Origin: Fimicolochytrium jonesii | Taxonomy: Eukaryota | Reading direction: 5' to 3' | NCBI RefSeq assembly: GCF_025526975.1 | Contig: NW_026515680.1 | Coordinates: 558,001-622,000 of the forward strand | DNA length: 64,000 nucleotides | Part shown: piece by piece, positions 1 through 64,000 of the stretch | How positions within the stretch are numbered: position 1 is the first letter of the stretch | Layout of the letters: every line of letters starts with the position of its first letter | Position numbers and translations under genes: made by a program | Notes under the pieces: model-generated | The model's database searches: none | What the model saw: the letters and a program-made list of their open reading frames with translations, nothing else | Told to the model about the DNA's origin: nothing

Positions 1-1
1 A

Positions 2-1453
2 ATCCAACTGCAAATCATTTTCTATACGTTTAACTCCGTTACTTGCTGTGAGTTTCTCACCGAACGTGTTGTTACCATCGAATGTGATTGCACCTGAGAC
101 AGATGGAGCGAGTTTGACTTGGTTCGAATTCTCTAATTTCATTCCGCCATTTCCAGGTTGAAAAGTTAGTCCTATCGCAATTTTATCATTTACGATGCGA
201 ACACCTTTATTGTCAACGATAGCCGACGGATTTACTGAAAGATTTTGTGAAGAGTCAATTGCTAAACTTGCGTCCGTTCTCACGTCAACAATACGCCTTC
301 CGTTACTCACGCCAGAAATGTCTATACCAGAACCCGCTTGATACAGTTGCTCTACGTACCCGGATGTCACTACTTCATCATTCGAAGGGTTGAAGTTGCT
401 TGTAACGTATATATGGGGAACATGTAATTCATTGAGTGTTTCATTATACGTAAAACTACTGTCTCCATTGAATCCGCTTAAAGCAGAGTAGAATGGAACC
501 TGTCCCATACCTTTCGAGCGGATAGCCAATTTTCCTCCTGTTTGTTGGAAATCATCAGATGTCTTCAAACGCACAACGGTTGTATCAACATCAGTTTCTG
601 ATCCCAAAAAGTCCGCTAGAGAATCGAAACCGGTCTCTAGAAGGTCATCGAGTGCTAAAGATCCTGCCTTGTCGTTGCTAATCGCCCCCCGTCCAACTAT
701 CACTGTATCAATATCCGTCTCAAGTTTGCTTTCATCGCTGAGTTTCAAACCTTTTCCATAATCAAGATGAATTACCTTGTCTGCATCTTTCGAAAGCGGT
801 TCTGCTACCTTCACTATTTCGTCAACAGTCGCTTCGATGTTCTCCTTAACGACCGAAAGTTGCCCGTTCACAACTGTCAAGGTCGAATCAAAGTCCAAAG
901 AGACTCCGCTGATGTCACGCGTCAACGGGGCTGTCAAAGGCTCTTTGACAACTGCCAACTTACCATTACTCACCTCCAATGAATCATCAAAATTCAATTT
1001 AAGCCCTTCATCGTCTCTTGACAAGGGTTCTTGAAGATCTTCTAGATCCGTTGGGGGAAAGTTAACAGTCAAACCTTCGTCGCTCACTGAAAGGGTCTGA
1101 TCGTGGAACAAATTGAGACCGTTTTCATTTACTCCAAGAGGCAGGTTTGTTACAAGGGAAACAGTTCTGCTTTCATCGTTCCTTTCGAGCGGAAATTCCA
1201 TGTTGTAAGGGATTACTTCAACAGATGCAATTCCGTTGGTCTTGTAAATAATAGCATCTTCGCTGTCAACAAGGTCGTTGATTTTTAATTCACCATTTTG
1301 GTTGTAGAGCGTCTTCACCTCGGCTGAATGAAATCCGGAGAGTTTTGTGTCTCCACTAAGGGCTTTCATATTTCCGGAAACATACGGGCTGTTCAACAGC
1401 GTATCGTTTAAATTTCGCAAACCGCTCGAATTTCTGCTGTTTAATCCAGACAT
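2..1453 (-). CDS. Fiber-like virion protein with adenovirus/reovirus-type beta-spiral shaft repeats (3' end outside window)
   Basis: Not in the ORF track because it has no stop in the window. Manual translation from ATG 1453 (MSGLNSRNSSG...) stays open to the left edge. Repeats include EPLSRDDEGLKLNFDDSLEVSNGKLAV, APLTRDISGVSLDFDSTLTVVNGQLSV and EPLSKDADKVIHLDYGKGLKLSDESKL. Confidence 0.65.
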   Translation of the reverse strand, partial: MSGLNSRNSSGLRNLNDTLLNSPYVSGNMKALSGDTKLSGFHSAEVKTLYNQNGELKINDLVDSEDAIIYKTNGIASVEVIPYNMEFPLERNDESRTVSLVTNLPLGVNENGLNLFHDQTLSVSDEGLTVNFPPTDLEDLQEPLSRDDEGLKLNFDDSLEVSNGKLAVVKEPLTAPLTRDISGVSLDFDSTLTVVNGQLSVVKENIEATVDEIVKVAEPLSKDADKVIHLDYGKGLKLSDESKLETDIDTVIVGRGAISNDKAGSLALDDLLETGFDSLADFLGSETDVDTTVVRLKTSDDFQQTGGKLAIRSKGMGQVPFYSALSGFNGDSSFTYNETLNELHVPHIYVTSNFNPSNDEVVTSGYVEQLYQAGSGIDISGVSNGRRIVDVRTDASLAIDSSQNLSVNPSAIVDNKGVRIVNDKIAIGLTFQPGNGGMKLENSNQVKLAPSVSGAITFDGNNTFGEKLTASNGVKRIENDLQLD

Positions 1454-1498
1454 TCTGTTATATTCAATGCATTACAAAATAAGATGTTGAACATTATT

Positions 1499-1612
1499 GG
1501 AGGCGTCATTTATTTTTTCACTTTTTTTTCCAACCGAAAATTCGTGTTCTCCGCAAGGTGACAACATGTAAAAGTTGTATAACTAATTTCACTTTGTCAC
1601 CCGTCGGAGAAC
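1499..1612 (+). repeat. Dispersed palindromic repeat copy 1 (67-bp core 1546-1612)
   Basis: GGAGGCGTCATTT leader, T-tract, then GTTCTCCG-N3-GGTGACAA-29bp-TTGTCACC-N3-CGGAGAAC. Confidence 0.95.
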
Positions 1613-1649
1613 GACGAATGTTTTTTTAATTAAAGCATTATATAAGGAC

Positions 1650-4631
1650 TTAATCGCAATTCAAGATATCGAACTCTTCGAATGATAGCAACGCTTCTGC
1701 TATCTTACCAAGTAACAATCCATTTGTGTCCCATGTGTACCGTTTCTTATTCTTACGTTTCTCTTTCGTTTTAACAATAATTGGTGCACAAAAATAAGCA
1801 TTGATGATCTTTGCGTATAGGTCCATTCTGTACGTTTTCGGTCGGTGAAACATTTTAAAAGATCTTTGTATGTCTCCAAAAGGTGAGTTACAGACATGCT
1901 CTGGTCTGATTTCCCCTTCGATTGTTAGATTATTGTCCTTGTAAAACTTGTGGACTATTGGGGCGCATTTTATGTCGTGATACAGTTCTTGACCTCGTTC
2001 TAACCTGCCAAAGTTATTTACTGCGTAGACGGTATCCCTGTACGTGTCCCAGTAGATTTCAACAAGGTTTTCAGTAACCACACTTCTAAATAGATTTCTG
2101 AATCTGAATTTTTTAACTTGAAGAATCTGATCGACATCTGCTTGGAGGGCTTCGATCAATCTTTCAAGTCTCTCACACTCTTCTCCTGAGATATCCTTAA
2201 TGTTATGCCATGAGAACATATTGAATCGACTGTCGAAACAGGCGCTTATTAAATGACGTGCATCCTTTTCCAATGCAAAGCATGTTTTGCTGCATAGTTT
2301 GATGTTACATAGATCTGCATACAATTTGAACAGATCCTGTGCCGATTTGTGATGTTTATCCGCGAAACTCTCTGAATCCATATGCGCGGCTAAGGTACGA
2401 AATCCATCGGATTGTGAAACAATCAGTCGATCCTGCTTTACTGCCTTCATGAAAGGTTCCGTAAACAGAATCCATATCTCATTCGAAAGTGGCCTCCGAA
2501 TTCTTGCCAGTAATTGGAAAAAGTCCCGGTACGATATACAAGCCGGATTGAAAATGCCAAAAACCCGGTCAAACGGGCGCATCCCTTCTTTTACATCATA
2601 ATTCACGCCCACCGCTAAAGCAGCGTTTCCAACCACCACTCGCACAGCCGGATTTCCCCATACCTCCTCAATATTTCTCAGATTCTCCTTGTCTTTTTTG
2701 CGATCCGCGTGGATACCAATTATTTCTGTTCCACGTTTCCATTTGTATTTTGCCATTAGCGTCGAAACAATGTTTTCCACCCCATCAAATGCGGAATGAA
2801 CCTTTCGGGAACCTTTTGCTCCCGATGCGATAAAGATCTTTTCCCCTTTATCCAGACTGTTGAACATTTTCGCATAAAGATCTTCTATTTCTTTGCAATA
2901 CTTGATCTCTCGTTGCGGAGGAGGAACACTCGATCCAATAATGAAACTTTCACCTCCAATGTCTCGAATCAAATCGGTTGTCGCTCTAGTAAGAAACCCG
3001 TCCATCCAAATTACCTTCTTTGCTGACGCCAACAGGCGCATGAAATTCTTCCAATGTTGAGATGGGTTACCATGGCATTTTGCATCGTCCGCAAAACTTC
3101 GCAATAACGTTTCGCACTCATCAATGACAATTATATCGTAAACTCCCCTTGCTAAGTAGATCGACTGAATGGAACATACGAGATAGGGATGATGCACTGG
3201 ATTTTGTTTCTCATCGGGTCTGTAATCCAGATAATATTTCCATTGGGTGATGCCTGTTTTTTCCATTCTTCCTCTTTGTTCATTTGTCAACGCAATTCTA
3301 CATGTTGTCCAAAGCGCTGTCAATTCTTTGTCCCCCTCCAATAATTCTTTGAGATAATCAATGGTACTTCCACTTTTGTTACCGCCGAGCGAAACATGCA
3401 ATACAATGTGTTTATAATTGTCACCCAAGTGAAGATCCGCTGAGGATAACCATCTTGAGTCAATGCGATGATTGAACTCTTTGTTTATCGCATTTTCCAT
3501 TACTTTGTATGGCGTCGACTTTAGAATGTTTCCGTTATAAACAGCAACCAAACACGCTTTCATGAAGTTCTCCGAAATGGGCTTCGACTGTACATCCACC
3601 CGATTCCAAAAGTCTATATATTTTGCTTTGCGTTGCGGAGTGCTATCCTTTTTCGAATTCCACTCCCAAAACGACGCAAAGGTGATACCTGCCATCTTAC
3701 ACCAACGACCGATCTCACTGCATAACCAGTTGGACAATTCAAACGTATCCCCACGTTTAGGGTTTGGCATGTGCGCTAGAAAATGCAGCGGATCCCCTCT
3801 ATAGATATCTAGGGTTTCCGGAGGTTCCAAGTTCATTCTCGGTATTTGACCCGGATAGTAGCGACCTTTTCTCGCTTGTACCGAGCCCTCGTCATTTTCT
3901 CGTGTTCTCTTCCGGAGCGCTGGAGCCCCGGTCGATAGAAAGTTTTGAAGTTCGGAAACATTCTTTACGTGGATGCTGTCCTTTGGAATACCATGCATGA
4001 TCGTGTGATCCAAAATGTTATCAGAACCTTCTATTATCTCCTGGACTCGTCCGTCACCTTTGGATTGGTTTACATATTTCATCAAGCCGTTCGCTCTGTA
4101 GATATTCATGTCAAATCCAAGTTCCTTATACATGGCACAAAACTGCTTAATCGGGTCAAGTTCGCCCACATTCAGAACGTGGTAGTTATTCACAACAATG
4201 TGATATGAGAATTTCAGAGTATCGCCCTTTTCCCCCACACTTCCCGAAATATTCATGGAAGCATTCGGAAGAATCGATCGAATCCTTTTTTTTACCTTCT
4301 TAATAGGATCATTCCAAAGATTTCCCGTATAATCAATATCAAACATTAGTTTCATCATTCTATCAGGATGCATAACTTCAAATAGTCCTTTGTCATCTTT
4401 CAGCAAATCCTCCAGTTTAGAGCATTCTACGATCGCATATTGGCAGTACTTTTTCTTCACCATCTCACCTTCCTTTTTTCCCTTTGCTTCATAATCTCAA
4501 ACATGGGCAACGAGGCATTGCTCAGGCCCACATCTCTCCATCAACGTTTCCATAACCTTTTTCGCTGTGTTCCTATTGGTGTAGAATGATAGACCATACT
4601 TATTGATTTTGGTGTAATTTGCAATATCCAT
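1650..4631 (-). CDS. AEP primase-polymerase fused to UL9/origin-binding-protein-like SF2 helicase (937-aa ORF 1650-4463; N-terminal extension from ATG 4631 broken by a frameshift and a TGA)
   Basis: AEP motifs KLMFDIDY, KFSYHIVV and FDMNIYRANG. SF2 motifs SLGGNKS, IVIDECE, WMDGFL, ALAVGVNYD and QLLARIR, the arrangement typical of UL9-like helicases. Confidence 0.8.
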
Positions 4632-4786
4632 TGTGTGTGAATTGGATGTTTAACAGATACATAATTTTTCTGCTTAAATAAACTTTACCTGTCTACATCC
4701 ATTCGACAATCAAATATCATTTCTGACGTTCTCCATCTCAATCGAATAGTTACTGTCGTAATAGTTTCAATTTCAAGGATCGAGTT

Positions 4787-4899
4787 GTTCTCCGATTGGT
4801 GACAAAGTGAAATAAGTTATACGACTTTTACACGTTGTCACCAATCGGAGAACAAGAATGTTCAGTTTGGAAAAAAACGGAAAAATAAATGACGCCTCC
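4787..4899 (-). repeat. Dispersed palindromic repeat copy 2, inverted (core 4787-4853)
   Basis: Reverse complement of the same leader plus core; nearly identical to copy 4. Confidence 0.95.
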
Positions 4900-4959
4900 C
4901 TACACCGCACCATTAGATTTTCGGTTTGGCTGTCAATACGACTATATGGAGTCCAAATG

Positions 4960-5081
4960 GGAGGCGTCATTTATTTTTCCTTTTTTTTCCAACGAGAAAC
5001 GTGTGAGAAGCATTGTTCTCCGCAAGGTGACAAAGTGTAAAAGTCGTATAACTTATTTCACTTTGTCACCAATCGGAGAAC
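4960..5081 (+). repeat. Dispersed palindromic repeat copy 3 (core 5015-5081)
   Basis: Same leader and 67-bp core; sits back-to-back with copy 2. Confidence 0.95.
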
Positions 5082-5132
5082 GATTGGGGCTCGCGGTTAA
5101 ATGGCGTAAAACACTTTATCTCACAACAATAA

Positions 5133-5390
5133 ATGGACGAATTCTACAGAAAACACAATATAAACGAAGAGGAGGTTTCGGCCGAACTTTTCAAGAAGGA
5201 GATAATGGATGAGATTCTTGAAAAATTTGATAAAGGTGAATTGACATACAAAGGGAAAGGGGGTGTAGAATTACAAGTGACTTCTTCTAAACAAGCGTAC
5301 GCAATGGCATGTACGATATCAGATAAAAGGTGGAAAAGGAGGAAGAACAATCAAGAATCAGTGGGGAGTTACTTTCGGAAGATTGCTTAG
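5133..5390 (+). CDS. Small hypothetical viral protein (85 aa)
   Basis: ATG-initiated ORF after an A-rich leader; plausible charged composition; tiles with neighbouring ORFs. Confidence 0.55.
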   Translation: MDEFYRKHNINEEEVSAELFKKEIMDEILEKFDKGELTYKGKGGVELQVTSSKQAYAMACTISDKRWKRRKNNQESVGSYFRKIA

Positions 5391-5572
5391 TCGCTATCAG
5401 CATCCAACTTGAAATCGACCGGTTCCTTTTTCTTCAAATAACATTCATAACAATACGGTCGGTGTTTGATGAACGGAATCGTGGTTGTGCAATTATCCAT
5501 TTTACACTTACGAGTTCCCAGCGGATATATGATTTGACCTGCGGGGTTTCTTTTCGGATAGTACGGACGCAT
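5387..5572 (-). CDS. Small C4 zinc-finger protein, homolog of 27953-28141
   Basis: MRPYYPKRNPAGQIIYPLGTRKCKMDNC...YCYECY aligns with MRPWYPKRSPSGKIINPKGTRQCKTAEC...YCYDCW in element B. Confidence 0.8.
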   Translation of the reverse strand: MRPYYPKRNPAGQIIYPLGTRKCKMDNCTTTIPFIKHRPYCYECYLKKKEPVDFKLDADSD

Positions 5573-5692
5573 CGTTTCTTTGCTTTTCATTGCAATTAGA
5601 CCATCAGAAACGTATCTATTTAAGTTGCATTTTAGCAATCCCGTTTATGACAACTTGAAACGCGTTATGTCACTGAATGTAAATCCATAAAT

Positions 5693-7195
5693 TCAGTCAA
5701 TTCTGACCTTTTTGACAGGTCGAGTGGGCATTTGTTGCGTTTTTGTAGGGCGTTTTCGGATGCTTACAGTAGGTTCAACATCCGCGACGGTAAATGTTGG
5801 AGGTATCGCATAATCGATTCTTTCCTTTCCGCGTAGATTTGCGATAGGACGCAAGAATGAGGCTTTTTCTTGTTTCTTAACACGGGAAGCCACTGGATCA
5901 ACAATGGTCTCAACTCCAACATTTGCTTGAACTATTCGATGCATTCTAGATCGTTCCAAAACTTTTGGATCTATTAATTGAATTTCGTCTGCATCATCAA
6001 TCTTTCGTCGCTTTGATGACGGTTCCTTTCTTAGAGAAACCTCCGCTTTTCGTTTAACAGCGGGATTAATGGCTAACTCATCAGTGCGAGCACCGATTCG
6101 GGCTTGGGGTCTTGGTGATGGGATTGTGTTATCTTTAGCGAGTGCGGACAATCTCCGTCTTGCTGCGCCATCATCGTGTACCTCAATGTTAATTCCATCA
6201 GAAAATCCTACCAATTCCTGCTTGTTAAGTGTGGATTGCAATAGTGAGTCTTCTAATCTGTTCTTTATTCTTCGTTTGGTCGGATCAAAACGACGATCTT
6301 TCCTCACATTTCCAATAGGCGTCTTTCCAGGGGTTCGAACGAGATTACTCGTAACTTGTGTTTTTGATAAGAGTTCCTCAACCTTATTCGGGTCGCTGAT
6401 GGTGGTCAAAGCGATTTCTGGTTTGTTTTCTGCTCTTTCATTCCCAATATTGATCTCCGGAGGTATGTTATTTTCAATTTTAACTTCATCTTTTCCGATC
6501 ATATTAGGAAACGATCCGGGCATCATTGGCTCTTGATAATCAAGAGAATTGCTTACAACAGGTGCTTTAAGAACAGATGAACTTCCGGTTTTGACTTGGG
6601 CTGCTCCAGTAAGGTTATCAACAACGATCTCTTTTTCGTGCGTGATTATAACTGGGTGGACACGTTGACCGGACACATTCTTTGGCAAATCTGGGACTTC
6701 ATGTAGGTTAGCCGGTGCTTCAAACATCAAGCCGGTTTGCGCAGTTGTTTGCGCATCATAGTTATACACCCTACCTTCCGTGTCGGGGACGGGAAGGCCA
6801 CTCGTCGATGTGCTTGTCCCAATTGTGACGGTCTTGTTTCGCCGAGATGGTGTGATGCTATCCAGATAGCGTTCTTTAGCGCGATAGTCCTTCTCGGCTT
6901 TGATATATTCTAGACCATCTTTGTATGCTTGGGTATAGTGCTGTTTTGCAGATAACCGGAGGATTTCGGCGCTGGAAACACGCTCTTCATAAACTGGTTT
7001 GACATAATGTGTTTTGGTTGCAAGATCTTTGTCGTGGATGTTTCTATTCCAAGAATAAATGACATCTGGCCTTCCATTCTCATCTAGATTATTATAGTCA
7101 AGGGCTCGTCCGATTTGGTGACGCTGGAGATTCGGGATTCCTTTTGACCTGTTGATCCCTTGGAATTCCAGCACGTTTGCTTTATAGAATGCCAT
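5693..7195 (-). CDS. Hypothetical viral protein (500 aa) with low-complexity region and basic C-terminus
   Basis: Long intact ORF; NLS-like basic clusters (PSSKRRKID, PVKKVRID). Confidence 0.7.
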   Translation of the reverse strand: MAFYKANVLEFQGINRSKGIPNLQRHQIGRALDYNNLDENGRPDVIYSWNRNIHDKDLATKTHYVKPVYEERVSSAEILRLSAKQHYTQAYKDGLEYIKAEKDYRAKERYLDSITPSRRNKTVTIGTSTSTSGLPVPDTEGRVYNYDAQTTAQTGLMFEAPANLHEVPDLPKNVSGQRVHPVIITHEKEIVVDNLTGAAQVKTGSSSVLKAPVVSNSLDYQEPMMPGSFPNMIGKDEVKIENNIPPEINIGNERAENKPEIALTTISDPNKVEELLSKTQVTSNLVRTPGKTPIGNVRKDRRFDPTKRRIKNRLEDSLLQSTLNKQELVGFSDGINIEVHDDGAARRRLSALAKDNTIPSPRPQARIGARTDELAINPAVKRKAEVSLRKEPSSKRRKIDDADEIQLIDPKVLERSRMHRIVQANVGVETIVDPVASRVKKQEKASFLRPIANLRGKERIDYAIPPTFTVADVEPTVSIRKRPTKTQQMPTRPVKKVRID

Positions 7196-7244
7196 TTACC
7201 TAAAGGCATCAAATTTAATTCTGTGCCTATGTACAATAACAGAC

Positions 7245-7544
7245 ATGGCAAATTTCTTGAACAATCTGAAAAAAAAAGCGAATACTTTTATAACCAATGC
7301 TCCAAGTTATTATCACAAGGCGCGTTCATTTGCAAACAACGCTGTGAAGGTGGGACATAAAAGCGCAAAATTCATCACAAATGTTAACAATGCTGTGCAA
7401 GAATCTCCACTCTTCAACGAGAAGATCAAAGAAACTTCGCGTCGAGTGGATTCCACTGCAACAAAGGGGATTCACAGACTCGATGAGATTAATAGACAAG
7501 GTCAGGATTTCTTAGACAAAGTACAAGGTGGGACGATCGAATGA
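7245..7544 (+). CDS. Small basic amphipathic protein (99 aa)
   Basis: Intact ORF divergent from the 500-aa gene; helical N-terminus MANFLNNLKKKANTF. Confidence 0.6.
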   Translation: MANFLNNLKKKANTFITNAPSYYHKARSFANNAVKVGHKSAKFITNVNNAVQESPLFNEKIKETSRRVDSTATKGIHRLDEINRQGQDFLDKVQGGTIE

Positions 7545-7548
7545 AGTG

Positions 7549-9693
7549 TTAGGGGATGTGCTTTAGGATGTACTCGATTGTAGGTACGTTCATAGCGTTT
7601 CCAAGTAATCGCTTTCTACTTTTATCAGGGACAAATGCGGTGTATCCCACGGGAAACCCTTGTAACTTCTCGCGTTCCGAGCAGGTCAAAAGCCTGAATA
7701 CTCCATTTGCAGCGATAGCCAATTCATAACACTCGGTCGCTATGATGGTGTTACTTTTTCCATCGTCCCGAAATTTCACTGTTTGCTCCACCGTGTCCTT
7801 GTTGAACGCGGCAATGAGATCTGGGGGAGGAGGTTGTTTGAAGCATTTCCAATGGAGCGACTTTCCGGAATGATTGGGTTCTACTATACTGTCAATTGTC
7901 GGCGAAGGCACATCCAAAGGTTCCGGAACAAAGAAATTTGTCCAGTATAAACGGATTCGATTTTGTGCACAAAACGACGCGGCATTGAGTTTTTGCACCG
8001 TCGTAGACAAAAGTCCTTTCGAGATCTCCGCAATGCTTGCTGAATCCATAGGAACGTTTTCCATAATCACATATTGGGGTTGACAGTCGTTGCGGATTCT
8101 GACGAATTGTGTATACAAATCCGCCCGAGGATCGGTGAATTTAGTTTTTCCCGGATTGGCAAGCGAAAAAGGTTGACACGGAGGACCTCCGATTAACAGG
8201 TCAAAATCCGGTATGGTATTTGTTTTGATTTTGGTGATGTCTCCAAAGTTTTTATGTCGAGGATGATGCTCAACATAAACTTTTAAAGCGTCTTTATCTG
8301 TCTCGCAAAAGCCAACGCAAATGGCTTCGGGAAAGATTTTTCTTAATGCCATTTCGGCACCACCGATTCCAGCAAAGGCAGAAAAGTACCGCAATGGTCT
8401 TTTCTCGGAAATCTCCAGAATCCTTGGTATGCGCGTATTTAATCCGGGAATAAATCCATGGGTTCGAAAGACCTCGATGAATTTATCTGTATGTGGATAA
8501 TCTGCATCCGAGTCAATATACACGATCGTGCGTGAATAGACATCGTTCGAGATATGTGAATTCTTTGCCGAAAATCGCATGTCGTCCATTCGAACCTTTG
8601 CAGCGGCCGTTTTATCCCACGGGACTTTTCTCGTAAGGTGGCAACAAAGTCCCCGTGCGAGGGCGAACCTGCACCATTTCCGGTATGGACAATTCGGAAT
8701 GATTGCAATGATCCGTTTGATGTTTCCCTTTTTCATTTCCAACATTGTCTTTTCCCAAAAGTCGTTATGGAGGTAAGGTCTTTTCGCAGAAGTTTTCGGA
8801 CCATGTTGTAGAGCGTCGATTGCAGCACCAGGTGCATTAAGATAAACCCAATTGCTTTTTGTCCAATCAGACAACGTCAAAGCGTTGACAAATGTTCCGT
8901 CGACTTGTTCACCGTATACGGTTTTTGCAATGATCTTTGACTCGGGATTCCAGCACGGATCAAGATCAATTTCGCCACAAAATTTGGTGATCAGATTCAC
9001 CAGATATTGGGGCGTAATATACTCGTTTTCGGATCTTCCAAATCCAGTAGATATCGGAATATTCGGTCGTTTGGTAGTCTCCGAATCATCTTCGTCTGAG
9101 GTGTCTTGAGTAACCTCTTTTCGCTTTCTTAATCGGGAACTCCAATCTACTTCGTTCGTATCCCTTTCATTTTCGATCACATCTTCAATCTCTGTATCTT
9201 CATCTATCTCTTCATCTATCTCTGTGCGAGTGGTATCGTCCAACTGGAGACCGGGTTCGCCCGAAAGGTCAATGGCGGAATCGGGTGGTAGGTCTTCAAA
9301 TATTTCATCCATTTTGACCGCAATGACCATTTGACGAGAGCCAAAGTATTGAACCGCCTTTCTCCATATCTCAACATGAGTCAAATTTCGCTCTTTGTGA
9401 AGTTTATCCAACATGAGATAAAGCCCGATAGCGCAGGGCATTTTGTCCCGACCGAGTGTTTTCCCCATTTGAATAATAATTCGTCCGGCGCGGGAAAAGT
9501 TGTAACCGGCCGCTCTCGAAAGTTTCCATCTCGCTTTCAAATAATCGTCCGCTGCAGGATACGAAACCTTGTATAATTTCGCATCCAGTATGTGATGCAA
9601 AGCAATGCAGGTCTTGAGAAACCCGTCTCCGACATCAGGATTGATAATGAAATAAGTTGGGTCGATGTTTGCTTCATGAATGGCGAGAGCCAT
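7549..9693 (-). CDS. DNA methyltransferase fusion: N-terminal helical domain, phage Dam-like N6-adenine MTase domain, C5-cytosine MTase
   Basis: C5 motifs FAGIGG, GGPPCQPFS, MENV, QNRIRLYW, RLLTCSEREKLQGFP and LGNAM. Middle domain EYITPQ...DLDPC...VYLNAPG resembles phage Dam with an altered NPPY motif. Confidence 0.85.
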   Translation of the reverse strand: MALAIHEANIDPTYFIINPDVGDGFLKTCIALHHILDAKLYKVSYPAADDYLKARWKLSRAAGYNFSRAGRIIIQMGKTLGRDKMPCAIGLYLMLDKLHKERNLTHVEIWRKAVQYFGSRQMVIAVKMDEIFEDLPPDSAIDLSGEPGLQLDDTTRTEIDEEIDEDTEIEDVIENERDTNEVDWSSRLRKRKEVTQDTSDEDDSETTKRPNIPISTGFGRSENEYITPQYLVNLITKFCGEIDLDPCWNPESKIIAKTVYGEQVDGTFVNALTLSDWTKSNWVYLNAPGAAIDALQHGPKTSAKRPYLHNDFWEKTMLEMKKGNIKRIIAIIPNCPYRKWCRFALARGLCCHLTRKVPWDKTAAAKVRMDDMRFSAKNSHISNDVYSRTIVYIDSDADYPHTDKFIEVFRTHGFIPGLNTRIPRILEISEKRPLRYFSAFAGIGGAEMALRKIFPEAICVGFCETDKDALKVYVEHHPRHKNFGDITKIKTNTIPDFDLLIGGPPCQPFSLANPGKTKFTDPRADLYTQFVRIRNDCQPQYVIMENVPMDSASIAEISKGLLSTTVQKLNAASFCAQNRIRLYWTNFFVPEPLDVPSPTIDSIVEPNHSGKSLHWKCFKQPPPPDLIAAFNKDTVEQTVKFRDDGKSNTIIATECYELAIAANGVFRLLTCSEREKLQGFPVGYTAFVPDKSRKRLLGNAMNVPTIEYILKHIP

Positions 9694-9790
9694 TTTGTTG
9701 AAGAGTTTTTATGTTTGGACATTCTTGTGGAAATCGGTGGTTCCAAAGGAATGTAGTTGGCGATATTACGTAAACGCGCTTTGACAGGGG

Positions 9791-9903
9791 GGAGGCGTCA
9801 TTTATTTTTCCGTCTTTTTCCAAACTGAACATTCTTGTTCTCCGATTGGTGACAACGTGTAAAAGTCGTATAACTTATTTCACGTTGTCACCAATCGGAG
9901 AAC
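9791..9903 (+). repeat. Dispersed palindromic repeat copy 4 (core 9837-9903)
   Basis: Same leader and core; lies between the MTase start and the capsid gene end. Confidence 0.95.
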
Positions 9904-9970
9904 AACCAGGTGCCATTTGAATCGTTGAAACAAGTCGGGATTTGCTTGATAGAGATGGAGGTTATGCTAA

Positions 9971-11211
9971 TTATACCACACTGACTACATCCCCGATCGC
10001 GAGTGTGACATTTTCAAAGTAAGTGCTGAGAAGTCTGCATCGTTGACTAGGTGCGGGCGACGCATGTACGGTGTGTACTCGAAGTATGGAGTCGGTTCCG
10101 GTGAATGACAAAGCAGCACCGCTGCCTTCGGATTTGTCTTCAAAACCGTAAGAAAACGAGAAATTTGCGGTATCATAGTCTTTGAATGAGATGTCCATAT
10201 CAGCAAGTTGCTCAAAGTCGTTGTTGCTCAGTTGGGAAACAAGAAGCGTTTGACGATCATAAGGCCCGTGAGTAAAACCAGTTAGACCGCTTGGAATTGT
10301 CGCATTTGGTCCTAATTGGAGCCGCCATTCTCTTAGATTTTGAGACGAGAATGATTGTGACTTGTCCTTAGTTTGATCTGCAAGCACATCATCGTCTATA
10401 AATGACATTTCCAATCCGATAAGGGATCTAACGCCTGACATATGTAGGTTGAACGTATTTCTCAAGCCGCCGCTTGCGGCATTTTCTGTTTGAGTGGCGC
10501 GGACATAATCATAGTAGATACTTTTACCATCAGCGATTGCTCTTGTAGCATTAACAACTATAGATGGAGGTGGGGTAACGTACGGAATCAAACAGCGGAT
10601 GTTGCTGATTTGAAGTTCATCAACTACTCCAGCACTTGTAAAAACCGTATTGGGATCCGCAAGTACCAACTCGATGGTCATGGCCTGATTCGGAAGTGCC
10701 CACACGGGCAAAAATTGATCGTTAGTTGGGTGAAAAAATCCCAACCATGGGTGCATGCTAACGCTGGCTGTAGCAGTTCCGCTGAACATATCAGTGGAAC
10801 CATAACCGGTCAGATTTCCAAGTAGTTGTTTATGGCCTTTACTCATATTTCTGTATGCTGTACAAGGTACGCAGGATAATTCGGGATCTGAACAACTGTT
10901 TCGTTACCTGCTTTGACTGTGAGCGATTGTATGATAGATTCGATACCAAGTTTAGTATTAACGATTCCAGACCCAGATACAGGACTGTTATTCTTCAAAG
11001 CCGTGACGTCCATCGAAAGAATCAACTTTTGTAAAATGAACGAGACAGAATTGGAATCGCATTGGATTCTAATAGGTGTCAACTGACGCGTTTTCGTAGA
11101 ATACACATTTTGACCCGAAGGCGAAAAAGTTGCAACCCCTTCGCCACGAGGATCGCTGTACGGGCGGGAGAAAGTTTTCGTAGCAAACAGCCAGTTGTTA
11201 GGTACAGACAT
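9971..11211 (-). pseudogene. Major capsid protein (double jelly-roll, PLV type), frameshifted near 10855
   Basis: Two ORFs (10843-11229 and 9971-10846) are together colinear with the intact 407-aa ORF at 18796-20019 (VPNNW/VPSNW, IRIQCDSNS/IKIVIDSNS, LPNQAMTIEL/LPNQSVELT, DKS...NLREWR/DKS...NLKSWR). Confidence 0.75.
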
Positions 11212-11237
11212 GTTTACTAATAAGTACAAAAAAAAAA

Positions 11238-11723
11238 CTAGCCATAAATTCCACCGTAATAATCGTAGCCATCATCGTCGTCGTAGTCGGTGTCAAACTC
11301 AACATATTCAGTTTCTTGACTTGGTTTTGACCGAATTGCAGTCGGTTCATTAGGTGGAACTTTGATTGAACGTGCCCGTTTAGCGGTTTGTAATGTTTGC
11401 GGCTTTAATTTAGCCTTTTCCTCTTTTGCCAATTTCTTTGCGAGTTTCTCCTTTTCAAGAAGTTTTTTCGCTTCTTGGATCTTTCTATCTTCGTTTTCCT
11501 TTTTCTTCATAGCGGACAATTCTTGCAAGTTTTTTTTCCGTGTGGCGACGGCTTTCTTTAAAGCCGCTTCCTGTGCGGGTGTTCTTTGTTTTTTAGGTTT
11601 TAACTCTGGCTTTGGTGAAGGTGGTCGAATCTCCGGTATTGAATCTTGTACAGATTCTTGTACCGTTTCAGTATTGGCAGGAGAATCGGCAGAGGCACTC
11701 GAATGATTTGGATCTTCGCTCAT
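11238..11723 (-). CDS. Conserved coiled-coil viral protein, homolog of 20075-20554
   Basis: KKQRTPAQ motif, K/E-rich helix, C-terminal YVEFD...YYGGIYG, all matching the element B copy; syntenic. Confidence 0.8.
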   Translation of the reverse strand: MSEDPNHSSASADSPANTETVQESVQDSIPEIRPPSPKPELKPKKQRTPAQEAALKKAVATRKKNLQELSAMKKKENEDRKIQEAKKLLEKEKLAKKLAKEEKAKLKPQTLQTAKRARSIKVPPNEPTAIRSKPSQETEYVEFDTDYDDDDGYDYYGGIYG

Positions 11724-11777
11724 TTAACACGAGTTTTTATAAAGAAAACAAAATATTTAAGAGGAACATAGGTGCGG

Positions 11778-12500
11778 TCAGAGATCGTCTACATCGTCTA
11801 GAATGGCGAATCTGACACTTAAAGGAGAATTCAATGATACTTCTGTTCCGGTAAGGGAATTGATAAGATGAAACTCGACTTGAGATATGGTCTGTCCAAC
11901 GGGAAGAAACTCGCCTGAATTTTCATATTGTACAATGTCCCCAAAACTATCAGGTACGATACTGCAACAGATTGATTGAGCGCTGTCGTTATAATCTAAC
12001 AAGATACTGGGTGCCTTTGCATTGAATGTTGGAAGTCAAAATGACAGGATATGAACCGCTTAAATTGACTAGGATTCTTCATCTCGTGAGAGGAACCGAA
12101 TCCAATATCAGCTCGACGGGACATTCCCATAAGAATATAGGCTGTTGACCCACGATTGCCAGGAAAGTATCTTGAAAGAAACAGAGTTGCTATTTACCGT
12201 TAACTTGCGTCTAACACCATCGAATGTAGCAGAGTATACATTAGAGCCAGCCGCGCTATTCATAGCGGTGGAAACAGCGTTTGGGAAGTCAACGATCGAG
12301 TAATTACCATTTGGGATCTTTGCGTACAAGATGGTATCCGAACCTTGTTGGGCAAATGCAATAGTGTCATTCACGTTACTTTCAACCAGGTCCCAATCTT
12401 GAAGGAAAGAGACGCTCAGTATTTTGAAAGCCTCAATCCGTCTAGGTTGGATGTTGTATGTACGTTGGGAGACACTAGAGTATAAAATTTCTGAATACAT
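11778..12500 (-). pseudogene. Minor capsid (penton) protein, about three frameshifts
   Basis: Fragments colinear with 20587-21336 (IPNGNYS/LPEGTYD, FDGVRRKLTV/YDGVTRRLTV, VPDSFGDIV/NPDSYGDIL). Alternative frames restore GNRGSTAY and VNLSGSYPVILTS. Confidence 0.75.
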
Positions 12501-12523
12501 TTAGTAATAAGGTAAGAGAATTA

Positions 12524-13232
12524 ATGTCTTACAAACCGAAACCGATCTTCCCAAAGAAAAACGAGGTTCGAAACAAAATCATTCCGATCGACATTCAGGC
12601 TCCTCCCATATGTAGTACACTTATCGCACCGCGCAAAAGTGGGAAATCCGCTCTTGTATGTGGATTGATCGAAGACGTTTATGCAAAAGTGTTTGACAGA
12701 GTGATAATAATGTCAGATACAGTCTTGTACGATAAGAGTATAAAACAATTGGCACAGAGCACTAAGCACAGGAACATCTTTTTCACAGACGAAGTGAATA
12801 ATACAATGATAGCCGAGATTCTGGAAGATCAAAAGTTGCTGGCGGAAAGTGGGAAATCTTTGCTGTTGTATATTGACGACGCTGGAGACAATGCTCAAGG
12901 GAAGGAGTTAAACAAAGAGTTATCTAAACTTTATACGAAAGGACGACACTTTCTCTGCTCCACCATGGTGTGCATCCAGTCCGTGAGCGGTCAACTGACT
13001 CGAAAGATGAAGAACAACACAACAGAGTTCATAATCTTTAAAAATAATTCGGAGGATATGGAATCTTTGGCGAAATTATTGACAAGTGCGTTTAAAACAA
13101 AAAAGAAGTTCTATCGTATCTTACGGAAAGCACAAGGAGCCGTATTCGTTTGCATATGTGAATTTGGCAGCGGATGATGCGCGAACGATGTACCGGTATT
13201 GCGACAAAGACGGGTTTCACGACTTTTTTTAA
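12524..13232 (+). CDS. A32/FtsK-HerA family packaging ATPase (C-terminus frameshifted)
   Basis: Walker A APRKSGKS, Walker B LYIDD, KGRHF motif, CIQS. Another frame gives EPYSFAYVNL...FF* ending at 13232. Confidence 0.85.
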
Positions 13233-13253
13233 ATTGTTGGTTTTTGAATAGAA

Positions 13254-13463
13254 ATGTTCTATATACCAGAAATTGTAACAAAGGAAACGTATGACACCGT
13301 ATTAGCAGCGCTTTCGCAAGATCGCCTTTGGTTAGACGTTAACGAAAACTCCAGAAAAGAAATACTCGAATCCTTACAGAAGGAAATGGCAGAAGCATTG
13401 GTACAGAAGATTTTAGACGACCAGGTAAAACCAAAAGTCACTAGGCGGAAAAAGACCGCTTGA
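13254..13463 (+). CDS. Small conserved viral protein, homolog of 22137-22376
   Basis: FYIPE..TKETYD..L..LSQDRLWLD and a basic tail, shared with element B. Confidence 0.8.
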   Translation: MFYIPEIVTKETYDTVLAALSQDRLWLDVNENSRKEILESLQKEMAEALVQKILDDQVKPKVTRRKKTA

Positions 13464-13720
13464 AGATTTCCGTCCCGAATATGACGAAAAACTATTCTAC
13501 GAGTTGAGCAACAAAGACTTCCGCGCGACCAAACTCCTGAGCCATTTTATTATTTTGGGTTGTGCATTTTCAGGCTTTTTCGAATCTTTGCCTATATAGC
13601 ATGACCTCTTTACTGAGCGCTCATGCCCGAGAAAAAGATTCAGGTGTTTTATCAATTTTTACCGAACAATGACAAAAATGACCAGAAACTGATTAAATTT
13701 CTGGTCAATAAGCAAAGATC
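13464..13720 (+). promoter_or_regulatory. Conserved non-coding block upstream of the integrase (element A copy)
   Basis: Aligns at nucleotide level with 22377-22655, including identical CTTCCGCGCGACCAAACTCCTGA; hairpin at 13679-13707. Confidence 0.6.
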
Positions 13721-15022
13721 AATGACTCCGCCGTTAACCCCGGAGCAAGAAGGGAAACTGAAAGCATTATTCTATGAAGGACGAAACTTCTATGGACGCG
13801 ATCGTCTATATTTCATGTTGCGGAAAGATCCGCAAAATAACATATCTCGAAGACAAGTAATGAACTGGCTATCGAGACAACCGATAGCACAGAAATTCAG
13901 GAGACCCGTTCGAGCGACTGGTGTACGTGCAATAGTTTCTACCTCATTAGGATCATTTCAATGTGATACAATGGATATGTCAAGCGATTCTTACAGAGGG
14001 TTTAGTGCGGTTTTCAGTATGATTGACACATTTTCAAGAAAACTCTACGGAAAAGCGATAAAGGGAAGACAGCAGCGGAATGCACAAGGGCACTACGCGA
14101 GATTATAAGGGAGAATCCCAATATGACATTCACGCGTTTAGTAAGTGACAATGGGGGCGAATTTGCAAACGTGTTTGACCAGTACTTAGAAAGTATCAAT
14201 GTTCCACATTTTACAACACGTCCACATCAGCCATGGTCGAATGGAATAATCGAGCGATCTAATGCATCTGTTCGTAAACAGATCTCCATATTCATGGAAA
14301 CAACAGGGAACAAGGACTGGGTAACGGCACTGCCCGGATTGATAGATTCGTTGAATTCCACTTTCAATTCAACTACGCGCAAATCACCGGATGAAATAGA
14401 GGAATCTGCTCCAGATTCTGCGACTCATTCAGAAGCGGGTGGTAATATTTTGCGTCGTGCGGCAAAAAGTGTGAATGTTCGTGGAGCAACAACTTTGAAG
14501 GTTGGAGAAACGGTGAGAAAGGTGTTTCCATATTCTGGAACAAACATTAAGAAACCAAGCAGGACAGGATACTTTGCACCGGAACTATACACAATCGCAG
14601 GTGTGGTGGCATCACCATATGAAAATCAATTACCATCCTACAAACTTAAAAGTCAAGATGGGACGATCGAGAAAGGACTTTTTGCAAGATCGCAATTATT
14701 GCTTGTACCTACACCTGACCAGCGTATCGAACGCCCACGGACTGTAGAGAATCTTGAACCACCGGATGATGGACAGGGTGAAGAGGACGAGGAAGAGGAA
14801 GCGATTCAACCCCCTCCCAGGCGGTCGGGGAGATTAAACAAAGACGTAGAATATGAAGTGGAATATATTGCAGATAAACGAACAAGAAAAGTAGGCAAAA
14901 GGACTATAGTCGAATATTTAGTAAAATATCGTAATTATCCATTAAGTCAATCGACATGGGAGCCAAGATCTAATATCAATGCTCCGGGTCTCCTGCGGGA
15001 GTTTGAGAGGAACCGGCGGTAG
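13721..15022 (+). pseudogene. Retroviral-type (rve, DDE) integrase with C-terminal chromodomain; frameshift near 14063
   Basis: FQCDTMD, VSDNGGEF and NGIIERSN form the DDE triad. Chromodomain EYEVEYIADKR...YLVKYRNY...STWEP. The second frame continues KTAAECTRAL. Confidence 0.85.
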
Positions 15023-16112
15023 GTTTCGGAACAGCATCACTGCAGTAGTTCAGATTTTCCTCCTCATTGTGGTGGCAATTGTCTGCTAGGAAAATGGAAG
15101 AGGCTCGCGAGATACCATTTTTACGGAGATGGGTGATCTGTACCTTGCGACAAAGACGAATCCCATGTTTTTGACCGCATGCCTTTTCCATAATCGCTTG
15201 AATGTGCTCTCGAAATGTATCCATCTTGAACTCCTTGCCTTTTGCATCCAGGAAGATCAGATTCCCTTCTTTGCGGAACTTTTGAATAAATCGAAGTAAA
15301 ATGTCACAGACGTATTTAGGATCCACATCCACAATATCGCTGTGCGGCGGAGCGGTAAAGAACTGCAAATACGACCCGTTCAGATCTTTATCCTCGACTC
15401 CGTCAATTTTCGCAAGTTTTCTTTTCTTGATGCGATCAGCCTTTCGATCATTCCATAAGATTGACGCATTTCCTTCCTTTTTCGGGTCCCTTTGATCAAA
15501 GATGAAAATATTGTCTTTATTCCAATCTACGCCATCCCGATTGAATATTTTCAAGTTTGCAAAGTTCGCGCGAACATTGTAAAAATAACAAACGAAAAGC
15601 CCAATGATTCCATCTTGCAAGGACTGAATCTGGTAAAGACTCGGAGTGTTCATATCGAAGATTTCCATAAGATTATCTTCATAATACTTCTTCATTGCCT
15701 TCATAACGGATTGCCAGTCTTCAATCCAAATTTCGGGTTGAATTCCTTGACGTCTCCTCGCATTATATTCGTTGTTCAATCTGTGAGATTCGTCCGCCAA
15801 AGGCTTTCTCGTCTTATCGAATAACTCGGGGCTTATATTCAATCTTTCATATCCCGCGTTTTTGAAGATCCGGTGGACTTTACCTATGGCATCGGACATG
15901 GATTTATTCGAGATCCCGTTCGGAGTGCGAGCAGAGATTTTGGATTTATTGATCAGACTTTTAACTTCATTCAAAGCGGATAATCGTTCAATCGAGTCAA
16001 ATACTCCATGTTGCTGAAATCGTTTAACTTCTCTAGAAGTATTCGCAAAATCAGCCTTATTACGATCCAGAAATTGAGACAAATCGGCGGTTTTCAATAG
16101 AAATTCGGACAT
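14976..16112 (-). CDS. Tyrosine recombinase (PLV type)
   Basis: NVRANFANLK (R), NDRKAD (K), GIRLCRK (xxxR), LADNCHH...NLNY (H, Y). Convergent with and overlapping the integrase 3' end. Confidence 0.7.
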   Translation of the reverse strand: MSEFLLKTADLSQFLDRNKADFANTSREVKRFQQHGVFDSIERLSALNEVKSLINKSKISARTPNGISNKSMSDAIGKVHRIFKNAGYERLNISPELFDKTRKPLADESHRLNNEYNARRRQGIQPEIWIEDWQSVMKAMKKYYEDNLMEIFDMNTPSLYQIQSLQDGIIGLFVCYFYNVRANFANLKIFNRDGVDWNKDNIFIFDQRDPKKEGNASILWNDRKADRIKKRKLAKIDGVEDKDLNGSYLQFFTAPPHSDIVDVDPKYVCDILLRFIQKFRKEGNLIFLDAKGKEFKMDTFREHIQAIMEKACGQKHGIRLCRKVQITHLRKNGISRASSIFLADNCHHNEEENLNYCSDAVPKPTAGSSQTPAGDPEH

Positions 16113-16229
16113 CTTTAATAGGTTTCCTTTTGAAATAAGGAAAGAATAAATTTAGGAACCTATAGTGCGGTCGCTTTTATGTAAATTAAGTTAATATCGA
16201 TAATGAAAATCCGATGATGTCAGGAGTTA

Positions 16230-16408
16230 TTATCGAGTGTAAGTTGTTATCGGATTTGGTCCTGGTCCCGCACCAAGATTTGTTTCGAGATGGATGACCG
16301 CTGCTCATGTGGTATCATTTCTTGACAGTTATCTCGAATGCAAGTTGTTATCGGATTTGGTTCCGGCACTAATATTTGTTTCGAGATGGATGACCGCTAA
16401 TCATGTGT
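16230..16408 (+). repeat. Two direct repeats of ~80 bp in the divergent intergenic region
   Basis: AAGTTGTTATCGGATTTGGT...ATTTGTTTCGAGATGGATGACCGCT..TCATGTG occurs twice. Confidence 0.85.
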
Positions 16409-16571
16409 TCTATCGAGAAGACCGGATTTCCTTGGCATTGCCTTTCCTTATGCAAGAAAGAGATCGGGATTTTGCCGTCTATAAATAGAGTCGCATGGAA
16501 AGAGGAATGTCGCATTGGAAGTTCCATTTAGAGTGCAATTCCTTTTATATCACACAACACAAACGCAAAAC

Positions 16572-16997
16572 ATGCCTCGGACACCCAAACAGAAAAACAA
16601 GCGTCCAAACTGCAGATCTAAAAACCCGGTTGATAAACGCCAGTATCACATCAACGCAATACGTTACAATATCTCGCAAAGGCTATTTTCAAAAAGGACT
16701 CAGAAGTTTTATCTCGGCGAGGATAGATGCAAACTCCGCTACGTCTTCTCAAAGGTCGCTTATCATGTGGATGGATTGAAGGAATTCACAAAATTCTGCA
16801 TCTATCCAGTTAAATGCAATGATAGCATGCGTGAAGAAGGTTGCCAGTGTATGGGATTTGTACGCATCTTGATCCTTCAAGTCAAACAGTTTTTGGAAAT
16901 TGCCAACATTGACAACGATGAGACAGTGCAGGAAGAGTTGCTCCGGTGGCGGGAAGAGATAGAAGACATTTGCTCTCATCTGAACTCTGATGAGTAA
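16572..16997 (+). CDS. Hypothetical Cys-containing viral protein
   Basis: Within ORF 16515-16997; likely ATG at MPRTPKQKNKRPNC. Confidence 0.5.
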   Translation: MPRTPKQKNKRPNCRSKNPVDKRQYHINAIRYNISQRLFSKRTQKFYLGEDRCKLRYVFSKVAYHVDGLKEFTKFCIYPVKCNDSMREEGCQCMGFVRILILQVKQFLEIANIDNDETVQEELLRWREEIEDICSHLNSDE

Positions 16998-17067
16998 TCC
17001 GTTAGATCTTGTAAATAGTGTTTTGAATAAGATATGGTCTTCATTGGATTGATGAAGGTGCGGGTGG

Positions 17068-17390
17068 GGAGGCGTCATTTAATTTCCCTCTTTTTTCCAA
17101 GAGGAACGGAGAGAAACGTGTGAGAGCATTGTTGTTCTCCGAAAGGTGACAACGTGTAAAAGTCGTATGACTTATTTCACTTTGTCACCTTGCGGAGAAC
17201 AACTGGGTAGAATGTGACTGTAGCAGAAACGAAAGAGTGAATGGAGGGGTGGGTGGGGAGGCGTCATTTATTTTCCCTCTTTTTTCCAAGAGGAACGGAG
17301 AGAAACGTGTGAGAAGCATTCTTGTTCTCCGAAAGGTGACAACGTGTAAAAGTCGTATAACTTATTTCACTTTGTCACCAATCGGAGAAC
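17068..17390 (+). repeat. Palindromic repeat copies 5 and 6 in tandem (cores 17134-17200 and 17324-17390)
   Basis: Two ~190-bp tandem units, each with the GGAGGCGTCATTT leader and the 67-bp core. Confidence 0.95.
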
Positions 17391-17708
17391 AACTAGGTAG
17401 ATTTGACGTTAACAAAAACGAATAAGTGAATGAAGAGGTGGATATAGAGGGACGATGTGAAGAAAGTGTCTACGGCTGTGGACGGAGGCGAAGGTTAAGT
17501 TAAAGAGGTTTGAGAGGAATGGCGGCGGTCATGAGCGGAATGGAGGGAACGCGTGACGGATTGACGGTTGACAGGACAGCGGCGGAATGACAGAAGATGA
17601 CGCAATGTGACTCGAAATGAATGGAGAGAAGTCATGTGCCGTCACGTGATTCGATGTCGTGAAGGGAGATGTTTAAATGTTGAATAAGGTGATATGTGAC
17701 AATTCTTT

Positions 17709-17837
17709 TACTATGGGATCCGGCAGAGCAGTTTCGAACTATGGGTCAGTCCATTCTCTACTATGGGAGTCTTCTTTTTTACTATAGGATCTGTCACAGT
17801 CCACCCTATGGTATATACCATAGGGTGGACTGTGACA
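17709..17837. repeat. Right terminus of element A: ACTATGGG iterons plus perfect 46-bp palindrome (17792-17837)
   Basis: TGTCACAGTCCACCCTATGGTAT|ATACCATAGGGTGGACTGTGACA, preceded by four ACTAT(G/A)GG motifs. Confidence 0.9.
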
Positions 17838-17838
17838 T

Positions 17839-18543
17839 GCAGTAACGCACGCGAATCAAACATTGCAAACACAACTCCGATCTCAGGAAGAGCAACTTGG
17901 AAGAATGACAACAGCCACAATGTCTACGTTCAAGAGAATGTTAGAATCGGTAGGTTTTAAAAATGTTCCTTCGACAATGACGCCGGACGAGATGGAACGA
18001 CTTCTCAGCCAAGTGCAAAGCGTCACACCTATCGCATTAAGTGAAGTAGGAGCGATGCAGCGATTGATAGAAACTTTAAGAAAGGAAAAGATTACGGAAA
18101 ACAAAGATGTAGGGACACAATATTCTCTTGGAGATGTGCCACGGGTTGCTAGACCACGCCCACCACCCATAATTACGAATTTCTCACCAACAATAAGTTA
18201 TCCATCTGCCAGTTCAGCAGTCACTCAAAGCGACATTTTCCCGAATAGGAGTCCAAAATCTACCCTTTCAACTGGAACGGTAGGACCCCCTATGGATCTC
18301 TCCACACCAATTGAACAGTTTGTTACCACCGAACCGATTACTCAAGTTATTTCCCCAAATGAGGATTCTGCAACACCAACACAGAGAGATATCTTCACCG
18401 ATTCCCCAGCAGTGAGGGCTCCAGAAAATACACCCATTGCGCCAATAAGGAAAAAGAAAAGTACACGAACAAGTTTACCTCCCGAGAGATTATCTTATGA
18501 ACACGGCTGGGAACAATCTTCAAAACGGGCACGAAAAGTATAA
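17839..18543 (+). pseudogene. 5'-truncated Pro/Thr-rich viral gene interrupted by element A
   Basis: Frame is open from the palindrome end (AVTHANQTLQTQLRSQEEQ...) with no ATG at the start of the open frame; basic C-terminus like the 500-aa gene of A. Confidence 0.55.
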
Positions 18544-18795
18544 GATAAAAAGATCATAATTGTATAGAAGATTATAATTGTAATATTTGAGAATCATAGG
18601 ATTCTGAAATGTACAAAAGCGCATAAGTTTTAAACGATCTTCTTCCCGGCTCGTCGAGAAAGGATAAATGGAAGCAGTTGTGGAGGGATTACACCTTTTT
18701 TCGGTTTTCCGGATTTAGTTCTAGCAGGGATGCGAACTGGTTTCAAAACCTTTTGTTTTCTCGGCATTGGTTTCTACTATATGATTAGAAGATTT

Positions 18796-20019
18796 TTATA
18801 CGATATCGACGGTTGCCCCCACAAGGATGGTGCGTTGTGAATAGACGGTTGTTTGCAATGAAACGGCGGTACTCGGGGAGGGTAAATTATGTGTCGTAAT
18901 TAGATGTACGTTTCCGGAGCCTCCGAGTAGGTTCAAAGCGCTACTGGAATCTTCATCTGCGCTTTGCCACGAATAACGCATCACAAACTGTTTGTTGTAA
19001 AAGTTATCGAGGTCCAGGTCTTCAGAGGCGTATGATGTGTTGTCGTTCATGGAGAGGTTGCCTATCATAACCGTATCTTCTACCTGGAAATCTTCGGTTA
19101 AAGGTAATCTATATTGTCCTATCTGGTAACGCCATGACTTTAAGTTGGCTGTATCATAAATCAAACTTTTGTCCCCTGATGTAGTGGCGTATTTATCATC
19201 AGATCGAAATCTGTGCGTTAAACCGACGATCCGACCGTTTGTGAGTGGGAGGATGAAGTTGTTCTGTGACGCACCACTACATACATTGGAGAGTTGTTGA
19301 ACACCTACTACATCCATTTCGAGATACTTCCCTGCCCAAATTCCGGACCACAATGCGGACATATAAGCGGCACTCGGGGTCACAAGTTGTGCTACATAAC
19401 GAAGATTTGAAACTTCAAAGTATACTCCGGAACCTACATTGGTGAAGGCCTGCTGCGGTGTGTTTAAAGTGAATGTTAATTCCACCGATTGATTCGGCAA
19501 AATCGCTAGTGGAATCGGGTTTCCGTTCAAATTTCTCATGGACCCTGCTAACAAATGGTGTTTGAATGTGAAAGTTCCGTTGGGATTTTTGAACGCATCC
19601 GGGTTACCTGCTCCTTCGTTATATTTTAGGTATTTTCGTTTCTCTGCCTCCACAAACTGGAGAGTGTCTGCAACAAAACTTGGCATATCTTCAATTTCGT
19701 CAACAACTTTTCCGCCAAACTTCACATTCATCGTTCGGAAGCAAGCCATTGCACCAATTTCAGAAATCTGCGCATCCGTGACGGGGCTGCCATCAGCGTT
19801 TTTCACAGTAATTGTTCCCCATAGATACGAACGTTGAGGTCTCAAAAAGGAACTATTGGAATCAATTACGATTTTTATAGCATTTCCAGGTGATTTTGAA
19901 CTAAACGTCTCCTTGATTGGGCGATAAATCGCAATATTTTCGCTGAGAGCGTCTGAATGCATCGAAAATTGTCTAGAACTATAGATCCAGTTTGAAGGAA
20001 CAACGGGATTTGTTGACAT
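18796..20019 (-). CDS. Major capsid protein (double jelly-roll, PLV type)
   Basis: 407 aa, beta-rich; FLRPQRSYLWGTI, VKFGGKVVDEI and IPLAILPNQSVELTFTL resemble PLV/virophage MCPs; clustered with penton and ATPase. Confidence 0.8.
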   Translation of the reverse strand: MSTNPVVPSNWIYSSRQFSMHSDALSENIAIYRPIKETFSSKSPGNAIKIVIDSNSSFLRPQRSYLWGTITVKNADGSPVTDAQISEIGAMACFRTMNVKFGGKVVDEIEDMPSFVADTLQFVEAEKRKYLKYNEGAGNPDAFKNPNGTFTFKHHLLAGSMRNLNGNPIPLAILPNQSVELTFTLNTPQQAFTNVGSGVYFEVSNLRYVAQLVTPSAAYMSALWSGIWAGKYLEMDVVGVQQLSNVCSGASQNNFILPLTNGRIVGLTHRFRSDDKYATTSGDKSLIYDTANLKSWRYQIGQYRLPLTEDFQVEDTVMIGNLSMNDNTSYASEDLDLDNFYNKQFVMRYSWQSADEDSSSALNLLGGSGNVHLITTHNLPSPSTAVSLQTTVYSQRTILVGATVDIV

Positions 20020-20074
20020 TATTTTAAGTTATAATGGTTTAACATATCTCTTAGAAAAAAATAATCAATGTCCA

Positions 20075-20554
20075 TCAACGTCCGCCAAAGATTCCCATAT
20101 ACGGATCATCATCTGCTTCGGGAGGATCAAATTCTACAAACGTGTTTTCCTCCACAGAGTCGTCTTTGTACGCAGCAGGTTGAAGCGCGTTAGGCATTCG
20201 ATTGATTTTCGCTATACGCTCTTGTCGCTTTTGTTCAGCAATTTTCTTTTTTTCCGCTTCATATTTCTCAATTATCTTTCTTGCTTCGTCCTGTTTAGAT
20301 TCTTTTGCCCTTTTCTCTTGCTCCTTTTTCTGTTCTGTATCTGCTTTCTCTTTGAGTTCCTTCATCTTCTTCAAGTTCTCGGTACGTTTCTCTTGCGCTC
20401 GACGCATCGCTTCGATCTGTTTTTCAGATCGCGGCTTTTTGACCTTCACCTTTTCAATAACAGCCTCGGTGATCGGGTCGTCAACAATTGGTTTTTCTTC
20501 CTGTACAGAAGGGTTTTCAGTAGATGCGCTTTCGTTTTCTGACATTTTGTTCAA
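20075..20554 (-). CDS. Conserved coiled-coil viral protein
   Basis: KKPRSEKQ motif and FVEFD...PYMGIFG; homolog of 11238-11723. Confidence 0.8.
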   Translation of the reverse strand: MNKMSENESASTENPSVQEEKPIVDDPITEAVIEKVKVKKPRSEKQIEAMRRAQEKRTENLKKMKELKEKADTEQKKEQEKRAKESKQDEARKIIEKYEAEKKKIAEQKRQERIAKINRMPNALQPAAYKDDSVEENTFVEFDPPEADDDPYMGIFGGR

Positions 20555-20586
20555 TGTTTTACTGTACAGAAGAGAAAAAAAATTCG

Positions 20587-21336
20587 TTATACAACGAGGT
20601 CAATAGGGTCATCATAGATTCCCAAATGAATTGTTATTGGAGCGGATGTTCTCACAACTTGCAACGATGCACTATCTACAATTTGGATATCAATTTGATT
20701 GAGTGTAAGATCTTCGGCTCGATGAAAGTTGTCACTCGGGTTGACCCATGTCAAGATATCTCCATACGAATCAGGATTTATCGCTGCTAGACAATTGATG
20801 TCCGAGTCAATACCAGCCGGATAAAGAATCGCTCCATTTGTCTGTAGAGTCCTTGAAGTTATTAGAATTGGTTGTGACGCGGATAGATTGAGTGTGTTTG
20901 GAAATGTTATACTTGATCCATATCCGGTTTCATTCACCTTATCGATACCAAGGTGCAGAAAAGCGCTTGAACCACGGGACCCTCCAAGGATCTTGAACGT
21001 TTTACTTCCAGAAGTTGAAACAGTCAGTCTTCGAGTCACTCCATCGTAAGACACACTGTACGGTTGAGACCCCGCTGCAGTCATTGCGCTTCCAAGAGCA
21101 CTCAAAATGTTTGTTGAGTCGTACGTCCCTTCGGGCAAAGTCGCTTTTCTTAAAGTCGTAGATCCTGACTCGGCAAAAACAACCGCGTTGTTAAAATCGG
21201 ATGTCGCACTCCATGACTGCAGTAGAGATACCGAAATAAGTCTCCATGCGTAACACGGGACGGTATTTTGAAGACGAAATGTACAATTATTCATATCTGG
21301 TAACGTACCAGAATTGAGGATAATCTCTCGAAACAT
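20587..21336 (-). CDS. Minor capsid (penton) protein
   Basis: 249 aa; TLPEGTYD motif; C-terminal LNQIDIQIVD; divergent from the ATPase. Confidence 0.75.
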   Translation of the reverse strand: MFREIILNSGTLPDMNNCTFRLQNTVPCYAWRLISVSLLQSWSATSDFNNAVVFAESGSTTLRKATLPEGTYDSTNILSALGSAMTAAGSQPYSVSYDGVTRRLTVSTSGSKTFKILGGSRGSSAFLHLGIDKVNETGYGSSITFPNTLNLSASQPILITSRTLQTNGAILYPAGIDSDINCLAAINPDSYGDILTWVNPSDNFHRAEDLTLNQIDIQIVDSASLQVVRTSAPITIHLGIYDDPIDLVV

Positions 21337-21391
21337 CGATTTCTTATCTTTTGTATAATGTAAAGAGATTAATTTTACGAGTGCGCTAAAT

Positions 21392-22126
21392 ATGAGAATT
21401 GCTAAACCAAAAATTCCTTCCGAATATCAGATACACATAAAGGACAAGACGCCCGATGACTATCCGAAGAAATTCTTCACTTTGACTCTAGTCGGGAGTT
21501 CAAGAGCAGGGAAGACCACCTGTATTATCAATCTCATCCAGAATTGTGCAAAAGCGTATGAAAATGTTGTGGTTTTCTCTCCAAGCGCTGACTCGCCGGA
21601 ATGGACAAGTTTGAAGAAATGCGATAACGTGTACATGTCCAGCATAGTATCGAATCACGTACTGAACAACCTTTTCGAGAAGCAGAAACTACTTTATAAA
21701 CAAGATAAATCCAAAAATCATATGCTGTTAATTTTGGATGATTTTGGTATCCTTGCGAAAGAAAACGGCCCCGGTATTGGAAAGGAACCTAAAGAACCCG
21801 AACTGATATCGAGCGGTATAAGACAGATGTTAGACTTACTGTACTCCAGGGCGAGACATAATGGGATGTCGGTTCTCTGTTCTCTTCATGACACGAAACA
21901 ACTCACACCGTTACAAAGAGTGAATTCCACCCATTGGATTTTGTACAGATTGAACCAAAAGCAATACGAAAAGATTGCGGGTGAGATTCGCTGTCATTTG
22001 TCCGAGTCGGAGTTTGTAAATTTAGCAGAGAAATACACTGTCAATCCTTACCACGCGCTATATGTTGATTTAAAGTCAGAGACAAACGAAGGAGTCTTTA
22101 AACAATTACAACCAGAAACGCATTAA
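21392..22126 (+). CDS. A32/FtsK-HerA packaging ATPase
   Basis: Walker A GSSRAGKT, Walker B LILDDF, RARHNG motif. Confidence 0.9.
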   Translation: MRIAKPKIPSEYQIHIKDKTPDDYPKKFFTLTLVGSSRAGKTTCIINLIQNCAKAYENVVVFSPSADSPEWTSLKKCDNVYMSSIVSNHVLNNLFEKQKLLYKQDKSKNHMLLILDDFGILAKENGPGIGKEPKEPELISSGIRQMLDLLYSRARHNGMSVLCSLHDTKQLTPLQRVNSTHWILYRLNQKQYEKIAGEIRCHLSESEFVNLAEKYTVNPYHALYVDLKSETNEGVFKQLQPETH

Positions 22127-22136
22127 AGAAAAAATT

Positions 22137-22376
22137 GTGGACTTAAAGTATAAGATGTTTGATAACATTTTCTATTTGCCAAATTCGCTAACCAAAGAAT
22201 CGTTTGACAAACTTCTAGAAGAACTATCACAGGATAGGCTTTGGTTAGACATGCCGGAGGACGTAAGGACGAGAACTTTACAGCAATGTAAGGAAGAAAT
22301 AGTTGTGAATATCGTTCAGTCGCATTTGGACAAGCAAGTTCCAGTTAAAACTCCAAGAAGAAAAAAGGCCGCCTGA
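22137..22376 (+). CDS. Small conserved viral protein (likely ATG at 22155)
   Basis: LSQDRLWLD motif shared with 13254-13463. Confidence 0.8.
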   Translation: MDLKYKMFDNIFYLPNSLTKESFDKLLEELSQDRLWLDMPEDVRTRTLQQCKEEIVVNIVQSHLDKQVPVKTPRRKKAA

Positions 22377-22655
22377 AGATTTCCCAGTTTTTTCGTCCCA
22401 AATATGACGTAAAACTATTTTCCTGCAAGTTAAGCAACAAAGACATCTTCCGCGCGACCAAACTCCTGAACAATTAGTGCCATTTTACTATTTGGGTTGT
22501 GCTTTTTCAGGTTGATTCGGGCTTTACCTATACAGTTTGACTTCTTAATTGACTGCATCAAGCCCAAGAAACAGGCCCAGGTGTTTTTATCAATTTCACC
22601 CAAAAATGACAAAAATTGACCATAACATTAATTTGTGGTCAATTGATAAACAAAG
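22377..22655 (+). promoter_or_regulatory. Conserved non-coding block upstream of the integrase (element B copy)
   Basis: Homologous to 13464-13720; hairpin at 22614-22644. Confidence 0.6.
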
Positions 22656-23894
22656 ATGGACTCCGACAACACAGGAACCTCCTCTCTCAGATATGAGCCC
22701 ATCACTCCGGAGGATCTCCGGAACCTCACCAAGTTTTACTATCAGAATCAAAACTTTCTAGGACGAGACAAATTGTGGTATGCGTATAGAAAAGCATTTC
22801 CAAATAGCAGGATTTCACAAAGAACTCTTCTCAACGATTTTCTGAAGAAGCAAGAGATTTGGCAGAGATCTACAAAAGTTATGGGATCCCGAGGCTCGAT
22901 AAAACCGATTTTGGCCGGAAAAGAAGGAAATTACCAGATCGATTGTATAAATTTGACATCGATAGCATACAATGGATATAAGTATTCGGTCAACGCTTCA
23001 GACATCCTCACTAAAAAGGTGTATAGTATGGCGATGAAGTCACAAGATCAAGCCACTGTTGTCAAGTTTCTAGGAACAATGAAACGGGATGGCGCTGTGC
23101 TAGTAAGTTTTACATCCGATGTAGGTACGGAATTTCAAGGTCAGGTGCAAGAGTGGGCCGACTCGAATAACGTGGAGTGGAAGTTCGGACAACCCGGTGT
23201 CCCCCAAGGACAAGGACAGATTGAATCCGTTAACAAAAATATAAAAAATCTGATCTATTCCTCGATACGTTTCGGAAAACGGGATTGGCCAAATTATCTT
23301 CAAAAACTCATAGATAATTTAAACAACACGAAAACGTATGCGACAGGGAAGGCTTCAAACGAAATCTTACAAGATGAACATGAAGCCATTTTCGATCGCA
23401 TACGGAACAAGAAATTGAAAGGGGTGAAATCAACAGTTTTGAACGAATTTAAAGTGGGAGATGTTGTAAGAAAGATAATACCGTTACCAAGTGGTATTAA
23501 AAGGCGCGCAAAAGTTGGATATTTCTCGTCACAAACTTATAAAATTGCAGGGAAAGTGCAAAGTAACTATGCAGGTTATGTTTCATCGTATAAATTAAAC
23601 AGAATGGATGGAACAAGACTTCCTGGTTTAACATCTGCTAACGACCTTCGGCTAGTTCCATCAGGAACCGTCAACGTACCGAACATCGCTTCCCAGCCAG
23701 ATCCCAATGAAAACGATGAATGCGAAATCGATTCAATCCTTGATAGTAGAGTAGTACGTAGAGGCAACAGAAGGATAAAGCAGTACAAGGTTCTATGGAG
23801 TGGTTATGATGCGTCCCAATCAACTTGGGAAGATGAAGGGAATCTCGAAAATGCACGGGAGGCCATAGCCCAGTATGAAGAGCAAAATGGATAA
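22656..23894 (+). CDS. rve (DDE) integrase with C-terminal chromodomain, intact
   Basis: YQIDCI, FTSDVGTEF and QGQIESVNK; chromodomain EIDSILDSR...YKVLWSGY...STWEDEGNL. Confidence 0.9.
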   Translation: MDSDNTGTSSLRYEPITPEDLRNLTKFYYQNQNFLGRDKLWYAYRKAFPNSRISQRTLLNDFLKKQEIWQRSTKVMGSRGSIKPILAGKEGNYQIDCINLTSIAYNGYKYSVNASDILTKKVYSMAMKSQDQATVVKFLGTMKRDGAVLVSFTSDVGTEFQGQVQEWADSNNVEWKFGQPGVPQGQGQIESVNKNIKNLIYSSIRFGKRDWPNYLQKLIDNLNNTKTYATGKASNEILQDEHEAIFDRIRNKKLKGVKSTVLNEFKVGDVVRKIIPLPSGIKRRAKVGYFSSQTYKIAGKVQSNYAGYVSSYKLNRMDGTRLPGLTSANDLRLVPSGTVNVPNIASQPDPNENDECEIDSILDSRVVRRGNRRIKQYKVLWSGYDASQSTWEDEGNLENAREAIAQYEEQNG

Positions 23895-23901
23895 TAGGTT
23901 T

Positions 23902-25056
23902 TCAAAACTTGTCATCTAGATTTAAATCGTCATTAAGATCGTCGATATCCATCGCATCATCATTAGATGAGCCTTCGTTCTCCCTGTGAAGGTTATAATA
24001 CACTTGTCGTGTTGCATAGGAATGACCATGCTTTTTCGCAAACTCTTTTTGGACCCGAGGATCTCCGTTATCCAATTTGATCGAGTCAATGACTACAATT
24101 TTTCAAAGTTCATTGACTCCAAGTTCTTCTCCGATATGTTGTTTACAAGCGATCTTCATAGCCCTTCCAAAACCTCCGCCTTCATAGGGTTTACTTGCGT
24201 TGCGCGCTTTTTCAAACAATTTACTTTGACCTTTAGCCTTACGAATATCAACCAGATTATCAATGTGCCTTTTGACAATGTCATCGATAATTGTAATAAG
24301 AACATCGGTGTCTCCCTTATTTTTATTACATGCTTTTATCAGAAAGGTATGGGTTTCCGTATCAAATGTGACATTATCCGCTTCGGAAATGAGCATAAAC
24401 TTTGCTTCGCCAATGTCCGCTCTTCGAATGACATCTGAACCGACAAAACAAGCCGCTGCTATGAGCAACCCATACTTATATGGGTCTTTAACGGCCTTTT
24501 CTTTACGTTCATCCAATTTCTCGTAAAGAGCATTGATTAAAGCGTCCTTTTCGATGAAGCGGTTCGTTTCATATTCTTTATCCATTACGAGATCCCGGGC
24601 TTGTATCTCTTTGCAACGATCGCCGTTGATCTTGAGATAGAAATGTCCCATTTCGTCAATATGCGTAAGTTTGTCCATTGTGCACGCATCTAGGAATCGT
24701 TTCTTTGCAGTTTCACCATAGAGGCTAGACGAAAGCCAATCATACAATCCTATTTTTTCCTCGTTTGTCATAATTTTGAACAGAGCGGACAACACCTTTG
24801 TACAATTCGCTCCATCGTCTTTAGGGTAATTTTTTTTCAAGATTTTCATGACATCGGTTGGAGATGATAGGACATTCGGATCAAGAATCCCGTATGCTTC
24901 AAGTCCATTACAAGCCGACAGATATACCTTTCGGCTACTCGGAGCCAATCCTATCTTTCCATTCTTTTGTTGGACGGTATCGGCATATCGGTTGATAAGT
25001 TTCTTTGCTATTTCAATATTCATTGCTGTGTCGTTCTTTGGTTGTGCATAAACCAT
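23902..25056 (-). pseudogene. Tyrosine recombinase with an in-frame TGA at 24103-24105
   Basis: IRRADIG (R). Reading through the stop gives GVNEL*KIVVID...EFAKKHGHSYATRQVYY...DDKF*, which restores the GHS...Y catalytic box. Confidence 0.8.
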
Positions 25057-25179
25057 TACTCGTTTTTACTCTTTAAATAAGAAATTTAATAACATTGGTA
25101 ATATCGATATTAAACGCATGTTTACGTCATCGCGCGCGAATACTTACAGGTGGAACTCCGATTTCATCAGGATTCAAGA

Positions 25180-25490
25180 AAACACCCACCCCCAAACAAA
25201 ACTTTAATCAGTACAGAACCACCCCCACTTCCCCGAGTATGATCATGCAGAATCGCCCACACCTGCGCCGTCTATTCAGCCGAAACCACCCCCGCGGCAA
25301 GGTTACTAAAATTAAGCATTCACCCACATGCGGAGTGAGTAAAAATGGTACAGAAACAAATCACCCCCTAGAGGGGGTGATTTGACTCTTCTCGAAACAA
25401 AATACGGGGGGTGTTTCCATTCCATAACTGAGCAATGCAAGCGGGGGTGTTTTCTACCTCCCGTTTTCCAATGCCCGCGGGGGCGTTTCC
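25180..25490. promoter_or_regulatory. Symmetric cluster of ACCCCC/GGGGGTG motifs around a 26-bp palindrome (25358-25383); candidate origin or divergent promoter
   Basis: AAATCACCCCCT-AG-AGGGGGTGATTT, with CACCCCC motifs on the left and GGGGG(T/C)GTTT motifs on the right. Confidence 0.55.
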
Positions 25491-25548
25491 TGTCGGTTAC
25501 CACCCGGGTACTGTTTCTACATGTTGATATCATTTACTTTACAGTTAG

Positions 25549-27873
25549 GTGAGGTTGCGGATGTTGTTCTTTCCCGTTTGCGGAAAGGAAAACTGCCACG
25601 AAAAAATATATAAGGGTAAAAAAATGTTTGTTTCCCCTCAAAAAATTTCAAACAGTTCCTCACTCTTAACAACTATTGCACACAACCGCTTTCGCCATAA
25701 CTTTCAACAAACGCACGTTCTCAACATGCAAAAACGCCAAAACACCATGGAATTGGCTCCGAAGCGCATCAAAATAGCCAAACGTACCGTCCAAAGGGCT
25801 GAACCGGGCTCTTTGGATGTGATCAATAACGAAGTGAATCGCAATGAAGACCATATCGATCTCTCAGTTGCGTTGGACTTGGACAATATATTCGATATCG
25901 ATCCTATGAATTTGAGCATCGAGCCATTGGATTCTCATTCGACTCAAAACACTCCGACGATCAACAAGCCCGATCTCGTTGGCTTGCAGATGGATGTCAA
26001 TCAAAATGAAAACGTCATGATTGACAACCAAACCGATGTCAATAACGATCATCCCCAGGAACGTCTGGAAGATGTGCCTGACCGAATCCTTCCGGGCACT
26101 CAAACGGTTATAATTGACGACATTCAGATCGATAACCCCAAGGAACTTGCAGAAAATATGCAGACGGAAGAAGTTCCGGGTTTGAACATTGAAGACATCA
26201 AACCTGAAGCAATTACTGTTACCAGCACCGCAGTTGTTGTTCATAAAGAAAATCCGGATTCTTCGAATCATGATATATCCTTGTGTGATTGTAGAGGATG
26301 TACCAAATGTCGATTATACGCGAATTTCGCTTACGCTTTGAGAGTATACAAGGAGCCGAAATCCGGGGATCAATGGATAACCCATGCTGCGGACTTCTTC
26401 GAATTTGATTATGGACATCTCATCCGCTTGGGCGACAAAAAGGGCTTCTTGCGATGTAATCCCTCGACGCGAACGAATATATGCTTGAACAAAATCGCCT
26501 TCACAGCCTACGTCGCCCAAGAATTGTTCGATATGTTCAATGCGGTCGATCAGAATGCAACCCCGGGAGCGAAGAACGAGATTACCCAAAAATGCAAGAA
26601 AGTGGTTGACATCCTATACGGCCGGATGCAGTTAAAGAAGGCTGAGGATCCAGTACCTCCTGTAGACAATAGCCATCTGATCGCTTTCAGAAACGGCTAT
26701 GTCTACGACCGAAATATTGGTGAATCTCGAAAGCGCATTGATGAGGATGGTGAAATTGAAACGTTCAACTACGATCTTGTCGAGTGGGATACCGAGAAAT
26801 ATCCCACACAGCGGTACTTGTGGGATGCCATATGCAAAATATGGCCTGAGAATTCCGATCGCTATTATGCGCTCACCAGTCTCAGTACATTCTTGGGAAG
26901 CAGACGCGGTATCCGTGAATTGCTTATATTTCACGGGGAAAGTTCCAATGGCAAAAGTTTGATTGGAGGATTGATGAAACTTATAACATGTCATCGCTTT
27001 CTGGGAGCAACCGCGCAGACGTTACAAAGGAAACCTGGGAACGGAAATGAACCATCTGAGATTCACTGGAAAATGGGCCAAAAATCAACACTCGTCACTT
27101 GGTTTTCTGAAGGGGATGAGAAAGATTTATATTACGGTTCAGCAATCAAAATCGCTGTCGGAGGCGATTCTACTTCTGTCCGGAGGGGTCATAACAAATG
27201 TGAGCAGGTTACGGTAGAGGGATTGGTGATTCTCGCTACGAATCATTACCCTTATTTGGATTGCGGACTGTATGATAAGGATCACAAGGACATCACAGCC
27301 AAATTGGTGGTGATACCTTGCAAATCGACGTTCGTCGATGCAGATGAACATTTTGACCCGAGTCAAAATATATATTTGAAGGACTTCGAACTCGACCGTC
27401 TCATCCAAAACGCAAGTCCGGACTTGGCGAGTGCCATGATGGCACTAATGATTTCGTTTCACAACGATCATCTGCTAGAGAAAGAATATCCGATACTGAG
27501 AAAACCCGCATCAGTGGTTTCAGCGACTGAGGAATTAATCACGAGAGTACACCCGTATCGCACGTTCCTGAAGGAAATGTGTGTCATTGAAGAAGGCGCG
27601 AAAATGTCGCAATGCGTGGCAATTCAAACTCTACGAACATGGATGAAGGAGCATCCGGTATGGTACAAATCCGTACCTCGGACCCAGGATTTCAAGGGTT
27701 TTCTGCTACACGCATACGATAAGACAGTTACTTTCGGCCAAAACATACGAATAAACGGAGTACAGACAACCGGATATCACGGGGTCAGATTGAAGAACGA
27801 GGATAATGATGGAGGTTATAATAAGTTTCTGTTTGGCAGTATCGACATCCTTGCGAGAGGCATTGAAGAGTAG
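25549..27873 (+). CDS. D5-like SF3 helicase lacking a recognisable primase domain (likely ATG near 25726)
   Basis: Acidic disordered N-terminus, CDCRGCTKC, D5_N-like LIAFRNGYVYD, Walker A GESSNGKS, FSEGD, ILATNH. Confidence 0.8.
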   Translation: MRLRMLFFPVCGKENCHEKIYKGKKMFVSPQKISNSSSLLTTIAHNRFRHNFQQTHVLNMQKRQNTMELAPKRIKIAKRTVQRAEPGSLDVINNEVNRNEDHIDLSVALDLDNIFDIDPMNLSIEPLDSHSTQNTPTINKPDLVGLQMDVNQNENVMIDNQTDVNNDHPQERLEDVPDRILPGTQTVIIDDIQIDNPKELAENMQTEEVPGLNIEDIKPEAITVTSTAVVVHKENPDSSNHDISLCDCRGCTKCRLYANFAYALRVYKEPKSGDQWITHAADFFEFDYGHLIRLGDKKGFLRCNPSTRTNICLNKIAFTAYVAQELFDMFNAVDQNATPGAKNEITQKCKKVVDILYGRMQLKKAEDPVPPVDNSHLIAFRNGYVYDRNIGESRKRIDEDGEIETFNYDLVEWDTEKYPTQRYLWDAICKIWPENSDRYYALTSLSTFLGSRRGIRELLIFHGESSNGKSLIGGLMKLITCHRFLGATAQTLQRKPGNGNEPSEIHWKMGQKSTLVTWFSEGDEKDLYYGSAIKIAVGGDSTSVRRGHNKCEQVTVEGLVILATNHYPYLDCGLYDKDHKDITAKLVVIPCKSTFVDADEHFDPSQNIYLKDFELDRLIQNASPDLASAMMALMISFHNDHLLEKEYPILRKPASVVSATEELITRVHPYRTFLKEMCVIEEGAKMSQCVAIQTLRTWMKEHPVWYKSVPRTQDFKGFLLHAYDKTVTFGQNIRINGVQTTGYHGVRLKNEDNDGGYNKFLFGSIDILARGIEE

Positions 27874-27952
27874 TTCCAGATATTTGCGTTACAATTGTAA
27901 ATAAGTAAATAGTTCCTTGTACATATCAATTTGAATAAATTTCAAAGAAACA

Positions 27953-28141
27953 ATGCGTCCTTGGTATCCAAAGCGGTCTCCTTCGGGCAAAATTATTAAC
28001 CCGAAAGGAACTCGACAATGCAAGACCGCTGAATGCCAATCAGAACCTATTCCCTACATCAAAAATCGGCTATACTGCTACGATTGTTGGGTCAAGTCAA
28101 AGGAACCTAAAGGCTTCAAGATAGAATTCGATTTGGATTGA
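27953..28141 (+). CDS. Small C4 zinc-finger protein
   Basis: Homolog of 5387-5572. Confidence 0.8.
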   Translation: MRPWYPKRSPSGKIINPKGTRQCKTAECQSEPIPYIKNRLYCYDCWVKSKEPKGFKIEFDLD

Positions 28142-28359
28142 TCCAGATCATCTGATTTCGAACTCAAAGGCTCCTTCAATGTCCTTTTGATGGTGATGTG
28201 TCTCCGCGTCCTGCATGATTCTACATTACCCAAAATTCGCGCAACAGTGGATGCGGCAATATCTAGTTTTCTAGCAAGATCACGGACGCTCCGGCCTGTG
28301 ACAGTCTTGATTTCTCCATCCTCAAAGAGTGATGCAATATAGTTGTAAGGAATGTACAT
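28078..28359 (-). CDS. Small helix-turn-helix protein
   Basis: SVRDLARKLDIAASTVARIL is a canonical HTH pattern. Confidence 0.65.
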   Translation of the reverse strand: MYIPYNYIASLFEDGEIKTVTGRSVRDLARKLDIAASTVARILGNVESCRTRRHITIKRTLKEPLSSKSDDLDQSKSNSILKPLGSFDLTQQS

Positions 28360-28464
28360 CTTTGTAGCAATAACGATGCTTCTTTATTGGTACATATATG
28401 TTTATTTTTGTTACTTGCGTTTAAATGCCATTTAAACTTCTAAGTGTATTCTTAGTAAAGCACC

Positions 28465-31158
28465 ATGTCTTCCAAATTTGCTGCTCACGTTGAATCCAAA
28501 CCTATCAGAGACATCTACCATTTCAAGGAATCTTACTTCGGAGGTGTTCCCGAGTTCAATTGGACACTCGAAGAATACGAAAAGAAACATATGGAACACA
28601 AGTGGCTTACCGAAAACTTTACAAAATTGGGCGCCAATGACAAGATCAAATTGTTTGTCGATTTCGATATGAGATTTGAGGAAGAATCCGATCTGCCCTC
28701 TGAAGAAGTTGAGACTGAAATCCGTAAAGGTGTTGATAAAGTATTTACCTCCTTGTATTTAAATGAGGATATTACTTTTCATTCTGCATTCCGTACAATG
28801 GGATACGCTCCTAAGCACACCAAGGACAAAAATGGTAAATACGTCGAAACCGGTGGTGGATATAAAGTCTCTTATCGCCTATGGGCAGATGGTATGTATA
28901 CGACCCGGAATGAAATGAAGAAGAAACTCAAGAAATTCATCCCAGATTTGTCCGACTTCCCGGATGTTGTTCGAGACTACAATTTCAAGGATGGAGTTTT
29001 TGATCTTTCTGTCTATGACAACAATCGGTCCATGGTGATGGTGGACAAAGTCAAAAATCGTTGGGATAACCGACTTCTCATCAAAAGCGAACCAGATGCA
29101 CCAATCTCTTCATATATCATTCAATATGTAGAGGCGGACTGGACCCCGGTTGAATGGACAATTCAATCTGATAGTAGAAAGCGTCCTGCCAATGATGAAT
29201 TTGTCCTGGTTCCGGACTCGGACCTTGAAGACCAACCGCAACCAAAGAAGAAAAAGGCAAAATATCCTATTGACAACGATGCTAATACGGAGGTAATCAG
29301 CACTATTTACGATTCAGTTACCAAACTCTGTGGAAAAACGGAATATTTGGAAAGAGATTTTGGGGCCGTACAAAAATATGAGGATGCGATTGTGGTATTT
29401 TTGAGAACCACATACTGCATGTTGCACCATGCAGAACACGATGTCTCCGTTCCCAAAATATTTTTCATAGTGGATCGAAAGAAATTCACGTTCAAATGTC
29501 AGCACTGTGAACGCTCAAAAACCTATGGTCATAAAAGCAAAAAGATCTTGGACTTGTTCCCGCCGCCCATTACTGAACCCGCAAAAACGAGTGAAGAAAA
29601 GGATACTGTTGTAACTTGTGAAGATTTGGAAGGTCTAACAGGTTGGGAGAAGTTTGATTTCCGCCGAATTTTGAATATTAGCCACAAGAATACCGCCGAA
29701 TGGTTCATTGAAGAGCGAGGTGAGACTTTATTGAAACATTCAAGCGGCTTGATGTTTGTTCTAGGCAAAGATAATATCTGGCGAAAGTATGAGGGCAGGG
29801 TCCGAAATAGCGACTTGAATCTTCAGATTGCAGACACGTTGATTAGCAGTTTTGAGAAACTACTAGATGATTTTGACTCACAAAGAAGTGATCACGGTAA
29901 GTATCTGAAACTGCGATGGATTTACGAAAAGTTTCGAATGCTGATCGAGGAGACTACGTACTCCATCAATGTAGCACAGAACGTGGAACGGCTCTGTACC
30001 GCGAACGACACTTGCATCGAACTTTTTCTTTCAAAACCTCACCTATTTGCTTTTAACGATAAAGTGTACGACCTGATTGAAGGAGAGGCAAGATCCATCA
30101 AATGGGATGATTACATACTATTCACATGTGGTTACAACTATCCGACGACGCGAAGCCCTGAGATGCGTGAGAAGATTGAAAACTTTTACCAATCTATATT
30201 CCGAACTGAAGAATTGATGACTTACCGACTTTGCAATGTTGCGAGGTGTCTCTACGGAGAACTAGTTGAGGAAATCTTCACGATCCTCAAGGGGCCGGGT
30301 CGGAACGGAAAGGGTGTGGAAGGTACTCTCCTTGCTGTTACGTTTGGAAATTACTTCTATACCTTGGACAAGAAAAACTTTACCCGGGAGCAGCAAGATG
30401 TTGACAAAGCAAACTCGCAACTATACAATTGCTTCGGAAAGAGGTATTTGATGACAAGCGAAACAAATAAGAATGATCGATTTTTATCCGAAATGTTCAA
30501 GAAAGTGTCTGGGAATGATAAGATAACAGTGAGAACACTTAACGGTAAACCCATCAGTTTTCCGATCACTGGGCAAACCAATGTTCAGACAAATGAAGAC
30601 CCGGTCTTTGATAAAATAGACCTCGCATTGTGCAATCGGGTGCGAATGCAAGAGTTTCCATACAGTTTCACTCTCAATGGCTCTGAACCGATCAAGGAAG
30701 AGGGAGATGGAATTCAGGAGGAACAACTTCAAAAAGAAGGTGATATGAAATTGAAAGGATACTTCAAAACAAATGCATGCCGGGACGAGTTCATTTTGCT
30801 TCTCATTGGCATATTCCGCAAACGTTTTGTGAAGGAAGATAAAACCCTCAATATGAGCATTGAAGTCCCTGCAGAGGTACGAGCCTTCACCCAAAAGAAC
30901 TTAGCGAACAGTTTGGCAGCAGCGAAATGGTTGAAGTTCCACTACGATATCACAGGAAGCGATGATGACCGGGTGACCAGATCTGATTTATACAAGGAGT
31001 ATTCCGTTACGGTTCTCGATCAATCAAGGCGCGTCGGAAAGCAGCAATTCTTCAAAGAACTAACAACCATTCAAATCAAGGAACGAAAAATAAGAGGGAA
31101 CATATGGTTCCTCGGACTGAAAAAGGCGACCAGAGAAGGAGAGATGTATATAGAATAA
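28465..31158 (+). CDS. AEP primase fused to D5-like SF3 helicase
   Basis: KLFVDFD, KVSYRL and FDLSVYDNNR (AEP); C/H cluster CMLHHAEH...CQHC; LFAFNDKVYDL; Walker A GPGRNGKG; MTSE; VQTNE. Confidence 0.85.
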   Translation: MSSKFAAHVESKPIRDIYHFKESYFGGVPEFNWTLEEYEKKHMEHKWLTENFTKLGANDKIKLFVDFDMRFEEESDLPSEEVETEIRKGVDKVFTSLYLNEDITFHSAFRTMGYAPKHTKDKNGKYVETGGGYKVSYRLWADGMYTTRNEMKKKLKKFIPDLSDFPDVVRDYNFKDGVFDLSVYDNNRSMVMVDKVKNRWDNRLLIKSEPDAPISSYIIQYVEADWTPVEWTIQSDSRKRPANDEFVLVPDSDLEDQPQPKKKKAKYPIDNDANTEVISTIYDSVTKLCGKTEYLERDFGAVQKYEDAIVVFLRTTYCMLHHAEHDVSVPKIFFIVDRKKFTFKCQHCERSKTYGHKSKKILDLFPPPITEPAKTSEEKDTVVTCEDLEGLTGWEKFDFRRILNISHKNTAEWFIEERGETLLKHSSGLMFVLGKDNIWRKYEGRVRNSDLNLQIADTLISSFEKLLDDFDSQRSDHGKYLKLRWIYEKFRMLIEETTYSINVAQNVERLCTANDTCIELFLSKPHLFAFNDKVYDLIEGEARSIKWDDYILFTCGYNYPTTRSPEMREKIENFYQSIFRTEELMTYRLCNVARCLYGELVEEIFTILKGPGRNGKGVEGTLLAVTFGNYFYTLDKKNFTREQQDVDKANSQLYNCFGKRYLMTSETNKNDRFLSEMFKKVSGNDKITVRTLNGKPISFPITGQTNVQTNEDPVFDKIDLALCNRVRMQEFPYSFTLNGSEPIKEEGDGIQEEQLQKEGDMKLKGYFKTNACRDEFILLLIGIFRKRFVKEDKTLNMSIEVPAEVRAFTQKNLANSLAAAKWLKFHYDITGSDDDRVTRSDLYKEYSVTVLDQSRRVGKQQFFKELTTIQIKERKIRGNIWFLGLKKATREGEMYIE

Positions 31159-31159
31159 G

Positions 31160-31713
31160 CGGGGGGCATTTTGAGAAGTGGGGCAAAGTGAAAATGCCCC
31201 CCTAGAGGAATGTAGAGAAGTGGAAAGAAAAGAGAGAGTGAGGACGGGATAATAGATGTAGGGGGGCATTTTGGCAGTTTCAAAACCTATGAGAGAATAT
31301 ATAAAAAGTATTTGAGAAGCAATAATGAGAAAAGAAGTGTGATTTGTGTGGGAGAGGGTGGGTTTGAAAATTGCCTTTTTGCCCCCCTACATGAAATATG
31401 GTATGGGCGAATAGATAGGAAGGGTAGTTTGGCTAGACGCATGTAGGGGGGCATTTTGTTTTGCCCCCCTTTTTCAAAAATGCCCCCGCAGACGGGAAAA
31501 AGATACAGGGGGGCCATTTTGGCAGTTTCTAAACCTATGAGAGGATATATGAAAAGTTTTGAAAAGAAGAATGAGAAAAGGATGTCTCTTTTTGGTGGTG
31601 AGAGTTGGTTCGAAAATTGCCTTTTTGCCCCCCTACATGGAACACGGAATGGGGAAGTATAGAAAGGTTGGTTGGACTCGACGCATGTAGGGGGGAATTT
31701 TGACTTTGCCCCC
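31160..31713. repeat. Subterminal tandem repeat of element B (two units, period ~245 bp) with inverted ATGTAGGGGGGCA / TGCCCCCCTACAT motifs
   Basis: Units at ~31256-31469 and ~31503-31713 share CATTTTGGCAGTTTC, GAAAATTGCCTTTTTGCCCCCCTACATG and GACGCATGTAGGGGGG. Confidence 0.9.
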
Positions 31714-31732
31714 TTTCCCAAATTGCGGAAGG

Positions 31733-31966
31733 ATGGTTAATGGCTGAAAGGCTTGTGCGGTTAATGCATAACACCAAAGGTGTAGGGTACATTGTTAATA
31801 CATTACACCATACACCCGCCAGTACGGTTAATGCATTACACTTTCAGCAGCCGTTACGGTTAATGCACAGTGTTGAGTGGAGTCAGTACGGTTAATGCAC
31901 AGTGCAATTGTATAGTGGATCAGTGCATAGCATAAACCATTGGTTTATGCTATGCACTGATCCACA
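31733..31966. repeat. Right terminus of element B: (AC)GGTTAATGCA iterons plus 51-bp palindrome (31915-31965) ending in ACA
   Basis: GTGGATCAGTGCATAGCATAAACCA-T-TGGTTTATGCTATGCACTGATCCAC(A), preceded by about six GTTAAT motifs at roughly 24-34 bp spacing. Confidence 0.9.
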
Positions 31967-32848
31967 CGCCGAACTCAATCTGGTGCTGGAGCAGGCAGGG
32001 GTAGGGACGACCGAAACTACTCCTGCCTTGCTCCTGGAGGAGTCTGCGTTGTTTGCGGGGCTTGGACGTCCGCTGCGTGGCGAACAGACATTGTGAACAA
32101 CGTCAAGACAGCCAGGGCGGCCTGCAATAAGTGTGGGCGCGCGCAGGCATATCTGGACGCCATCGCTGCCCTCCCGGGCAAACCCGTCGTCCCCTCAACC
32201 ACCCTCCCCGCACCCGCCCCAGCCACCACGCACCTCACCCACCAGCCCCCCGTCTCCGCCCACCATCCCCCCGTCTCCACCATCCCAACCCCCATCACCA
32301 CCGCCCAGCCCCCCGTCTCTGCTGCCGCTCCCCCTGTCTCCGCCCCCCAGCCGCCCGTCGCCGCTGCCGCTCCCACCGCCCCTATCCCCAACCCCCTTGC
32401 ATTCACCAGCCTCCTCAACCCCGCCCCAATCCCCAACCCCATCCCAATCTCCGCCCTTCTCAACCCTGCCCCCATCCCCACCTGCCCCACCCGCGCTGCC
32501 GCCATAGCAGGGGTCGCAGCCGCAGCAGCAGCAGCAGCAGCGCCCACCCCGACGACCGGTGACGAGGAGGAGGGGTATGACGAGATGGCGCAGGAGGAGC
32601 TGGCCGCGATTGAAGAGGAGGAGGGGCACTGGAGGGCGTTGGGAAAGCTAGTGAGGGAGACGTGCGGTTCAACAATACGCCAGGCGATGAAGGCCCACAC
32701 CACGCCCCTCTTTGACGCACACCGAGCGCGCCTGGCCGCTGCAAAGCAGAAGGCCGAGGAAGTGCAGGCTTTTACCCCCGCCTCCGACGACGCCGATGAT
32801 GATGACGAGGAGTATACGTCGGTGGAGAGCAGCCTCCCACACTCGTAG
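31967..32848 (+). pseudogene. 5'-truncated ORF with a GATA-like zinc finger and Pro/Ala-rich region (insertion target of element B)
   Basis: Frame is open from the junction: RRTQSG...CVVCGAWTSAAWRTDIVNNVKTARAACNKCG; no ATG upstream of the finger. Confidence 0.55.
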
Positions 32849-34370
32849 TCCGTGTCGTCATACGGATCTACATCTGGTGGCAACAAGACAGCGGGCTCCG
32901 AGTTGTGGGAGGAGGAGGATTATGCATTTGCGTGAGGGTGAGTTCATCATTGTCTCCGAGACAACTGTCTCCGCCATCTCCACTGCTCCTGACACACGCT
33001 CTCTCATAGAGCAAATCGCGAGGCTGCCCCTATTCCGGGCTGTCTCCATCGATCGCGGGAGTTGAGAGCGGAACGTTCCATGAGATCGGAATGCAGAGCA
33101 ACTACGACGGCGACGGCGACGGCGACTGAATTTCATCTGCAGTCTGAGAGGGAGTGTTTATAAACAACCCATTTCAGCAGGAATAAAACGAAAAGGACCG
33201 TGAGGCAGAGGAAAAATGGTCGTGGCTCGAGCTGTTTGAGAGTGGGTAAGGTTGCTTTCTGTTGCGATACATAGTACGTACGGTAGTTGTGCTGTTCAGT
33301 TAACACCCACAAAGCGCCGAGCGCGACAGTAGTTACCACACCGCGCCTAGCGCAACAGGGGTCATAGTCTGAACAAGAAGTTGTCTGGGAATGGGAATTG
33401 AACTCGCTACCTGCACGTCTGCAGGGAGAGCAAGATTCAACTGTGCCAAAGCGCCAGTGTTATCAGAGTGCAATTACAGTAGGTGGCCAAAAGAGCGCGT
33501 TCCATCACGTGGGTTTCATCACGTGAGCGTTGCGCAGGCTTTAATAAGTCTGATGACTGATCCATGCACCCCTCAGCTCCCGAGACCCGTAAAATTCCCA
33601 GTATCGCCTGCAATCTATCCCTCTCAATACGTCGGCCCTCACAACACATTCTCGACAGCGCTATCGCTAGAACTACCCTCCAAAGTTCACCCGAAGTAGA
33701 CTTTGAAGCGAACTTCTCTGAAGTCTCTTGTACGTGGGCCAGCGTATCGTGTGGTTTGAGAACACCAACCTTTCCCCCACCCAAGCCCTTTCCTTTCTTT
33801 TCTCCCCACGGACAACCAAAAAGCACAAGCAATAACGCCGTGCTCAAATCTGTTGGCGTTTTCGCTCGGTATATTATACGCCTTACTAAACGATCGGCAG
33901 CTGGAGATTTCGCTTCTGCTGCATCCGCAAGGGTATGGTACTTGCGGGTTGGAATGTATTCAAAGGGAATGTTAACGGCACCCACCCCGAGATTGTTGTC
34001 CGTACCCATACCTCGACGTCTATATATGAACGGCCGACATGACATGGAATGGTCAAAGTTATGTACGCTTTAGGGAGACAGCCCAAAGAGGTGTGCGAGC
34101 AAAGCAAGCGCAAGGAGCGAGTCTATAACGTCTCCTTGAGGTAGTGCTGAGGAAGCGAGAGATATCTCGGCGAGCAAAGCGAGCGCTCCCGGTTAATCTA
34201 TAGATGAACGGCCGACATGTCGCTCGAGGAGGATGACCCGACAGCTCATGGAGGTGGGCGAGCAAAGGGAGCGCATCTAATACCGCACCGTCTTGCAGCT
34301 AGCAAAAGCGAGCGCTCCGTGCTAGTCTTCTTCAAAGGACAGGTGCTGCTGTATTTATTGGTAGAGAAGA

Positions 34371-35640
34371 TCATATTGCAGAACCCAGAGTGGCCCCAGC
34401 TTCTGAACTACCTGCCGTATTTGCCGCTAACCTACGCTTGTTTACATCTATGAGCACCTCCAGCGCTTCAATCTTTTCCGTAATCTCGGCCGTCTCTTCA
34501 AAGAGACTTCTCAGTTCTACTTCTAGATCTGCATACTGTTCGCGTTGTAGTTTCAACGCTTCCTCGTGCTCCTGTACCAGTTCATCCTGACGCTGTAGAG
34601 CAGACAGCATTAGGGGGATTCATCAGCAAGTGCAAAGCGACCGGCAATTCTAGGATCGTTACCTTTGCAGCTGGAGTGGTAGCCGCCTTATGCTGTGTAA
34701 GCAGGGATAAAGTTTCCTTCTCCACTATCGATTTGTACTTTTCCTGCTATTGAAATGAATGAAAATGATAAGCTCGCAAAAACGCTTCCTCGGCCATCCG
34801 AATCTATCGCCAGTCTTAGCTTACGTCTCGTTCTATTTTCTCGAGCAGCTCGCGAAGGACAACGTCATGTAGGGAATATTCAGTCATCCATTTTAGCACC
34901 GTGGACCAACCTTCCTTATGCCGTAAGAGATGTCGTTGTCGATCGGATTGCTGTGTCCCTGGCGGACTCTCTACGCATTTGTGTGCGAGGCGCAGAAGAA
35001 ACTGTGTGTCTTCCTCCTCTAAATTCTCGCGAAGTCTGGAGGGGCAGGTGGGTTAAAGCGAACAGATACCCGCTATCCCATCCGAGAGCAAGCGTACCGG
35101 TCGTTTTCCTTCTCAATGAGCTGATTCCAAAGTGTCTGCTTCACCAGAGTCGATCGCAAGTCATCCGCTTGCTGCTCACTACCAATCTCGCACAGTAGCG
35201 TTTGAATCTTTGTGCGAAGATAGGCTTTCTCGGCTTTCTGACTGATATGCGCCGCTATGACCAGATCATACTCCCTCTGGTTCCATAAAGTAAGTCGATA
35301 GTAGAACGTCTGGGCCGCGTATAGACTGCAATTTTCTTCTGCACCTTGATCTCCCTGAGCAGAGGTGCGAATGTGACTGTGTATTCGTTGATTGTGGTTT
35401 CAAACACATTCTGTAAACTCTCCACACGCAAAGGGTCTAAAGCTTCAGCGGCCGTGCCATATTGCTTCAGCGTAGCGAGCTTCTACACCCCAGGAGCGTC
35501 AAACTTGTACACGGTTACCTCAGCTCCTGAGTGATTGCGCACTTACCTGCGCGATATCTGCTTTTGACTGGTTGAACAATCCTTCATAGTGCGGATGCCG
35601 TATTCGGAAACAAGAACTACTTGACTGGACTCTTGTCATG
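34371..35640 (-). CDS. Spliced coiled-coil protein, possibly with a TSNAXIP1-N-like domain (boundaries approximate)
   Basis: GTAAGT donor near 35548; joined exons read LQNVFETTINEYTVTFAPLLREIK/REYDLVI; downstream heptad exon LQRQDELVQEHEEALK. Confidence 0.4.
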
Positions 35641-35831
35641 TCTTTTGTCCCCATAAGCACACTCTAATTGTGGTCAACGAGGTGACGCTGAAGATGGGCA
35701 GGAGATGGAGCTTGGACGGGGGATCTTCCAAGGTTCATTGGGCGCTGGAACTTGATTCTGCATTGAGACCATGATTTTCGACAATCAACCGCGCGCTGTC
35801 GAATTCTTGTATAATATATAATGCTAGCGGA

Positions 35832-38800
35832 ATGCCGTTCAATACGAATATAGGAAGCTCAAATTCACAATCTGTGTCGTATCAAGAATCTAAGAAAGAA
35901 CCACTCTCAAATGCCTTCTACAACCAACACACCAATCACCATCGCTACTTCACCAGCCAAGTCGGCGATCTCGGAGAAGTTTCCATGGGAGGGCCGCAAC
36001 TCGCTTGGGGTAAGCCACTTGCACAATACAAGGATACGTAAGGGAAACACAATAACGGACAGCAAGATTGACTCACTTTTGAACTTGCGCTAGTATATGA
36101 ACGATAAGCCGACAGATAAATGGCGCAAATATATTGGCAGGGAGGAACGCAAGCAGCTTAGGAAGTACGAATCCAGGTGGAAAATCCCTGACTCGCACGC
36201 TGTACATATACACTGACAATGACATTCATCCAGAGGCACAGATCTCCTGACAACGTCCACCGCACTTGTGTCCGATTCATCGCAGTGGGCTACTAGCATC
36301 GCTGTGGTGGAGGTATGTGTGTCCCTAGGGCCGTGATGGCCGGCAGAGTGAAGTAGGAGAGAACTCATCTTAGCTTGGCTGTACGATCAACAGGAATCTT
36401 CCTTCATAGCAGTCGGATCTGCTTCGGAGACACTGTTCATACTAGAAAATGTTGACAAGCGTACACAGGATCTAACGGTACGCTCCCTTTCTCACCCACT
36501 AATCGGTCGTTTCCTTCACCGTTCCTGCGGACCCTCGCTGACGCCAGTGATTTGCAGCTTCGATCAGCCATCACCGTTCCAGATGCTGTGTACTCTCTTG
36601 CCATCTCGGGCACCAAGCTCCTGACTGGCGGACACAATGGCCGCGTGCAGGTGTTCAATCTGGACCAGTTCGTGCTGGACACGAAGAATAAGGGTGTCGA
36701 TCATGTGGATGAGCTCAGAGTTATCCCAGCTGATCTAGTAGGTGCGAAGGGTGTTTCGGAGTGCCTTCCATAAGGGTTAATGTGTTCTCTTACGACGTCA
36801 GAAGCTAAAGGCACGGGATTAACAAGGCCCACTAACTCTTCTGATCTTGACAGAGAGCGCCTATCGCGCCGCCCCAAAGAATGGCGGGCAGCCTTCGAGT
36901 AAACGTAGTGGACTTCGAGAGGCTAGAGGGTGGAGACGAGCCTGCAGCGAGTCCTACATTTTTGGCAACCGTTGGGAAGCATCTTTATATTGGAGACCTT
37001 CAAACCGGCAAAACAACCGCATCCGAAGCTGTACGTAGACTGCGTTGCGTAAGTCGTTCCTTCATGGTCGCCGCAAGCTGAAAAAACCCTCACATTTGCC
37101 AGGTTGGCATGGACACCCTTCTCTCCGCCTCATTCACGCCACATCCCGGCGTGCGCCTAATCGCTGCGGCCGGAGTAGACCGGTCCATCAATATCCTGGA
37201 CAGCAGGCAAATAGGCAGCGGGTCCGCCTCGAATGTAAGCCCTGAGGATACGCCTGGCCAAATGATGAATGTATACTCAATTCTACGACGACAGATTTGG
37301 AAAGTGCCCGAAGCGCATGGCCTTGCTGTGAATGAAGTCAAATTCAACCCGTTGATCCCGTACTGGCTCGCTAGTGTCGGTGAGTCCAGGCCCCCTTAGC
37401 TGCAAGCTGCAAGCTGCAGAGCGCTGGAATAGGGGTTGACCAGAATGATTCTGAGGGCAGGCGAGGACTCGGTGGTGAAACTGTGGGATATGCGTTTCCT
37501 GCACTACCCAGTTGGAAGGATAGATGCTCACTATCATAGCATCCGCTCGGTAAGACAGATAGTACACCGGGGATGTGGAGTATAGTAGAGTTTCGCTGAG
37601 TCGACTCCCATCAGCTTGCTTGGTCACCATCCCGCGCCGAACTCCTCACCACAGTCTCAAGCGACCGCTCCTGGCGCGCCTGGTCCTTCAACGCCTCACT
37701 TGCCACCACCCGCGAAACATGCCCTTCATCAGCCTTCATCGACAGTCCCGGAACGGAATGGGGCACCTCGCCACATACTGAAATGTCAGATCGCGCGGTC
37801 GTTGGGGCTTATTTGGTGGCCGAGTGCACGGATTATACGAGCCCGCCGATCAAAGTCGTGGCTGGGAGGGATCGGAATGATGCGTTCTATAGTGTTACGG
37901 GTACCGGACAGGTATGCTGTCATGTGGTGAGCGGGGATGTTTTCGAGATTGTCAATCCGCACAGGTGGGTGTAGGCGCTTCCGGTTCTTCTCTATCTGAA
38001 TGCCTCACTGATATCCCGGACAGGTTCACTTCCGCACAAAATTCCACGGCCTTTTCCATCGAGCAATCCGTCCAAACCCGCGATTTAGCCACTGCGTACA
38101 CCGACATTATCGCGCACTGCAGAGCCGCCCGTGCCGAAAACAAGTTGCTCGCCTCCCACGAGGTGGACCTAATCAAATTATGCACCTCAACACCGCCAGT
38201 CGGCGCAGAGGAGTGGAACTTACCCAAGTTGGAGATGGTGGAGCGTGTGGCTGACCGAGAGGCTGTGGAGAACATCCGGGAGGAGCTTCGGAGATGGACA
38301 TATTGGCTGCCTCCCGGATTCGGTGGGCATCTGAGAGATGTTGGAATGGTAAGAGATCTTTCCGAATGCGTCCCGTCTTGAACAAGATATCCGGCATCGA
38401 CGAATCAACTGCAGATAAGGAAGAAACTACAGCAAGAGTTCGATATCATGGTCGTTCGGTGCGATCTCGTTGGAAAAGCGTTGGAAGGGGATGGTGATGC
38501 CATTCTAAAGGAGGAAACAGCGTTTTCCCGAGGATTGGAGGTTGATCCGCTGTACATCAATGGGGCGACGCTCAGAGTAAGCCCGCATTTGCAACACTTC
38601 TCCTTTAGGTGCATCCTTCGAATCCTCTGACCCCACCTTTGCTAGGTCTTATCTCAAGCAATCATTCAGCACGACTACACCAAAGCTCTCACCTTCGGTC
38701 TGAAACTCGCCCAAACCGTCGAAGACACGCCTGGGCGCACGCTTGCAGATTGCACCGAAGCCTTCGGCGTTCTGCTATTCCCGACCGTTTTTGACAAGTC

Positions 38801-40344
38801 AAAATGGCAGCCGACCTTCGATTATCAGCCGCTAGGAGCAGATAAACCCGCCGCTGATCTACTCGCGACCCAGAGCGGGAGAGATGTGAACGATGCTGCA
38901 AAGTACGCACGCTATGCGACTGTGGCGGCGGAGTACGCTGCATTGCTGCAGCGGAGGGATAAGGAGGTTTTAGGGCTTGCTGAAGCGGTCTCGCCGTCAC
39001 TGGCAGACCATTCCGGGGATGAAAACGACGGACGCTCTACCGTAGACGGAACCCTTCCGCCTAGTCAGCAAGCAGCGGACGACATGAAGAACCAGGCGTT
39101 GAGGACCCTCATCGCGAACGGCGGAAATGTGCTTTCGATGTTGCGGTTGCAAATGTACATGTACAACCCACACCCCAATCCAGTCCAATCGCATCATCAA
39201 AGACTCACGAAGGATCTACTTCTCTCTGCAATATAGTAAACTCACAAAAATCATGGCATCCCCACCGGCGGACACTTTCTACAACGACATCCTTCGTGTT
39301 TTCGACAATATGAACACGGAGGAGATGCAGGAAAGCGGTAGCACGCAGAAACGGCCTTTCGTAGAACGCACGATCTCGTCGTACGCGATTGTCCTTTACC
39401 TCGATGCCTTGTTGCATCATAATCGGTTTGAGGACTATTGGGGAACGTGCTTCGAGCTGGTTAATGTGAGTTCTATTAGAGTCTGAGAATCCAGGAGAGG
39501 CGCTGCTTTTTATTTCTCGGAGAGATCCGCTGACCATGGATCCCGTCTTCAAACCAGCAATACGCATCATACGCACTCCCCACAACCCTGTTAGCCCACG
39601 CCTTGAAAATCGCCACGCCCGACTTCAATGCTCAAATCGGGCTCATCTACGAAGCAGCAACGCACAAGCTGGCCCAAGCACTCGATACCAGCGGGAGCAA
39701 TCGCGCGCTCGACTCGGTTCTCCTTCAAGCCATCGACAAAATCAAAGAAGGCATGGTGCTTGTGGTTAGCTGTGGGGTCTGTTTGGGGAGGTTGGGTTCG
39801 GGGAGTGCGGGCGGACAGAGGGAGAGCGTGGAGAAAATTAGAGGGGATCTGTTTTTGAGATGGCTGGGGTAGGTTCAATTTTGCGTCGGAGTCATTGGTG
39901 CTGGGGGTAACCGTGATACATATATCGCAGGACACTGCAATCATCCCTTCTTCGGGCATTGGATCTGGTCGACACAACGATGGGCGCCGGTAGCATGAGG
40001 TGCGTAGTTTTGCAGATAGCATGAATAGCAGAGGTCGATTACAGTGCTTAACATCGACACGAAACAGAGAAGCGGCGCAGAAAATCCAAGCCTCCATACG
40101 GGATTCGCTACAACCGGCCAGCAGTGGCGGACGTGCACGAGCAGCGCAGACTGCTCTGGCCATTGGAAAAGACGCCAAAGACAATCCCAACCCCGTCGTC
40201 AAGTTCATAGCTGAGATCAACAGCGTGATTGAACAGCTTGGCAAAGTCGGTAGGACGGAAGTCGCTGGGCCGGCGGCTGCGGGGAGTATTGCTGGCACTC
40301 TGCCTAAGCCAGCCGCTTCGATTCGAGAGTCGTTGGATACTTGA
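35832..40344 (+). CDS. Multi-exon WD40-repeat protein with helical C-terminal region
   Basis: WD repeats VYSLAISGTKLLTGGHNGRVQVF, AHGLAVNEVKFNP...WLASVG/EDSVVKLWDMR and LAWSPSRAELLTTVSSDRSWRAW, separated by GT-AG introns. Confidence 0.7.
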
Positions 40345-41049
40345 AACAGAGTTTTCATTCCTCAGATAGTGAGACCTGCAGTCGCCAGTGCTCAGGGCTT
40401 GTGGGCGTTTTTTCAAATGGTATGAGGAGCCCTCTTACCAGCCGAGGTGTACAAAAGGAATGCGAAATATCAGTGTCTGAATGATGGGGTCCGGATTTGG
40501 CTTCTCCCCAAAATCTTGTAGTTCAAAGAATTATCTCTCGCAGGGCAAACAAATATTCTGATTTGCCCACCTACTAGTGCCTGCTCTCCACAAAATACCG
40601 CGATAGCCAACTCCGCCCCCAACCACTACCCTCAACGTAAACAACCCATTCGCCGACACTTTTCCAACATCAATCAAGCACAACTATTCTTCATAACAAG
40701 ACGGTTTCTGCGTTTGACAACGTTCGGAATGGATATGCGGAGAGAAGGTATGTTACCACTTTGCATTGTTATCTGGTCAGAACGTGCGCATACCAACCGT
40801 CGATTGATTCATGAAAGCCGTACCAAAAACAATCAAAGCACAACTTTCGGAACGAGCAGGTATGTAGAAATTTCGCAACTATTCCTGGTCAAAACGCCCG
40901 CATACCAAATGGTGCTTCAAATGCTACTGTACTTCTTCACCGTTTTGCCGCGCCAGCTAATGTCCATACCTTTCTCCCCCTATGCCACATCAGGAACCAA
41001 ACCGACAAGCATGTGCAAACAGGATTTGCATCTCTCCGCGATTTTCAAG

Positions 41050-41516
41050 CCCGGCTTTGAGGCATATGTCGAGCAATGCCCCGGTCCGTGGCAGATATCG
41101 GACCAGCCCGGCTTCGAGGCATATGTCGAGCTTGTGTCGAGCAATGCCCCGGTCCGTGGCAGACATCGGAGCAGCGGGGCGTTGTAGTAGTGCGCTTCGA
41201 ACTGCGCTTCTGCCGGCCACCACCACATTTACTCGAGGCATATGTCGAGCATGCCCCGGTCCGTGGCAGATATCGGACCAGCCCGGCGTCGAGGCATATG
41301 TTGAGCGTGTTCCGTTGCAGTTGAGAGTTCCCCGCTCTACCGGAAATCAGCGTTTAGCCGTGCGTCGATATATCGAGCAGCCCTGCATCGAGGCATATGT
41401 CGAGCAGCCCTTTCTAGAGGCATATGTCTAGTAGCAGCCGTGCATCGAGGCATATGTCGAGCAGCCGTGCGTCGAGGCATATGTCGAGCAGCCGTCCTTC
41501 GAGGCATATGTCGAAG
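41050..41516. repeat. Degenerate tandem repeat, core TCGAGGCATATGTCGAGCA (27-bp and longer units)
   Basis: About nine copies of GAGGCATATGT; the longer unit includes ATGCCCCGGTCCGTGGCAGA. Confidence 0.9.
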
Positions 41517-42602
41517 ACGCTGATGGTAGCGCGGGGTGGAACTGTCAAGAAATATGAATTGAGGTAGGCGTTGAGTGTTATGTGGGCAGATCGTTGAGGT
41601 GTAACAATCTCAAAGTTCTTCTTTCAGATTCTCTGAATCCACATAGCTTGCTTGGTAATGTAAGAACACCCCGCTCACCTCAGGATCGTATTCAGAGGCT
41701 TTGTTCTGAATGACACAGGTTAATCTGTCGCACATGTAGAAAGCCGAAAATGTAGTTCACAAACGACAAACAAGTGGCACGCACTTTGCGCGACCGTCAA
41801 GGGATTGTCGATAGAAACTACGTCCGAGCGGTACGTGGTGTCCCCCCGTTCGAAGTTCGAGGACAAACAAACTCACAATTTCTTTCCGTCAGGCGTCCAA
41901 CCCCTCAAATGGCATTTGGGACACCTCACCAAAGTACACACTCCAAGCATCTAGCTTGGGCAGAACTCTCCCCGGTACCCCACACGCAAAATCATAGATA
42001 GGTTGAGTGACTTTTTGGGACCCCATTCAGGCCTGGGCTAGGCGGAACTATTATAATAATGTGTGTGCAAAACTTAATCTGGTGGGTGCATGGGGCAGGA
42101 GGTGATGATAGATATTGGCGTAATGTTCCACCATCACCGAGAGCCTTCAGCTGCTGGCAAGGGAGGGGTATTGTTTGCGAGCTCAAGGAGCTAGAGACTT
42201 AAACCAACCCAACCTAGAACGATGGGAACATTGTGATCCCTCTCCCACCCATCTCAGTTCGTTTCCCGTAGGAGCTCGGTATATGTCCTTGCCGTACGGG
42301 ACCCTGCGGCATCATTCCGGGTCCACTGCTGCGAAGAAATCACTTCAGAAGGAAATCAAAACCGGAATGCGATTGAAGGCGGAGGTCGCAGCCGTGCTCA
42401 TCTCAGCGCTCACTTTTCTCGCCAACTTCGTTGCATCTCATCCCAGCGCCACGTAGGACTTCCTGGCCAATCGTAATAGATACACTTACACGTATCACAG
42501 GCAATCCAGCTGTCTGGAGACGCTGGCAAAGCCCTCGACACACTTACAAATAGAAGCAGATTTCTGGACGATCTTCAACCTCAGAGCCTTCGGTGAAGTA
42601 GG

Positions 42603-45600
42603 ATGTCGCAACTAATTTCGAAGAGAACCGCCTTCCGCGGAATCTACGCCCTTGAGTTTTTGGCTACTCGAAGAGCAGCGTCTGCCGCTCCAGCGTTCTG
42701 TCACTGCCACCGCCCTCTTACGAGATCGATTCACATAACACCCATTGCGAAGGATGATCAGGTACGGACGTTTCTTGTCCGCTGTAGACCGTTCGTTCAA
42801 CTTTGAGACTGACCGTCCTTGCGTTATAGCCGATAGTTGGAAGCCCGCCGGTCCCGTTGGAGCCCGTCTCAGCATTTCCCAACAGTCCACCACCGGCACC
42901 TATCAAAGGAACTTTATGGTTTGACAACGTCTTCCCGCGACGTAAGTACCATGAGCGCCTCTGAGCACAAAACCTACAATGCAGCTCACTCCTTCGCATA
43001 GATTACGTCAAGTATGACATCCGCTGGCCGTGGCTAGCGAGCTACAGCAAGCGGATCGTTGAAACCGCAAAGGAGCGATTCATCCCGAAGAATCTGCCCG
43101 CTGATTTTGAGTACCTGGGCGCAACCCCGAATATGAAGGAGGGAGGGCTTTTTGTCCATTTCAAATACAACGGCGAGTCTGCACAGGAGGTCGTTGACCG
43201 GGTCAATAAGTACATGGAAGAGCAGCATCTGAGGTCCTGGGTCAATCTCAACAAAATCCGAGCCTACTACGTGAAGGGCGAGCCGTGGGTAGACGATATG
43301 GTTGGCCGGCTTCCTTCGAGACAGCTTCGTGTCGAGTTCGCTGGGCCAGATGTTTCTGTGGAGAAGCTCTACCGAGACTTCCGACCGTATGGGAGAATCA
43401 ACAACATCACCCTCCTACCACCGAATGTGAAGGATCTTCCGCGATACGCTGTCGTCGAGTTCATTCGCGTGCGGTCGGCTACGAGCGCAAGGAACTGTTT
43501 GAACGGCGAGCTCATTGATGGGACTCGCATCAGCATCAACTACGAGGGCCAGAAGCAGACATTTGCCAAAGTATGGAACTGGATGACTTCCCATCCTCGC
43601 ATCGTCATACCACTTCTGCTCGCTATGTTCGCAGGGCTATCTTACGCCGTCTTTGACCCAATTCGCGTGTTCTTTATCGAGAACCAGTTGACCGGAAGGT
43701 TCAGTCTGAAGGCATACAAGGGCGCCGCTGAGGAATGGTGGTACTCCACAGCGTCTAGTGTCTTCGGACGCAAGTTGCACGATTCTACAGTGGCACAGGA
43801 AACGTGGACTGAGCGACAGGAAGATTTTGCACGGTTGCAGCACCACTTGAAGCAGACACCAGACACGCTGGTGCTGGTTAGTGGACCAAAGGGCTCTGGG
43901 AAGAGCGCTCTCGTTAAGAAGGTGCTTGAGCATGCGAAGTATAAGATCGTCATTCACTGCGATGAGCTTGCAGGGCAGCCCAATCATATCATGCTCAAGC
44001 GGCTGGCGAGCCAAATCAACTTCAAGCCAATGTTCAATGGGTAAGGCCTTCATCGCTTTGGGTTGTGTGTTTGCGTTGTTACATCGACCTGACCGCGTTT
44101 GTCTGCAGACTTGTACAGATGTCCTCGCTTCTCGACGCGATGATCACTGGTAAGGCCACAAGACCACAGCAAGTTCGTGATCGCCGACTTGAACGCTAAG
44201 ACGCATTTTCTTTCACAGCTACGACAGGAGCGAAAGCAGGTCTGTCCACCACCGACGAGGGCCAAATAAAGCAAATGTTCGAACTGCTCTCCGCTGCTGT
44301 GGCGCGCGTGGCGGAGGAGCAGAGAGAGACCAGGAAGAAGGCTTTGTTGAAACAAGCTCGACATGCTGAGAAAGGCACAGGGCCCGATGCCGTCGCGGCG
44401 GATGCGAAGACGGACAAGATTTTGGAGGATATTGAGTACCCCGTTGTGGTGGTGGAAGGTTTTTTGGCCAGCGAGGTCTCTAAGAGCTCGGTGATCTATG
44501 ACATGATTCTGGAGGTATGTCATGCGGCGATCTGGAAAGTCTCTCTCCTCGTTTGCTCAACCACATCTTCTCAAATCATAGTGGGGTGCTTCCGCCGCTG
44601 AGAACCATTTAGTATGTGTGCGACGAGGGACGACAAGAGGTGTGAATTCATCTCCTGGAAGCCACCACTAACACTCACACGCTTAGGCCCACGTTGTCTA
44701 CATATCGGACAACCCCATTGCCCTGAAGACCATCAGCAAAGGTAAGTCCTTTTGTTCTGCTGTCTGACATTTGACGCCCATCCATTCATCCGGCGTTCAC
44801 GATAGCTCTCCCGAATAAAACCATCGAGCTGTATGCCCTCTCGGACGCAACCCCGGAAAACGCTCTCGCACTTGTAAAGAAACGCCTTGAGGAACCCGTG
44901 GATGACAACCAGCTGCGCGAGTTCGTTAATGGGCTTGGCGGTCGTTTGACGGATTTGGAGATGCTGATTCAGAAGATTCGTGCGGGGATGACTATCGATG
45001 GTATGCGAAAGGCCTTTAGTGGTTAAACCTGACGATTTGGTTTCACTCAATCTCGATATTCCTCAGATGCATACAAAGAGATCGTCTTCCGCGCCGTCAA
45101 CGAAGTCCGCAAGGTCGGCCTTGGCGAAGACGCCACCACAACCGACACGTCCCACAAGATCCGTTGGTCACCCGTCCAGTTCTGGAAAGTCGTACAAATC
45201 CTCAGCAAAGCCGAAGAAGTCTCCTACGACGGCCTCCGCTTCAACGCACACTTCAAAGGCGACGAAGGGCCCATCCAGGCCATGGAACGCGCCGGCTTGA
45301 TCGGCATTACCTATGATAACGGTCGGCCTTACGGCATTCGCGCCAGTCGACCCGTGTTCCGCACCGCGTTCCAGCATATGCTTATGGACCAGCGTCTGTC
45401 AGCTACCATGGGCATCCTGACGACAAAGCAGCAGATGGCGGACGAGGAAGCCAATATTAAGGGCATCACGGCGGAGATGAACACGTTAGATGCGCTGTCG
45501 AATAACGGTACTGTGAAGCGGCCTGTGAAGGAACGGTTGGATGATTTGAGGAAAGGGTTTGAGGGGAGTTTGGACAGGCTGCGGAGGCTGGGAGCGGAGC

Positions 45601-45638
45601 AAGGAGAGTACAAGAAAGTTATCAGTTTGCCGGAGTGA
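42603..45638 (+). CDS. YME2: Mitochondrial escape protein 2 (RNA12/YME2), multi-exon
   Basis: Presequence-like N-terminus, LWFDNVFP, KEGG, VKGEPW.DD, RRM (LYRDFRPYGRI), TM segment SHPRIVIPLL...FDPIRVFFIE, P-loop GPKGSGKS, GGRLTDLE. Confidence 0.9.
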
Positions 45639-45920
45639 GACCGACGTGCTGCCGGAGGACCCCTATTTGCTTTGAGCGGAAGCCTGTTGCTGCCGGGATC
45701 CACATGGTTGTGGTACCCGATCAATTTCAAGCAATCTCATTAACATGGTGATTCCTCACCTTAGCAAGTTCAAATTTTGGTGTTTCGTGTTCACAAATTT
45801 TATCTCATAATGATAGCTAGTTCCTTCTAGTGCTATGTTCGACGTATCCAGAATCGAATCACTCCTTACACGGTCCACGACCTTAAATGCAGCGCAAAAG
45901 ATCTCATTTATATACAGCTA

Positions 45921-48900
45921 CTACGAAGAAAATCTACATCTTGAAATACAACGAAACCTCAGGACGCATTTGGAGAAATATGTACACAACTGCACAAAAG
46001 CAATAGAGATGTCAGGGTATATCGGAAGGGTGACAGGGGACTGAGAAAACTTATGTACAAGGGAGGAGTCCCAACGAAGTAAATGATACAGAATAGCCTG
46101 ACCATTCCTAAGACACAAAATGTGAGCAAAGGGCACGGCACTTTTCAAGGCGTTCCTGGGTTGCGTCGACTTCATAGATCCGCCGTTGCTATTTCGTAAA
46201 AGAAGACGGGAGAAGCGGGAGATTAGGTTCGAGCAAAGCACTTCACTTGTAGCTTTGCTGGCATTTACCTCTTCAACACCAAGGAACGTCTCTAAAATCC
46301 CTTCCAAGTTGAGCACCTCCATGTAGAGCTCCAACACCTTGCATCCGAGCATAGCAACCTGACCATCGCCGAGTTCCCGAGCCGATTCGCCCACTACATG
46401 TCGATACGACAAGTACTCTTTGATGAGCACATTCATCGCGTCAACATGTTGCTGCCGATCCACAATGAAGGCTAGGAGGTACGCCGGTTCGTCCTGTTGG
46501 ATCTGAAGCAGTTGTTCAGACAACGTGTGCAGGTCGCTATCGATGGGCGGCGGTGTGTATGCCGAGGGACCGGTGAACAGCTCTTCCACGAGGGCAATGA
46601 TCTCGGCCATCGCATCCGGAGGGGTGGGTCCGGAGCCCTCGGGGTCCTGGAGACAATCGGTGGCAAAGTCAATCCAGTCCTGAACGAGCTGCATGGAAAG
46701 CTCGAATGACGCCGGGAAGATTCGGAACAGTTCCACACCATCTTCTAGAGAGATCGGCTTTTCTAATGTAAGCGCGACTTGGTTTGGAGCTTTTTGCGCC
46801 TCGACATTCTGTGGTGATAGCGAGCTCATCGGCGATGGTGGTCGGAAATCATCATTGGCAGTGAAGGATGCTTCCTGTGGTTGCGCGCGTGAGTCCTGAG
46901 CGGTGATTTGGTCCTTTAGCCCTTCAGGTAGATATGGTACGGTCAATCCCATAAATGCTGCAAAGGAAATGAGTCTCCAGTTTTTGAAACGAGAAAAGTC
47001 GGCTTTTCGGAATGCACTCACATAAGAAAAGATCTGGTTTGAACTCTCGATCCAGACTCCAAGTAACAACACCCTCGGACAACTTCTTGCCCTGGTTGGA
47101 CTCCGGCTCGGGTGTCCCCAACAACTCGGCAAGCAACTCGATGTAAGCGGCGCTCTCCGTCGGTTCAGCGGCTGTGATCGTCACTGTGATCAAAACCGTG
47201 GCGCCTGTTCCGCTCTCCTCCGGTTCCACTTTCTCAAGAAAAACGCGGTTCGTTTCAACCTCCAAGGCATTGGCAAGATCTTCACACAGCCAATGCCCAA
47301 ACTCTGGATCTTGCACTAGCTCCTGGTATTGCCTTTTCAGACGGAAAGTCAAGAAAGGTGTTGCCCCGGCGTGCATGAGAAGTCTTTTGGCAGGGGTAAC
47401 AGTCGTTTGTTTCGGAATGTCCTGTTTGCCTGACGCGGAATCTGGGATCTTGGACTTCGACCTGGCGGATGTCATACCAAATATGTGCTGGGGAAGGTTA
47501 TCGTCCAGCCCAGTAGTCCCACCCAAGATTCCATTGACAAAAATCGACGATAGAGAAACATCTCGTGTGAGCACTGGTCGTTCGGGATGATGGAAGACTT
47601 CGCCCGCTGAGGCTTCAGGGTATTCCTTGCCCTCCTGCTTGGTCATATTTTCCTGTGAGAACGAGTTTTCTAGGTTGCCCACCTCGTCAAGGTTCGAGTC
47701 GTCAGAGGTTGTGACGGTGTGGGAATCGATAGCCAGACTTTTTTGGCCATATTCAGCCTCGTGCTCGTCATCTCGACCAAAGAAAGCATCCAGGTCGTCC
47801 AGCGTATTGAGCAAGTTTCCATCTAAGTCGTCGATCTCCCATCCGGTGAACAAGGTTCCGGTAGAACTTGTTGTCTTGTCCGTACCGAGCGGAGGCGCTT
47901 TCCAGTCCCTCGAAGTACCTCCGACAAGGACGTTGCTTGTGGGACGAAGGCTTGAGAAGTGACTCGCTGTGTCATTTTCAGCGCCTGATCTGCCGACCGT
48001 GGAATGCTGTCTTCCGCTCTCCCGTGCCCCACCGCATGTAGAAGCGACGCCTGTCATATTATAGCGGGCAATTTTTGCGAAGGCAGCAAAATCCTTGACC
48101 CACCATCCGCTATGTTCGCCGGCTTCACCTCTGGGTGTTGACCCTGGTGCCAAAAGCTCCGGACCGTTTCCAGCTTCTCGAGCAATCTTGTAGATACTCT
48201 TTCCGCCGAACACTAGTCTGAGATTTGCTTCCCCTGAAGGTATACTCCCACTCAAGATTTCGTCCAGAACTTCTAGCGCTTCAGAAGCCAGTTCGGTATG
48301 TAAGATGCTCAACAGTGGAGCAATGAAATCTTCGTCCATTTCCGTCATGGCCACCGGAGGCATGCTTCCCGTCCTCGTTAAGATGTCCCTTGAGGGTATA
48401 GCAGACAGAAGCCCTTTGATGATTGAAAGAACAGCTGCTTTCGTTGACAAGCGGGGATTGGAGAGCAGCCCCATCAGAAACTGCCACACCTCGCCTTCCC
48501 TCTGCGGAAAGTATTCTTCCTGGATCAGTGATATCAGTTGCTTAAGGAAATCCTCCCGAGTGCGGATCTTCCTTTTGGCAAATGAGGACAGCAGTCGCGA
48601 GAGTGCGTCGTGCTCACTCAAGTCGGCCAGCGTCTGCGCTGTCCTCATCCATTCTCTCCGCGACCCTTCTGCGTCTTTATCGGCACCGCGAGTTCCCTCA
48701 AAGCATTGTAACCAGCGCGGAAGGTTTGCGAGCATAGCAAAGAGAAGTCTTCCGCCAGCGCTATCCACCAGGGTACTGTTCGTCAAAGAAGCTAATGTGT
48801 TGATCACGCGGAGACAATCATCATCGGTTGACGACGAAGACAGCCCCCTCAAGAGGAGCGGCTGAAGGCCCGTGAATTGGCCCTTCCATTTTGTAGGCAA

Positions 48901-51900
48901 GTTTATAAGGAGGATGTTCCTGCAACTGGGTTCTTCGACACCTAGTTTCGCTAGGATTTTCTCGAGCAGCGCAAGTCCTTCGGCGTATTCCCATTCGTGT
49001 GGCGAATGGAGGCATGCGACCGCTGCCCAGAACAGCTGTGGAAAGAGTATGAGCCGAGACCCGTCCAGGCTGTTGACCATGGAGTTGAGCGTCATCACTA
49101 TCTCTAGAGCAAATCCTTGAATCTCCAAAGTAGGATCTGCGAGTGTGTTTGCCAATCTCTGGAGCAGCTCCCCCAACATGCGCTGACTGAAGGCAGGCAT
49201 CAGCGTTCGGAATATTTGCAGTGAACGGCAGGCCGCGTGCCGCACTGGGCAGGTTGTGCCCCACATGAGAGCGGTCTCGCCCCAACTCTGAGCGATGTTT
49301 GGATCGACGACGAAGAAGAGCTCCAGAACGTCCATTACAAGAGCGCCTAACTGATGCTGAGATTCGATGTCCTGTTCCTTCGGTGTGATGTCTTCAAACG
49401 CCCATAGTCGTTTCCCCTCCTTTAGACTCAGCGCGGCGTGCACAGTGTCGATATGCTTGCCTGCAACGTCTCGTGGAATAGTGGATTGGATGATGTTTAT
49501 AAGGAGCAGTCGATTCTGCTCGCAAATTAGCGTAATGAAATGATCCAGTTGAACGAAAATGACATGTAGAAGAAGCGGAAGATGGGCCCGTAATGCTGAG
49601 CCCAGCTCGACCGCCAAATCGACGAGTAGCACGCATGCGAGTTGACCTTTCGAAAATGCGGGTCTCTTGGGCATATCTACCAAAACTTGTTCCAGGTTGG
49701 CTTCATGATACGTCGCATTCGGCTGAAGTCCCTCCCCGATCATCTCAGGCTTCACACGTCCCCGATTGTCGGGAGCAAGCCCGGACTCCTCCAATCCGGT
49801 TGGGATCATACTCTTGGGGTTGATTCTCCCAATCAAGGCGTCAACCAAATGGGAGCAAACCACGGTTCGAGCGAGGTAGACAATCACCTTCTTGGCATGT
49901 GTTACGAACTTGGGGTTCCGTTTCTGAACCCCGATATCGAGCAGGAAATCGATGATCATATTTGTGTGCTGACTCAAGGTATTGGAGTTGCTCCTATCCT
50001 GAGATGGAGGTGCAAAGCCTTCCAGGCCGCCTTGCTTTCCGGCATTTCCCGTTGGTTCGACTAGCTGCATCCAGATATTCTCCAATTCCGCGACATGCTC
50101 ATCACCGTACTTGACGGTCAGGTAGAAAAGATTCATCAAAACTGTGTGCGATGGGGAGCCAATCCGTACTTTCTGAGATGAGTCCGAGGGATCCGGGCCA
50201 TCAGCGGAGAGCTGCACGTTGCGCACCCAAGGTACCATCAACACGAGGATATCATGCACTCCTTGGGGATACCCTGAATTGACGCCGTTGCCCATTGCGA
50301 CGATTTCCAAGGTGTAAACCATTTCCGAGAGCATCTTCAAGAAACTCGCCTTAGAGCAGAGTACACGGGATTACAAAAGGAAAACTGTCATTACCTCGTG
50401 AGTCATATCTGCCCTTTCATTGGCCAATCTCGCGGATATCATTGCTTGTGCATATTTATATACAATCGGTAGTTGACTTGCAATAGCAGCAGCTTCGTAT
50501 GTCGCGTGTTCTTCGTCGATCAATGCCATAGCCGCCATCATAGCAGCTTCGTCATCAAGGCGTTCGTGCATATCGCCTTGATCTATCTCACGGTCGAGCA
50601 TGTGAGCGTCGAGATCCGCGAGTCGCGATGGAGGTCCGAAGAAATCCTTGGCGAGGGATATTACAGCACTGTATTTGGACTTATCCGTCATTGGATCTTC
50701 CCAGAATCTCGCTTCTATCGCACGTAACAGCCTGATGGCTCCTCTTCGAATATGCAGATTTGGATCACCCGCTTTGTAGAGAGAGAGCGCACACATGCGA
50801 GCCGGAGAGCACGGGTATCCGTCCTCGCGGGTGAAAATGTCTACTAGCGCCATAAAGTATCCCATCGTCACGTTGCTGTCAACATCTCCTACGTAGCATT
50901 GCTTGACCACGTCGATGAGGAGTTGCTCGCTACGGCGATTGTGGGTGAGCAATGCCTCGAGAGCTGCTCTCGCGATGACGTGGAACTTTTCATCCGGTGA
51001 AGCGAAGATGGAGTTGATCCACGTAACCAGGGCTCCAAAATCAAATGATTGAGAGGGATCCCGAGGGTTCACGACCGGTCCTTTGCACAATGCTGCCATA
51101 GCCTTCAAAGATGCGGTTTCCAAGGCTTTCCGTTGCTCTTCCATCGTTGAAGTCAGCGCTCCCCGTTCTCGAATGTCTTTGACTTGATCAAGAACGGACA
51201 ACATCATCTTCGCTTCTCTATCGCGCGTGCGAGCACTGAACTGCCCGTAACCACACCACTTTTCGAACAGCCGGAAGAGGCCTAAACGAAGGTCGAAGGG
51301 AATGTGGCGCTCTAAGCTCTCTTCACCGAGATCCGGCGAACCTGCTTCGTTGCTATCCGAGTCCCCGACCGCGGCGACAAGGTAGTCGTACAAGCGCTCG
51401 ATAAAACCACTGAAGTAGTACCGAAGCATCTGGTGATCCCATTCGTATTGAACTTCATTGTCCGAGAGAAACCTGGCCAGTTCGCGCACATATGTCATCA
51501 TGTTCGCCATGAAGTTGGCGTTCCGCCTATGTTGAACGTATCCAACAAAGTCTGCTAGGAGCGACATGACATGCGTGAGCTCCATTCGTAGGCGTTCAGA
51601 TCGTTTCGCTTGAGCACTGTGAGCGAGAGCTTGGCTGGATCCCGGCTTTCTGGTCGATTCCTTGATATCCCCACGCATAACTGCCGCACGCGTTCGTAAA
51701 TCATCTACTACTGATCGCATCAGAGGCTGAACGTCTTCCAAGAACGTATGATAACTCTGACTGTTGATGGATGAGAGCGCAGAAACGGCAGCTTTACGTA
51801 TCGATGCCTTCTCACTGTGAAGCAATGGGAAGACCATTTGCAGAAGATCATGGGCGGAACTGATTGTGTGCAGCATAAGTTCTCTGGCTGATTTATTCGC

Positions 51901-54900
51901 GGTTGGGTCAGGCCGTGATCGATCGGATTGATGAGCTTTGGTGTGATTGTACGTCGTGGATGAAGCATCGGTGGTCATACTTCCATATATCTCGATGCAT
52001 GCGCAAGCGTAGACCATGTAGACCCGCCACTGATCTACCATTTCGTCAGTCAGCGGAATGACGGAAGCGGAAGCGGTCTTGTGCGTATTAGCGTTGCCAC
52101 GATCATTTCCCCACTTGACGGTACCCGGTATCGTGGTTGTGCCTTTCCCACCAGTTGTATTGGAGGCTTCAGAGGCCGCTATGATGCTCGACTGAAGAGC
52201 AGAAAGCCGTGCGCAAATGTCGCGCAAGCACATTTGCAAGGTTCTAGGGTTGGCGTACTGGAAGCACCACTTGATGAGATCTGGGAAGCACCGAGCCCAT
52301 ATGACCGTGTCTTGCTGACTTTCCGATCCGATAACTTGGATCAATGTAATCCCTTGTGCAGGCCTGCAGGCCTGCTGCTGCGATTTCTGATGTTCACTGC
52401 GTGTCGAGAACGCGAGGACGGGATCGAGAAGGAACCGACGAACCAAGTCCGGCCCGCATTTTTCCAGGATGTCACGGATGCGGGTTTGATGAGATCTCAT
52501 ATCGGGATGGTGCAGTTTGCGGTGGAGCGTGTACCAGCGACGTAAATCGTGACGGGATTGTCGGCGTAAGGTCTCCCGGCGCACTTCATCTTTAGAAAGC
52601 CCAGCAAATGATGCATCTAGCCCATGTGGATCTGTGCCCTTCATCGCACTTTCAAGGTCTACAGCCATCTGAAGGATGACTAGCGCCTGCCGCCGCACGG
52701 CAGGAATCTGGGAACAGAGTAGCAGCAGGCCACGGCTCTCAACTTCCTCAACTACCCAATCCACTTCCATCGCGTCCCATGTCTTCAATGACTTCTTGAT
52801 GTCTTGTAGCCACGTCTCGAGCAAGCTAATGTAATTTGCCGCAAAGGCATGGGTTGCGCCTTGCGTCCCATCGAAGGGGAGGTTGGTAAAGATGTCGAGA
52901 ACCCGGTCGTTAAGCAGCGATGTTCCTGTATCAGCCGCGATGCGAACAATGTCCCTCATGAGAGGATGTTCCTCCCCGAAATGCCAATACTTAGGAGCGG
53001 GGTGTCCTTTTCCTAATGCAATCGAGCTGATTCTTTGCAGTGCGTCGCCAGCCGAGCGCCGCACACCGTCGTCAGAATGAAGTACATAGCGACTGAGCAT
53101 GTCGACTAGTGCCACCGCGCTTATGCCAGACGGAACAATTCTGGGCAAACAATCGATATAGGTGTGCATTAGGTCATACAATAGCTGACGGTCTTTGGAT
53201 ACGACATCCAGTACGCTGCTTCTCCCATCCTTCTCAGTTCCACCGCCTGAGCCGTTACTGTTGGCCGTATCGGAAACACTTCCACGACGCAGGCCAGCAG
53301 CTGCGGACCCGAGAGCGTTCATGGTCGCAAGCATCAGTCCAGTTTCCGTCAGCATAGACCAGCCACACGTATTGTCGAGTGATGACGCAACTTTGCCCAG
53401 AGCATCATTGAATCGTTCTATCGAATCCTTCATACTCGTCCCCATTCGATTCAGCACGCTCTCGGACAGAAGCTCGCGGATGTTGCTTTGCCGCGAGTCG
53501 GAGGTTCCTCTTTCGCGCATTTTCACCAATTCAGCTATACCGACGTATTCGGGATTTGGCGTTGCCTCCCAACGCGGAAACGGTGGACTTGGCAGATTGA
53601 TCTTCCCTTCAACAACAACTTTGCCGCCCCCTAAGCTTCCGTTGACAGCTGAGACGGTTCCTGCGGTGAGGCCAGAGCTATCTTTATGACCTCCTCCAAG
53701 TGCATCCTCCATGTCGGCCAGCAACAAGAGGAATGCCCTGAGCGCGATGATGAGCCTTTCCGGATTTGTCAAGGTTTCGCCAAGGGGTACCGTCGACATT
53801 GAAGACGACGACCCCAGTGTTGATAGAATTGTATTGCCGGACCACTCATCTGAGGATGACACGGTAATCCCATTGACAGAACTTCCGTAGTCTTTCACAC
53901 CGGTCAAGACACTGGAGGTGCTGATCAGGGAAGCCGAAGATCCGGACGTTCCGCCTCCAGAAACGGAGACTGTGGGTGCATGATGTTCAATGCCTAGCAG
54001 GTTGGTAAGCAAGTTGTCGATGCCGTACTCGGGGAAGCGCACGCACACATAATACACATATTGCGTGAGCGATTGCCAGTTCGTATCCGGTGGCAGAACA
54101 CTACGTCGCGACGAGGGGAACAGAACACGTGTGACAAAGTCTATCCGTCGGTGCATGTTGCTCGTCGATGTCTCACTGCAGCGGAATAAATAGACCCAGG
54201 CCAGCCGGACCAGCGAGCATAAGGCAATGACGCGGAGTTGTTTGTCACGGAGGTGCTTCAGACATAGGTCCGTAAAATCCCCCCAATGTTTATGAAAGAA
54301 GTCCTTCCGAGAAACGCTCAGGAGCGTGCTGATCAGTGGAAGAGCAGCGGCTAAGTGTCGTGGTTTCCCAAGCATTTTGTTAGCTTTGGGAAAAATCAAC
54401 TCGACGGTTTTCATCCATGCCGGCAGATTGACCTCAGCGGTTGCGACAGCCGCAATTGGCTCGAGCAGCTGAACAAAGACCTCTGCGTACGCGTGTTTGA
54501 TCCGCGTGGTGTGCGCATTCTGAAAGAGCTCCGCGCTGGTCTGCAAAAAGTCGGCCGTATCTTCCAGTGCATCCATGGGAAATATCTTCAGTTTCAGGAA
54601 ACGCATCGATCGAATGATCAAATCCAGCTTTCCCTCCTTGAGTGCCACGGTCTTTGACAGCTCATTGATAAAGCGGCCACTGACACTAGCGAACCGGATG
54701 CTCGATAATGATCCAACAAGCTCCGCAAAAAGATCGATGTTCGCCTGGCGGTTAACGGACCGAACCGTCATATCTGGATCGGCGTTCCGGAGCTGACCGA
54801 ACACCATGTCCTCCAGTTTCTCTTCGAGATCGTCCGGCAAGGTCTCTCGCGTCAAGCGTTGTATGATGGCGATGAGCACCCGACATAGAATAAAGTTTGA

Positions 54901-55471
54901 CACCAGCGACTTCCGTTCTTTCACAATGTGCTCCAGATCTTTCCCTTTTAGGTTTGGGACGTTGGGCACATTCCGGCTTCCCTCGCTGTTGGCGTTCTCG
55001 CTCTTCGACTTTCGCCAGACCATGATACTGTCGATCATCAGCTTCGGACAGTGTTTCGAAACAGATCCTACAGATTCCAAGAGGGCATCGAATGCAGGGT
55101 CTGCCCCAGCACAGAAAGGATTGAACAGATCCACCTCACGGTCCTGCATCAGATGTAACATCAGCGAATACTCACACGACACGAAACGCATATGCGTTAT
55201 CACGCACCAGAGGTTGAGTGTAAATGAGCGTATTCACTTTCAACTCAGCAGCCCGCACAAAGCGACCGAATACATTTTGCAGGACAATTTGTGCAGGATT
55301 CTTCTTACTTTGGACGTTCCTCGAGTTTGCGGTGCTTACGCTCGGCCTTCGTTTCGGAGCCTGGGATAATGACATCTCGAGTGGCATTGAAGCATCCCCA
55401 ATTCGCCCTTCCGGAACGACGCCCGCTAGTCTCTGCGGTTCATAATCGAGTTCCCCACCTGCGGAGCTCAT
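45921..55471 (-). CDS. TAO3: Cell morphogenesis protein Tao3/Mor2/Furry (RAM network scaffold), multi-exon; 3' end approximate
   Basis: Very large helical protein; MIDSIMVWRK, KERKSLVSNFILCRVLI, LHVIFVQLDH, WGTTCPVRHAACRSLQIFR and FPQLFWAAVACL are typical MOR2-PAG1 motifs. Confidence 0.9.
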
Positions 55472-56089
55472 AACCACAGACAGCGGAGCAGTCGGTCTAG
55501 TTCTGTCCCGTTCTTCTCCACCCCTCTCCAAGGTCTACGAAGCGCCTTTCGGGTGGCTATGGTCCTCCGCTGGGTTTTTGCTGATAGGCCTTTCTGCTCG
55601 CGTTCGTGATATCTGACCCAAGAGTGGGTCAACACTTTCGCCGAGTTCCTTCCTGCCCAGATGCCTTCCGGAAGTCAGCGAGGAAGGAGACTTCTCGCGT
55701 CGAATCGATACTTAAAATTCCCGGGCGACACCGCTTTCACTGATCTTCTAAGTGACTGGGAATCGTCGCAACCTGCGCGCATGTCATAGCGCGCCGACGA
55801 GACTTTCTGGATTGACAGAACACAACCAGCAAGACCAGCTCGAACGGCAGAAAGTGGAGCCAACGGTCCAGCAAACATCGACAAGATGAACAGACGACAC
55901 GGTTCGCAAAGTGTTATGAGAGGTATGATTATGATCATACATATATTGAACAGTGTAATTCAAAAGACAAATAAAGAAGAATGGAACAGACGATGAAGTC
56001 TACTAAACTGGACCATTGGCTTCGCTGGCAAGCCAGTTACCACAACAGGAACCACCACGGGAAGGCTGTCCAGAAGGCTCCCACGAAAA

Positions 56090-56335
56090 AGCACTGCGTA
56101 CTCGCCCGTAAGCTTCCAACAGTGCCCGTTGCGTACTCGCCCGTATGTAAGCTTCTCAACAGCCGCCACTACTGCCGTACTCGTCCGTAAGCTTCCAAAC
56201 AGTGGTGACCCGATCGTCGATATCTTGGAAATTGCCACTGCGTACTCGCCCGGTAATCTTCCAACAATCATCCCCTGCGTACTCGCCCGTAAGCTTCCAG
56301 CTCTGCCGTAGTCGCCCGTAAGCTTCCAAACAACA
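56090..56335. repeat. Tandem repeat, core CTGCGTACTCGCCCGTAAGCTTCCAA (about 6 copies)
   Basis: Direct copies near 56094, 56131, 56174, 56237, 56275 and 56305 with related linkers. Confidence 0.85.
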
Positions 56336-58462
56336 GTGGTCTTCCGGATATCGTCGCTGAATTAGCCACCATGAAGGAAAAGTGAGAGGGGCATGCGGCC
56401 CGAGGGTTCTCTTTCATACACCGCCCAGCGAGCGAGTTGCAGCCGTTGCGGACCGTTGCAGAGCCGCTTGAGAAGCTTGAGACCAGCGTTTCCCCAGGGC
56501 CAGGGCAATCACGCGTTCCATGATGTGTAACCCAGTCATGAAGCGTCATAACAGCTTCGTTCGCGTGCTTTTGAAGTTTAAACGCTTTACTGGCCCCTAC
56601 CGCAATCTCCGTTGCGCGAGACCAAGGTTGAAGACTTAAACATCGTTGAGCTCAGCACTCGTTATAGGAGCGCTTGCACTGGCCGGTGGACAACCGCTAA
56701 TACATTTCCTATGTCTCTTCAGTTCCGACGTCCTTGAGGCAGTGGCGTGCACACTGCACAGGACACACGCATACTCATTGCGGCTGCAGCATGGGTTCCG
56801 GGTGATAGTATCTATGTACACGTTTCTGAAGCTGTTCTGCACTCGATGAACATTGCTCAGCCCTGAGCCCAACTGCAAAGGGCGAGCGGTCAGTTTCCAG
56901 TTGGCTCAGCGTCGGTTACCATGATAGTCCTGATTGCCGATGTGCGGAAACCGCGTAACTTCGGGACAGCATTCAAATTGCGTCGCGAGTCCATCCTACG
57001 CTGGGCGGTGGTTAGTGACAGGCCGTTCAGCTGTCGCTCCGTTCATCTGTCCGCCGCAGGCTTGGTCGTCGATGTACTCTGGGCGGCTTACATACGTACA
57101 CGATATGCCCCCTCGCATATACAGGCGCGGCGGATTCCGTTGATTATGTCGGATGTAATTCATGATGCTGTTTGCGCCGTGATGGATACGGGGCTACGGG
57201 ATGGAGTACCCTTTGCTGCACGCTCTTGATGAGATGTAAAAGGCTGCGAGCGAGCATGAATGTTTGCGTCCCTAAGATCCCCGTTGTTGGAGAGGGTCAC
57301 GCCGTAACAGCCTGTTGGGCGAACAGACGAGGGCGTAAAATAAATAGTACAAGGGATTTCATGAACAGTTTGACGGAGAACGCCAAAAGATGACCTTCAG
57401 AACCCTCGTCCTCTGTTCTTTTGGCCGAATCAGGTCACTCCAATGAAGACAAATGTAAAGCCAAAAAACTAAAAGGAGATCGGTGGTATGCAAACATTAC
57501 GCCTGCTGGAAGGAAAAGGAGAAAAAGGGAAGATGACCCCAGCACCGCTCAGCACTCAACATTGACCGTTCCTTTCGCTTTTCGTGGGCAACTACAGTAT
57601 CTATCCCACATCGTTCACAGCCCGTCGATATGCATATGGATGTGCAGCAGCGCATGGATGGTGATTGTGCATGTGGTATGGGTCTCTGGGTCTGCGCTCC
57701 TGTCTGGATCTCTGGACGAGCTGGACGAAGCATCGGACGCATCCGTCACACTTCCCGTAACAGCCCGTAACAGAGAGATTGCAAGGTCGGTTGAGTATCA
57801 GAAAGACGGTAAGTTGCGCTCGCTTGCTCTCTCACTTGCCAGGAATCCTCCCGTCTCAGGCGTATTTACGTAGAAGGGTGGCATCGGTCTACCCCCTCGG
57901 CTTTTCAACCTTGAACTCACAACACCTACACAGCAATCGCACCTCAACTCCGAGAAAAAGTCAGAGGCGGAACCCCAATTGAGTCAATGAAATCGCACGT
58001 CGGGAGCAGACTATCAATACACTTTTCACCCGACTCCCGTACAGCAACGACGCACAGTCCCTCATGCTCGACGGCAGTTGTCCAAGCATTTAATCGTCAG
58101 CCTAGGCGCACAATATCAGACAGAGATCACGAGGTGCGTTATTCTTTGTAGCCCCTTGGAAATATCTGTGAATCAGCAGGAACATCGCGGCGGCGGATAT
58201 CGTATGGTGATGTCACGACGGCTTGAGCGGTCGCAACTGTAACCTGCCAGATCACGACCAAGAGTCTCGGATCGACAGTGCTTTGGCCTTGAGAAACAAA
58301 GTCCAAACTTGGACAACGATGTACGATATGCAGATTGCTTGTTCTGATTATTATTAAATACGACGAGGAGAAATGTATTCGGTGAAGAGAGCGTGCGGGA
58401 ACGTGGAGTAGTGATCGATTGAGGGCCTCCGTCGAAGTTTTTGATGAGGGGAATATGAGGAA

Positions 58463-60008
58463 CTAGTGCTTGAGGTTGGCAATGACGGCGTCCGTGAATG
58501 CGCTGTTGGTGGCCTTTCCTCCCAAGTCCCCCGTGCGTGCCTATAGAATTTACGTGTGTTATGAGATGGTTCGCGGAGGCGCACAAGCGGCTTCTCGGTG
58601 CATCACAAGTCAACTTACGTTTCCGTCCGCGATGGTTTTCAGCACAGCCCGTTGAATGTTGTCGGCGTGGCTCTCCATCTTCATATGCCTCAACATCATG
58701 ACACCAGACAGAAGCAAAGCGGTCGGGTTGGCAAGATCCTTCCCAGCAATGTCGGGAGCGGTACCGTGGACAGATTCGAAGATACTGGCCTTTTGGCCAA
58801 TGTTACCGGAGGGTGTCAGGCCGAGTCCTCCAATGAGACCGGCTCCCAGGTCAGACAAGATGTCTCCGTACAAGTTGGGCATGACCATGACGGTCTCGTT
58901 CCATCCCTTTGTAGGGTCTTGCACGATCTGCAGGCACACACGGTCGAGAAGCATGTCGTCAAGCTTGATGTCTGGGTAGTCCTTGGCGACTTCCTGGGCA
59001 GCAGACAAAAAGAGACCGTCGGACAGTTTCCTACGCGCACATGCGGTTAGCATGGGTGTCGAATGTTAGGGTATGTTGCTTAAGTTCAAACCTACTGGAT
59101 GTTAGCCTTGTGAACAACAGTAACGCGATTGCGGCCGATAGCGCGAGCGTACTCGAAAGCGTAGGTGATACAACGCTTGCAGGCGTCCTCGGTGATCAGC
59201 TTGATGGATTGGACAACACCGTCCACAACGACGTGCTCAATTCCAGAGTACTCTCCCTCAGTGTTTTCACGGATAAGAACGGTATCAACATTGTCGAAGG
59301 GGGTTTTGTAACCGACAATAGACTTGCAAGGGCGGACGTTGGCGTAAAGATCGAAAGTCCTGGATGGAACGAGTTGGACGTAAGTCGCTGCGTCAGCATG
59401 AGGACGTTGACTATGGTGCCCACCTACGAAGAGTCAAGTTCATAGAGACGTGACCCTTTCCAATAGGGGTCTCAAGAGGACCCTTCAGCGCGACCTTGTT
59501 CTTGTTAATAGAGATAAGCGAGTCCTCAGGTATGGTGGTCTTTCCATCCTTCAGAATCGGATACACATCAACAGTTTCCCACACGACAGGTACCTAAACA
59601 AAGCCGTGGTGCTGAATAAGAGAGGGACCATAGGGAAGGCACTGGCATTCATTTGTTGCAAGGTACTCACACCGTCAGCTTCAAAGATCTTCACGACGGA
59701 CTTGGAAATCTCGGGACCGATTCCATCCCCTGGGATCATAGTGACGATGCGCTTCCCCTCCTGTATTCGAGGAATTGTCAGCTCCAGCCCTCCCGCAGCC
59801 TGAAACCATGCCGGTTGCGGCGGAACTTACCTCATTGTATACTCCCTCGCCAGCGGTGGCGAATCCACGGCGGGCGAGCGGTGTCGCCTGCAATGGGACA
59901 TCTTGGTGAGAAAAAACGAGCCCCTTCCTGCCACAGGGCGGTTTTCTTCGGACAATAAACAGAGTACGGTACCTGACGAGCAGCACGAGCGACGGCGTTT
60001 CTGAACAT
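58463..60008 (-). CDS. IDH2: Mitochondrial NAD-dependent isocitrate dehydrogenase, catalytic subunit, multi-exon
   Basis: [87 protein letters not shown]. Confidence 0.92.
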
Positions 60009-60281
60009 GGCTGTTTGTGTGGTGCTGAGGTGCTGAGGGAAGATTGTAGCTAACCGGCAGTTTGAAGGGCTTTAGTTCAGTTTCCGACGACCAACCTGAG
60101 GATCTTTGGGCGTCGCCTGGCAAACGCTTGTGGCGCAAGGAATCAAGGAATCAAAAAGAGGAGGGAAAATTGATGCCGACGCGCGTCCCTATCGCTCGAC
60201 TTCCTTTGCACGCGCGTCGAAGGAAATGGACGGGAACAAAATATTCTCCATTTGCATGATATCGACACGCCATAGCAGATG

Positions 60282-62012
60282 TTAATCGTTTCCGCGTGGA
60301 CACGAACCAAGTCTATACCCCAGCCTGAATGAGCTGAAAAGCTCGTCTGGACTGGTCGCCCCCTTCCGCATACGGACTGCCCAACCCCTTGAAATACGCC
60401 GTCGTTCCTTGCTCCTACAATTGTTGCAGCACAAGCGCCCCTCCATCGCCGACACCCGCCAGAAGGTTGACTCCAGCATGGATGTCAATGGAGTTGAATG
60501 GAAGCGGATGTCTTCGAGACTAGAACAGGGAAGAAGATCAGTAACAGGCATCCCACGCGTCCCTTGCCATAGCTCACGCAGCCATTCTGTTTACCTGATA
60601 CCGGAGAACATCTGCCCTGTCGTTTGTTATCGAATTGGCATCTATGCCATCTGGACTCCATCGGGCCAAGCTAGGTGACAGATAGCTGATAAGAACTCCC
60701 GTCGGCGGCCTAAGGCGACAGGAAACCATACCATATGCTACCATCTTCTCCACAGCTGACGATCTCTCCAGGTGAATCGGGGTGGAACTTCACACCCCAG
60801 ACTGAGGTAGCGCACTTTCTGTCAACCATTTGCTCAAACGAAACATCAGGACCGCCTTGACGAACTCTTACCATCTTGCCCGTTGTGCATCCTCAGAGTC
60901 TCCACAGCTGCTTCATCCATCTTTCGTAGATCCCAGACGCCTACCAGACCGGTGGTATCACCCGTTGCAATCTTGTCATGCTGTGTCAAGAGTCGGATAA
61001 CCGTCGGGTGTGAGGCATAGCTAGGGAAGGACGATGACAGGGGGCACACCCACCAAAACAGGATGCACATCCAGACAGTTTATCGATAGAGACGGATTAT
61101 GTTGGCTAGCACGGAGGGAGGCGTTGAGTTGTAGCGCATAATGAAAGCGGATGTTATCACAGCTGTCGTACTCTGTAAGTTGTCTGCCAGGCCCATCCTC
61201 CCTGATGTCGTATAATGTTATCCGTCCTGCTGAACTCGAAGTCACCTGAGACAACGCAGCCGCGTTAACCTAAGATCTTTTGCGAAGAAGCGCAGTGCGC
61301 GATAACGAGTTCTGGAAGTATCAACATACTAATTCGTGTGCTCCTTTCCATTGCAACCCCGTGATCTCGCTTGTCTCCCTGCCAATGTCTTGCTTCGCAT
61401 ATCCATCAATGTTCACCAAAGCAATCTGTCCCTTGGAGCCGACTTTCGAATCAACGCATCAGCAAAGACAATTTCATATGCCGCAAACAGAAACACGTCG
61501 CACTCACCGCAAGCGATATCAGCGTCCCTAAAAGCAACCTTCGTCACCCCAACCCCCTTCTCGAATGGTGCCAGCGCAATTACATCCTGTACCCCCTCTT
61601 CGCGTAACTTGATCGCCCTCAGCTCCGTTCGCCCTCCTACAAAGAGCAATTCGGGCCCAGCCCAACACAGGGCCTCAGATACTTCCGGTAACGCGACGGC
61701 GTAGGTGATCTTGGCCTCGATGGTGTCGGCATTCGTGGTTGTTTCCGAGAAAGCGTCTGGGTTTTGGATTTCGTGGATTACGAGTGTGGGCTTTTCGGTG
61801 TGAAGGGTTGCTAGATGGATGGTTTCGGGGTTCGGTGAGAAGCAGGTCACGACTGGATTGGAGTGGGGAAAGAAGTGACTGTGGGATGTGAGAAGAACAG
61901 TAAGAAATTTGACTGTAGGTTCGGAAACAATACTGGTGACTTCACTCGGCCAGCATACCCGCACAAGCGGCGCCTACCAATAATCGAAGTTTGTGCTTCC
62001 TGTGCCGTTCAT
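60282..62012 (-). CDS. WD40 protein resembling nucleoporin Nup43, multi-exon
   Basis: INCLDVHP, IATGDTTGLVGVWDLRK, WGVKFHPDSPGEIVSCGEDG and LGINSIDIH read across GT-AG introns. Confidence 0.55.
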
Positions 62013-62443
62013 CTTGAGGGTGTTTCGAGTCTGATTTCCGCGGAACGTTGGAAGGTGTTGAGCTTCAAATTGAGCCAGACCCAAAAAGCCCAAAACTGTC
62101 ATTTTCCGGCTGATCTCTGACGCCCACGTCTCAACACATTCTCAAGACATGGCACTCCGCTTTCCGCACAAGGTCCTCCACAGAACCCCTTAAACGGGCC
62201 TCATATCTCCCACCCACACCTTCTCCTCTGTCAAAGTTGTCGAGAGCCCCTCCACCGTACTGCTATCGCTTTCACATACGGTGTACCACTTTGGAGGTGT
62301 GCCCGCTCCAACCACCACCTCGAGAACAACTCGTCATCCCGCTCAGCAGCTGAGGGGTGAATCTTATTACTGTTAAACCTACATGAGAACGTCCTGGGCA
62401 AGACGAAGTCATTGGAGTCTCCGCTAAACATCTGCCAAGTTGA

Positions 62444-63532
62444 ATGCCAGCTCAAGCTGAGCCCTCGATCCTCCGAAGGACTCTCGATCGCCTCTGGGCG
62501 CCATTGGCAAAAAGACCTTCGATCCACGAACAACATATCGGCGATGAAGACCCGGAGGGAAGCGGTGACGAGCTCTCAGAGGGCGACCTCGAATCAGGTC
62601 CTTCGCAAAGCGCTCCGCTTCTAAGCGACTACAAAGGCAACTCTCGATACGACCTCGATTCTCAACCCCATGCCCGAGCGCCACGGCGAACGATTACCGC
62701 TGAAGGAGTAGCAATCATAATATACCCTTATCGCACAGGACCGCCTGCGTTCTCTCTCGATTTGCCGCCAAGTTTGGACGACGCCGCTTTCCCGTCAACA
62801 CTGTACCGCTCGCATGTAGCGGAACTGAATGTTCTCTACAGGAATGTTCATACCGAGAGGCAACGGCAGTGGAAAATACTGTGGGGTCTAAATATGGCCA
62901 TTGGGGTGCTGTGTCTGTTCAGCGCATTGTGGACATTGTTCAAGCAGCGACGATATACCCTTTCGCTTTTATGGTCTCTCACATTTTTGGCCTTGATCTT
63001 GTTTTACCCAACGCTGGCGCGTTGGTGGTTCGCAGATCTGTCCGACGCATTCGAGGTATGTCTTCTGAGCGATCCCTCGCAAAGGAGGTTCCGGAATACT
63101 CACCTCAGGATCCTTCTTTACGCGCGCGAGTAGACACAGATTACGCGAAGCCTCTTCGAATGGAACACTCGGGCACCTAAGAATGTCAGATTCCGCATAA
63201 TAGGCACCGCCGCCATCGCCAGTCATCCTCGCTACGGTCGGCGAGATTCGCATTCAGCACACTCTGACAACTTCCACTACCACGCCAGCACTACGAGGCG
63301 CAATATCCCTTCATACAGAAGGAGGAACGTCGACACTTCGACTTTGGAGCTGACACGGGATGATGAGGATGAGGGTGCTCGGTTAATTGTCGAGTTGCTT
63401 GATCCGGGAAGAGTTGACGGCGAGAGGGATATGTCCTTCGAACGTGGGGAGGTGCTCATAACACCCGATGGCGACGGCATGATGTTGGCGGTCAAGGTCG
63501 TGCCTAGAGCCGCGCGGTTACAAGGCGGGTGA
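62444..63532 (+). CDS. Hypothetical two-TM membrane protein, spliced
   Basis: 229-aa ORF with two hydrophobic segments; GTATGT donor near 63056; downstream in-frame exon ending at 63532. Confidence 0.5.
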
Positions 63533-64000
63533 CAAACTGTTGATGTGGAGTTTTTTGGGTTTGGGATTTCTCTGCGGGTTCTTCCGCATTTGTAAATAGC
63601 GTTTTGGTTGTCTCTCCTTTTGCGTGCGCAATATATTGGTGCGCTCCATTTGCCGAGTTTTGGTCAAAACCTACATGCTTCATGTTCCGGGGTTGCACGC
63701 GAGGAAGGTTTCTTACTGTAAACGTGCTTCGCGAAGGAGGCCCCTGGGAGGCCCTCCTCAGTTACGGCAGGTGAGAGTCACACAGCCACTTTTGTTCCCC
63801 CTACGCCGCGTGAGCCTCAAACAACCGCGCCATTAGTTAATTATGCGAGCGATTCGGCAGCGTCCGTTTGACGACTTAGCTCTGCATTCGTTGTGGTATC
63901 CGGTGGTAGCATAGCAGCTTAGCAGTGCGGAACAGCATCTCGCGTTGGGCTTAGGTGGTGCTTTTGAACGACGGCGAGGATTTTTTTGAAACGCACTGGG

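What the first reader, a model, noticed from the sequence alone, without database searches (positions are those of the whole stretch)
1..31966. Two nested endogenous capsid-encoding viruses, each carrying both a chromodomain rve integrase and a tyrosine recombinase
Seen: the same gene order occurs twice (MCP, coiled-coil, penton, ATPase, small protein, conserved spacer, integrase, convergent YR) with clearly diverged proteins. Established: Polintons/adintoviruses typically integrate with an rve integrase and replicate with pPolB, while many PLVs use a YR; having both tail-to-tail is unusual. Inference: a fungal PLV/MELD-like lineage that uses the integrase for chromosomal insertion and the YR for another step (excision, circularisation, dimer or hairpin resolution), with primase-helicase replication rather than pPolB.
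Basis: partly seen in the sequence, partly recalled or inferred. Interest (0 to 1): 0.85.

Follow-up and report, generated by a model that had tools for sequence, protein, structure and literature searches.

The report
Chytrid viruses with recombinase-linked palindromic ends
Two related small capsid-encoding DNA viruses sit side by side in a fungal genome, each with an integrase, a recombinase and a perfect palindrome at its right end, and the same short DNA motif at each end and at the start of that virus's own recombinase gene suggests the recombinase likely works on the viral ends rather than being a second integrase.

Summary
Positions 1-31,965 (42% GC, host 52%) contain two polinton-like viruses, A (<1-17,837) and B (17,838-31,964). 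Both have the order MCP, coiled-coil, penton, ATPase, small ORF, chromodomain rve integrase, convergent tyrosine recombinase (YR), with 26-32% protein identity. B's MCP has a double jelly-roll fold, and its named relatives are all from Spizellomycetales chytrids. Nesting is not shown, because neither left end is in the window. The two YRs are not alignable.

In both elements the best internal match to that motif lies at the 5' end of the element's own YR gene (rank 1 of about 35,000 and 28,000 positions; 8 and 17 of 2,000 shuffles). Likely mechanism: the integrase joins the CA end to host DNA, a primase-helicase fires subterminal origins, and the YR binds and processes the palindromic ends, probably into hairpins, although YR-A has a Xer/Cre-type fold.

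Chytrid MELD/PLVs, rve plus YR (virophages), terminal palindromes and nesting are each already published. My literature searches did not find the YR-to-end link. Verdict: new variant, interest 0.55.

The parts
2..1453 (-). Element A: fibre-like protein, runs off the window
   Evidence: PF06536 avian adenovirus fibre E 4e-13
1499..1615 (+). A repeat copy s1 (conserved leader plus 71-bp imperfect inverted repeat with a 6-bp core)
1650..4463 (-). A: UL9-like SF2 helicase with a likely N-terminal AEP primase (937 aa)
   Evidence: PF02399 E 1.3e-8, phrog_4913; AEP motifs read by eye; architecture as in PMC11253617
4784..4900 (-). A repeat copy s2, upstream of the helicase; 98% identical inverted copy of s4
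4959..5081 (+). A repeat copy s3
5693..7195 (-). A: 500-aa ORF, basic C-terminus, no family
7549..9693 (-). A: DNA methyltransferase (C5 domain; an N-terminal part resembles a second MTase family)
   Evidence: PF00145 E 8.5e-40; phrog_116 and phrog_111
9790..9906 (+). A repeat copy s4
9971..11211 (-). A: major capsid protein, split by a frameshift near 10,850
11238..11723 (-). A: coiled-coil protein
   Evidence: 32% to B's
11781..12500 (-). A: penton-like gene, about three frameshifts
   Evidence: 31% to B's; penton identity inferred
12524..13230 (+). A: A32-like packaging ATPase, frameshift near the 3' end
   Evidence: 26% to B's
13254..13463 (+). A: small ORF (69 aa)
13449..13719 (.). A: conserved non-coding spacer before the integrase
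   Evidence: 75% identical to 22362-22657; weak folding; no Rfam match
13623..15022 (+). A: rve integrase with C-terminal chromodomain, frameshift near 14,065
14976..16112 (-). A: tyrosine recombinase, intact (R181, K224, later R, H and Y motifs)
16155..16167 (-). Best internal match to A's terminal motif, 43-55 bp upstream of the YR-A start
17052..17441 (+). A: subterminal tandem pair of the repeat (s5, s6; 189-bp period); likely origin
17709..17792 (+). A: array of four terminal-motif copies
17792..17837 (.). A right end: perfect 46-bp palindrome, TG...CA, centre TATATA
   Evidence: largest chance arm 10 in 20 simulations
17905..18543 (+). B: 212-aa ORF whose frame is open back to A's end
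   Evidence: no family
18796..20019 (-). B: major capsid protein, double jelly-roll, intact
20075..20545 (-). B: coiled-coil protein
   Evidence: same order penton-cc-MCP is fused in Geranomyces P0004
20587..21336 (-). B: penton-like protein (inferred)
   Evidence: position and homology to A's; no Pfam, PHROG or PDB hit
21392..22126 (+). B: A32-like packaging ATPase
   Evidence: PF04665 E 2.7e-8
22155..22376 (+). B: small ORF (73 aa)
22362..22657 (.). B: conserved non-coding spacer
22656..23894 (+). B: rve integrase with chromodomain, intact
23903..25056 (-). B: tyrosine-recombinase-like gene with an in-frame TGA at codon 318
25044..25056 (-). Best internal match to B's terminal motif, overlapping the YR-B start codon; 12-nt exact match to B's palindrome
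25357..25490 (.). B: G-rich sites (including a 28-bp palindrome) upstream of the first helicase; best internal matches to the subterminal iteron
25561..27873 (+). B: D5-like SF3 helicase (770 aa)
   Evidence: phrog_1156 E 4e-16
28078..28359 (-). B: small HTH-like ORF
   Evidence: weak HTH hits, E about 0.01
28465..31158 (+). B: primase-D5/SF3 helicase (897 aa)
31159..31730 (.). B: subterminal duplicated inverted iterons around an A-rich spacer; likely origin
31758..31899 (+). B: array of four terminal-motif copies
31916..31964 (.). B right end: 49-bp palindrome, TG...CA, one unpaired central base; host DNA (GC 58-68%) follows

Best explanation
These are two related endogenous polinton-like viruses, likely of a Spizellomycetales chytrid, whose right ends are perfect TG...CA palindromes; the rve integrase likely joins the CA end to host DNA, and each virus's own tyrosine recombinase likely binds the terminal motif and processes the palindromic ends, most probably into hairpins. 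Shown: the capsid fold, the gene set, the palindromic ends, and the recurrence of each terminal motif at that element's YR start. Inferred steps: (1) the free genome is linear with fold-back ends; (2) the primase-helicase (UL9-like SF2 in A, D5/SF3 in B) loads at the subterminal inverted repeats, copies of which also sit upstream of a helicase gene; (3) replication yields palindromic end-to-end junctions, which the YR cuts in staggered fashion across the self-complementary centre and reseals as hairpins; (4) the integrase nicks after the CA at the base of the hairpin, or uses the CA of the opened end, so the provirus keeps a full palindrome; (5) the same YR reaction at both proviral ends would release the genome; (6) the motif at the YR start is an autoregulatory operator. 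A abuts B's interior, so A was probably inserted into B.
For: Only two perfect palindromes in 64 kb have arms of 20 bp or more, one at each right end; chance gives arms of at most 10. Both are bounded TG...CA, and B's sits at the GC step to host DNA. A weight matrix made only from each element's four array copies ranks the YR 5' region first: 1 of 35,274 positions in A and 1 of 27,780 in B. It is rank 1 in 26 of 30 and 23 of 30 width settings; the other element's motif ranks it 41-673; column-shuffled matrices put the top hit there in 8 and 17 of 2,000 trials. B's palindrome shares an exact 12-mer with the YR-B start (8 of 20,000 shuffled palindromes do) and carries the motif on both arms next to the centre. 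Unrelated YRs go with unrelated end motifs, while the integrases are homologous. A second motif class links the subterminal repeats to helicase genes in both elements. Telomere resolution and Cre-like recombination are interconvertible by few mutations (PMC12270096, abstract).
Against: YR-A's fold is clearly closer to XerA, Cre and Tn1549 Int (Z 13-14) than to protelomerase TelA (Z 7.2-7.6). No PF16684 hit was found for either YR. B's palindrome has an odd centre, unlike the 6-nt-stagger N15 site described in PMC13236599. A's palindrome matches A's array matrix only weakly (6.3 bits), and A's YR-proximal hit (12.6 bits) scores below a chance hit in B (13.6 bits), so only its position is significant. 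I noticed the B match first, so it is post hoc; A is the independent test. A's second-best hit lies in the penton/ATPase promoter region, so the motif could be a promoter element or bind another protein. [quoted passage not shown] The evidence comes from two elements only; no related locus could be fetched.
Confidence: 0.45

Rival explanations
1. The YR binds the ends but acts as an ordinary recombinase. It recombines the left and right terminal palindromes, whose symmetric cores have no direction, to excise or circularise the genome or to resolve concatemers; the hairpins form by simple fold-back priming.
For: Xer/Cre-type fold; the same motif link to the ends; end-module model in which YR and primase-helicase both act on the terminal repeats (PMC11296320 passages); fold-back priming model in bioRxiv 2026.07.28.741278.
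Against: B's central base would mismatch in one alignment; an empty site would keep one palindrome, which could not be examined here; circles were not tested.
Confidence: 0.25
2. YR-A acts on the six internal repeats (long inverted arms around an asymmetric 6-bp core), excising, inverting or swapping replication and accessory modules. This would explain the variety of replicases in chytrid MELD viruses.
For: Six copies bound gene blocks, five direct and one inverted. Arms look shuffled: s3's left arm matches s5's right arm at 22 of 22 positions but its own at 19 of 22. s2 and s4 are 98% identical and inverted.
Against: The arms (about 33 bp) and AT-rich centre also fit an origin for a UL9-like helicase. 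B's equivalent repeats have a 73-nt spacer and no such core. The terminal motif, not this repeat, sits at the YR start; these sites score 5.1 bits or less on it.
Confidence: 0.13
3. The YR is a second integrase for inserting into a helper giant virus genome, as proposed for EMALEs and Halocafeteria virophages, and the palindromes serve only replication priming.
For: Published proposal (PMC8547959 section 7; bioRxiv 2026.07.28.741278). YR-A's nearest viral structures are giant-virus proteins. Chytrids carry giant viruses (PMC13533422 title and passages).
Against: It does not by itself explain the end motif at the YR start, though it is compatible with the YR binding the ends; no helper virus sequence is present in the window.
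Confidence: 0.1
4. The YR is a passenger or relic of module turnover and the motif match is chance or a promoter element; A and B are simply adjacent decayed insertions.
For: YR-B carries a stop in a virus with intact capsid and integrase genes; A's motif hit is not exceptional in score.
Against: YR-A is intact, with 24 relatives that keep catalytic positions, 11 of the 16 looked up named from chytrids; the motif position repeats in both elements.
Confidence: 0.07

Closest known systems
Powellomyces MELD viruses (Starrett et al. 2021, PMC8502044; section 3.4 and passages read, figures not seen)
   Same: Chytrid host of the same order, adenovirus-like fibre, non-PolB replicases (the figure legend lists S2H, S3H and YRec among MELD genes); a P. 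hirtus MCP relative is 42% identical to B's.
   Different: Their sequences and gene maps were not available, so membership is untested; terminal palindromes and a YR-end link are not mentioned in the passages read.
Halocafeteria seosinensis endogenous virophages and PLVs (bioRxiv 10.64898/2026.07.28.741278; passages and part 2 of 5 read)
   Same: About 50-nt terminal palindromes next to the insertion site, non-pPolB replication genes, two replication genes in some elements, nesting, rve plus YR in some virophages.
   Different: There, rve+YR occurs in virophages 'but not PLVs'; the YR is proposed to integrate into giant viruses and the palindromes to prime replication. Here the capsid is PLV-type, the host fungal, and the end motif recurs at the YR start.
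Mid-GC EMALE virophages of Cafeteria burkhardae (PMC8547959, section 7 read)
   Same: rve integrase plus YR, primase/helicase instead of pPolB.
   Different: Virophage-type MCP and protease; 'palindrom' and 'hairpin' do not occur in the main text.
Spizellomyces punctatus PLV and chytrid Aquintovirus-like elements (PMC7805220 passages and supplement rows; bioRxiv 2026.06.19.733378 parts 1-3 of 5)
   Same: Integrated PLVs in chytrid genomes, known mainly from MCP and ATPase placements.
   Different: No S. punctatus MCP was among B's 13 MCP hits; the S. punctatus locus has a pPolB-like neighbour by supplement BLAST rows; ends and the INT+YR pair are not described in what I read.
Protelomerases (N15, TelA, ResT) and the phaeovirus telomere resolvase (PMC13236599 passages)
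   Same: Proposed reaction: a YR-superfamily enzyme turning a palindromic junction into hairpin ends.
   Different: YR-A has a Xer/Cre-type rather than TelA-type fold; the palindromes lie at proviral ends joined by a DDE integrase, not at an internal site.
Adintoviruses / Mavericks (PMC8502044 passages)
   Same: rve integrase with a chromodomain, jelly-roll capsid, A32 ATPase.
   Different: No pPolB or protease seen in the window; animal-type virion proteins not detected.

Membership tests
Polinton-like viruses (operational group) | Double jelly-roll major capsid protein | tested here: met
   Foldseek to PBCV-1 Vp54 E 1e-14, TM 0.6; A's MCP is homologous by HMM
Polinton-like viruses (operational group) | A32-like packaging ATPase | tested here: met
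   PF04665 E 2.7e-8 in B; A's is 26% identical
Polinton-like viruses (operational group) | Single jelly-roll minor capsid protein | tested here: inconclusive
   No Pfam, PHROG or PDB sequence hit; not folded (both jobs used); assigned by position
Polinton-like viruses (operational group) | Integration enzyme (rve or YR) | tested here: met
Polinton-like viruses (operational group) | Terminal inverted repeats and target-site duplication | not testable with these tools
   No left end in the window; no genome held
Mavericks / adintoviruses (Polintoviricetes) | pPolB and cysteine protease | tested here: inconclusive
   None among 25 ORFs scanned; left arms unseen
Mavericks / adintoviruses (Polintoviricetes) | rve integrase with chromodomain | tested here: met
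Virophages (EMALE type) | Virophage-type MCP and maturation protease | tested here: inconclusive
   Mavirus and Sputnik MCPs rank below PBCV-1 (E about 1e-10 versus 1e-14); no protease seen; no phylogeny against virophage sets
Powellomyces MELD viruses | Adenovirus-like fibre with a non-PolB replicase | tested here: met
   PF06536 and PF02399 in A; D5-type helicases in B
Powellomyces MELD viruses | MCP or ATPase clustering with the six published genomes | not testable with these tools
   Sequences not obtainable; the held supplement is cut and has no Powellomyces text
Tyrosine recombinases (Xer/Cre/Int type) | Core-binding plus catalytic fold with R-K-R-H-Y residues | tested here: met
   YR-A: Z 13-14 over about 270 residues; R181 and K224 conserved, the H of HxxR variable. 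YR-B: motifs only, with a stop at the second-arginine position
Protelomerases (TelA, TelK, ResT) | Protelomerase-type fold or PF16684 domain | tested here: not met
   YR-A: TelA Z 7.2-7.6, rmsd 8-9, no PF16684. YR-B is inconclusive: an Atlas cluster with PF16684 scored 0.94 but with 121 shared features versus 140 for phage integrase
Protelomerases (TelA, TelK, ResT) | Palindromic target with a self-complementary even centre | tested here: inconclusive
   A has an even 6-bp centre; B has one unpaired central base
Protelomerases (TelA, TelK, ResT) | Hairpin-forming activity | not testable with these tools
   Needs an in vitro assay

The most novel reading that the evidence does not exclude
These fungal viruses use a Xer/Cre-type tyrosine recombinase as a hairpin telomere resolvase, recruited at least twice from unrelated YR families. 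They pair it with a retroviral-type integrase that inserts the hairpin-ended genome so that each proviral end is a ready-made telomere-resolution site, letting one enzyme both finish replication and cut the provirus out.
Probability: 0.3. Interest if true: 0.85.

Novelty: new variant of a known kind. Interest (0 to 1): 0.55.

Why it matters
How pPolB-less polinton-like viruses and virophages replicate their ends and leave the chromosome is open, and the second enzyme in rve+YR elements has been assumed to integrate into giant viruses. Here the sequence names a candidate substrate: an intact YR (A), its terminal array and palindrome, and a predicted operator, so a single in vitro assay can decide between hairpin formation, recombination and no activity. 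A hairpin-forming enzyme with an ordinary recombinase fold would widen the known origins of telomere resolvases and could be useful for making closed linear DNA.

Tried and rejected
No whole genome is held. No sequencing run was listed, which is no evidence either way. No related locus was found in IMG/VR with MCP, MCP alignment, integrase, ATPase, YR-A or the repeat pattern, nor in JGI metagenome contigs, so flanks and ends of relatives were not seen. Word-based homolog searches found nothing for YR-A or the read-through YR-B. No left TIR of A or B was found anywhere in the window: local alignment scores were within shuffled nulls in all 12 comparisons. This rejects 'B starts right after A as a complete element'. 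The 212-aa ORF is not detectably related to A's 500-aa ORF (E 0.07), so it gives no support for an inversion in A. The conserved spacer is not a known RNA, folds only weakly (z -0.85 and -1.49) and its differences fit no reading frame. No CpG depletion in A or B. B's right flank matched no transposon family (0 of 20 frames at E 0.01, one weak unrelated hit). The MCP tree places A on a long branch outside B's cluster and included no published PLV sets. The wide VIA search was never run. Literature searches for a YR acting on PLV or virophage palindromic ends returned the papers cited and no such demonstration; the library is incomplete and bioRxiv supplements are closed.
Full report
Setting. 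Positions 1 to about 31,965 are 42% GC against 52% for the rest. The rest holds fungal host genes (MOR2-PAG1, RNA12-like, isocitrate dehydrogenase). B's capsid protein has 13 relatives; the 8 that carry a name come from Geranomyces, Gaertneriomyces, Phlyctochytrium and Powellomyces. Of 24 YR-A relatives, 16 were looked up and 11 are named, all from chytrids. The host is therefore likely a Spizellomycetales chytrid.

Observation. Two gene blocks share the order MCP, coiled-coil, penton-like, ATPase, small ORF, spacer, integrase, convergent YR, with 26-32% protein identity. B's MCP model matches PBCV-1 Vp54 (E 1e-14, TM 0.6), so it is a double jelly-roll. Both integrases end in a chromodomain. 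YR-A folds confidently (pLDDT 88.8) and matches XerA, Cre, XerH and Tn1549 Int at Z 13-14, TelA only at Z 7.2-7.6. YR-B cannot be aligned to YR-A's family beyond the last motifs. It looks like viral YR-type clusters in the Atlas and has an in-frame stop at codon 318. A replicates with a UL9-like SF2 primase-helicase and also carries a fibre and a methyltransferase; B has two D5-type helicases. No pPolB or protease was found among 25 ORFs scanned.

State of the genes. A has about six single-base frameshifts within 3.2 kb (MCP, penton, ATPase, integrase; read from the frames), while about 9 kb of its other long ORFs are unbroken. This clustering could be consensus error rather than decay; no reads were available to check.

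Ends. The only perfect palindromes with arms of 20 bp or more in the 64 kb are at 17,792-17,837 and 31,915-31,965; 20 simulated sequences gave arms of at most 10. Both can be read as bounded by TG...CA (B's from 31,916 to 31,964), the end signature of retroviral-type integrases (established knowledge). Each is preceded by four copies of a short motif and, further in, by a duplicated large inverted repeat. The architecture is the same in A and B, but the sequences are unrelated. No left end exists in the window, so nesting is an inference. For it: A's end abuts B's interior, and an open frame runs up to the junction (22 extra codons, about a one-in-three chance). Against it, weakly: the inner, younger element would be the more broken one. 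A 5'-truncated B next to A is not excluded.

What the YR acts on. I noticed that B's end motif recurs at the YR-B start codon and then tested both elements. Matrices built only from the four array copies rank the YR 5' region first in A (1 of 35,274) and B (1 of 27,780). This holds in 26 of 30 and 23 of 30 width settings. The other element's motif ranks the same region 41-673, and shuffled matrices succeed in 8 and 17 of 2,000 trials. Among 13 and 11 gene-start regions, the YR's is best in each; A's ATPase region is second. The simplest reading is an autoregulatory operator, meaning that the YR recognises the terminal motif (inference). Caveats: B was post hoc; A's hit is notable for position, not score; A's palindrome itself matches weakly; another protein or a promoter function could explain the motif. 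A second motif class behaves in parallel. A's subterminal repeat recurs on both sides of its helicase gene, and B's iteron has its best internal matches upstream of the first helicase. This fits origins or operators for the primase-helicase.

Mechanism. Most likely the free genome is linear with fold-back ends, replicated from subterminal origins. The YR resolves the palindromic junctions, and the integrase transfers the CA end, leaving a full palindrome at the proviral boundary. I put about 0.7 on the YR working at the ends: 0.45 as a hairpin-former and 0.25 as an end-joining recombinase. The fold argues against membership of the protelomerase family but not against the activity, since a few mutations convert TelA to a Cre-like recombinase (PMC12270096, abstract only). 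The other rivals are recombination at A's six internal repeats (arm shuffling seen), integration into a helper giant virus, and a passenger gene.

Comparison with print. Chytrid PLVs: PMC7805220 (passages, supplement rows) and bioRxiv 2026.06.19.733378 (parts 1-3 of 5, plus a term search). Powellomyces MELD viruses and chromodomain integrases: PMC8502044 (passages, section 3.4; supplement cut, figures unseen). rve+YR with primase/helicase: PMC8547959 (passages, section 7). Terminal palindromes, nesting, and rve+YR in virophages but not PLVs: bioRxiv 2026.07.28.741278 (passages, part 2 of 5). End-module model: PMC11296320 and its preprint (passages). Phaeovirus telomere resolvase: PMC13236599 (passages). 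AEP-SF2 helicases: PMC11253617 (passages). Also seen as passages only: PMC10120064, PMC12220804, PMC13533422. Searches found no paper tying a PLV or virophage YR to terminal palindromes by a shared motif; unseen supplements and figures could change this. Earlier scan notes report similar palindromic ends and nests in another chytrid genome; these are unchecked leads, seen after my own reading.

Verdict. The feature is real and a new variant of a known kind: every component has a precedent, while the rve+YR pair in a fungal PLV with a sequence link from YR to ends appears new and is directly testable. Interest 0.55; the boldest reading has probability 0.3 and interest 0.85.

Noticed in passing
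window 13449-13719 and 22362-22657: Non-coding spacer 75% identical between A and B although the flanking proteins are about 30% identical; possibly a regulatory element for the integrase or a recent exchange. No Rfam match, weak folding.
   Followed up: partly
window 4784-4900 and 9790-9906: Two repeat copies 98% identical in inverted orientation enclose the 85-aa, 500-aa, 99-aa and methyltransferase genes; a possible invertible segment.
   Followed up: partly
window 1499-4900: A's helicase gene is flanked by inverted copies of the repeat, like a self-contained mobile replication module.
   Followed up: partly
window 7549-9693: The 714-aa methyltransferase appears to fuse two MTase domains (phrog_111-like at residues 216-345, C5 domain at 421-713).
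   Followed up: no
window 10850-14070: About six single-base frameshifts cluster in 3.2 kb of A while its other long ORFs are intact; could be assembly error.
   Followed up: partly
window 16225-16407: A roughly 100-bp direct repeat pair between YR-A and the 141-aa ORF.
   Followed up: no
window 31970-32845: A 292-codon open frame with cysteine pairs and a proline-rich stretch starts just past B's end, suggesting B interrupted a host or repeat ORF; no Pfam match.
   Followed up: partly
window 41048-41524 and 56079-56332: Short dispersed repeat clusters (26-60 nt units) in host DNA.
   Followed up: no
window 25561-31158: B carries two D5-type helicase genes in the same orientation with a small HTH-like gene between them; possibly a replication module being replaced.
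   Followed up: partly

What the first reader, a model, noticed from the sequence alone, without database searches (positions are those of the whole stretch)
1499..17390. Six dispersed 67-bp palindromic sites with herpes oriS-like architecture, in the element that encodes a UL9-like origin-binding helicase
Seen: cores at 1546, 4787 (inverted), 5015, 9837, 17134 and 17324. All are intergenic and exactly 67 bp: GTTCTCCG-N3-GGTGACAA, a 29-bp AT-rich spacer, then the inverted half-site, always with a GGAGGCGTCATTT/T-tract leader. The N3 triplets vary and are often not complementary (CAA/CGT, CAA/AAT, AAA/TTG), which favours protein recognition of duplex boxes over a perfect hairpin. Established: HSV oriS is two inverted UL9 boxes around an AT-rich spacer; baculovirus hrs are dispersed palindromic origins/enhancers. 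The repeats are absent from the visible part of element B, which has no UL9-like gene there. Inference: a multi-origin system read by the primase-UL9 fusion. Alternative: recombination sites that divide the genome into cassettes for the tyrosine recombinase (integron- or shufflon-like).
Basis: partly seen in the sequence, partly recalled or inferred. Interest (0 to 1): 0.85.

Follow-up and report, generated by a model that had tools for sequence, protein, structure and literature searches.

The report
Herpes-like replication origins in virophages
Six 67-base palindromes in a virus integrated in a chytrid fungus match a shared site design found beside the same primase-helicase gene in dozens of virophages and Polinton-like viruses, and gained or lost together with that gene, so they are likely the replication start sites that this enzyme binds; binding and replication are untested.

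Summary
The six 67-bp palindromes are real (12 exact half-sites; 0.7 expected by chance). They lie in a Polinton-like virus (element A) integrated in a chytrid, most likely Fimicolochytrium jonesii. Two copies flank its primase/UL9-like helicase gene.

Relatives at about 25% protein identity carry palindromes of the same design: about 60-80 bp, two-box arms with a variable linker, and an AT-rich TATA centre, beside the gene and dispersed. Repeated sites occur in 39 of 66 virophage/PLV contigs with this helicase, 1 of 39 with a D5 helicase, and 0 of 93 recombinase-positive contigs without it. Site sequence follows the helicase (partial Mantel r=0.37), not the recombinase (r=0.04). Near-identical genomes swap this gene plus sites for a D5 gene with a different, SaPI-origin-like iteron array. 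Element B has its own D5-type repeats.

Best reading: cognate origins of an exchangeable gene-plus-origin module, working like herpes oriS/UL9 but not a member of that family. The recombinase reading is not supported. No binding or replication was shown. My paper searches found no description. The scan noted a similar layout once before, on a giant-virus-like contig (e1-7839663).

The parts
1499..1612 (+). Site 1: leader (1499) plus 67-bp core (1546-1612), 37 bp after the stop of the primase-helicase gene; the most diverged copy
   Evidence: not found by the relatives' model at E<=5
1650..4631 (-). AEP primase / SF2 (UL9/R8-like) helicase gene. Open frame 1650-4463 (937 aa); an in-frame stop separates it from about 54 N-terminal residues present in other copies (P0001, 991 aa). 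AEP, Walker A/B and motif VI residues are intact in the open part
   Evidence: Herpes_ori_bp E 1.3e-8; HSV OBP E 3e-28
4787..4899 (-). Site 2 (inverted): core 4787-4853 plus leader to 4899, upstream of the helicase gene; with site 1 it brackets the gene in inverted orientation
4960..5081 (+). Site 3: leader plus core 5015-5081, back to back with site 2
7549..9693 (-). C5 DNA methyltransferase gene; its accession lies two numbers from the helicase's in each of the three other named copies
9791..9903 (+). Site 4: leader plus core 9837-9903, between the methyltransferase and the capsid module; 98% identical to site 2 over 117 bp
   Evidence: best hit, 31.7 bits, E 0.0008
9971..15022 (.). Capsid, minor capsid, A32-like ATPase and rve-chromo integrase module of element A; capsid, minor capsid and integrase frames are split in this copy
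   Evidence: intact paralogous capsid of element B resembles Preplasmiviricota/double-jelly-roll clusters
14976..16112 (-). Putative tyrosine recombinase; support is weak (R..K..R..H..Y-like motifs; E 0.019 to the virophage recombinase profile; hhalign probability 12%)
17068..17390 (+). Sites 5 and 6: tandem 190-bp duplication with cores 17134-17200 and 17324-17390, near the inferred right end of element A
17710..17837 (.). Inferred right end of element A: four short direct repeats followed by a perfect 46-bp palindrome ending in CA; a different repeat from the 67-bp family
   Evidence: the end is inferred by analogy with 31758-31966
31159..31722 (.). Element B's own repeat array right after its D5-type primase-helicase gene (28465-31158), including a 137-bp inverted repeat; the D5-type counterpart of the sites

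Best explanation
The six 67-bp palindromes belong to a site family that travels with the primase/UL9-like helicase gene of virophages and Polinton-like viruses, and they are likely the replication origins that this protein binds and melts. Inferred mechanism: helicase protomers would bind the two inverted arms as duplex DNA, each arm through two GC-rich boxes about one helical turn apart across a 3-5-bp linker whose sequence is free. ATP-driven unwinding would open the AT-rich TATA centre, the fused primase would prime, and a host or giant-virus polymerase would extend. Shown by comparison: the gene with its flanking sites occupies a slot that other genomes fill with a D5 helicase, often with an iteron array instead, and extra copies stand in other intergenic gaps in both orientations. 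Inferred: the extra copies act as redundant origins, as herpes oriS/oriL and baculovirus hrs do.
For: Shared design: over 38 related genomes, arm symmetry peaks 17-21 and 27-31 bp from the axis and dips at 22-26, where the window's N3 lies (23-25). A model built from 19 relatives without the window ranks 5 of the 6 window sites at the top of 64 kb. It hits 32 of 40 held-out helicase loci (one of them an unrelated terminal hairpin), 0 of 4 giant-virus loci and 2 of 39 D5 loci, both longer repeats. Co-occurrence over 213 de-duplicated contigs: 39/66 vs 1/39 (D5) vs 0/104 (no helicase seen); among recombinase-positive contigs 17/28 vs 0/93. On a 55-row recombinase tree, helicase type changes 10 times; in 9 independent pairs the sites go the same way 6.5 times and never the other way (median p 0.03). 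Site sequence follows helicase identity: r=0.49, n=51; r=0.37 given the recombinase (p=0.001), against r=0.04 (p=0.36) for the recombinase given the helicase, n=19. Near-identical pairs L212/L211 and L214/L216 swap helicase type at one slot; L211 has an iteron array there. D5 genes have their own longer inverted iteron arrays: 25 of 59 flanks score >=18, against 39/105 for this helicase, 5/74 for the recombinase and 2/73 for the capsid gene. That matches the SaPI rep-ori layout (PMC9371898 passages). The closest solved structure is HSV-1 origin-binding protein by profile (E 3e-28) and by fold, and oriS is two inverted boxes around an AT-rich spacer (PMC12543377 passages).
Against: No binding, melting or replication was measured. 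Linkage alone can make sites next to a gene follow its phylogeny; the distal copies (24 of 39 multi-copy genomes) argue against pure hitchhiking but do not prove use. 27 of 66 helicase contigs show fewer than two sites (20 show one, 7 none); many are fragments. Three loci with a distant relative of the helicase (L219, L229, L231; L219 at E 4.5e-31) show none by the geometric scan, and were counted as 'no helicase seen'; moved over, the counts are 39/69 and 17/31 vs 0/90. One D5 genome (L127) has three palindromes of about 89 bp that pass the scan. Two fragments whose nearest relatives carry D5 (L123, L079) have a site-like hit. The geometric scan was designed after viewing helicase loci, and held-out loci include kin of training genomes. 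The window's sites score only 14-32 bits, on geometry rather than box sequence, and site 1 is missed. The C-terminal domain could not be shown to be UL9's DNA-binding domain. One origin would suffice for a 20-kb genome.
Confidence: 0.7

Rival explanations
1. The sites are helicase-cognate but serve mainly as ends of a self-spreading module: replication started at, or template switching between, two sites would copy the gene-plus-sites unit into other small viruses and seed solo copies, like REP sites around a RAYT gene (recalled analogy). This is compatible with origin function.
For: 16 of 39 multi-copy genomes have a copy within 800 bp on both sides of the gene (8 inverted, 6 direct, 2 unclear). 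The module is swapped between near-identical genomes and occurs with both virophage and PLV capsids within one helicase clade. Arm alleles recur on either arm of different window copies.
Against: There is no nuclease or transposase domain in the protein and no target-site duplication is evident around 1499-4899. Orientation of the flanking pair is not fixed. In L212/L211 both alternatives fill one slot, which fits homologous module exchange.
Confidence: 0.14
2. The sites are transcription signals: operators for autoregulation by the helicase, TATA promoters, or hairpin terminators of the Mimivirus type (recalled).
For: TATA lies at the centre of 75 of 109 sites, and many copies sit within 50 bp of a stop codon or 100-300 bp before a start. 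All fold stably. The window's leader holds a T-tract and a TGACG-like motif.
Against: Sites occur in tandem (66), divergent (21) and convergent (16) gaps, in about the background proportions (140/35/24), so neither a promoter-only nor a terminator-only role fits. Sister genomes with D5 lack them in the matching gaps.
Confidence: 0.09
3. The sites are targets of the element's tyrosine recombinase and divide the genome into cassettes (integron- or shufflon-like).
For: Most complete helicase-carrying records also encode a recombinase (11 of 11 and 9 of 13 records at >=90% completeness, the latter including two giant-virus bins). Sites sit at module borders, in both orientations.
Against: 0 of 93 recombinase-positive contigs without the helicase have repeated sites. 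Sister virophages with 55-60% identical recombinases and D5 have none. Partial Mantel r=0.04. Record G029 (29.4 kb, 100% complete) has four sites, an rve integrase and no match to the recombinase profile. Element A's recombinase is itself only weakly supported.
Confidence: 0.04
4. The unit is a host MITE or other host repeat that invaded the provirus.
For: Multi-copy, palindromic and non-coding; the host genome could not be searched.
Against: No copy in the 32 kb of host DNA or in element B. The same design occurs in free virophage and PLV contigs from metagenomes next to the same gene. No target-site duplication is evident.
Confidence: 0.02

Closest known systems
HSV-1 oriS with origin-binding protein UL9 (PMC12543377, passages read; PDB 9HGI/9HGJ)
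   Same: Inverted recognition arms around an AT-rich spacer; several origins per genome; SF2 helicase core homologous (E 3e-28; top Foldseek and VIA match, Z 26.9).
   Different: Box sequence unrelated; arms are two-box with a free linker; no Box 3 equivalent seen; RVKNL motif absent; primase fused to the helicase; sites flank the initiator's own gene and move with it; 14-30-kb virophages and PLVs rather than a herpesvirus.
SaPI/PICI pri-rep-ori replicon (PMC9371898, passages read)
   Same: Cognate origin directly beside a primase-helicase gene, with opposed repeats around an AT-rich centre. The D5-type arrays found here in virophages and element B look like this.
   Different: SaPI Reps are hexameric self-loading helicases binding 6-12 short iterons, one origin downstream of rep, in bacteria. 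Here an SF2 helicase has one 67-bp palindrome, often on both sides of the gene and dispersed.
Baculovirus homologous regions (search listing and abstracts only)
   Same: Dispersed, intergenic, imperfect palindromes proposed or shown to act as origins and enhancers.
   Different: hrs are arrays of 24-30-bp palindromes with the transactivator IE1 as partner; no linked primase-helicase gene and no exchangeable module.
End modules of entomopoxvirus-associated PLVs (Barth et al. 2024, PMC11296320, passages read)
   Same: Hypothesis that inverted repeats beside a PLV primase-helicase are its origin and form an exchangeable module.
   Different: That work concerns terminal repeats, D5-type helicases and a shared role with the recombinase. 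It holds no occurrence of 'palindrom' or 'SF2'. Here the sites are internal, multi-copy and tied to the SF2 helicase, not the recombinase.
AEP-SF2 helicases of mimivirus R8, ASFV pF1055L and mriyaviruses (PMC11253617, passages read)
   Same: Same domain order: AEP primase then UL9-related SF2 helicase; mutually exclusive with SF3 helicases.
   Different: No binding site is given in the passages read; 0 of 4 giant-virus loci examined here carried the site.

Membership tests
Herpesvirus oriS/UL9 system | UL9-type SF2 helicase core | tested here: met
   Pfam Herpes_ori_bp E 1.3e-8; profile vs PDB E 3e-28 over both lobes; top fold match
Herpesvirus oriS/UL9 system | C-terminal DNA-binding domain homologous to UL9 536-851 | tested here: inconclusive
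   VIA aligns 491 residues (model 311-937, chain 22-818) against about 320 for other SF2 helicases, but rmsd is 12 A; profile of the domain finds nothing in PDB; single-sequence fold failed
Herpesvirus oriS/UL9 system | RVKNL recognition motif and oriS box sequence | tested here: not met
   Motif absent from the protein and from the conserved columns; window arms differ from the oriS oligonucleotide printed in PMC12543377
Herpesvirus oriS/UL9 system | Two inverted arms around an AT-rich spacer | tested here: met
Herpesvirus oriS/UL9 system | Sequence-specific binding and origin-dependent replication | not testable with these tools
   needs EMSA, footprinting and replication assays
SaPI/P4-type rep-ori replicon | Origin adjacent to the primase-helicase gene | tested here: met
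   site 1 lies 37 bp after the stop; copies within 800 bp upstream in 27 and downstream in 26 of 39 multi-copy genomes
SaPI/P4-type rep-ori replicon | Hexameric SF3/SF6-type helicase and an array of short iterons | tested here: not met
   the helicase is SF2 and each arm is a single two-box unit; the layout fits element B's D5 gene instead
Tyrosine-recombinase cassette sites (attC/shufflon-like) | Sites co-occur and co-evolve with the recombinase | tested here: not met
   0 of 93; partial r=0.04, p=0.36; G029
Polinton-like virus (host element) | Double-jelly-roll capsid, minor capsid, A32-like ATPase and integrase in a 15-40-kb element | tested here: met
   Pox_A32 and rve+chromo in element B and their paralogues in A; capsid look-alikes at score 0.98, with a recognition value under the tool's stated benchmark; A's left end lies outside the window
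Host MITE | Many copies in host DNA with target-site duplications | tested here: inconclusive
   none in 32 kb of host DNA; whole genome not held

The most novel reading that the evidence does not exclude
Virophages and Polinton-like viruses without their own polymerase replicate from interchangeable gene-plus-origin cassettes. The primase/UL9-like type reads a 67-bp two-box palindrome that spreads to several places in the genome once the cassette arrives, and may copy the cassette itself between viruses. This would be a minimal, still-mobile form of the initiator-origin pair that herpesviruses fixed as UL9 and oriS.
Probability: 0.4. Interest if true: 0.88.

Novelty: new variant of a known kind. 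Interest (0 to 1): 0.76.

Why it matters
How virophages and PLVs without a protein-primed polymerase start DNA replication is open. Replication-gene switching between them is documented (bioRxiv 10.64898/2026.06.19.733378, passages), but I found no named origin beyond one hypothesis about terminal repeats. These sites give a defined substrate for the primase-SF2 family of mimivirus R8 and related proteins, for which the passages I read name no site. About 50 natural protein-site pairs with different box sequences allow specificity-swap tests. The sites also give a DNA signature that points to helicase type in fragments, and a possible link between herpes oriS/UL9 and small eukaryotic DNA viruses.

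Tried and rejected
No whole host genome is held, so the three other named copies could not be read as DNA. No sequencing run was listed (no evidence either way), so joints between copies were not tested.

An exact half-site scan of IMG/VR gave 7 contigs with a single half-site each and no second arm; treated as chance. The single window protein found no related locus; alignments did. The putative recombinase had no homologue at E<=1e-3. A PLV-ATPase control scan could not be seeded, so the controls are virophage-rich and PLVs with D5 are under-sampled.

The first covariance model (5 pairs, mis-registered) found nothing in the window; the second used a hand-set 23-pair structure. Rfam had no match in 1-32000. 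The single-sequence fold of the C-terminal domain failed (pLDDT 32); the Atlas gave no hit above 0.77 for it. A sliding-window search for the protein region that best predicts site sequence gave no clear peak (partial r <=0.21). A divergent-recombinase search of four records was blank, without a positive control. Whole records beyond the fetched loci were not read, so copy numbers are lower bounds. No complex prediction was run.

Literature searches that found no description of these sites: (open-licence PMC and bioRxiv only; supplements not read).
Full report
OBSERVATION. The six cores are at the stated coordinates and are exactly 67 bp. Twelve exact half-sites occur against 0.71 expected at up to three mismatches, none in element B and none exact in host DNA. 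Each has the leader on the same side, 47, 46, 55, 46, 66 and 67 bp from the core start. The spacer is nearly self-complementary, so the units fold end to end. N3 is complementary in two of six copies.

SETTING. Bases 1 to about 31,970 are 40-44% GC and carry two capsid/minor-capsid/ATPase/rve-integrase modules in tandem (28-39% identical); host genes follow at 51-58% GC. Each element appears to end in four short direct repeats and a perfect palindrome (17792-17837; 31915-31965), so I place the A/B border near 17,840; this is inference. The helicase protein is 99% identical to a protein named from Fimicolochytrium jonesii, and its cluster has four members on four contigs. PLVs in chytrid genomes are mentioned in bioRxiv 10.64898/2026.06.19.733378 (passages). 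This copy is decaying: several frames are split and a stop cuts off the helicase N-terminus. The protein is an AEP primase fused to an SF2 helicase whose closest solved relative is HSV-1 origin-binding protein, the architecture described for mimivirus R8 and mriyavirus SF2 helicases (PMC11253617 passages).

RELATIVES. Profile scans returned 67 IMG/VR and 2 JGI loci with this gene at 21-30% identity. They include virophages (Sputnik-type capsid), PLVs and four giant-virus loci. Many carry a 60-80-bp palindrome just upstream and/or downstream of the gene, with further copies elsewhere (the outputs of 26 and 33 were partly cut). In 38 multi-copy relatives, arm symmetry and GC peak 17-21 and 27-31 bp from the axis, with an A/T linker of lower symmetry at 22-26; the window's N3 is at 23-25; 75 of 109 centres hold TATA. 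GC pairs were weighted in the scan, which may sharpen the peaks. Of 39 multi-copy genomes (window included), 16 have copies on both sides of the gene and 24 have distal copies. The window's leader is not shared; one-sided extensions in relatives are lineage-specific.

HELICASE OR RECOMBINASE. Controls were fetched independently of the helicase: 80 loci by virophage ATPase (best 80 of 99 confirmed, from a scan that stopped at 8 of 64 parts) and 80 by recombinase (best 80 of 417). After merging loci of one contig (213 contigs), two or more similar sites occur in 39 of 66 helicase contigs, 1 of 39 D5 contigs, 0 of 104 with neither gene seen and 0 of 4 giant-virus loci; among recombinase-positive contigs, 17 of 28 against 0 of 93. 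Three loci with a distant helicase relative and no site were in the 'neither' class; moving them gives 39 of 69 and 17 of 31 against 0 of 90. Because the scan was designed on helicase loci, I built a covariance model from 37 sites of 19 relatives. It hits 32 of 40 held-out helicase loci (7 near-duplicate loci were left out; one hit is an unrelated terminal hairpin), 0 of 4 giant-virus loci, 2 of 39 D5 loci (90- and 131-bp repeats of the other type) and 5 of 100 loci from 97 of the 104 'neither' contigs. All five are fragments; three have helicase-carrying genomes as nearest relatives and two have D5 genomes. In the window, the model's top hits are five of the six sites (14-32 bits), with one other hit at E 3.6. 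On a recombinase tree of 55 contigs helicase type changes 10 times, and nine independent pairs go 6.5 the same way and 0 against (median p 0.03; FastTree). Site sequence follows the helicase tree across capsid types and in Mantel tests. L212 and L211, about 90% identical beside the slot, carry site-helicase-site and iteron array-D5 respectively; L214 and L216 (96%) likewise differ in helicase, with the sites only in L214.

D5 COUNTERPART. A geometry-free search found strong inverted repeats in 39 of 105 flanks of this helicase (mostly 59-83 bp) and 25 of 59 D5 flanks (mostly 88-151 bp, with tandem short units on each arm), against 5 of 74 recombinase flanks and 2 of 73 capsid flanks from random samples of 40 genes each. 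Element B's D5 gene is followed by such a repeat. SaPI origins lie directly downstream of rep, with opposed iterons around an AT-rich centre (PMC9371898 passages). So the slot beside the primase-helicase gene holds a repeat whose design changes with the helicase type, which is what an initiator-origin pair predicts.

MECHANISM. Shown: the sites, their design, and their association and co-variation with the helicase. Inferred: binding of both arms, melting of the centre, priming by the fused primase and use as origins, by analogy with oriS, where UL9 dimers bind two inverted boxes and destabilise the AT-rich spacer (PMC12543377 passages). A hairpin step after melting is not excluded. The C-terminal domain is well modelled within the full-length prediction (mean pLDDT 84.9 overall) and its range is included in the alignment to UL9, but at 12 A rmsd and with no sequence support. 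Promoter-only or terminator-only roles fit poorly because sites occupy tandem, divergent and convergent gaps near background proportions. A role as ends of a self-spreading module remains open and is compatible with origin function.

NOVELTY. Seven searches found no description of these sites. Barth et al. 2024 hypothesised that terminal inverted repeats beside D5-type primase-helicases of entomopoxvirus-associated PLVs serve as origin and recombinase substrate (passages). A virophage review (PMC10301787 passages) and the Mycodnaviridae paper (PMC13533422 passages) had nothing on them. Subscription papers and supplements were not seen. REP/RAYT and the Mimivirus hairpin rule are recalled, not from calls.

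VERDICT. A real feature and a new variant of a known kind: it works like oriS/UL9 or SaPI rep-ori and is a member of neither. Confidence in the origin reading is 0.7; interest 0.76.

Noticed in passing
window 31159-31722; loci L080, L101, L107, L109, L137, L155, L161, L179, L184, L186, L195, L202, L204, L211, L217, L232: D5-type primase-helicase genes of virophages and of element B are flanked by 90-150-bp inverted arrays of short tandem units around an AT-rich centre, resembling SaPI origins; I found no paper describing them.
   Followed up: partly
window 17710-17837 and 31758-31966: Both elements appear to end in four short direct repeats followed by a perfect 46- or 51-bp palindrome with CA at or just after its end; these could be integrase ends or hairpin-end resolution sites.
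   Followed up: no
window 25357-25500: A 28-bp palindrome and several GGGGG(T/C)GTTT units lie just upstream of element B's second, 770-aa putative helicase gene (no Pfam hit); possibly a second iteron-like array. Element B may thus carry two helicase genes.
   Followed up: no
window 1499-17324 leaders: Leader-to-core distances fall in steps of about 10 bp (46, 46, 47, 55, 66, 67), hinting at helical phasing between a leader-bound and a core-bound protein; only six copies.
   Followed up: no
window 5015-5081 and 9837-9903: In copy 5015 a left-arm base matches the right arm, and in 9837 a right-arm base matches the left arm, suggesting arm-to-arm correction within the palindrome.
   Followed up: no
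window 13254-13720 and 22167-22657: The stretch between ATPase and integrase is 75% identical in DNA between elements A and B over about 300 bp, far above their 28-39% protein identity elsewhere.
   Followed up: no
window 2-1453: Element A encodes a repeat-rich protein with an adenovirus-fibre-like match (Av_adeno_fibre E 4e-13) that runs off the window start.
   Followed up: no
L045/L046 (one 17,388-bp contig): The contig is a perfect inverted duplication around a 90-bp AT hairpin with the helicase gene at both ends, and has no 67-bp-type site and no recombinase match; either a hairpin-ended replication intermediate or an assembly artefact.
   Followed up: no
L127:4995, 11109, 20626: A D5 virophage with three dispersed, about 89-bp palindromes, one right after the D5 gene; dispersal of the cognate site is not limited to the UL9-like type.
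   Followed up: partly
L219:11909-14824, L229:2366-5281, L231:1123-4038: About 970-aa distant relatives of the primase-SF2 protein without a detectable 67-bp-type site; possibly a subfamily with another origin design.
   Followed up: partly
window 41048-41524 and 56079-56332: Arrays of short repeats in host DNA (nine copies of a 26-bp unit around GAGGCATATGTCGAG; repeats around GCCCGTAAGCTTCCA).
   Followed up: no

Follow-up and report, generated by a model that had tools for sequence, protein, structure and literature searches.

A conserved non-coding stretch of 260-280 bases fills the gap between the stop codon of a small ORF and the start codon of the integrase gene in two viral gene clusters, here called virus A and virus B, of the window (the whole stretch of 64,000 nucleotides that was analysed). 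This block very probably forms a real plus-strand RNA structure, and it is probably a new structured viral RNA. We tentatively propose that it is an undescribed, IRES-like intergenic RNA element that drives or couples translation of the integrase, a role that we regard as quite possible without calling it probable. No description of this element was found in the literature searched.

The two viruses and their conserved intergenic block

Across bases 1-32000 of the window the GC content is about 42%, versus about 52% for the remainder, where the translations read as eukaryotic housekeeping-like proteins. The low-GC part holds two clusters, each composed of capsid, ATPase, small ORF, rve-chromodomain integrase and a recombinase-like ORF, and it also contains helicase, primase-helicase and methylase genes. 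In virus A, a packaging ATPase-like gene (12524-13177, plus strand), which aligns with the A32-type ATPase of virus B, is followed on the same strand by the small ORF (13254-13463; 69 aa, basic C-terminus, no Pfam family) and by the rve-chromodomain integrase (13722-15022), which is spread over two frames (13722-14108 and 14123-15022); the major capsid protein gene, also in two frames, lies on the minus strand (9971-11211). In virus B, the A32-type packaging ATPase (21392-22126; Pfam Pox_A32, E 2.7e-8), the small ORF (22155-22376; 73 aa) and the intact integrase of 412 aa (22656-23894) are all on the plus strand, and the likely double-jelly-roll major capsid protein gene is on the minus strand (18796-20019). 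The capsid assignment is likely; it draws on proteins of Preplasmiviricota and Nucleocytoviricota that resemble it in their features, at a low recognition score (1967). Names are carried by 8 of the 13 capsid relatives, all of them from chytrid genomes (Geranomyces, Gaertneriomyces, Phlyctochytrium and Powellomyces), and a relative of the small ORF is annotated in Fimicolochytrium, likewise a chytrid genome. With a likely double-jelly-roll capsid, an A32 ATPase, an integrase and replication genes of their own, A and B are likely Polinton-like viruses, and their host is likely a chytrid or similar fungus. From zoosporic fungi, giant viruses and integrases of Polinton-like type have been reported, and the accessible part of that report does not mention promoters (PMC13533422). 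The endogenous Polinton-like viruses of chytrids are alike in capsid, A32 ATPase and rve-chromo integrase, but the literature searches turned up no comparable conserved intergenic RNA for them.

Several other features of the viral part were observed. In virus A (9971-15022) the capsid, minor-capsid and integrase genes are each frame-split while their counterparts in B are intact, reflecting either decay or assembly indels. A repeat family of about 120 bp (1497-1623, 4784-4900, 4958-5092, 9789-9914, 17066-17211 and 17255-17401), built of a short conserved head and a 70-bp imperfect palindrome, likely represents element ends or origins. Two of its members, 4784-4900 and 9790-9906, are inverted copies of each other (98%) and flank a 500-aa, a 99-aa and a methylase gene; a gene for a herpes UL9-like origin-binding helicase (1650-4463) sits between two members. 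An ORF of 714 aa (7549-9693) has a C5 cytosine methylase domain at its C-terminus, preceded by a long N-terminal part with no assigned domain. Near-perfect palindromes occur at 17792-17837 (46 bp), 25357-25384 (28 bp) and 31915-31965 (51 bp), the first and last of which may be the borders of virus B. At the virus-host boundary, a 245-bp unit is repeated in tandem (31159-31722) and contains inverted repeats of G/C tracts nested within it. Virus B further carries tandem primase/helicase-like ORFs (25561-27873 and 28465-31158, with D5 domains in the second), and a short coding-like segment at about 27930-28145, overlapping a small HTH-like ORF (28078-28359), shares 56-68% amino acid identity with 5384-5597 (tblastx).

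Copy A of the block spans 13458-13721 on the plus strand: it takes in the last codon and stop codon of the small ORF and ends one base short of the integrase ATG, which is at 13722. Copy B spans 22371-22658, extending through the integrase ATG. The stop-to-start distances are 258 (13464-13721) and 279 (22377-22655), both multiples of three, so that the small ORF and the integrase are in the same frame; neither a bypass nor a splice explanation was found for this spacing. When the window was compared with itself by blastn, 13449-13719 matched 22362-22657 with 75% identity over 303 columns (E 7e-47), and this was the only match between the capsid/ATPase/integrase clusters of the two viruses. In a hand-set alignment 84% of the block is identical (216 of 256 aligned columns, with 13 indel events), and its global nucleotide identity is 0.76 (0.51 when shuffled). 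The six paired genes reach 0.51-0.57, close to the value for shuffled sequence; for the small ORF directly upstream it is 0.62. Conservation of the block well beyond the genes, as proposed in the original prediction, is thereby confirmed. The neighbouring genes share 29-48% protein identity and their silent sites are saturated; at four-fold third positions of the flanking genes, matches were 2/8, 6/25, 4/13 and 8/35, which equals chance. At the protein level the small ORFs agree in 33/69 residues, versus 60/208 for the ATPase and 36/116 and 94/262 for the integrase. Measured over segments of 40 nt, the identity rises from about 0.6 to 0.93 at the stop codon of the small ORF and returns to 0.6 at the integrase start, the similarity beginning within the final codons of the small ORF (13449/22362). 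The 5' half of the block is near-invariant (9/117 changes, vs 31/139 in the 3' half). AUG positions are conserved inside it at 13481/22404 and, out of frame and a little ahead of the terminal hairpin described below, at 13669/22606.

The predicted fold and its support

The plus-strand model has 50 pairs and was derived from helices possible in both copies and from folding of the pair. Its first helix, of 9 bp, is predicted between 13458-13466 and 13567-13575 (in B 22371-22379 and 22504-22512; pair probability 0.87 in both copies); it covers the TGA of the small ORF and shows two one-sided changes that keep the pairing. Two small invariant hairpins are predicted at 13471-13486 and 13490-13505, the second only weakly predicted (probability A 0.31, B 0.0), together with an invariant 8-bp helix with two G-U pairs (13523-13530 with 13558-13565; probability 0.91/0.96), whose loop holds a 9-nt insertion of B. 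A predicted 6-bp helix (13582-13587 with 13636-13641; in B 22519-22524 with 22573-22578) has three double-sided changes and one one-sided change in the hand-set alignment and two double-sided changes in a MAFFT alignment. It encloses a predicted 6-bp hairpin stem at 13599-13626 (B 22535-22563) with one double-sided and one one-sided change. Downstream, a 4-bp helix is predicted at 13643-13663 (G-U in A, G-C in B), and the terminal hairpin at 13679-13707 (B 22617-22641) has 9 shared pairs and a probability of 0.97 in both copies. The five identical blocks, the small CGTC/GACG stem and both terminal hairpins that had been described before were all recovered, and the change from G-C to U-G in the last hairpin is real.

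Two further pairings are candidate pseudoknots. The first, PKII-like, joins 13531-13538 to 13642-13649 through 7 pairs and one U-U mismatch; since it is invariant it has no covariation support, it follows the preceding helix directly, leaving no linker between them, and it competes with the alternative helix at 13643-13663, which has a one-sided change. The second, PKIII-like, consists of 4 bp between 13572-13575 and 13590-13593 with one double-sided change (C-G in A, U-A in B), crosses the best-covarying 6-bp helix (13582-13587/13636-13641) and has its 5' strand in common with the stop-codon helix. Strand 13567-13575 has three alternative partners, namely the stop-codon strand, loop 13536-13540 and 13590-13593. 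The long-range helices, the likely pseudoknots, the stop-codon helix and a blockless relative (see below) go beyond the original prediction, whose proposal of a structured RNA is supported by covariation between two sequences.

In helices of at least 6 bp, we counted 5 double-sided changes in 3 disjoint helices, a result matched by 0/150 random-position and 2/150 fixed-position nulls; this covariation evidence comes from two sequences only. With shorter minimum lengths the totals of double changes were matched by 1-8 of 150 nulls, the number of covarying helices was not above the null at a minimum of 4 bp (39/150, 46/150) or 5 bp (39/150, 16/150), and 7-15 of 150 fixed-position nulls contain one helix that has 3 double changes. 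One gap of the hand-set alignment was placed by hand. In the unedited MAFFT alignment, leaving aside the terminal hairpin, 4 of 41 pairs are changed on both sides (slid controls 0-1), and 26 of 500 shuffles of its two rows equal the observed pair counts. The consensus fold reaches -52.7 kcal/mol on the plus strand vs -37.8 on the minus strand, and 6 of 10 variable pairs are G-U in one copy and fail on the minus strand, the model having been chosen on the plus strand. Single-sequence folding of the plus strand is unremarkable (z -1.54 and -1.84); on the minus strand A gives the best score of all (z -3.06) and B gives -0.11. The two best-covarying helices have a probability of 0.01 in B folded alone, which prefers another pairing. 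In a search of Rfam, which had been recommended, no ribozyme or stabilising-element family matched the block at E up to 10, and the matches included no IRES family.

Coding potential does not account for the conservation. No frame is open in both copies on either strand, and a minus-strand ORF of 60 aa that had been put forward fails as a gene: it begins with TTG, contains five single-base indels, and its 29 substitutions are spread 7/13/9 over codon positions 1/2/3. Codon-periodic substitution, named beforehand as the observation that would speak against a structured RNA, was thus looked for and no third-position bias appeared. Some indels of the block could stem from decay or assembly error, given the split genes in virus A, but the substitution pattern in this ORF is independent of both.

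Distribution of the block and its proposed control of the integrase

The stop-to-start span, the two conserved AUGs and the position of the block in a slot where the genes of a relative overlap point to translation control on a shared mRNA. AUGs inside the block would hinder scanning from an upstream cap. We suggest that the small ORF and the integrase would be carried on one mRNA and that the plus-strand transcript would fold into a multi-helix, probably pseudoknotted RNA. Its 5' two-thirds may form nested pseudoknots and bind the ribosome, and the terminal hairpin may position the integrase AUG, with ribosomes starting the integrase internally as on an intergenic IRES. Both integrases open with an AUG that aligns with the first Met of their relatives. 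Because strand 13567-13575 has three possible partners, the first helix would be opened by ribosomes that terminate on the small ORF, and the RNA could then change to another fold; judging from this anatomy one might speculate that such a switch couples integrase output to translation of the small ORF.

Collecting homologues, as the original prediction had advised, yielded no third copy of the block in any search made. Three DNA pattern scans of viral contigs returned 14, 53 and 2 loci, and prokaryote genomes gave another 14; all 83 proved to be chance matches by blastn, nhmmer or covariance model. The block was present in none of 33 loci of integrase relatives with flanking DNA (5 viral, 28 metagenome), a set in which L023 is the only close relative with a small ORF, six loci have fewer than 320 bases upstream and three are marginal matches. 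Searches of phage records with the block and the small ORF gave no match. For the small ORF, one scan gave 3 short matches of 21 residues, alignment-based scans (also made for the capsid) gave none, and neither the prokaryote genomes nor the protein atlas contained a match. Among 7 protein-library matches to it, P0010 and P0016 were dropped as repeat artefacts and P0014 as unrelated. Homologues of the small ORF of B are P0011, P0012, P0013 (C-terminal part), P0015 and L023; in these other five small-ORF homologues the protein continues beyond the basic motif that ends it in A and B.

L023, whose small-ORF homologue was recognised with an hhalign probability of 95.9, is without the block: its small ORF runs to 920, beyond the integrase ATG at 901, and this overlap suggests translational coupling in the slot that is held by the block elsewhere. 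The gene before its small ORF (1-592) encodes what we take to be a phage tail-fibre chaperone-type C-terminal domain, at the place where A and B have the ATPase. The L023 integrase is 46% identical to the N-terminus of that of B (60/130), versus 35/113 between B and A, and a tree built from 11 integrase rows (N-terminal part) joins B to L023 and P0001-P0004 and sets A, which is on a long branch, outside this group (93/92, unstarred). Since the integrase of B is closer to blockless L023 than to A, the block follows the small ORF and not the integrase. It is an optional feature linked to the small ORF, and is likely an exchanged module.

That the block follows the small ORF would be expected just as much of an element at the 3' end of the small-ORF mRNA. 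The same fold might serve the ATPase/small-ORF mRNA at its 3' end or in its processing, the integrase then being made from a separate or processed RNA; we consider this unlikely, though it deserves serious attention. Such an element could be a knot that blocks nucleases, a stabilising triple helix or a self-cleaving ribozyme of no known class. The near-invariance of the 5' half recalls catalytic cores, U-runs in 13643-13678 face an A-run, and the strand order of 13572-13641 is reminiscent of HDV-like ribozymes. Self-cleaving ribozymes of this kind stand ahead of retroelement ORFs, and the block is similar in being a compact nested-pseudoknot RNA beside a mobility gene. However, it is much longer, neither an HDV-like P3/L3 nor the core motifs of group I/II introns were seen by eye, and the Rfam result given above extends to ribozymes and stabilising elements. 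The similarity of the two copies, moreover, reaches as far as the integrase start codon.

Comparison with type 6 IRESs and further alternatives

According to the accessible parts of the literature, type 6 (dicistrovirus intergenic) IRESs are defined by a PKI before a non-AUG codon, a PKII with L1.1 motifs and, in most subtypes, a PKIII (PMC10275262, PMC12221177, 10.1101/2024.04.17.590008, PMC10516663). The same partial sources describe a helix P1.1 that overlaps or adjoins the upstream stop codon in type 6d (PMC10275262), and lengths of up to ~260 nt as well as movement between viruses (10.1101/2024.04.17.590008). Like them, the block lies between two ORFs, adjoining the stop codon of the first and with the second in frame. 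Its first helix likewise covers the upstream stop codon, it ends in a hairpin 11-14 nt ahead of the first codon, and its length is within the range published in the part of the source just cited. Six of its helices can be threaded as two nested PKII/PKIII-like pseudoknots in the order of domains 1-2, in both copies and on the plus strand only. The full layout arose in 0/1000 and 0/500 column shuffles, and the domain 2 part alone in 3/1000 and 8/500. The template, whose detailed strand order is in part our assumption, was fitted after the fact: an initial run yielded no such arrangement, and a lower score floor and a shifted homopolymer gap were needed. As it was fitted after the sequence had been seen, the threading indicates that the helices are mutually compatible and is not proof of an IRES.

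The loop of the terminal hairpin could pair weakly with 13717-13721 in A and 22655-22658 in B. This candidate PKI-like pairing would have 5 bp in A (-5.9 kcal/mol) and 4 bp in B (-4.0 kcal/mol), with a G-C/C-G swap, and the codon after it lies in the integrase frame in both copies. Measured against the anticodon geometry of PKI, however, its strand is on the wrong, 5' side of the loop. The block also differs from type 6 IRESs in having an AUG start in place of a non-AUG first codon, in its occurrence in a dsDNA virus before an integrase rather than a capsid gene, in an extra segment of 30 nt before the last hairpin, and in giving no match to an Rfam IRES. The L1.1 motifs, SLIV (AUUU) hairpin/loop and SLV (CAGCC) loop of types 6a/6b are absent, and shuffled sequences were as good in 119/120 and 93/120 cases for the 6a motif chain and in 95/120 and 113/120 for 6b. 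In loop motifs the block is closest to the nedicistrovirus-like types 6d/6g. The 6d/6g chain (AUAUACG, GnCAGG, UACUACUCAG, CAGAGAA) occurs in the right order and at the same places in both copies with 6 edits, but 8/120 and 7/120 shuffles were as good for 6d and 7/120 and 3/120 for 6g-1, which is not significant with six motif sets tried, and the 6d motifs fall outside the internal loops of the model. Five block motifs were compared with the accessible supplements of PMC12221177; one of them was found 3 times, in type 6f rows, the two inspected being otherwise unlike the block. We do not file the block as a type 6 IRES, and suggest with reserve that it may work like an intergenic IRES. A more specific reading, in which it is a factor-independent IRES of the dicistrovirus type, acquired from an RNA virus or the product of parallel evolution, swapped as a module between lineages and switched by termination on the upstream ORF to control the integrase, appears distinctly unlikely. 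The accessible parts of the type 6 IRES literature list these elements from RNA viruses only, and the literature searches gave no report of one in a DNA virus.

It is improbable that the block acts as DNA, be it as promoter or enhancer of the integrase, as the recombinase or host-factor site that had been offered as an alternative to RNA, or as a fold of displaced ssDNA. TGAC occurs 5 and 6 times in the two copies against about 2 expected, a recombinase-like ORF (so labelled from gene layout; no Pfam match) comes after the integrase, and an 8-bp helix near 13647-13677 is fully paired on the minus strand only. Yet the TGACC-GGTCA half-sites of the terminal inverted repeat are 19 bp apart in A and 15 bp in B, a difference of 4 bp, where a tyrosine-recombinase crossover site would have half-sites at a fixed spacing. 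Long-range compensatory pairs would be unexpected in a duplex-DNA site and, together with variable G-U pairs, favour RNA. AAAATTGA, the giant-virus early promoter motif, is found at 22612 in B and its counterpart AAAAATGA at 13674 in A; it is exact in one copy only and stands before no other gene among 23 upstream regions. A short promoter could overlap the last 60 bases of the block.

Slightly more doubtful still is the absence of any special function: the block would then be the decayed remnant of a small gene, or sequence that two viruses in the same host have recently exchanged, and its covariation would be chance. Module exchange is evident from the incongruent gene relationships, the comparison involves two sequences only, and in virus A with its split genes some indels may be decay or assembly error. 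Against this, the block edges coincide with a stop and a start codon, the proposed minus-strand ORF has no third-position bias, and the covariation in helices of at least 6 bp was rarely reached by the nulls (0/150, 2/150). Of 40 substitutions, 15 are located in modelled pairs and none breaks one, the helices having been chosen as paired in both copies.

Least probable is a stand-alone viral non-coding RNA between genes after the manner of adenovirus VA RNA: adenoviruses are distant kin of Polinton-like viruses, and size, structure and optional presence would suit such an RNA, but the plus strand has 6 (A) and 5 (B) runs of at least 4 T, including T5-T6, which would stop Pol III, no conserved A/B box was seen by eye, and the outer helix draws on coding sequence at the end of the small ORF and covers its stop codon. 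With these T-runs, a Pol III RNA is not supported. Stop-codon readthrough and -1 frameshifting were discarded with no conserved continuation in any frame, a spliceosomal intron with no donor common to A and B, and a SECIS element by its wrong spacing.

In Polinton-like viruses, the expression of tightly packed genes and the control of the integrase are little known. An element of ~260 nt with defined helices, which we tentatively take to control integrase translation, is directly testable by reporter assays, structure probing and toeprinting. If the dicistrovirus-type reading were true, the presence of a type 6 IRES in a dsDNA virus of fungi would be relevant to the origin of such IRESs; if the block is not an IRES, it would still be a structured viral RNA absent from Rfam.
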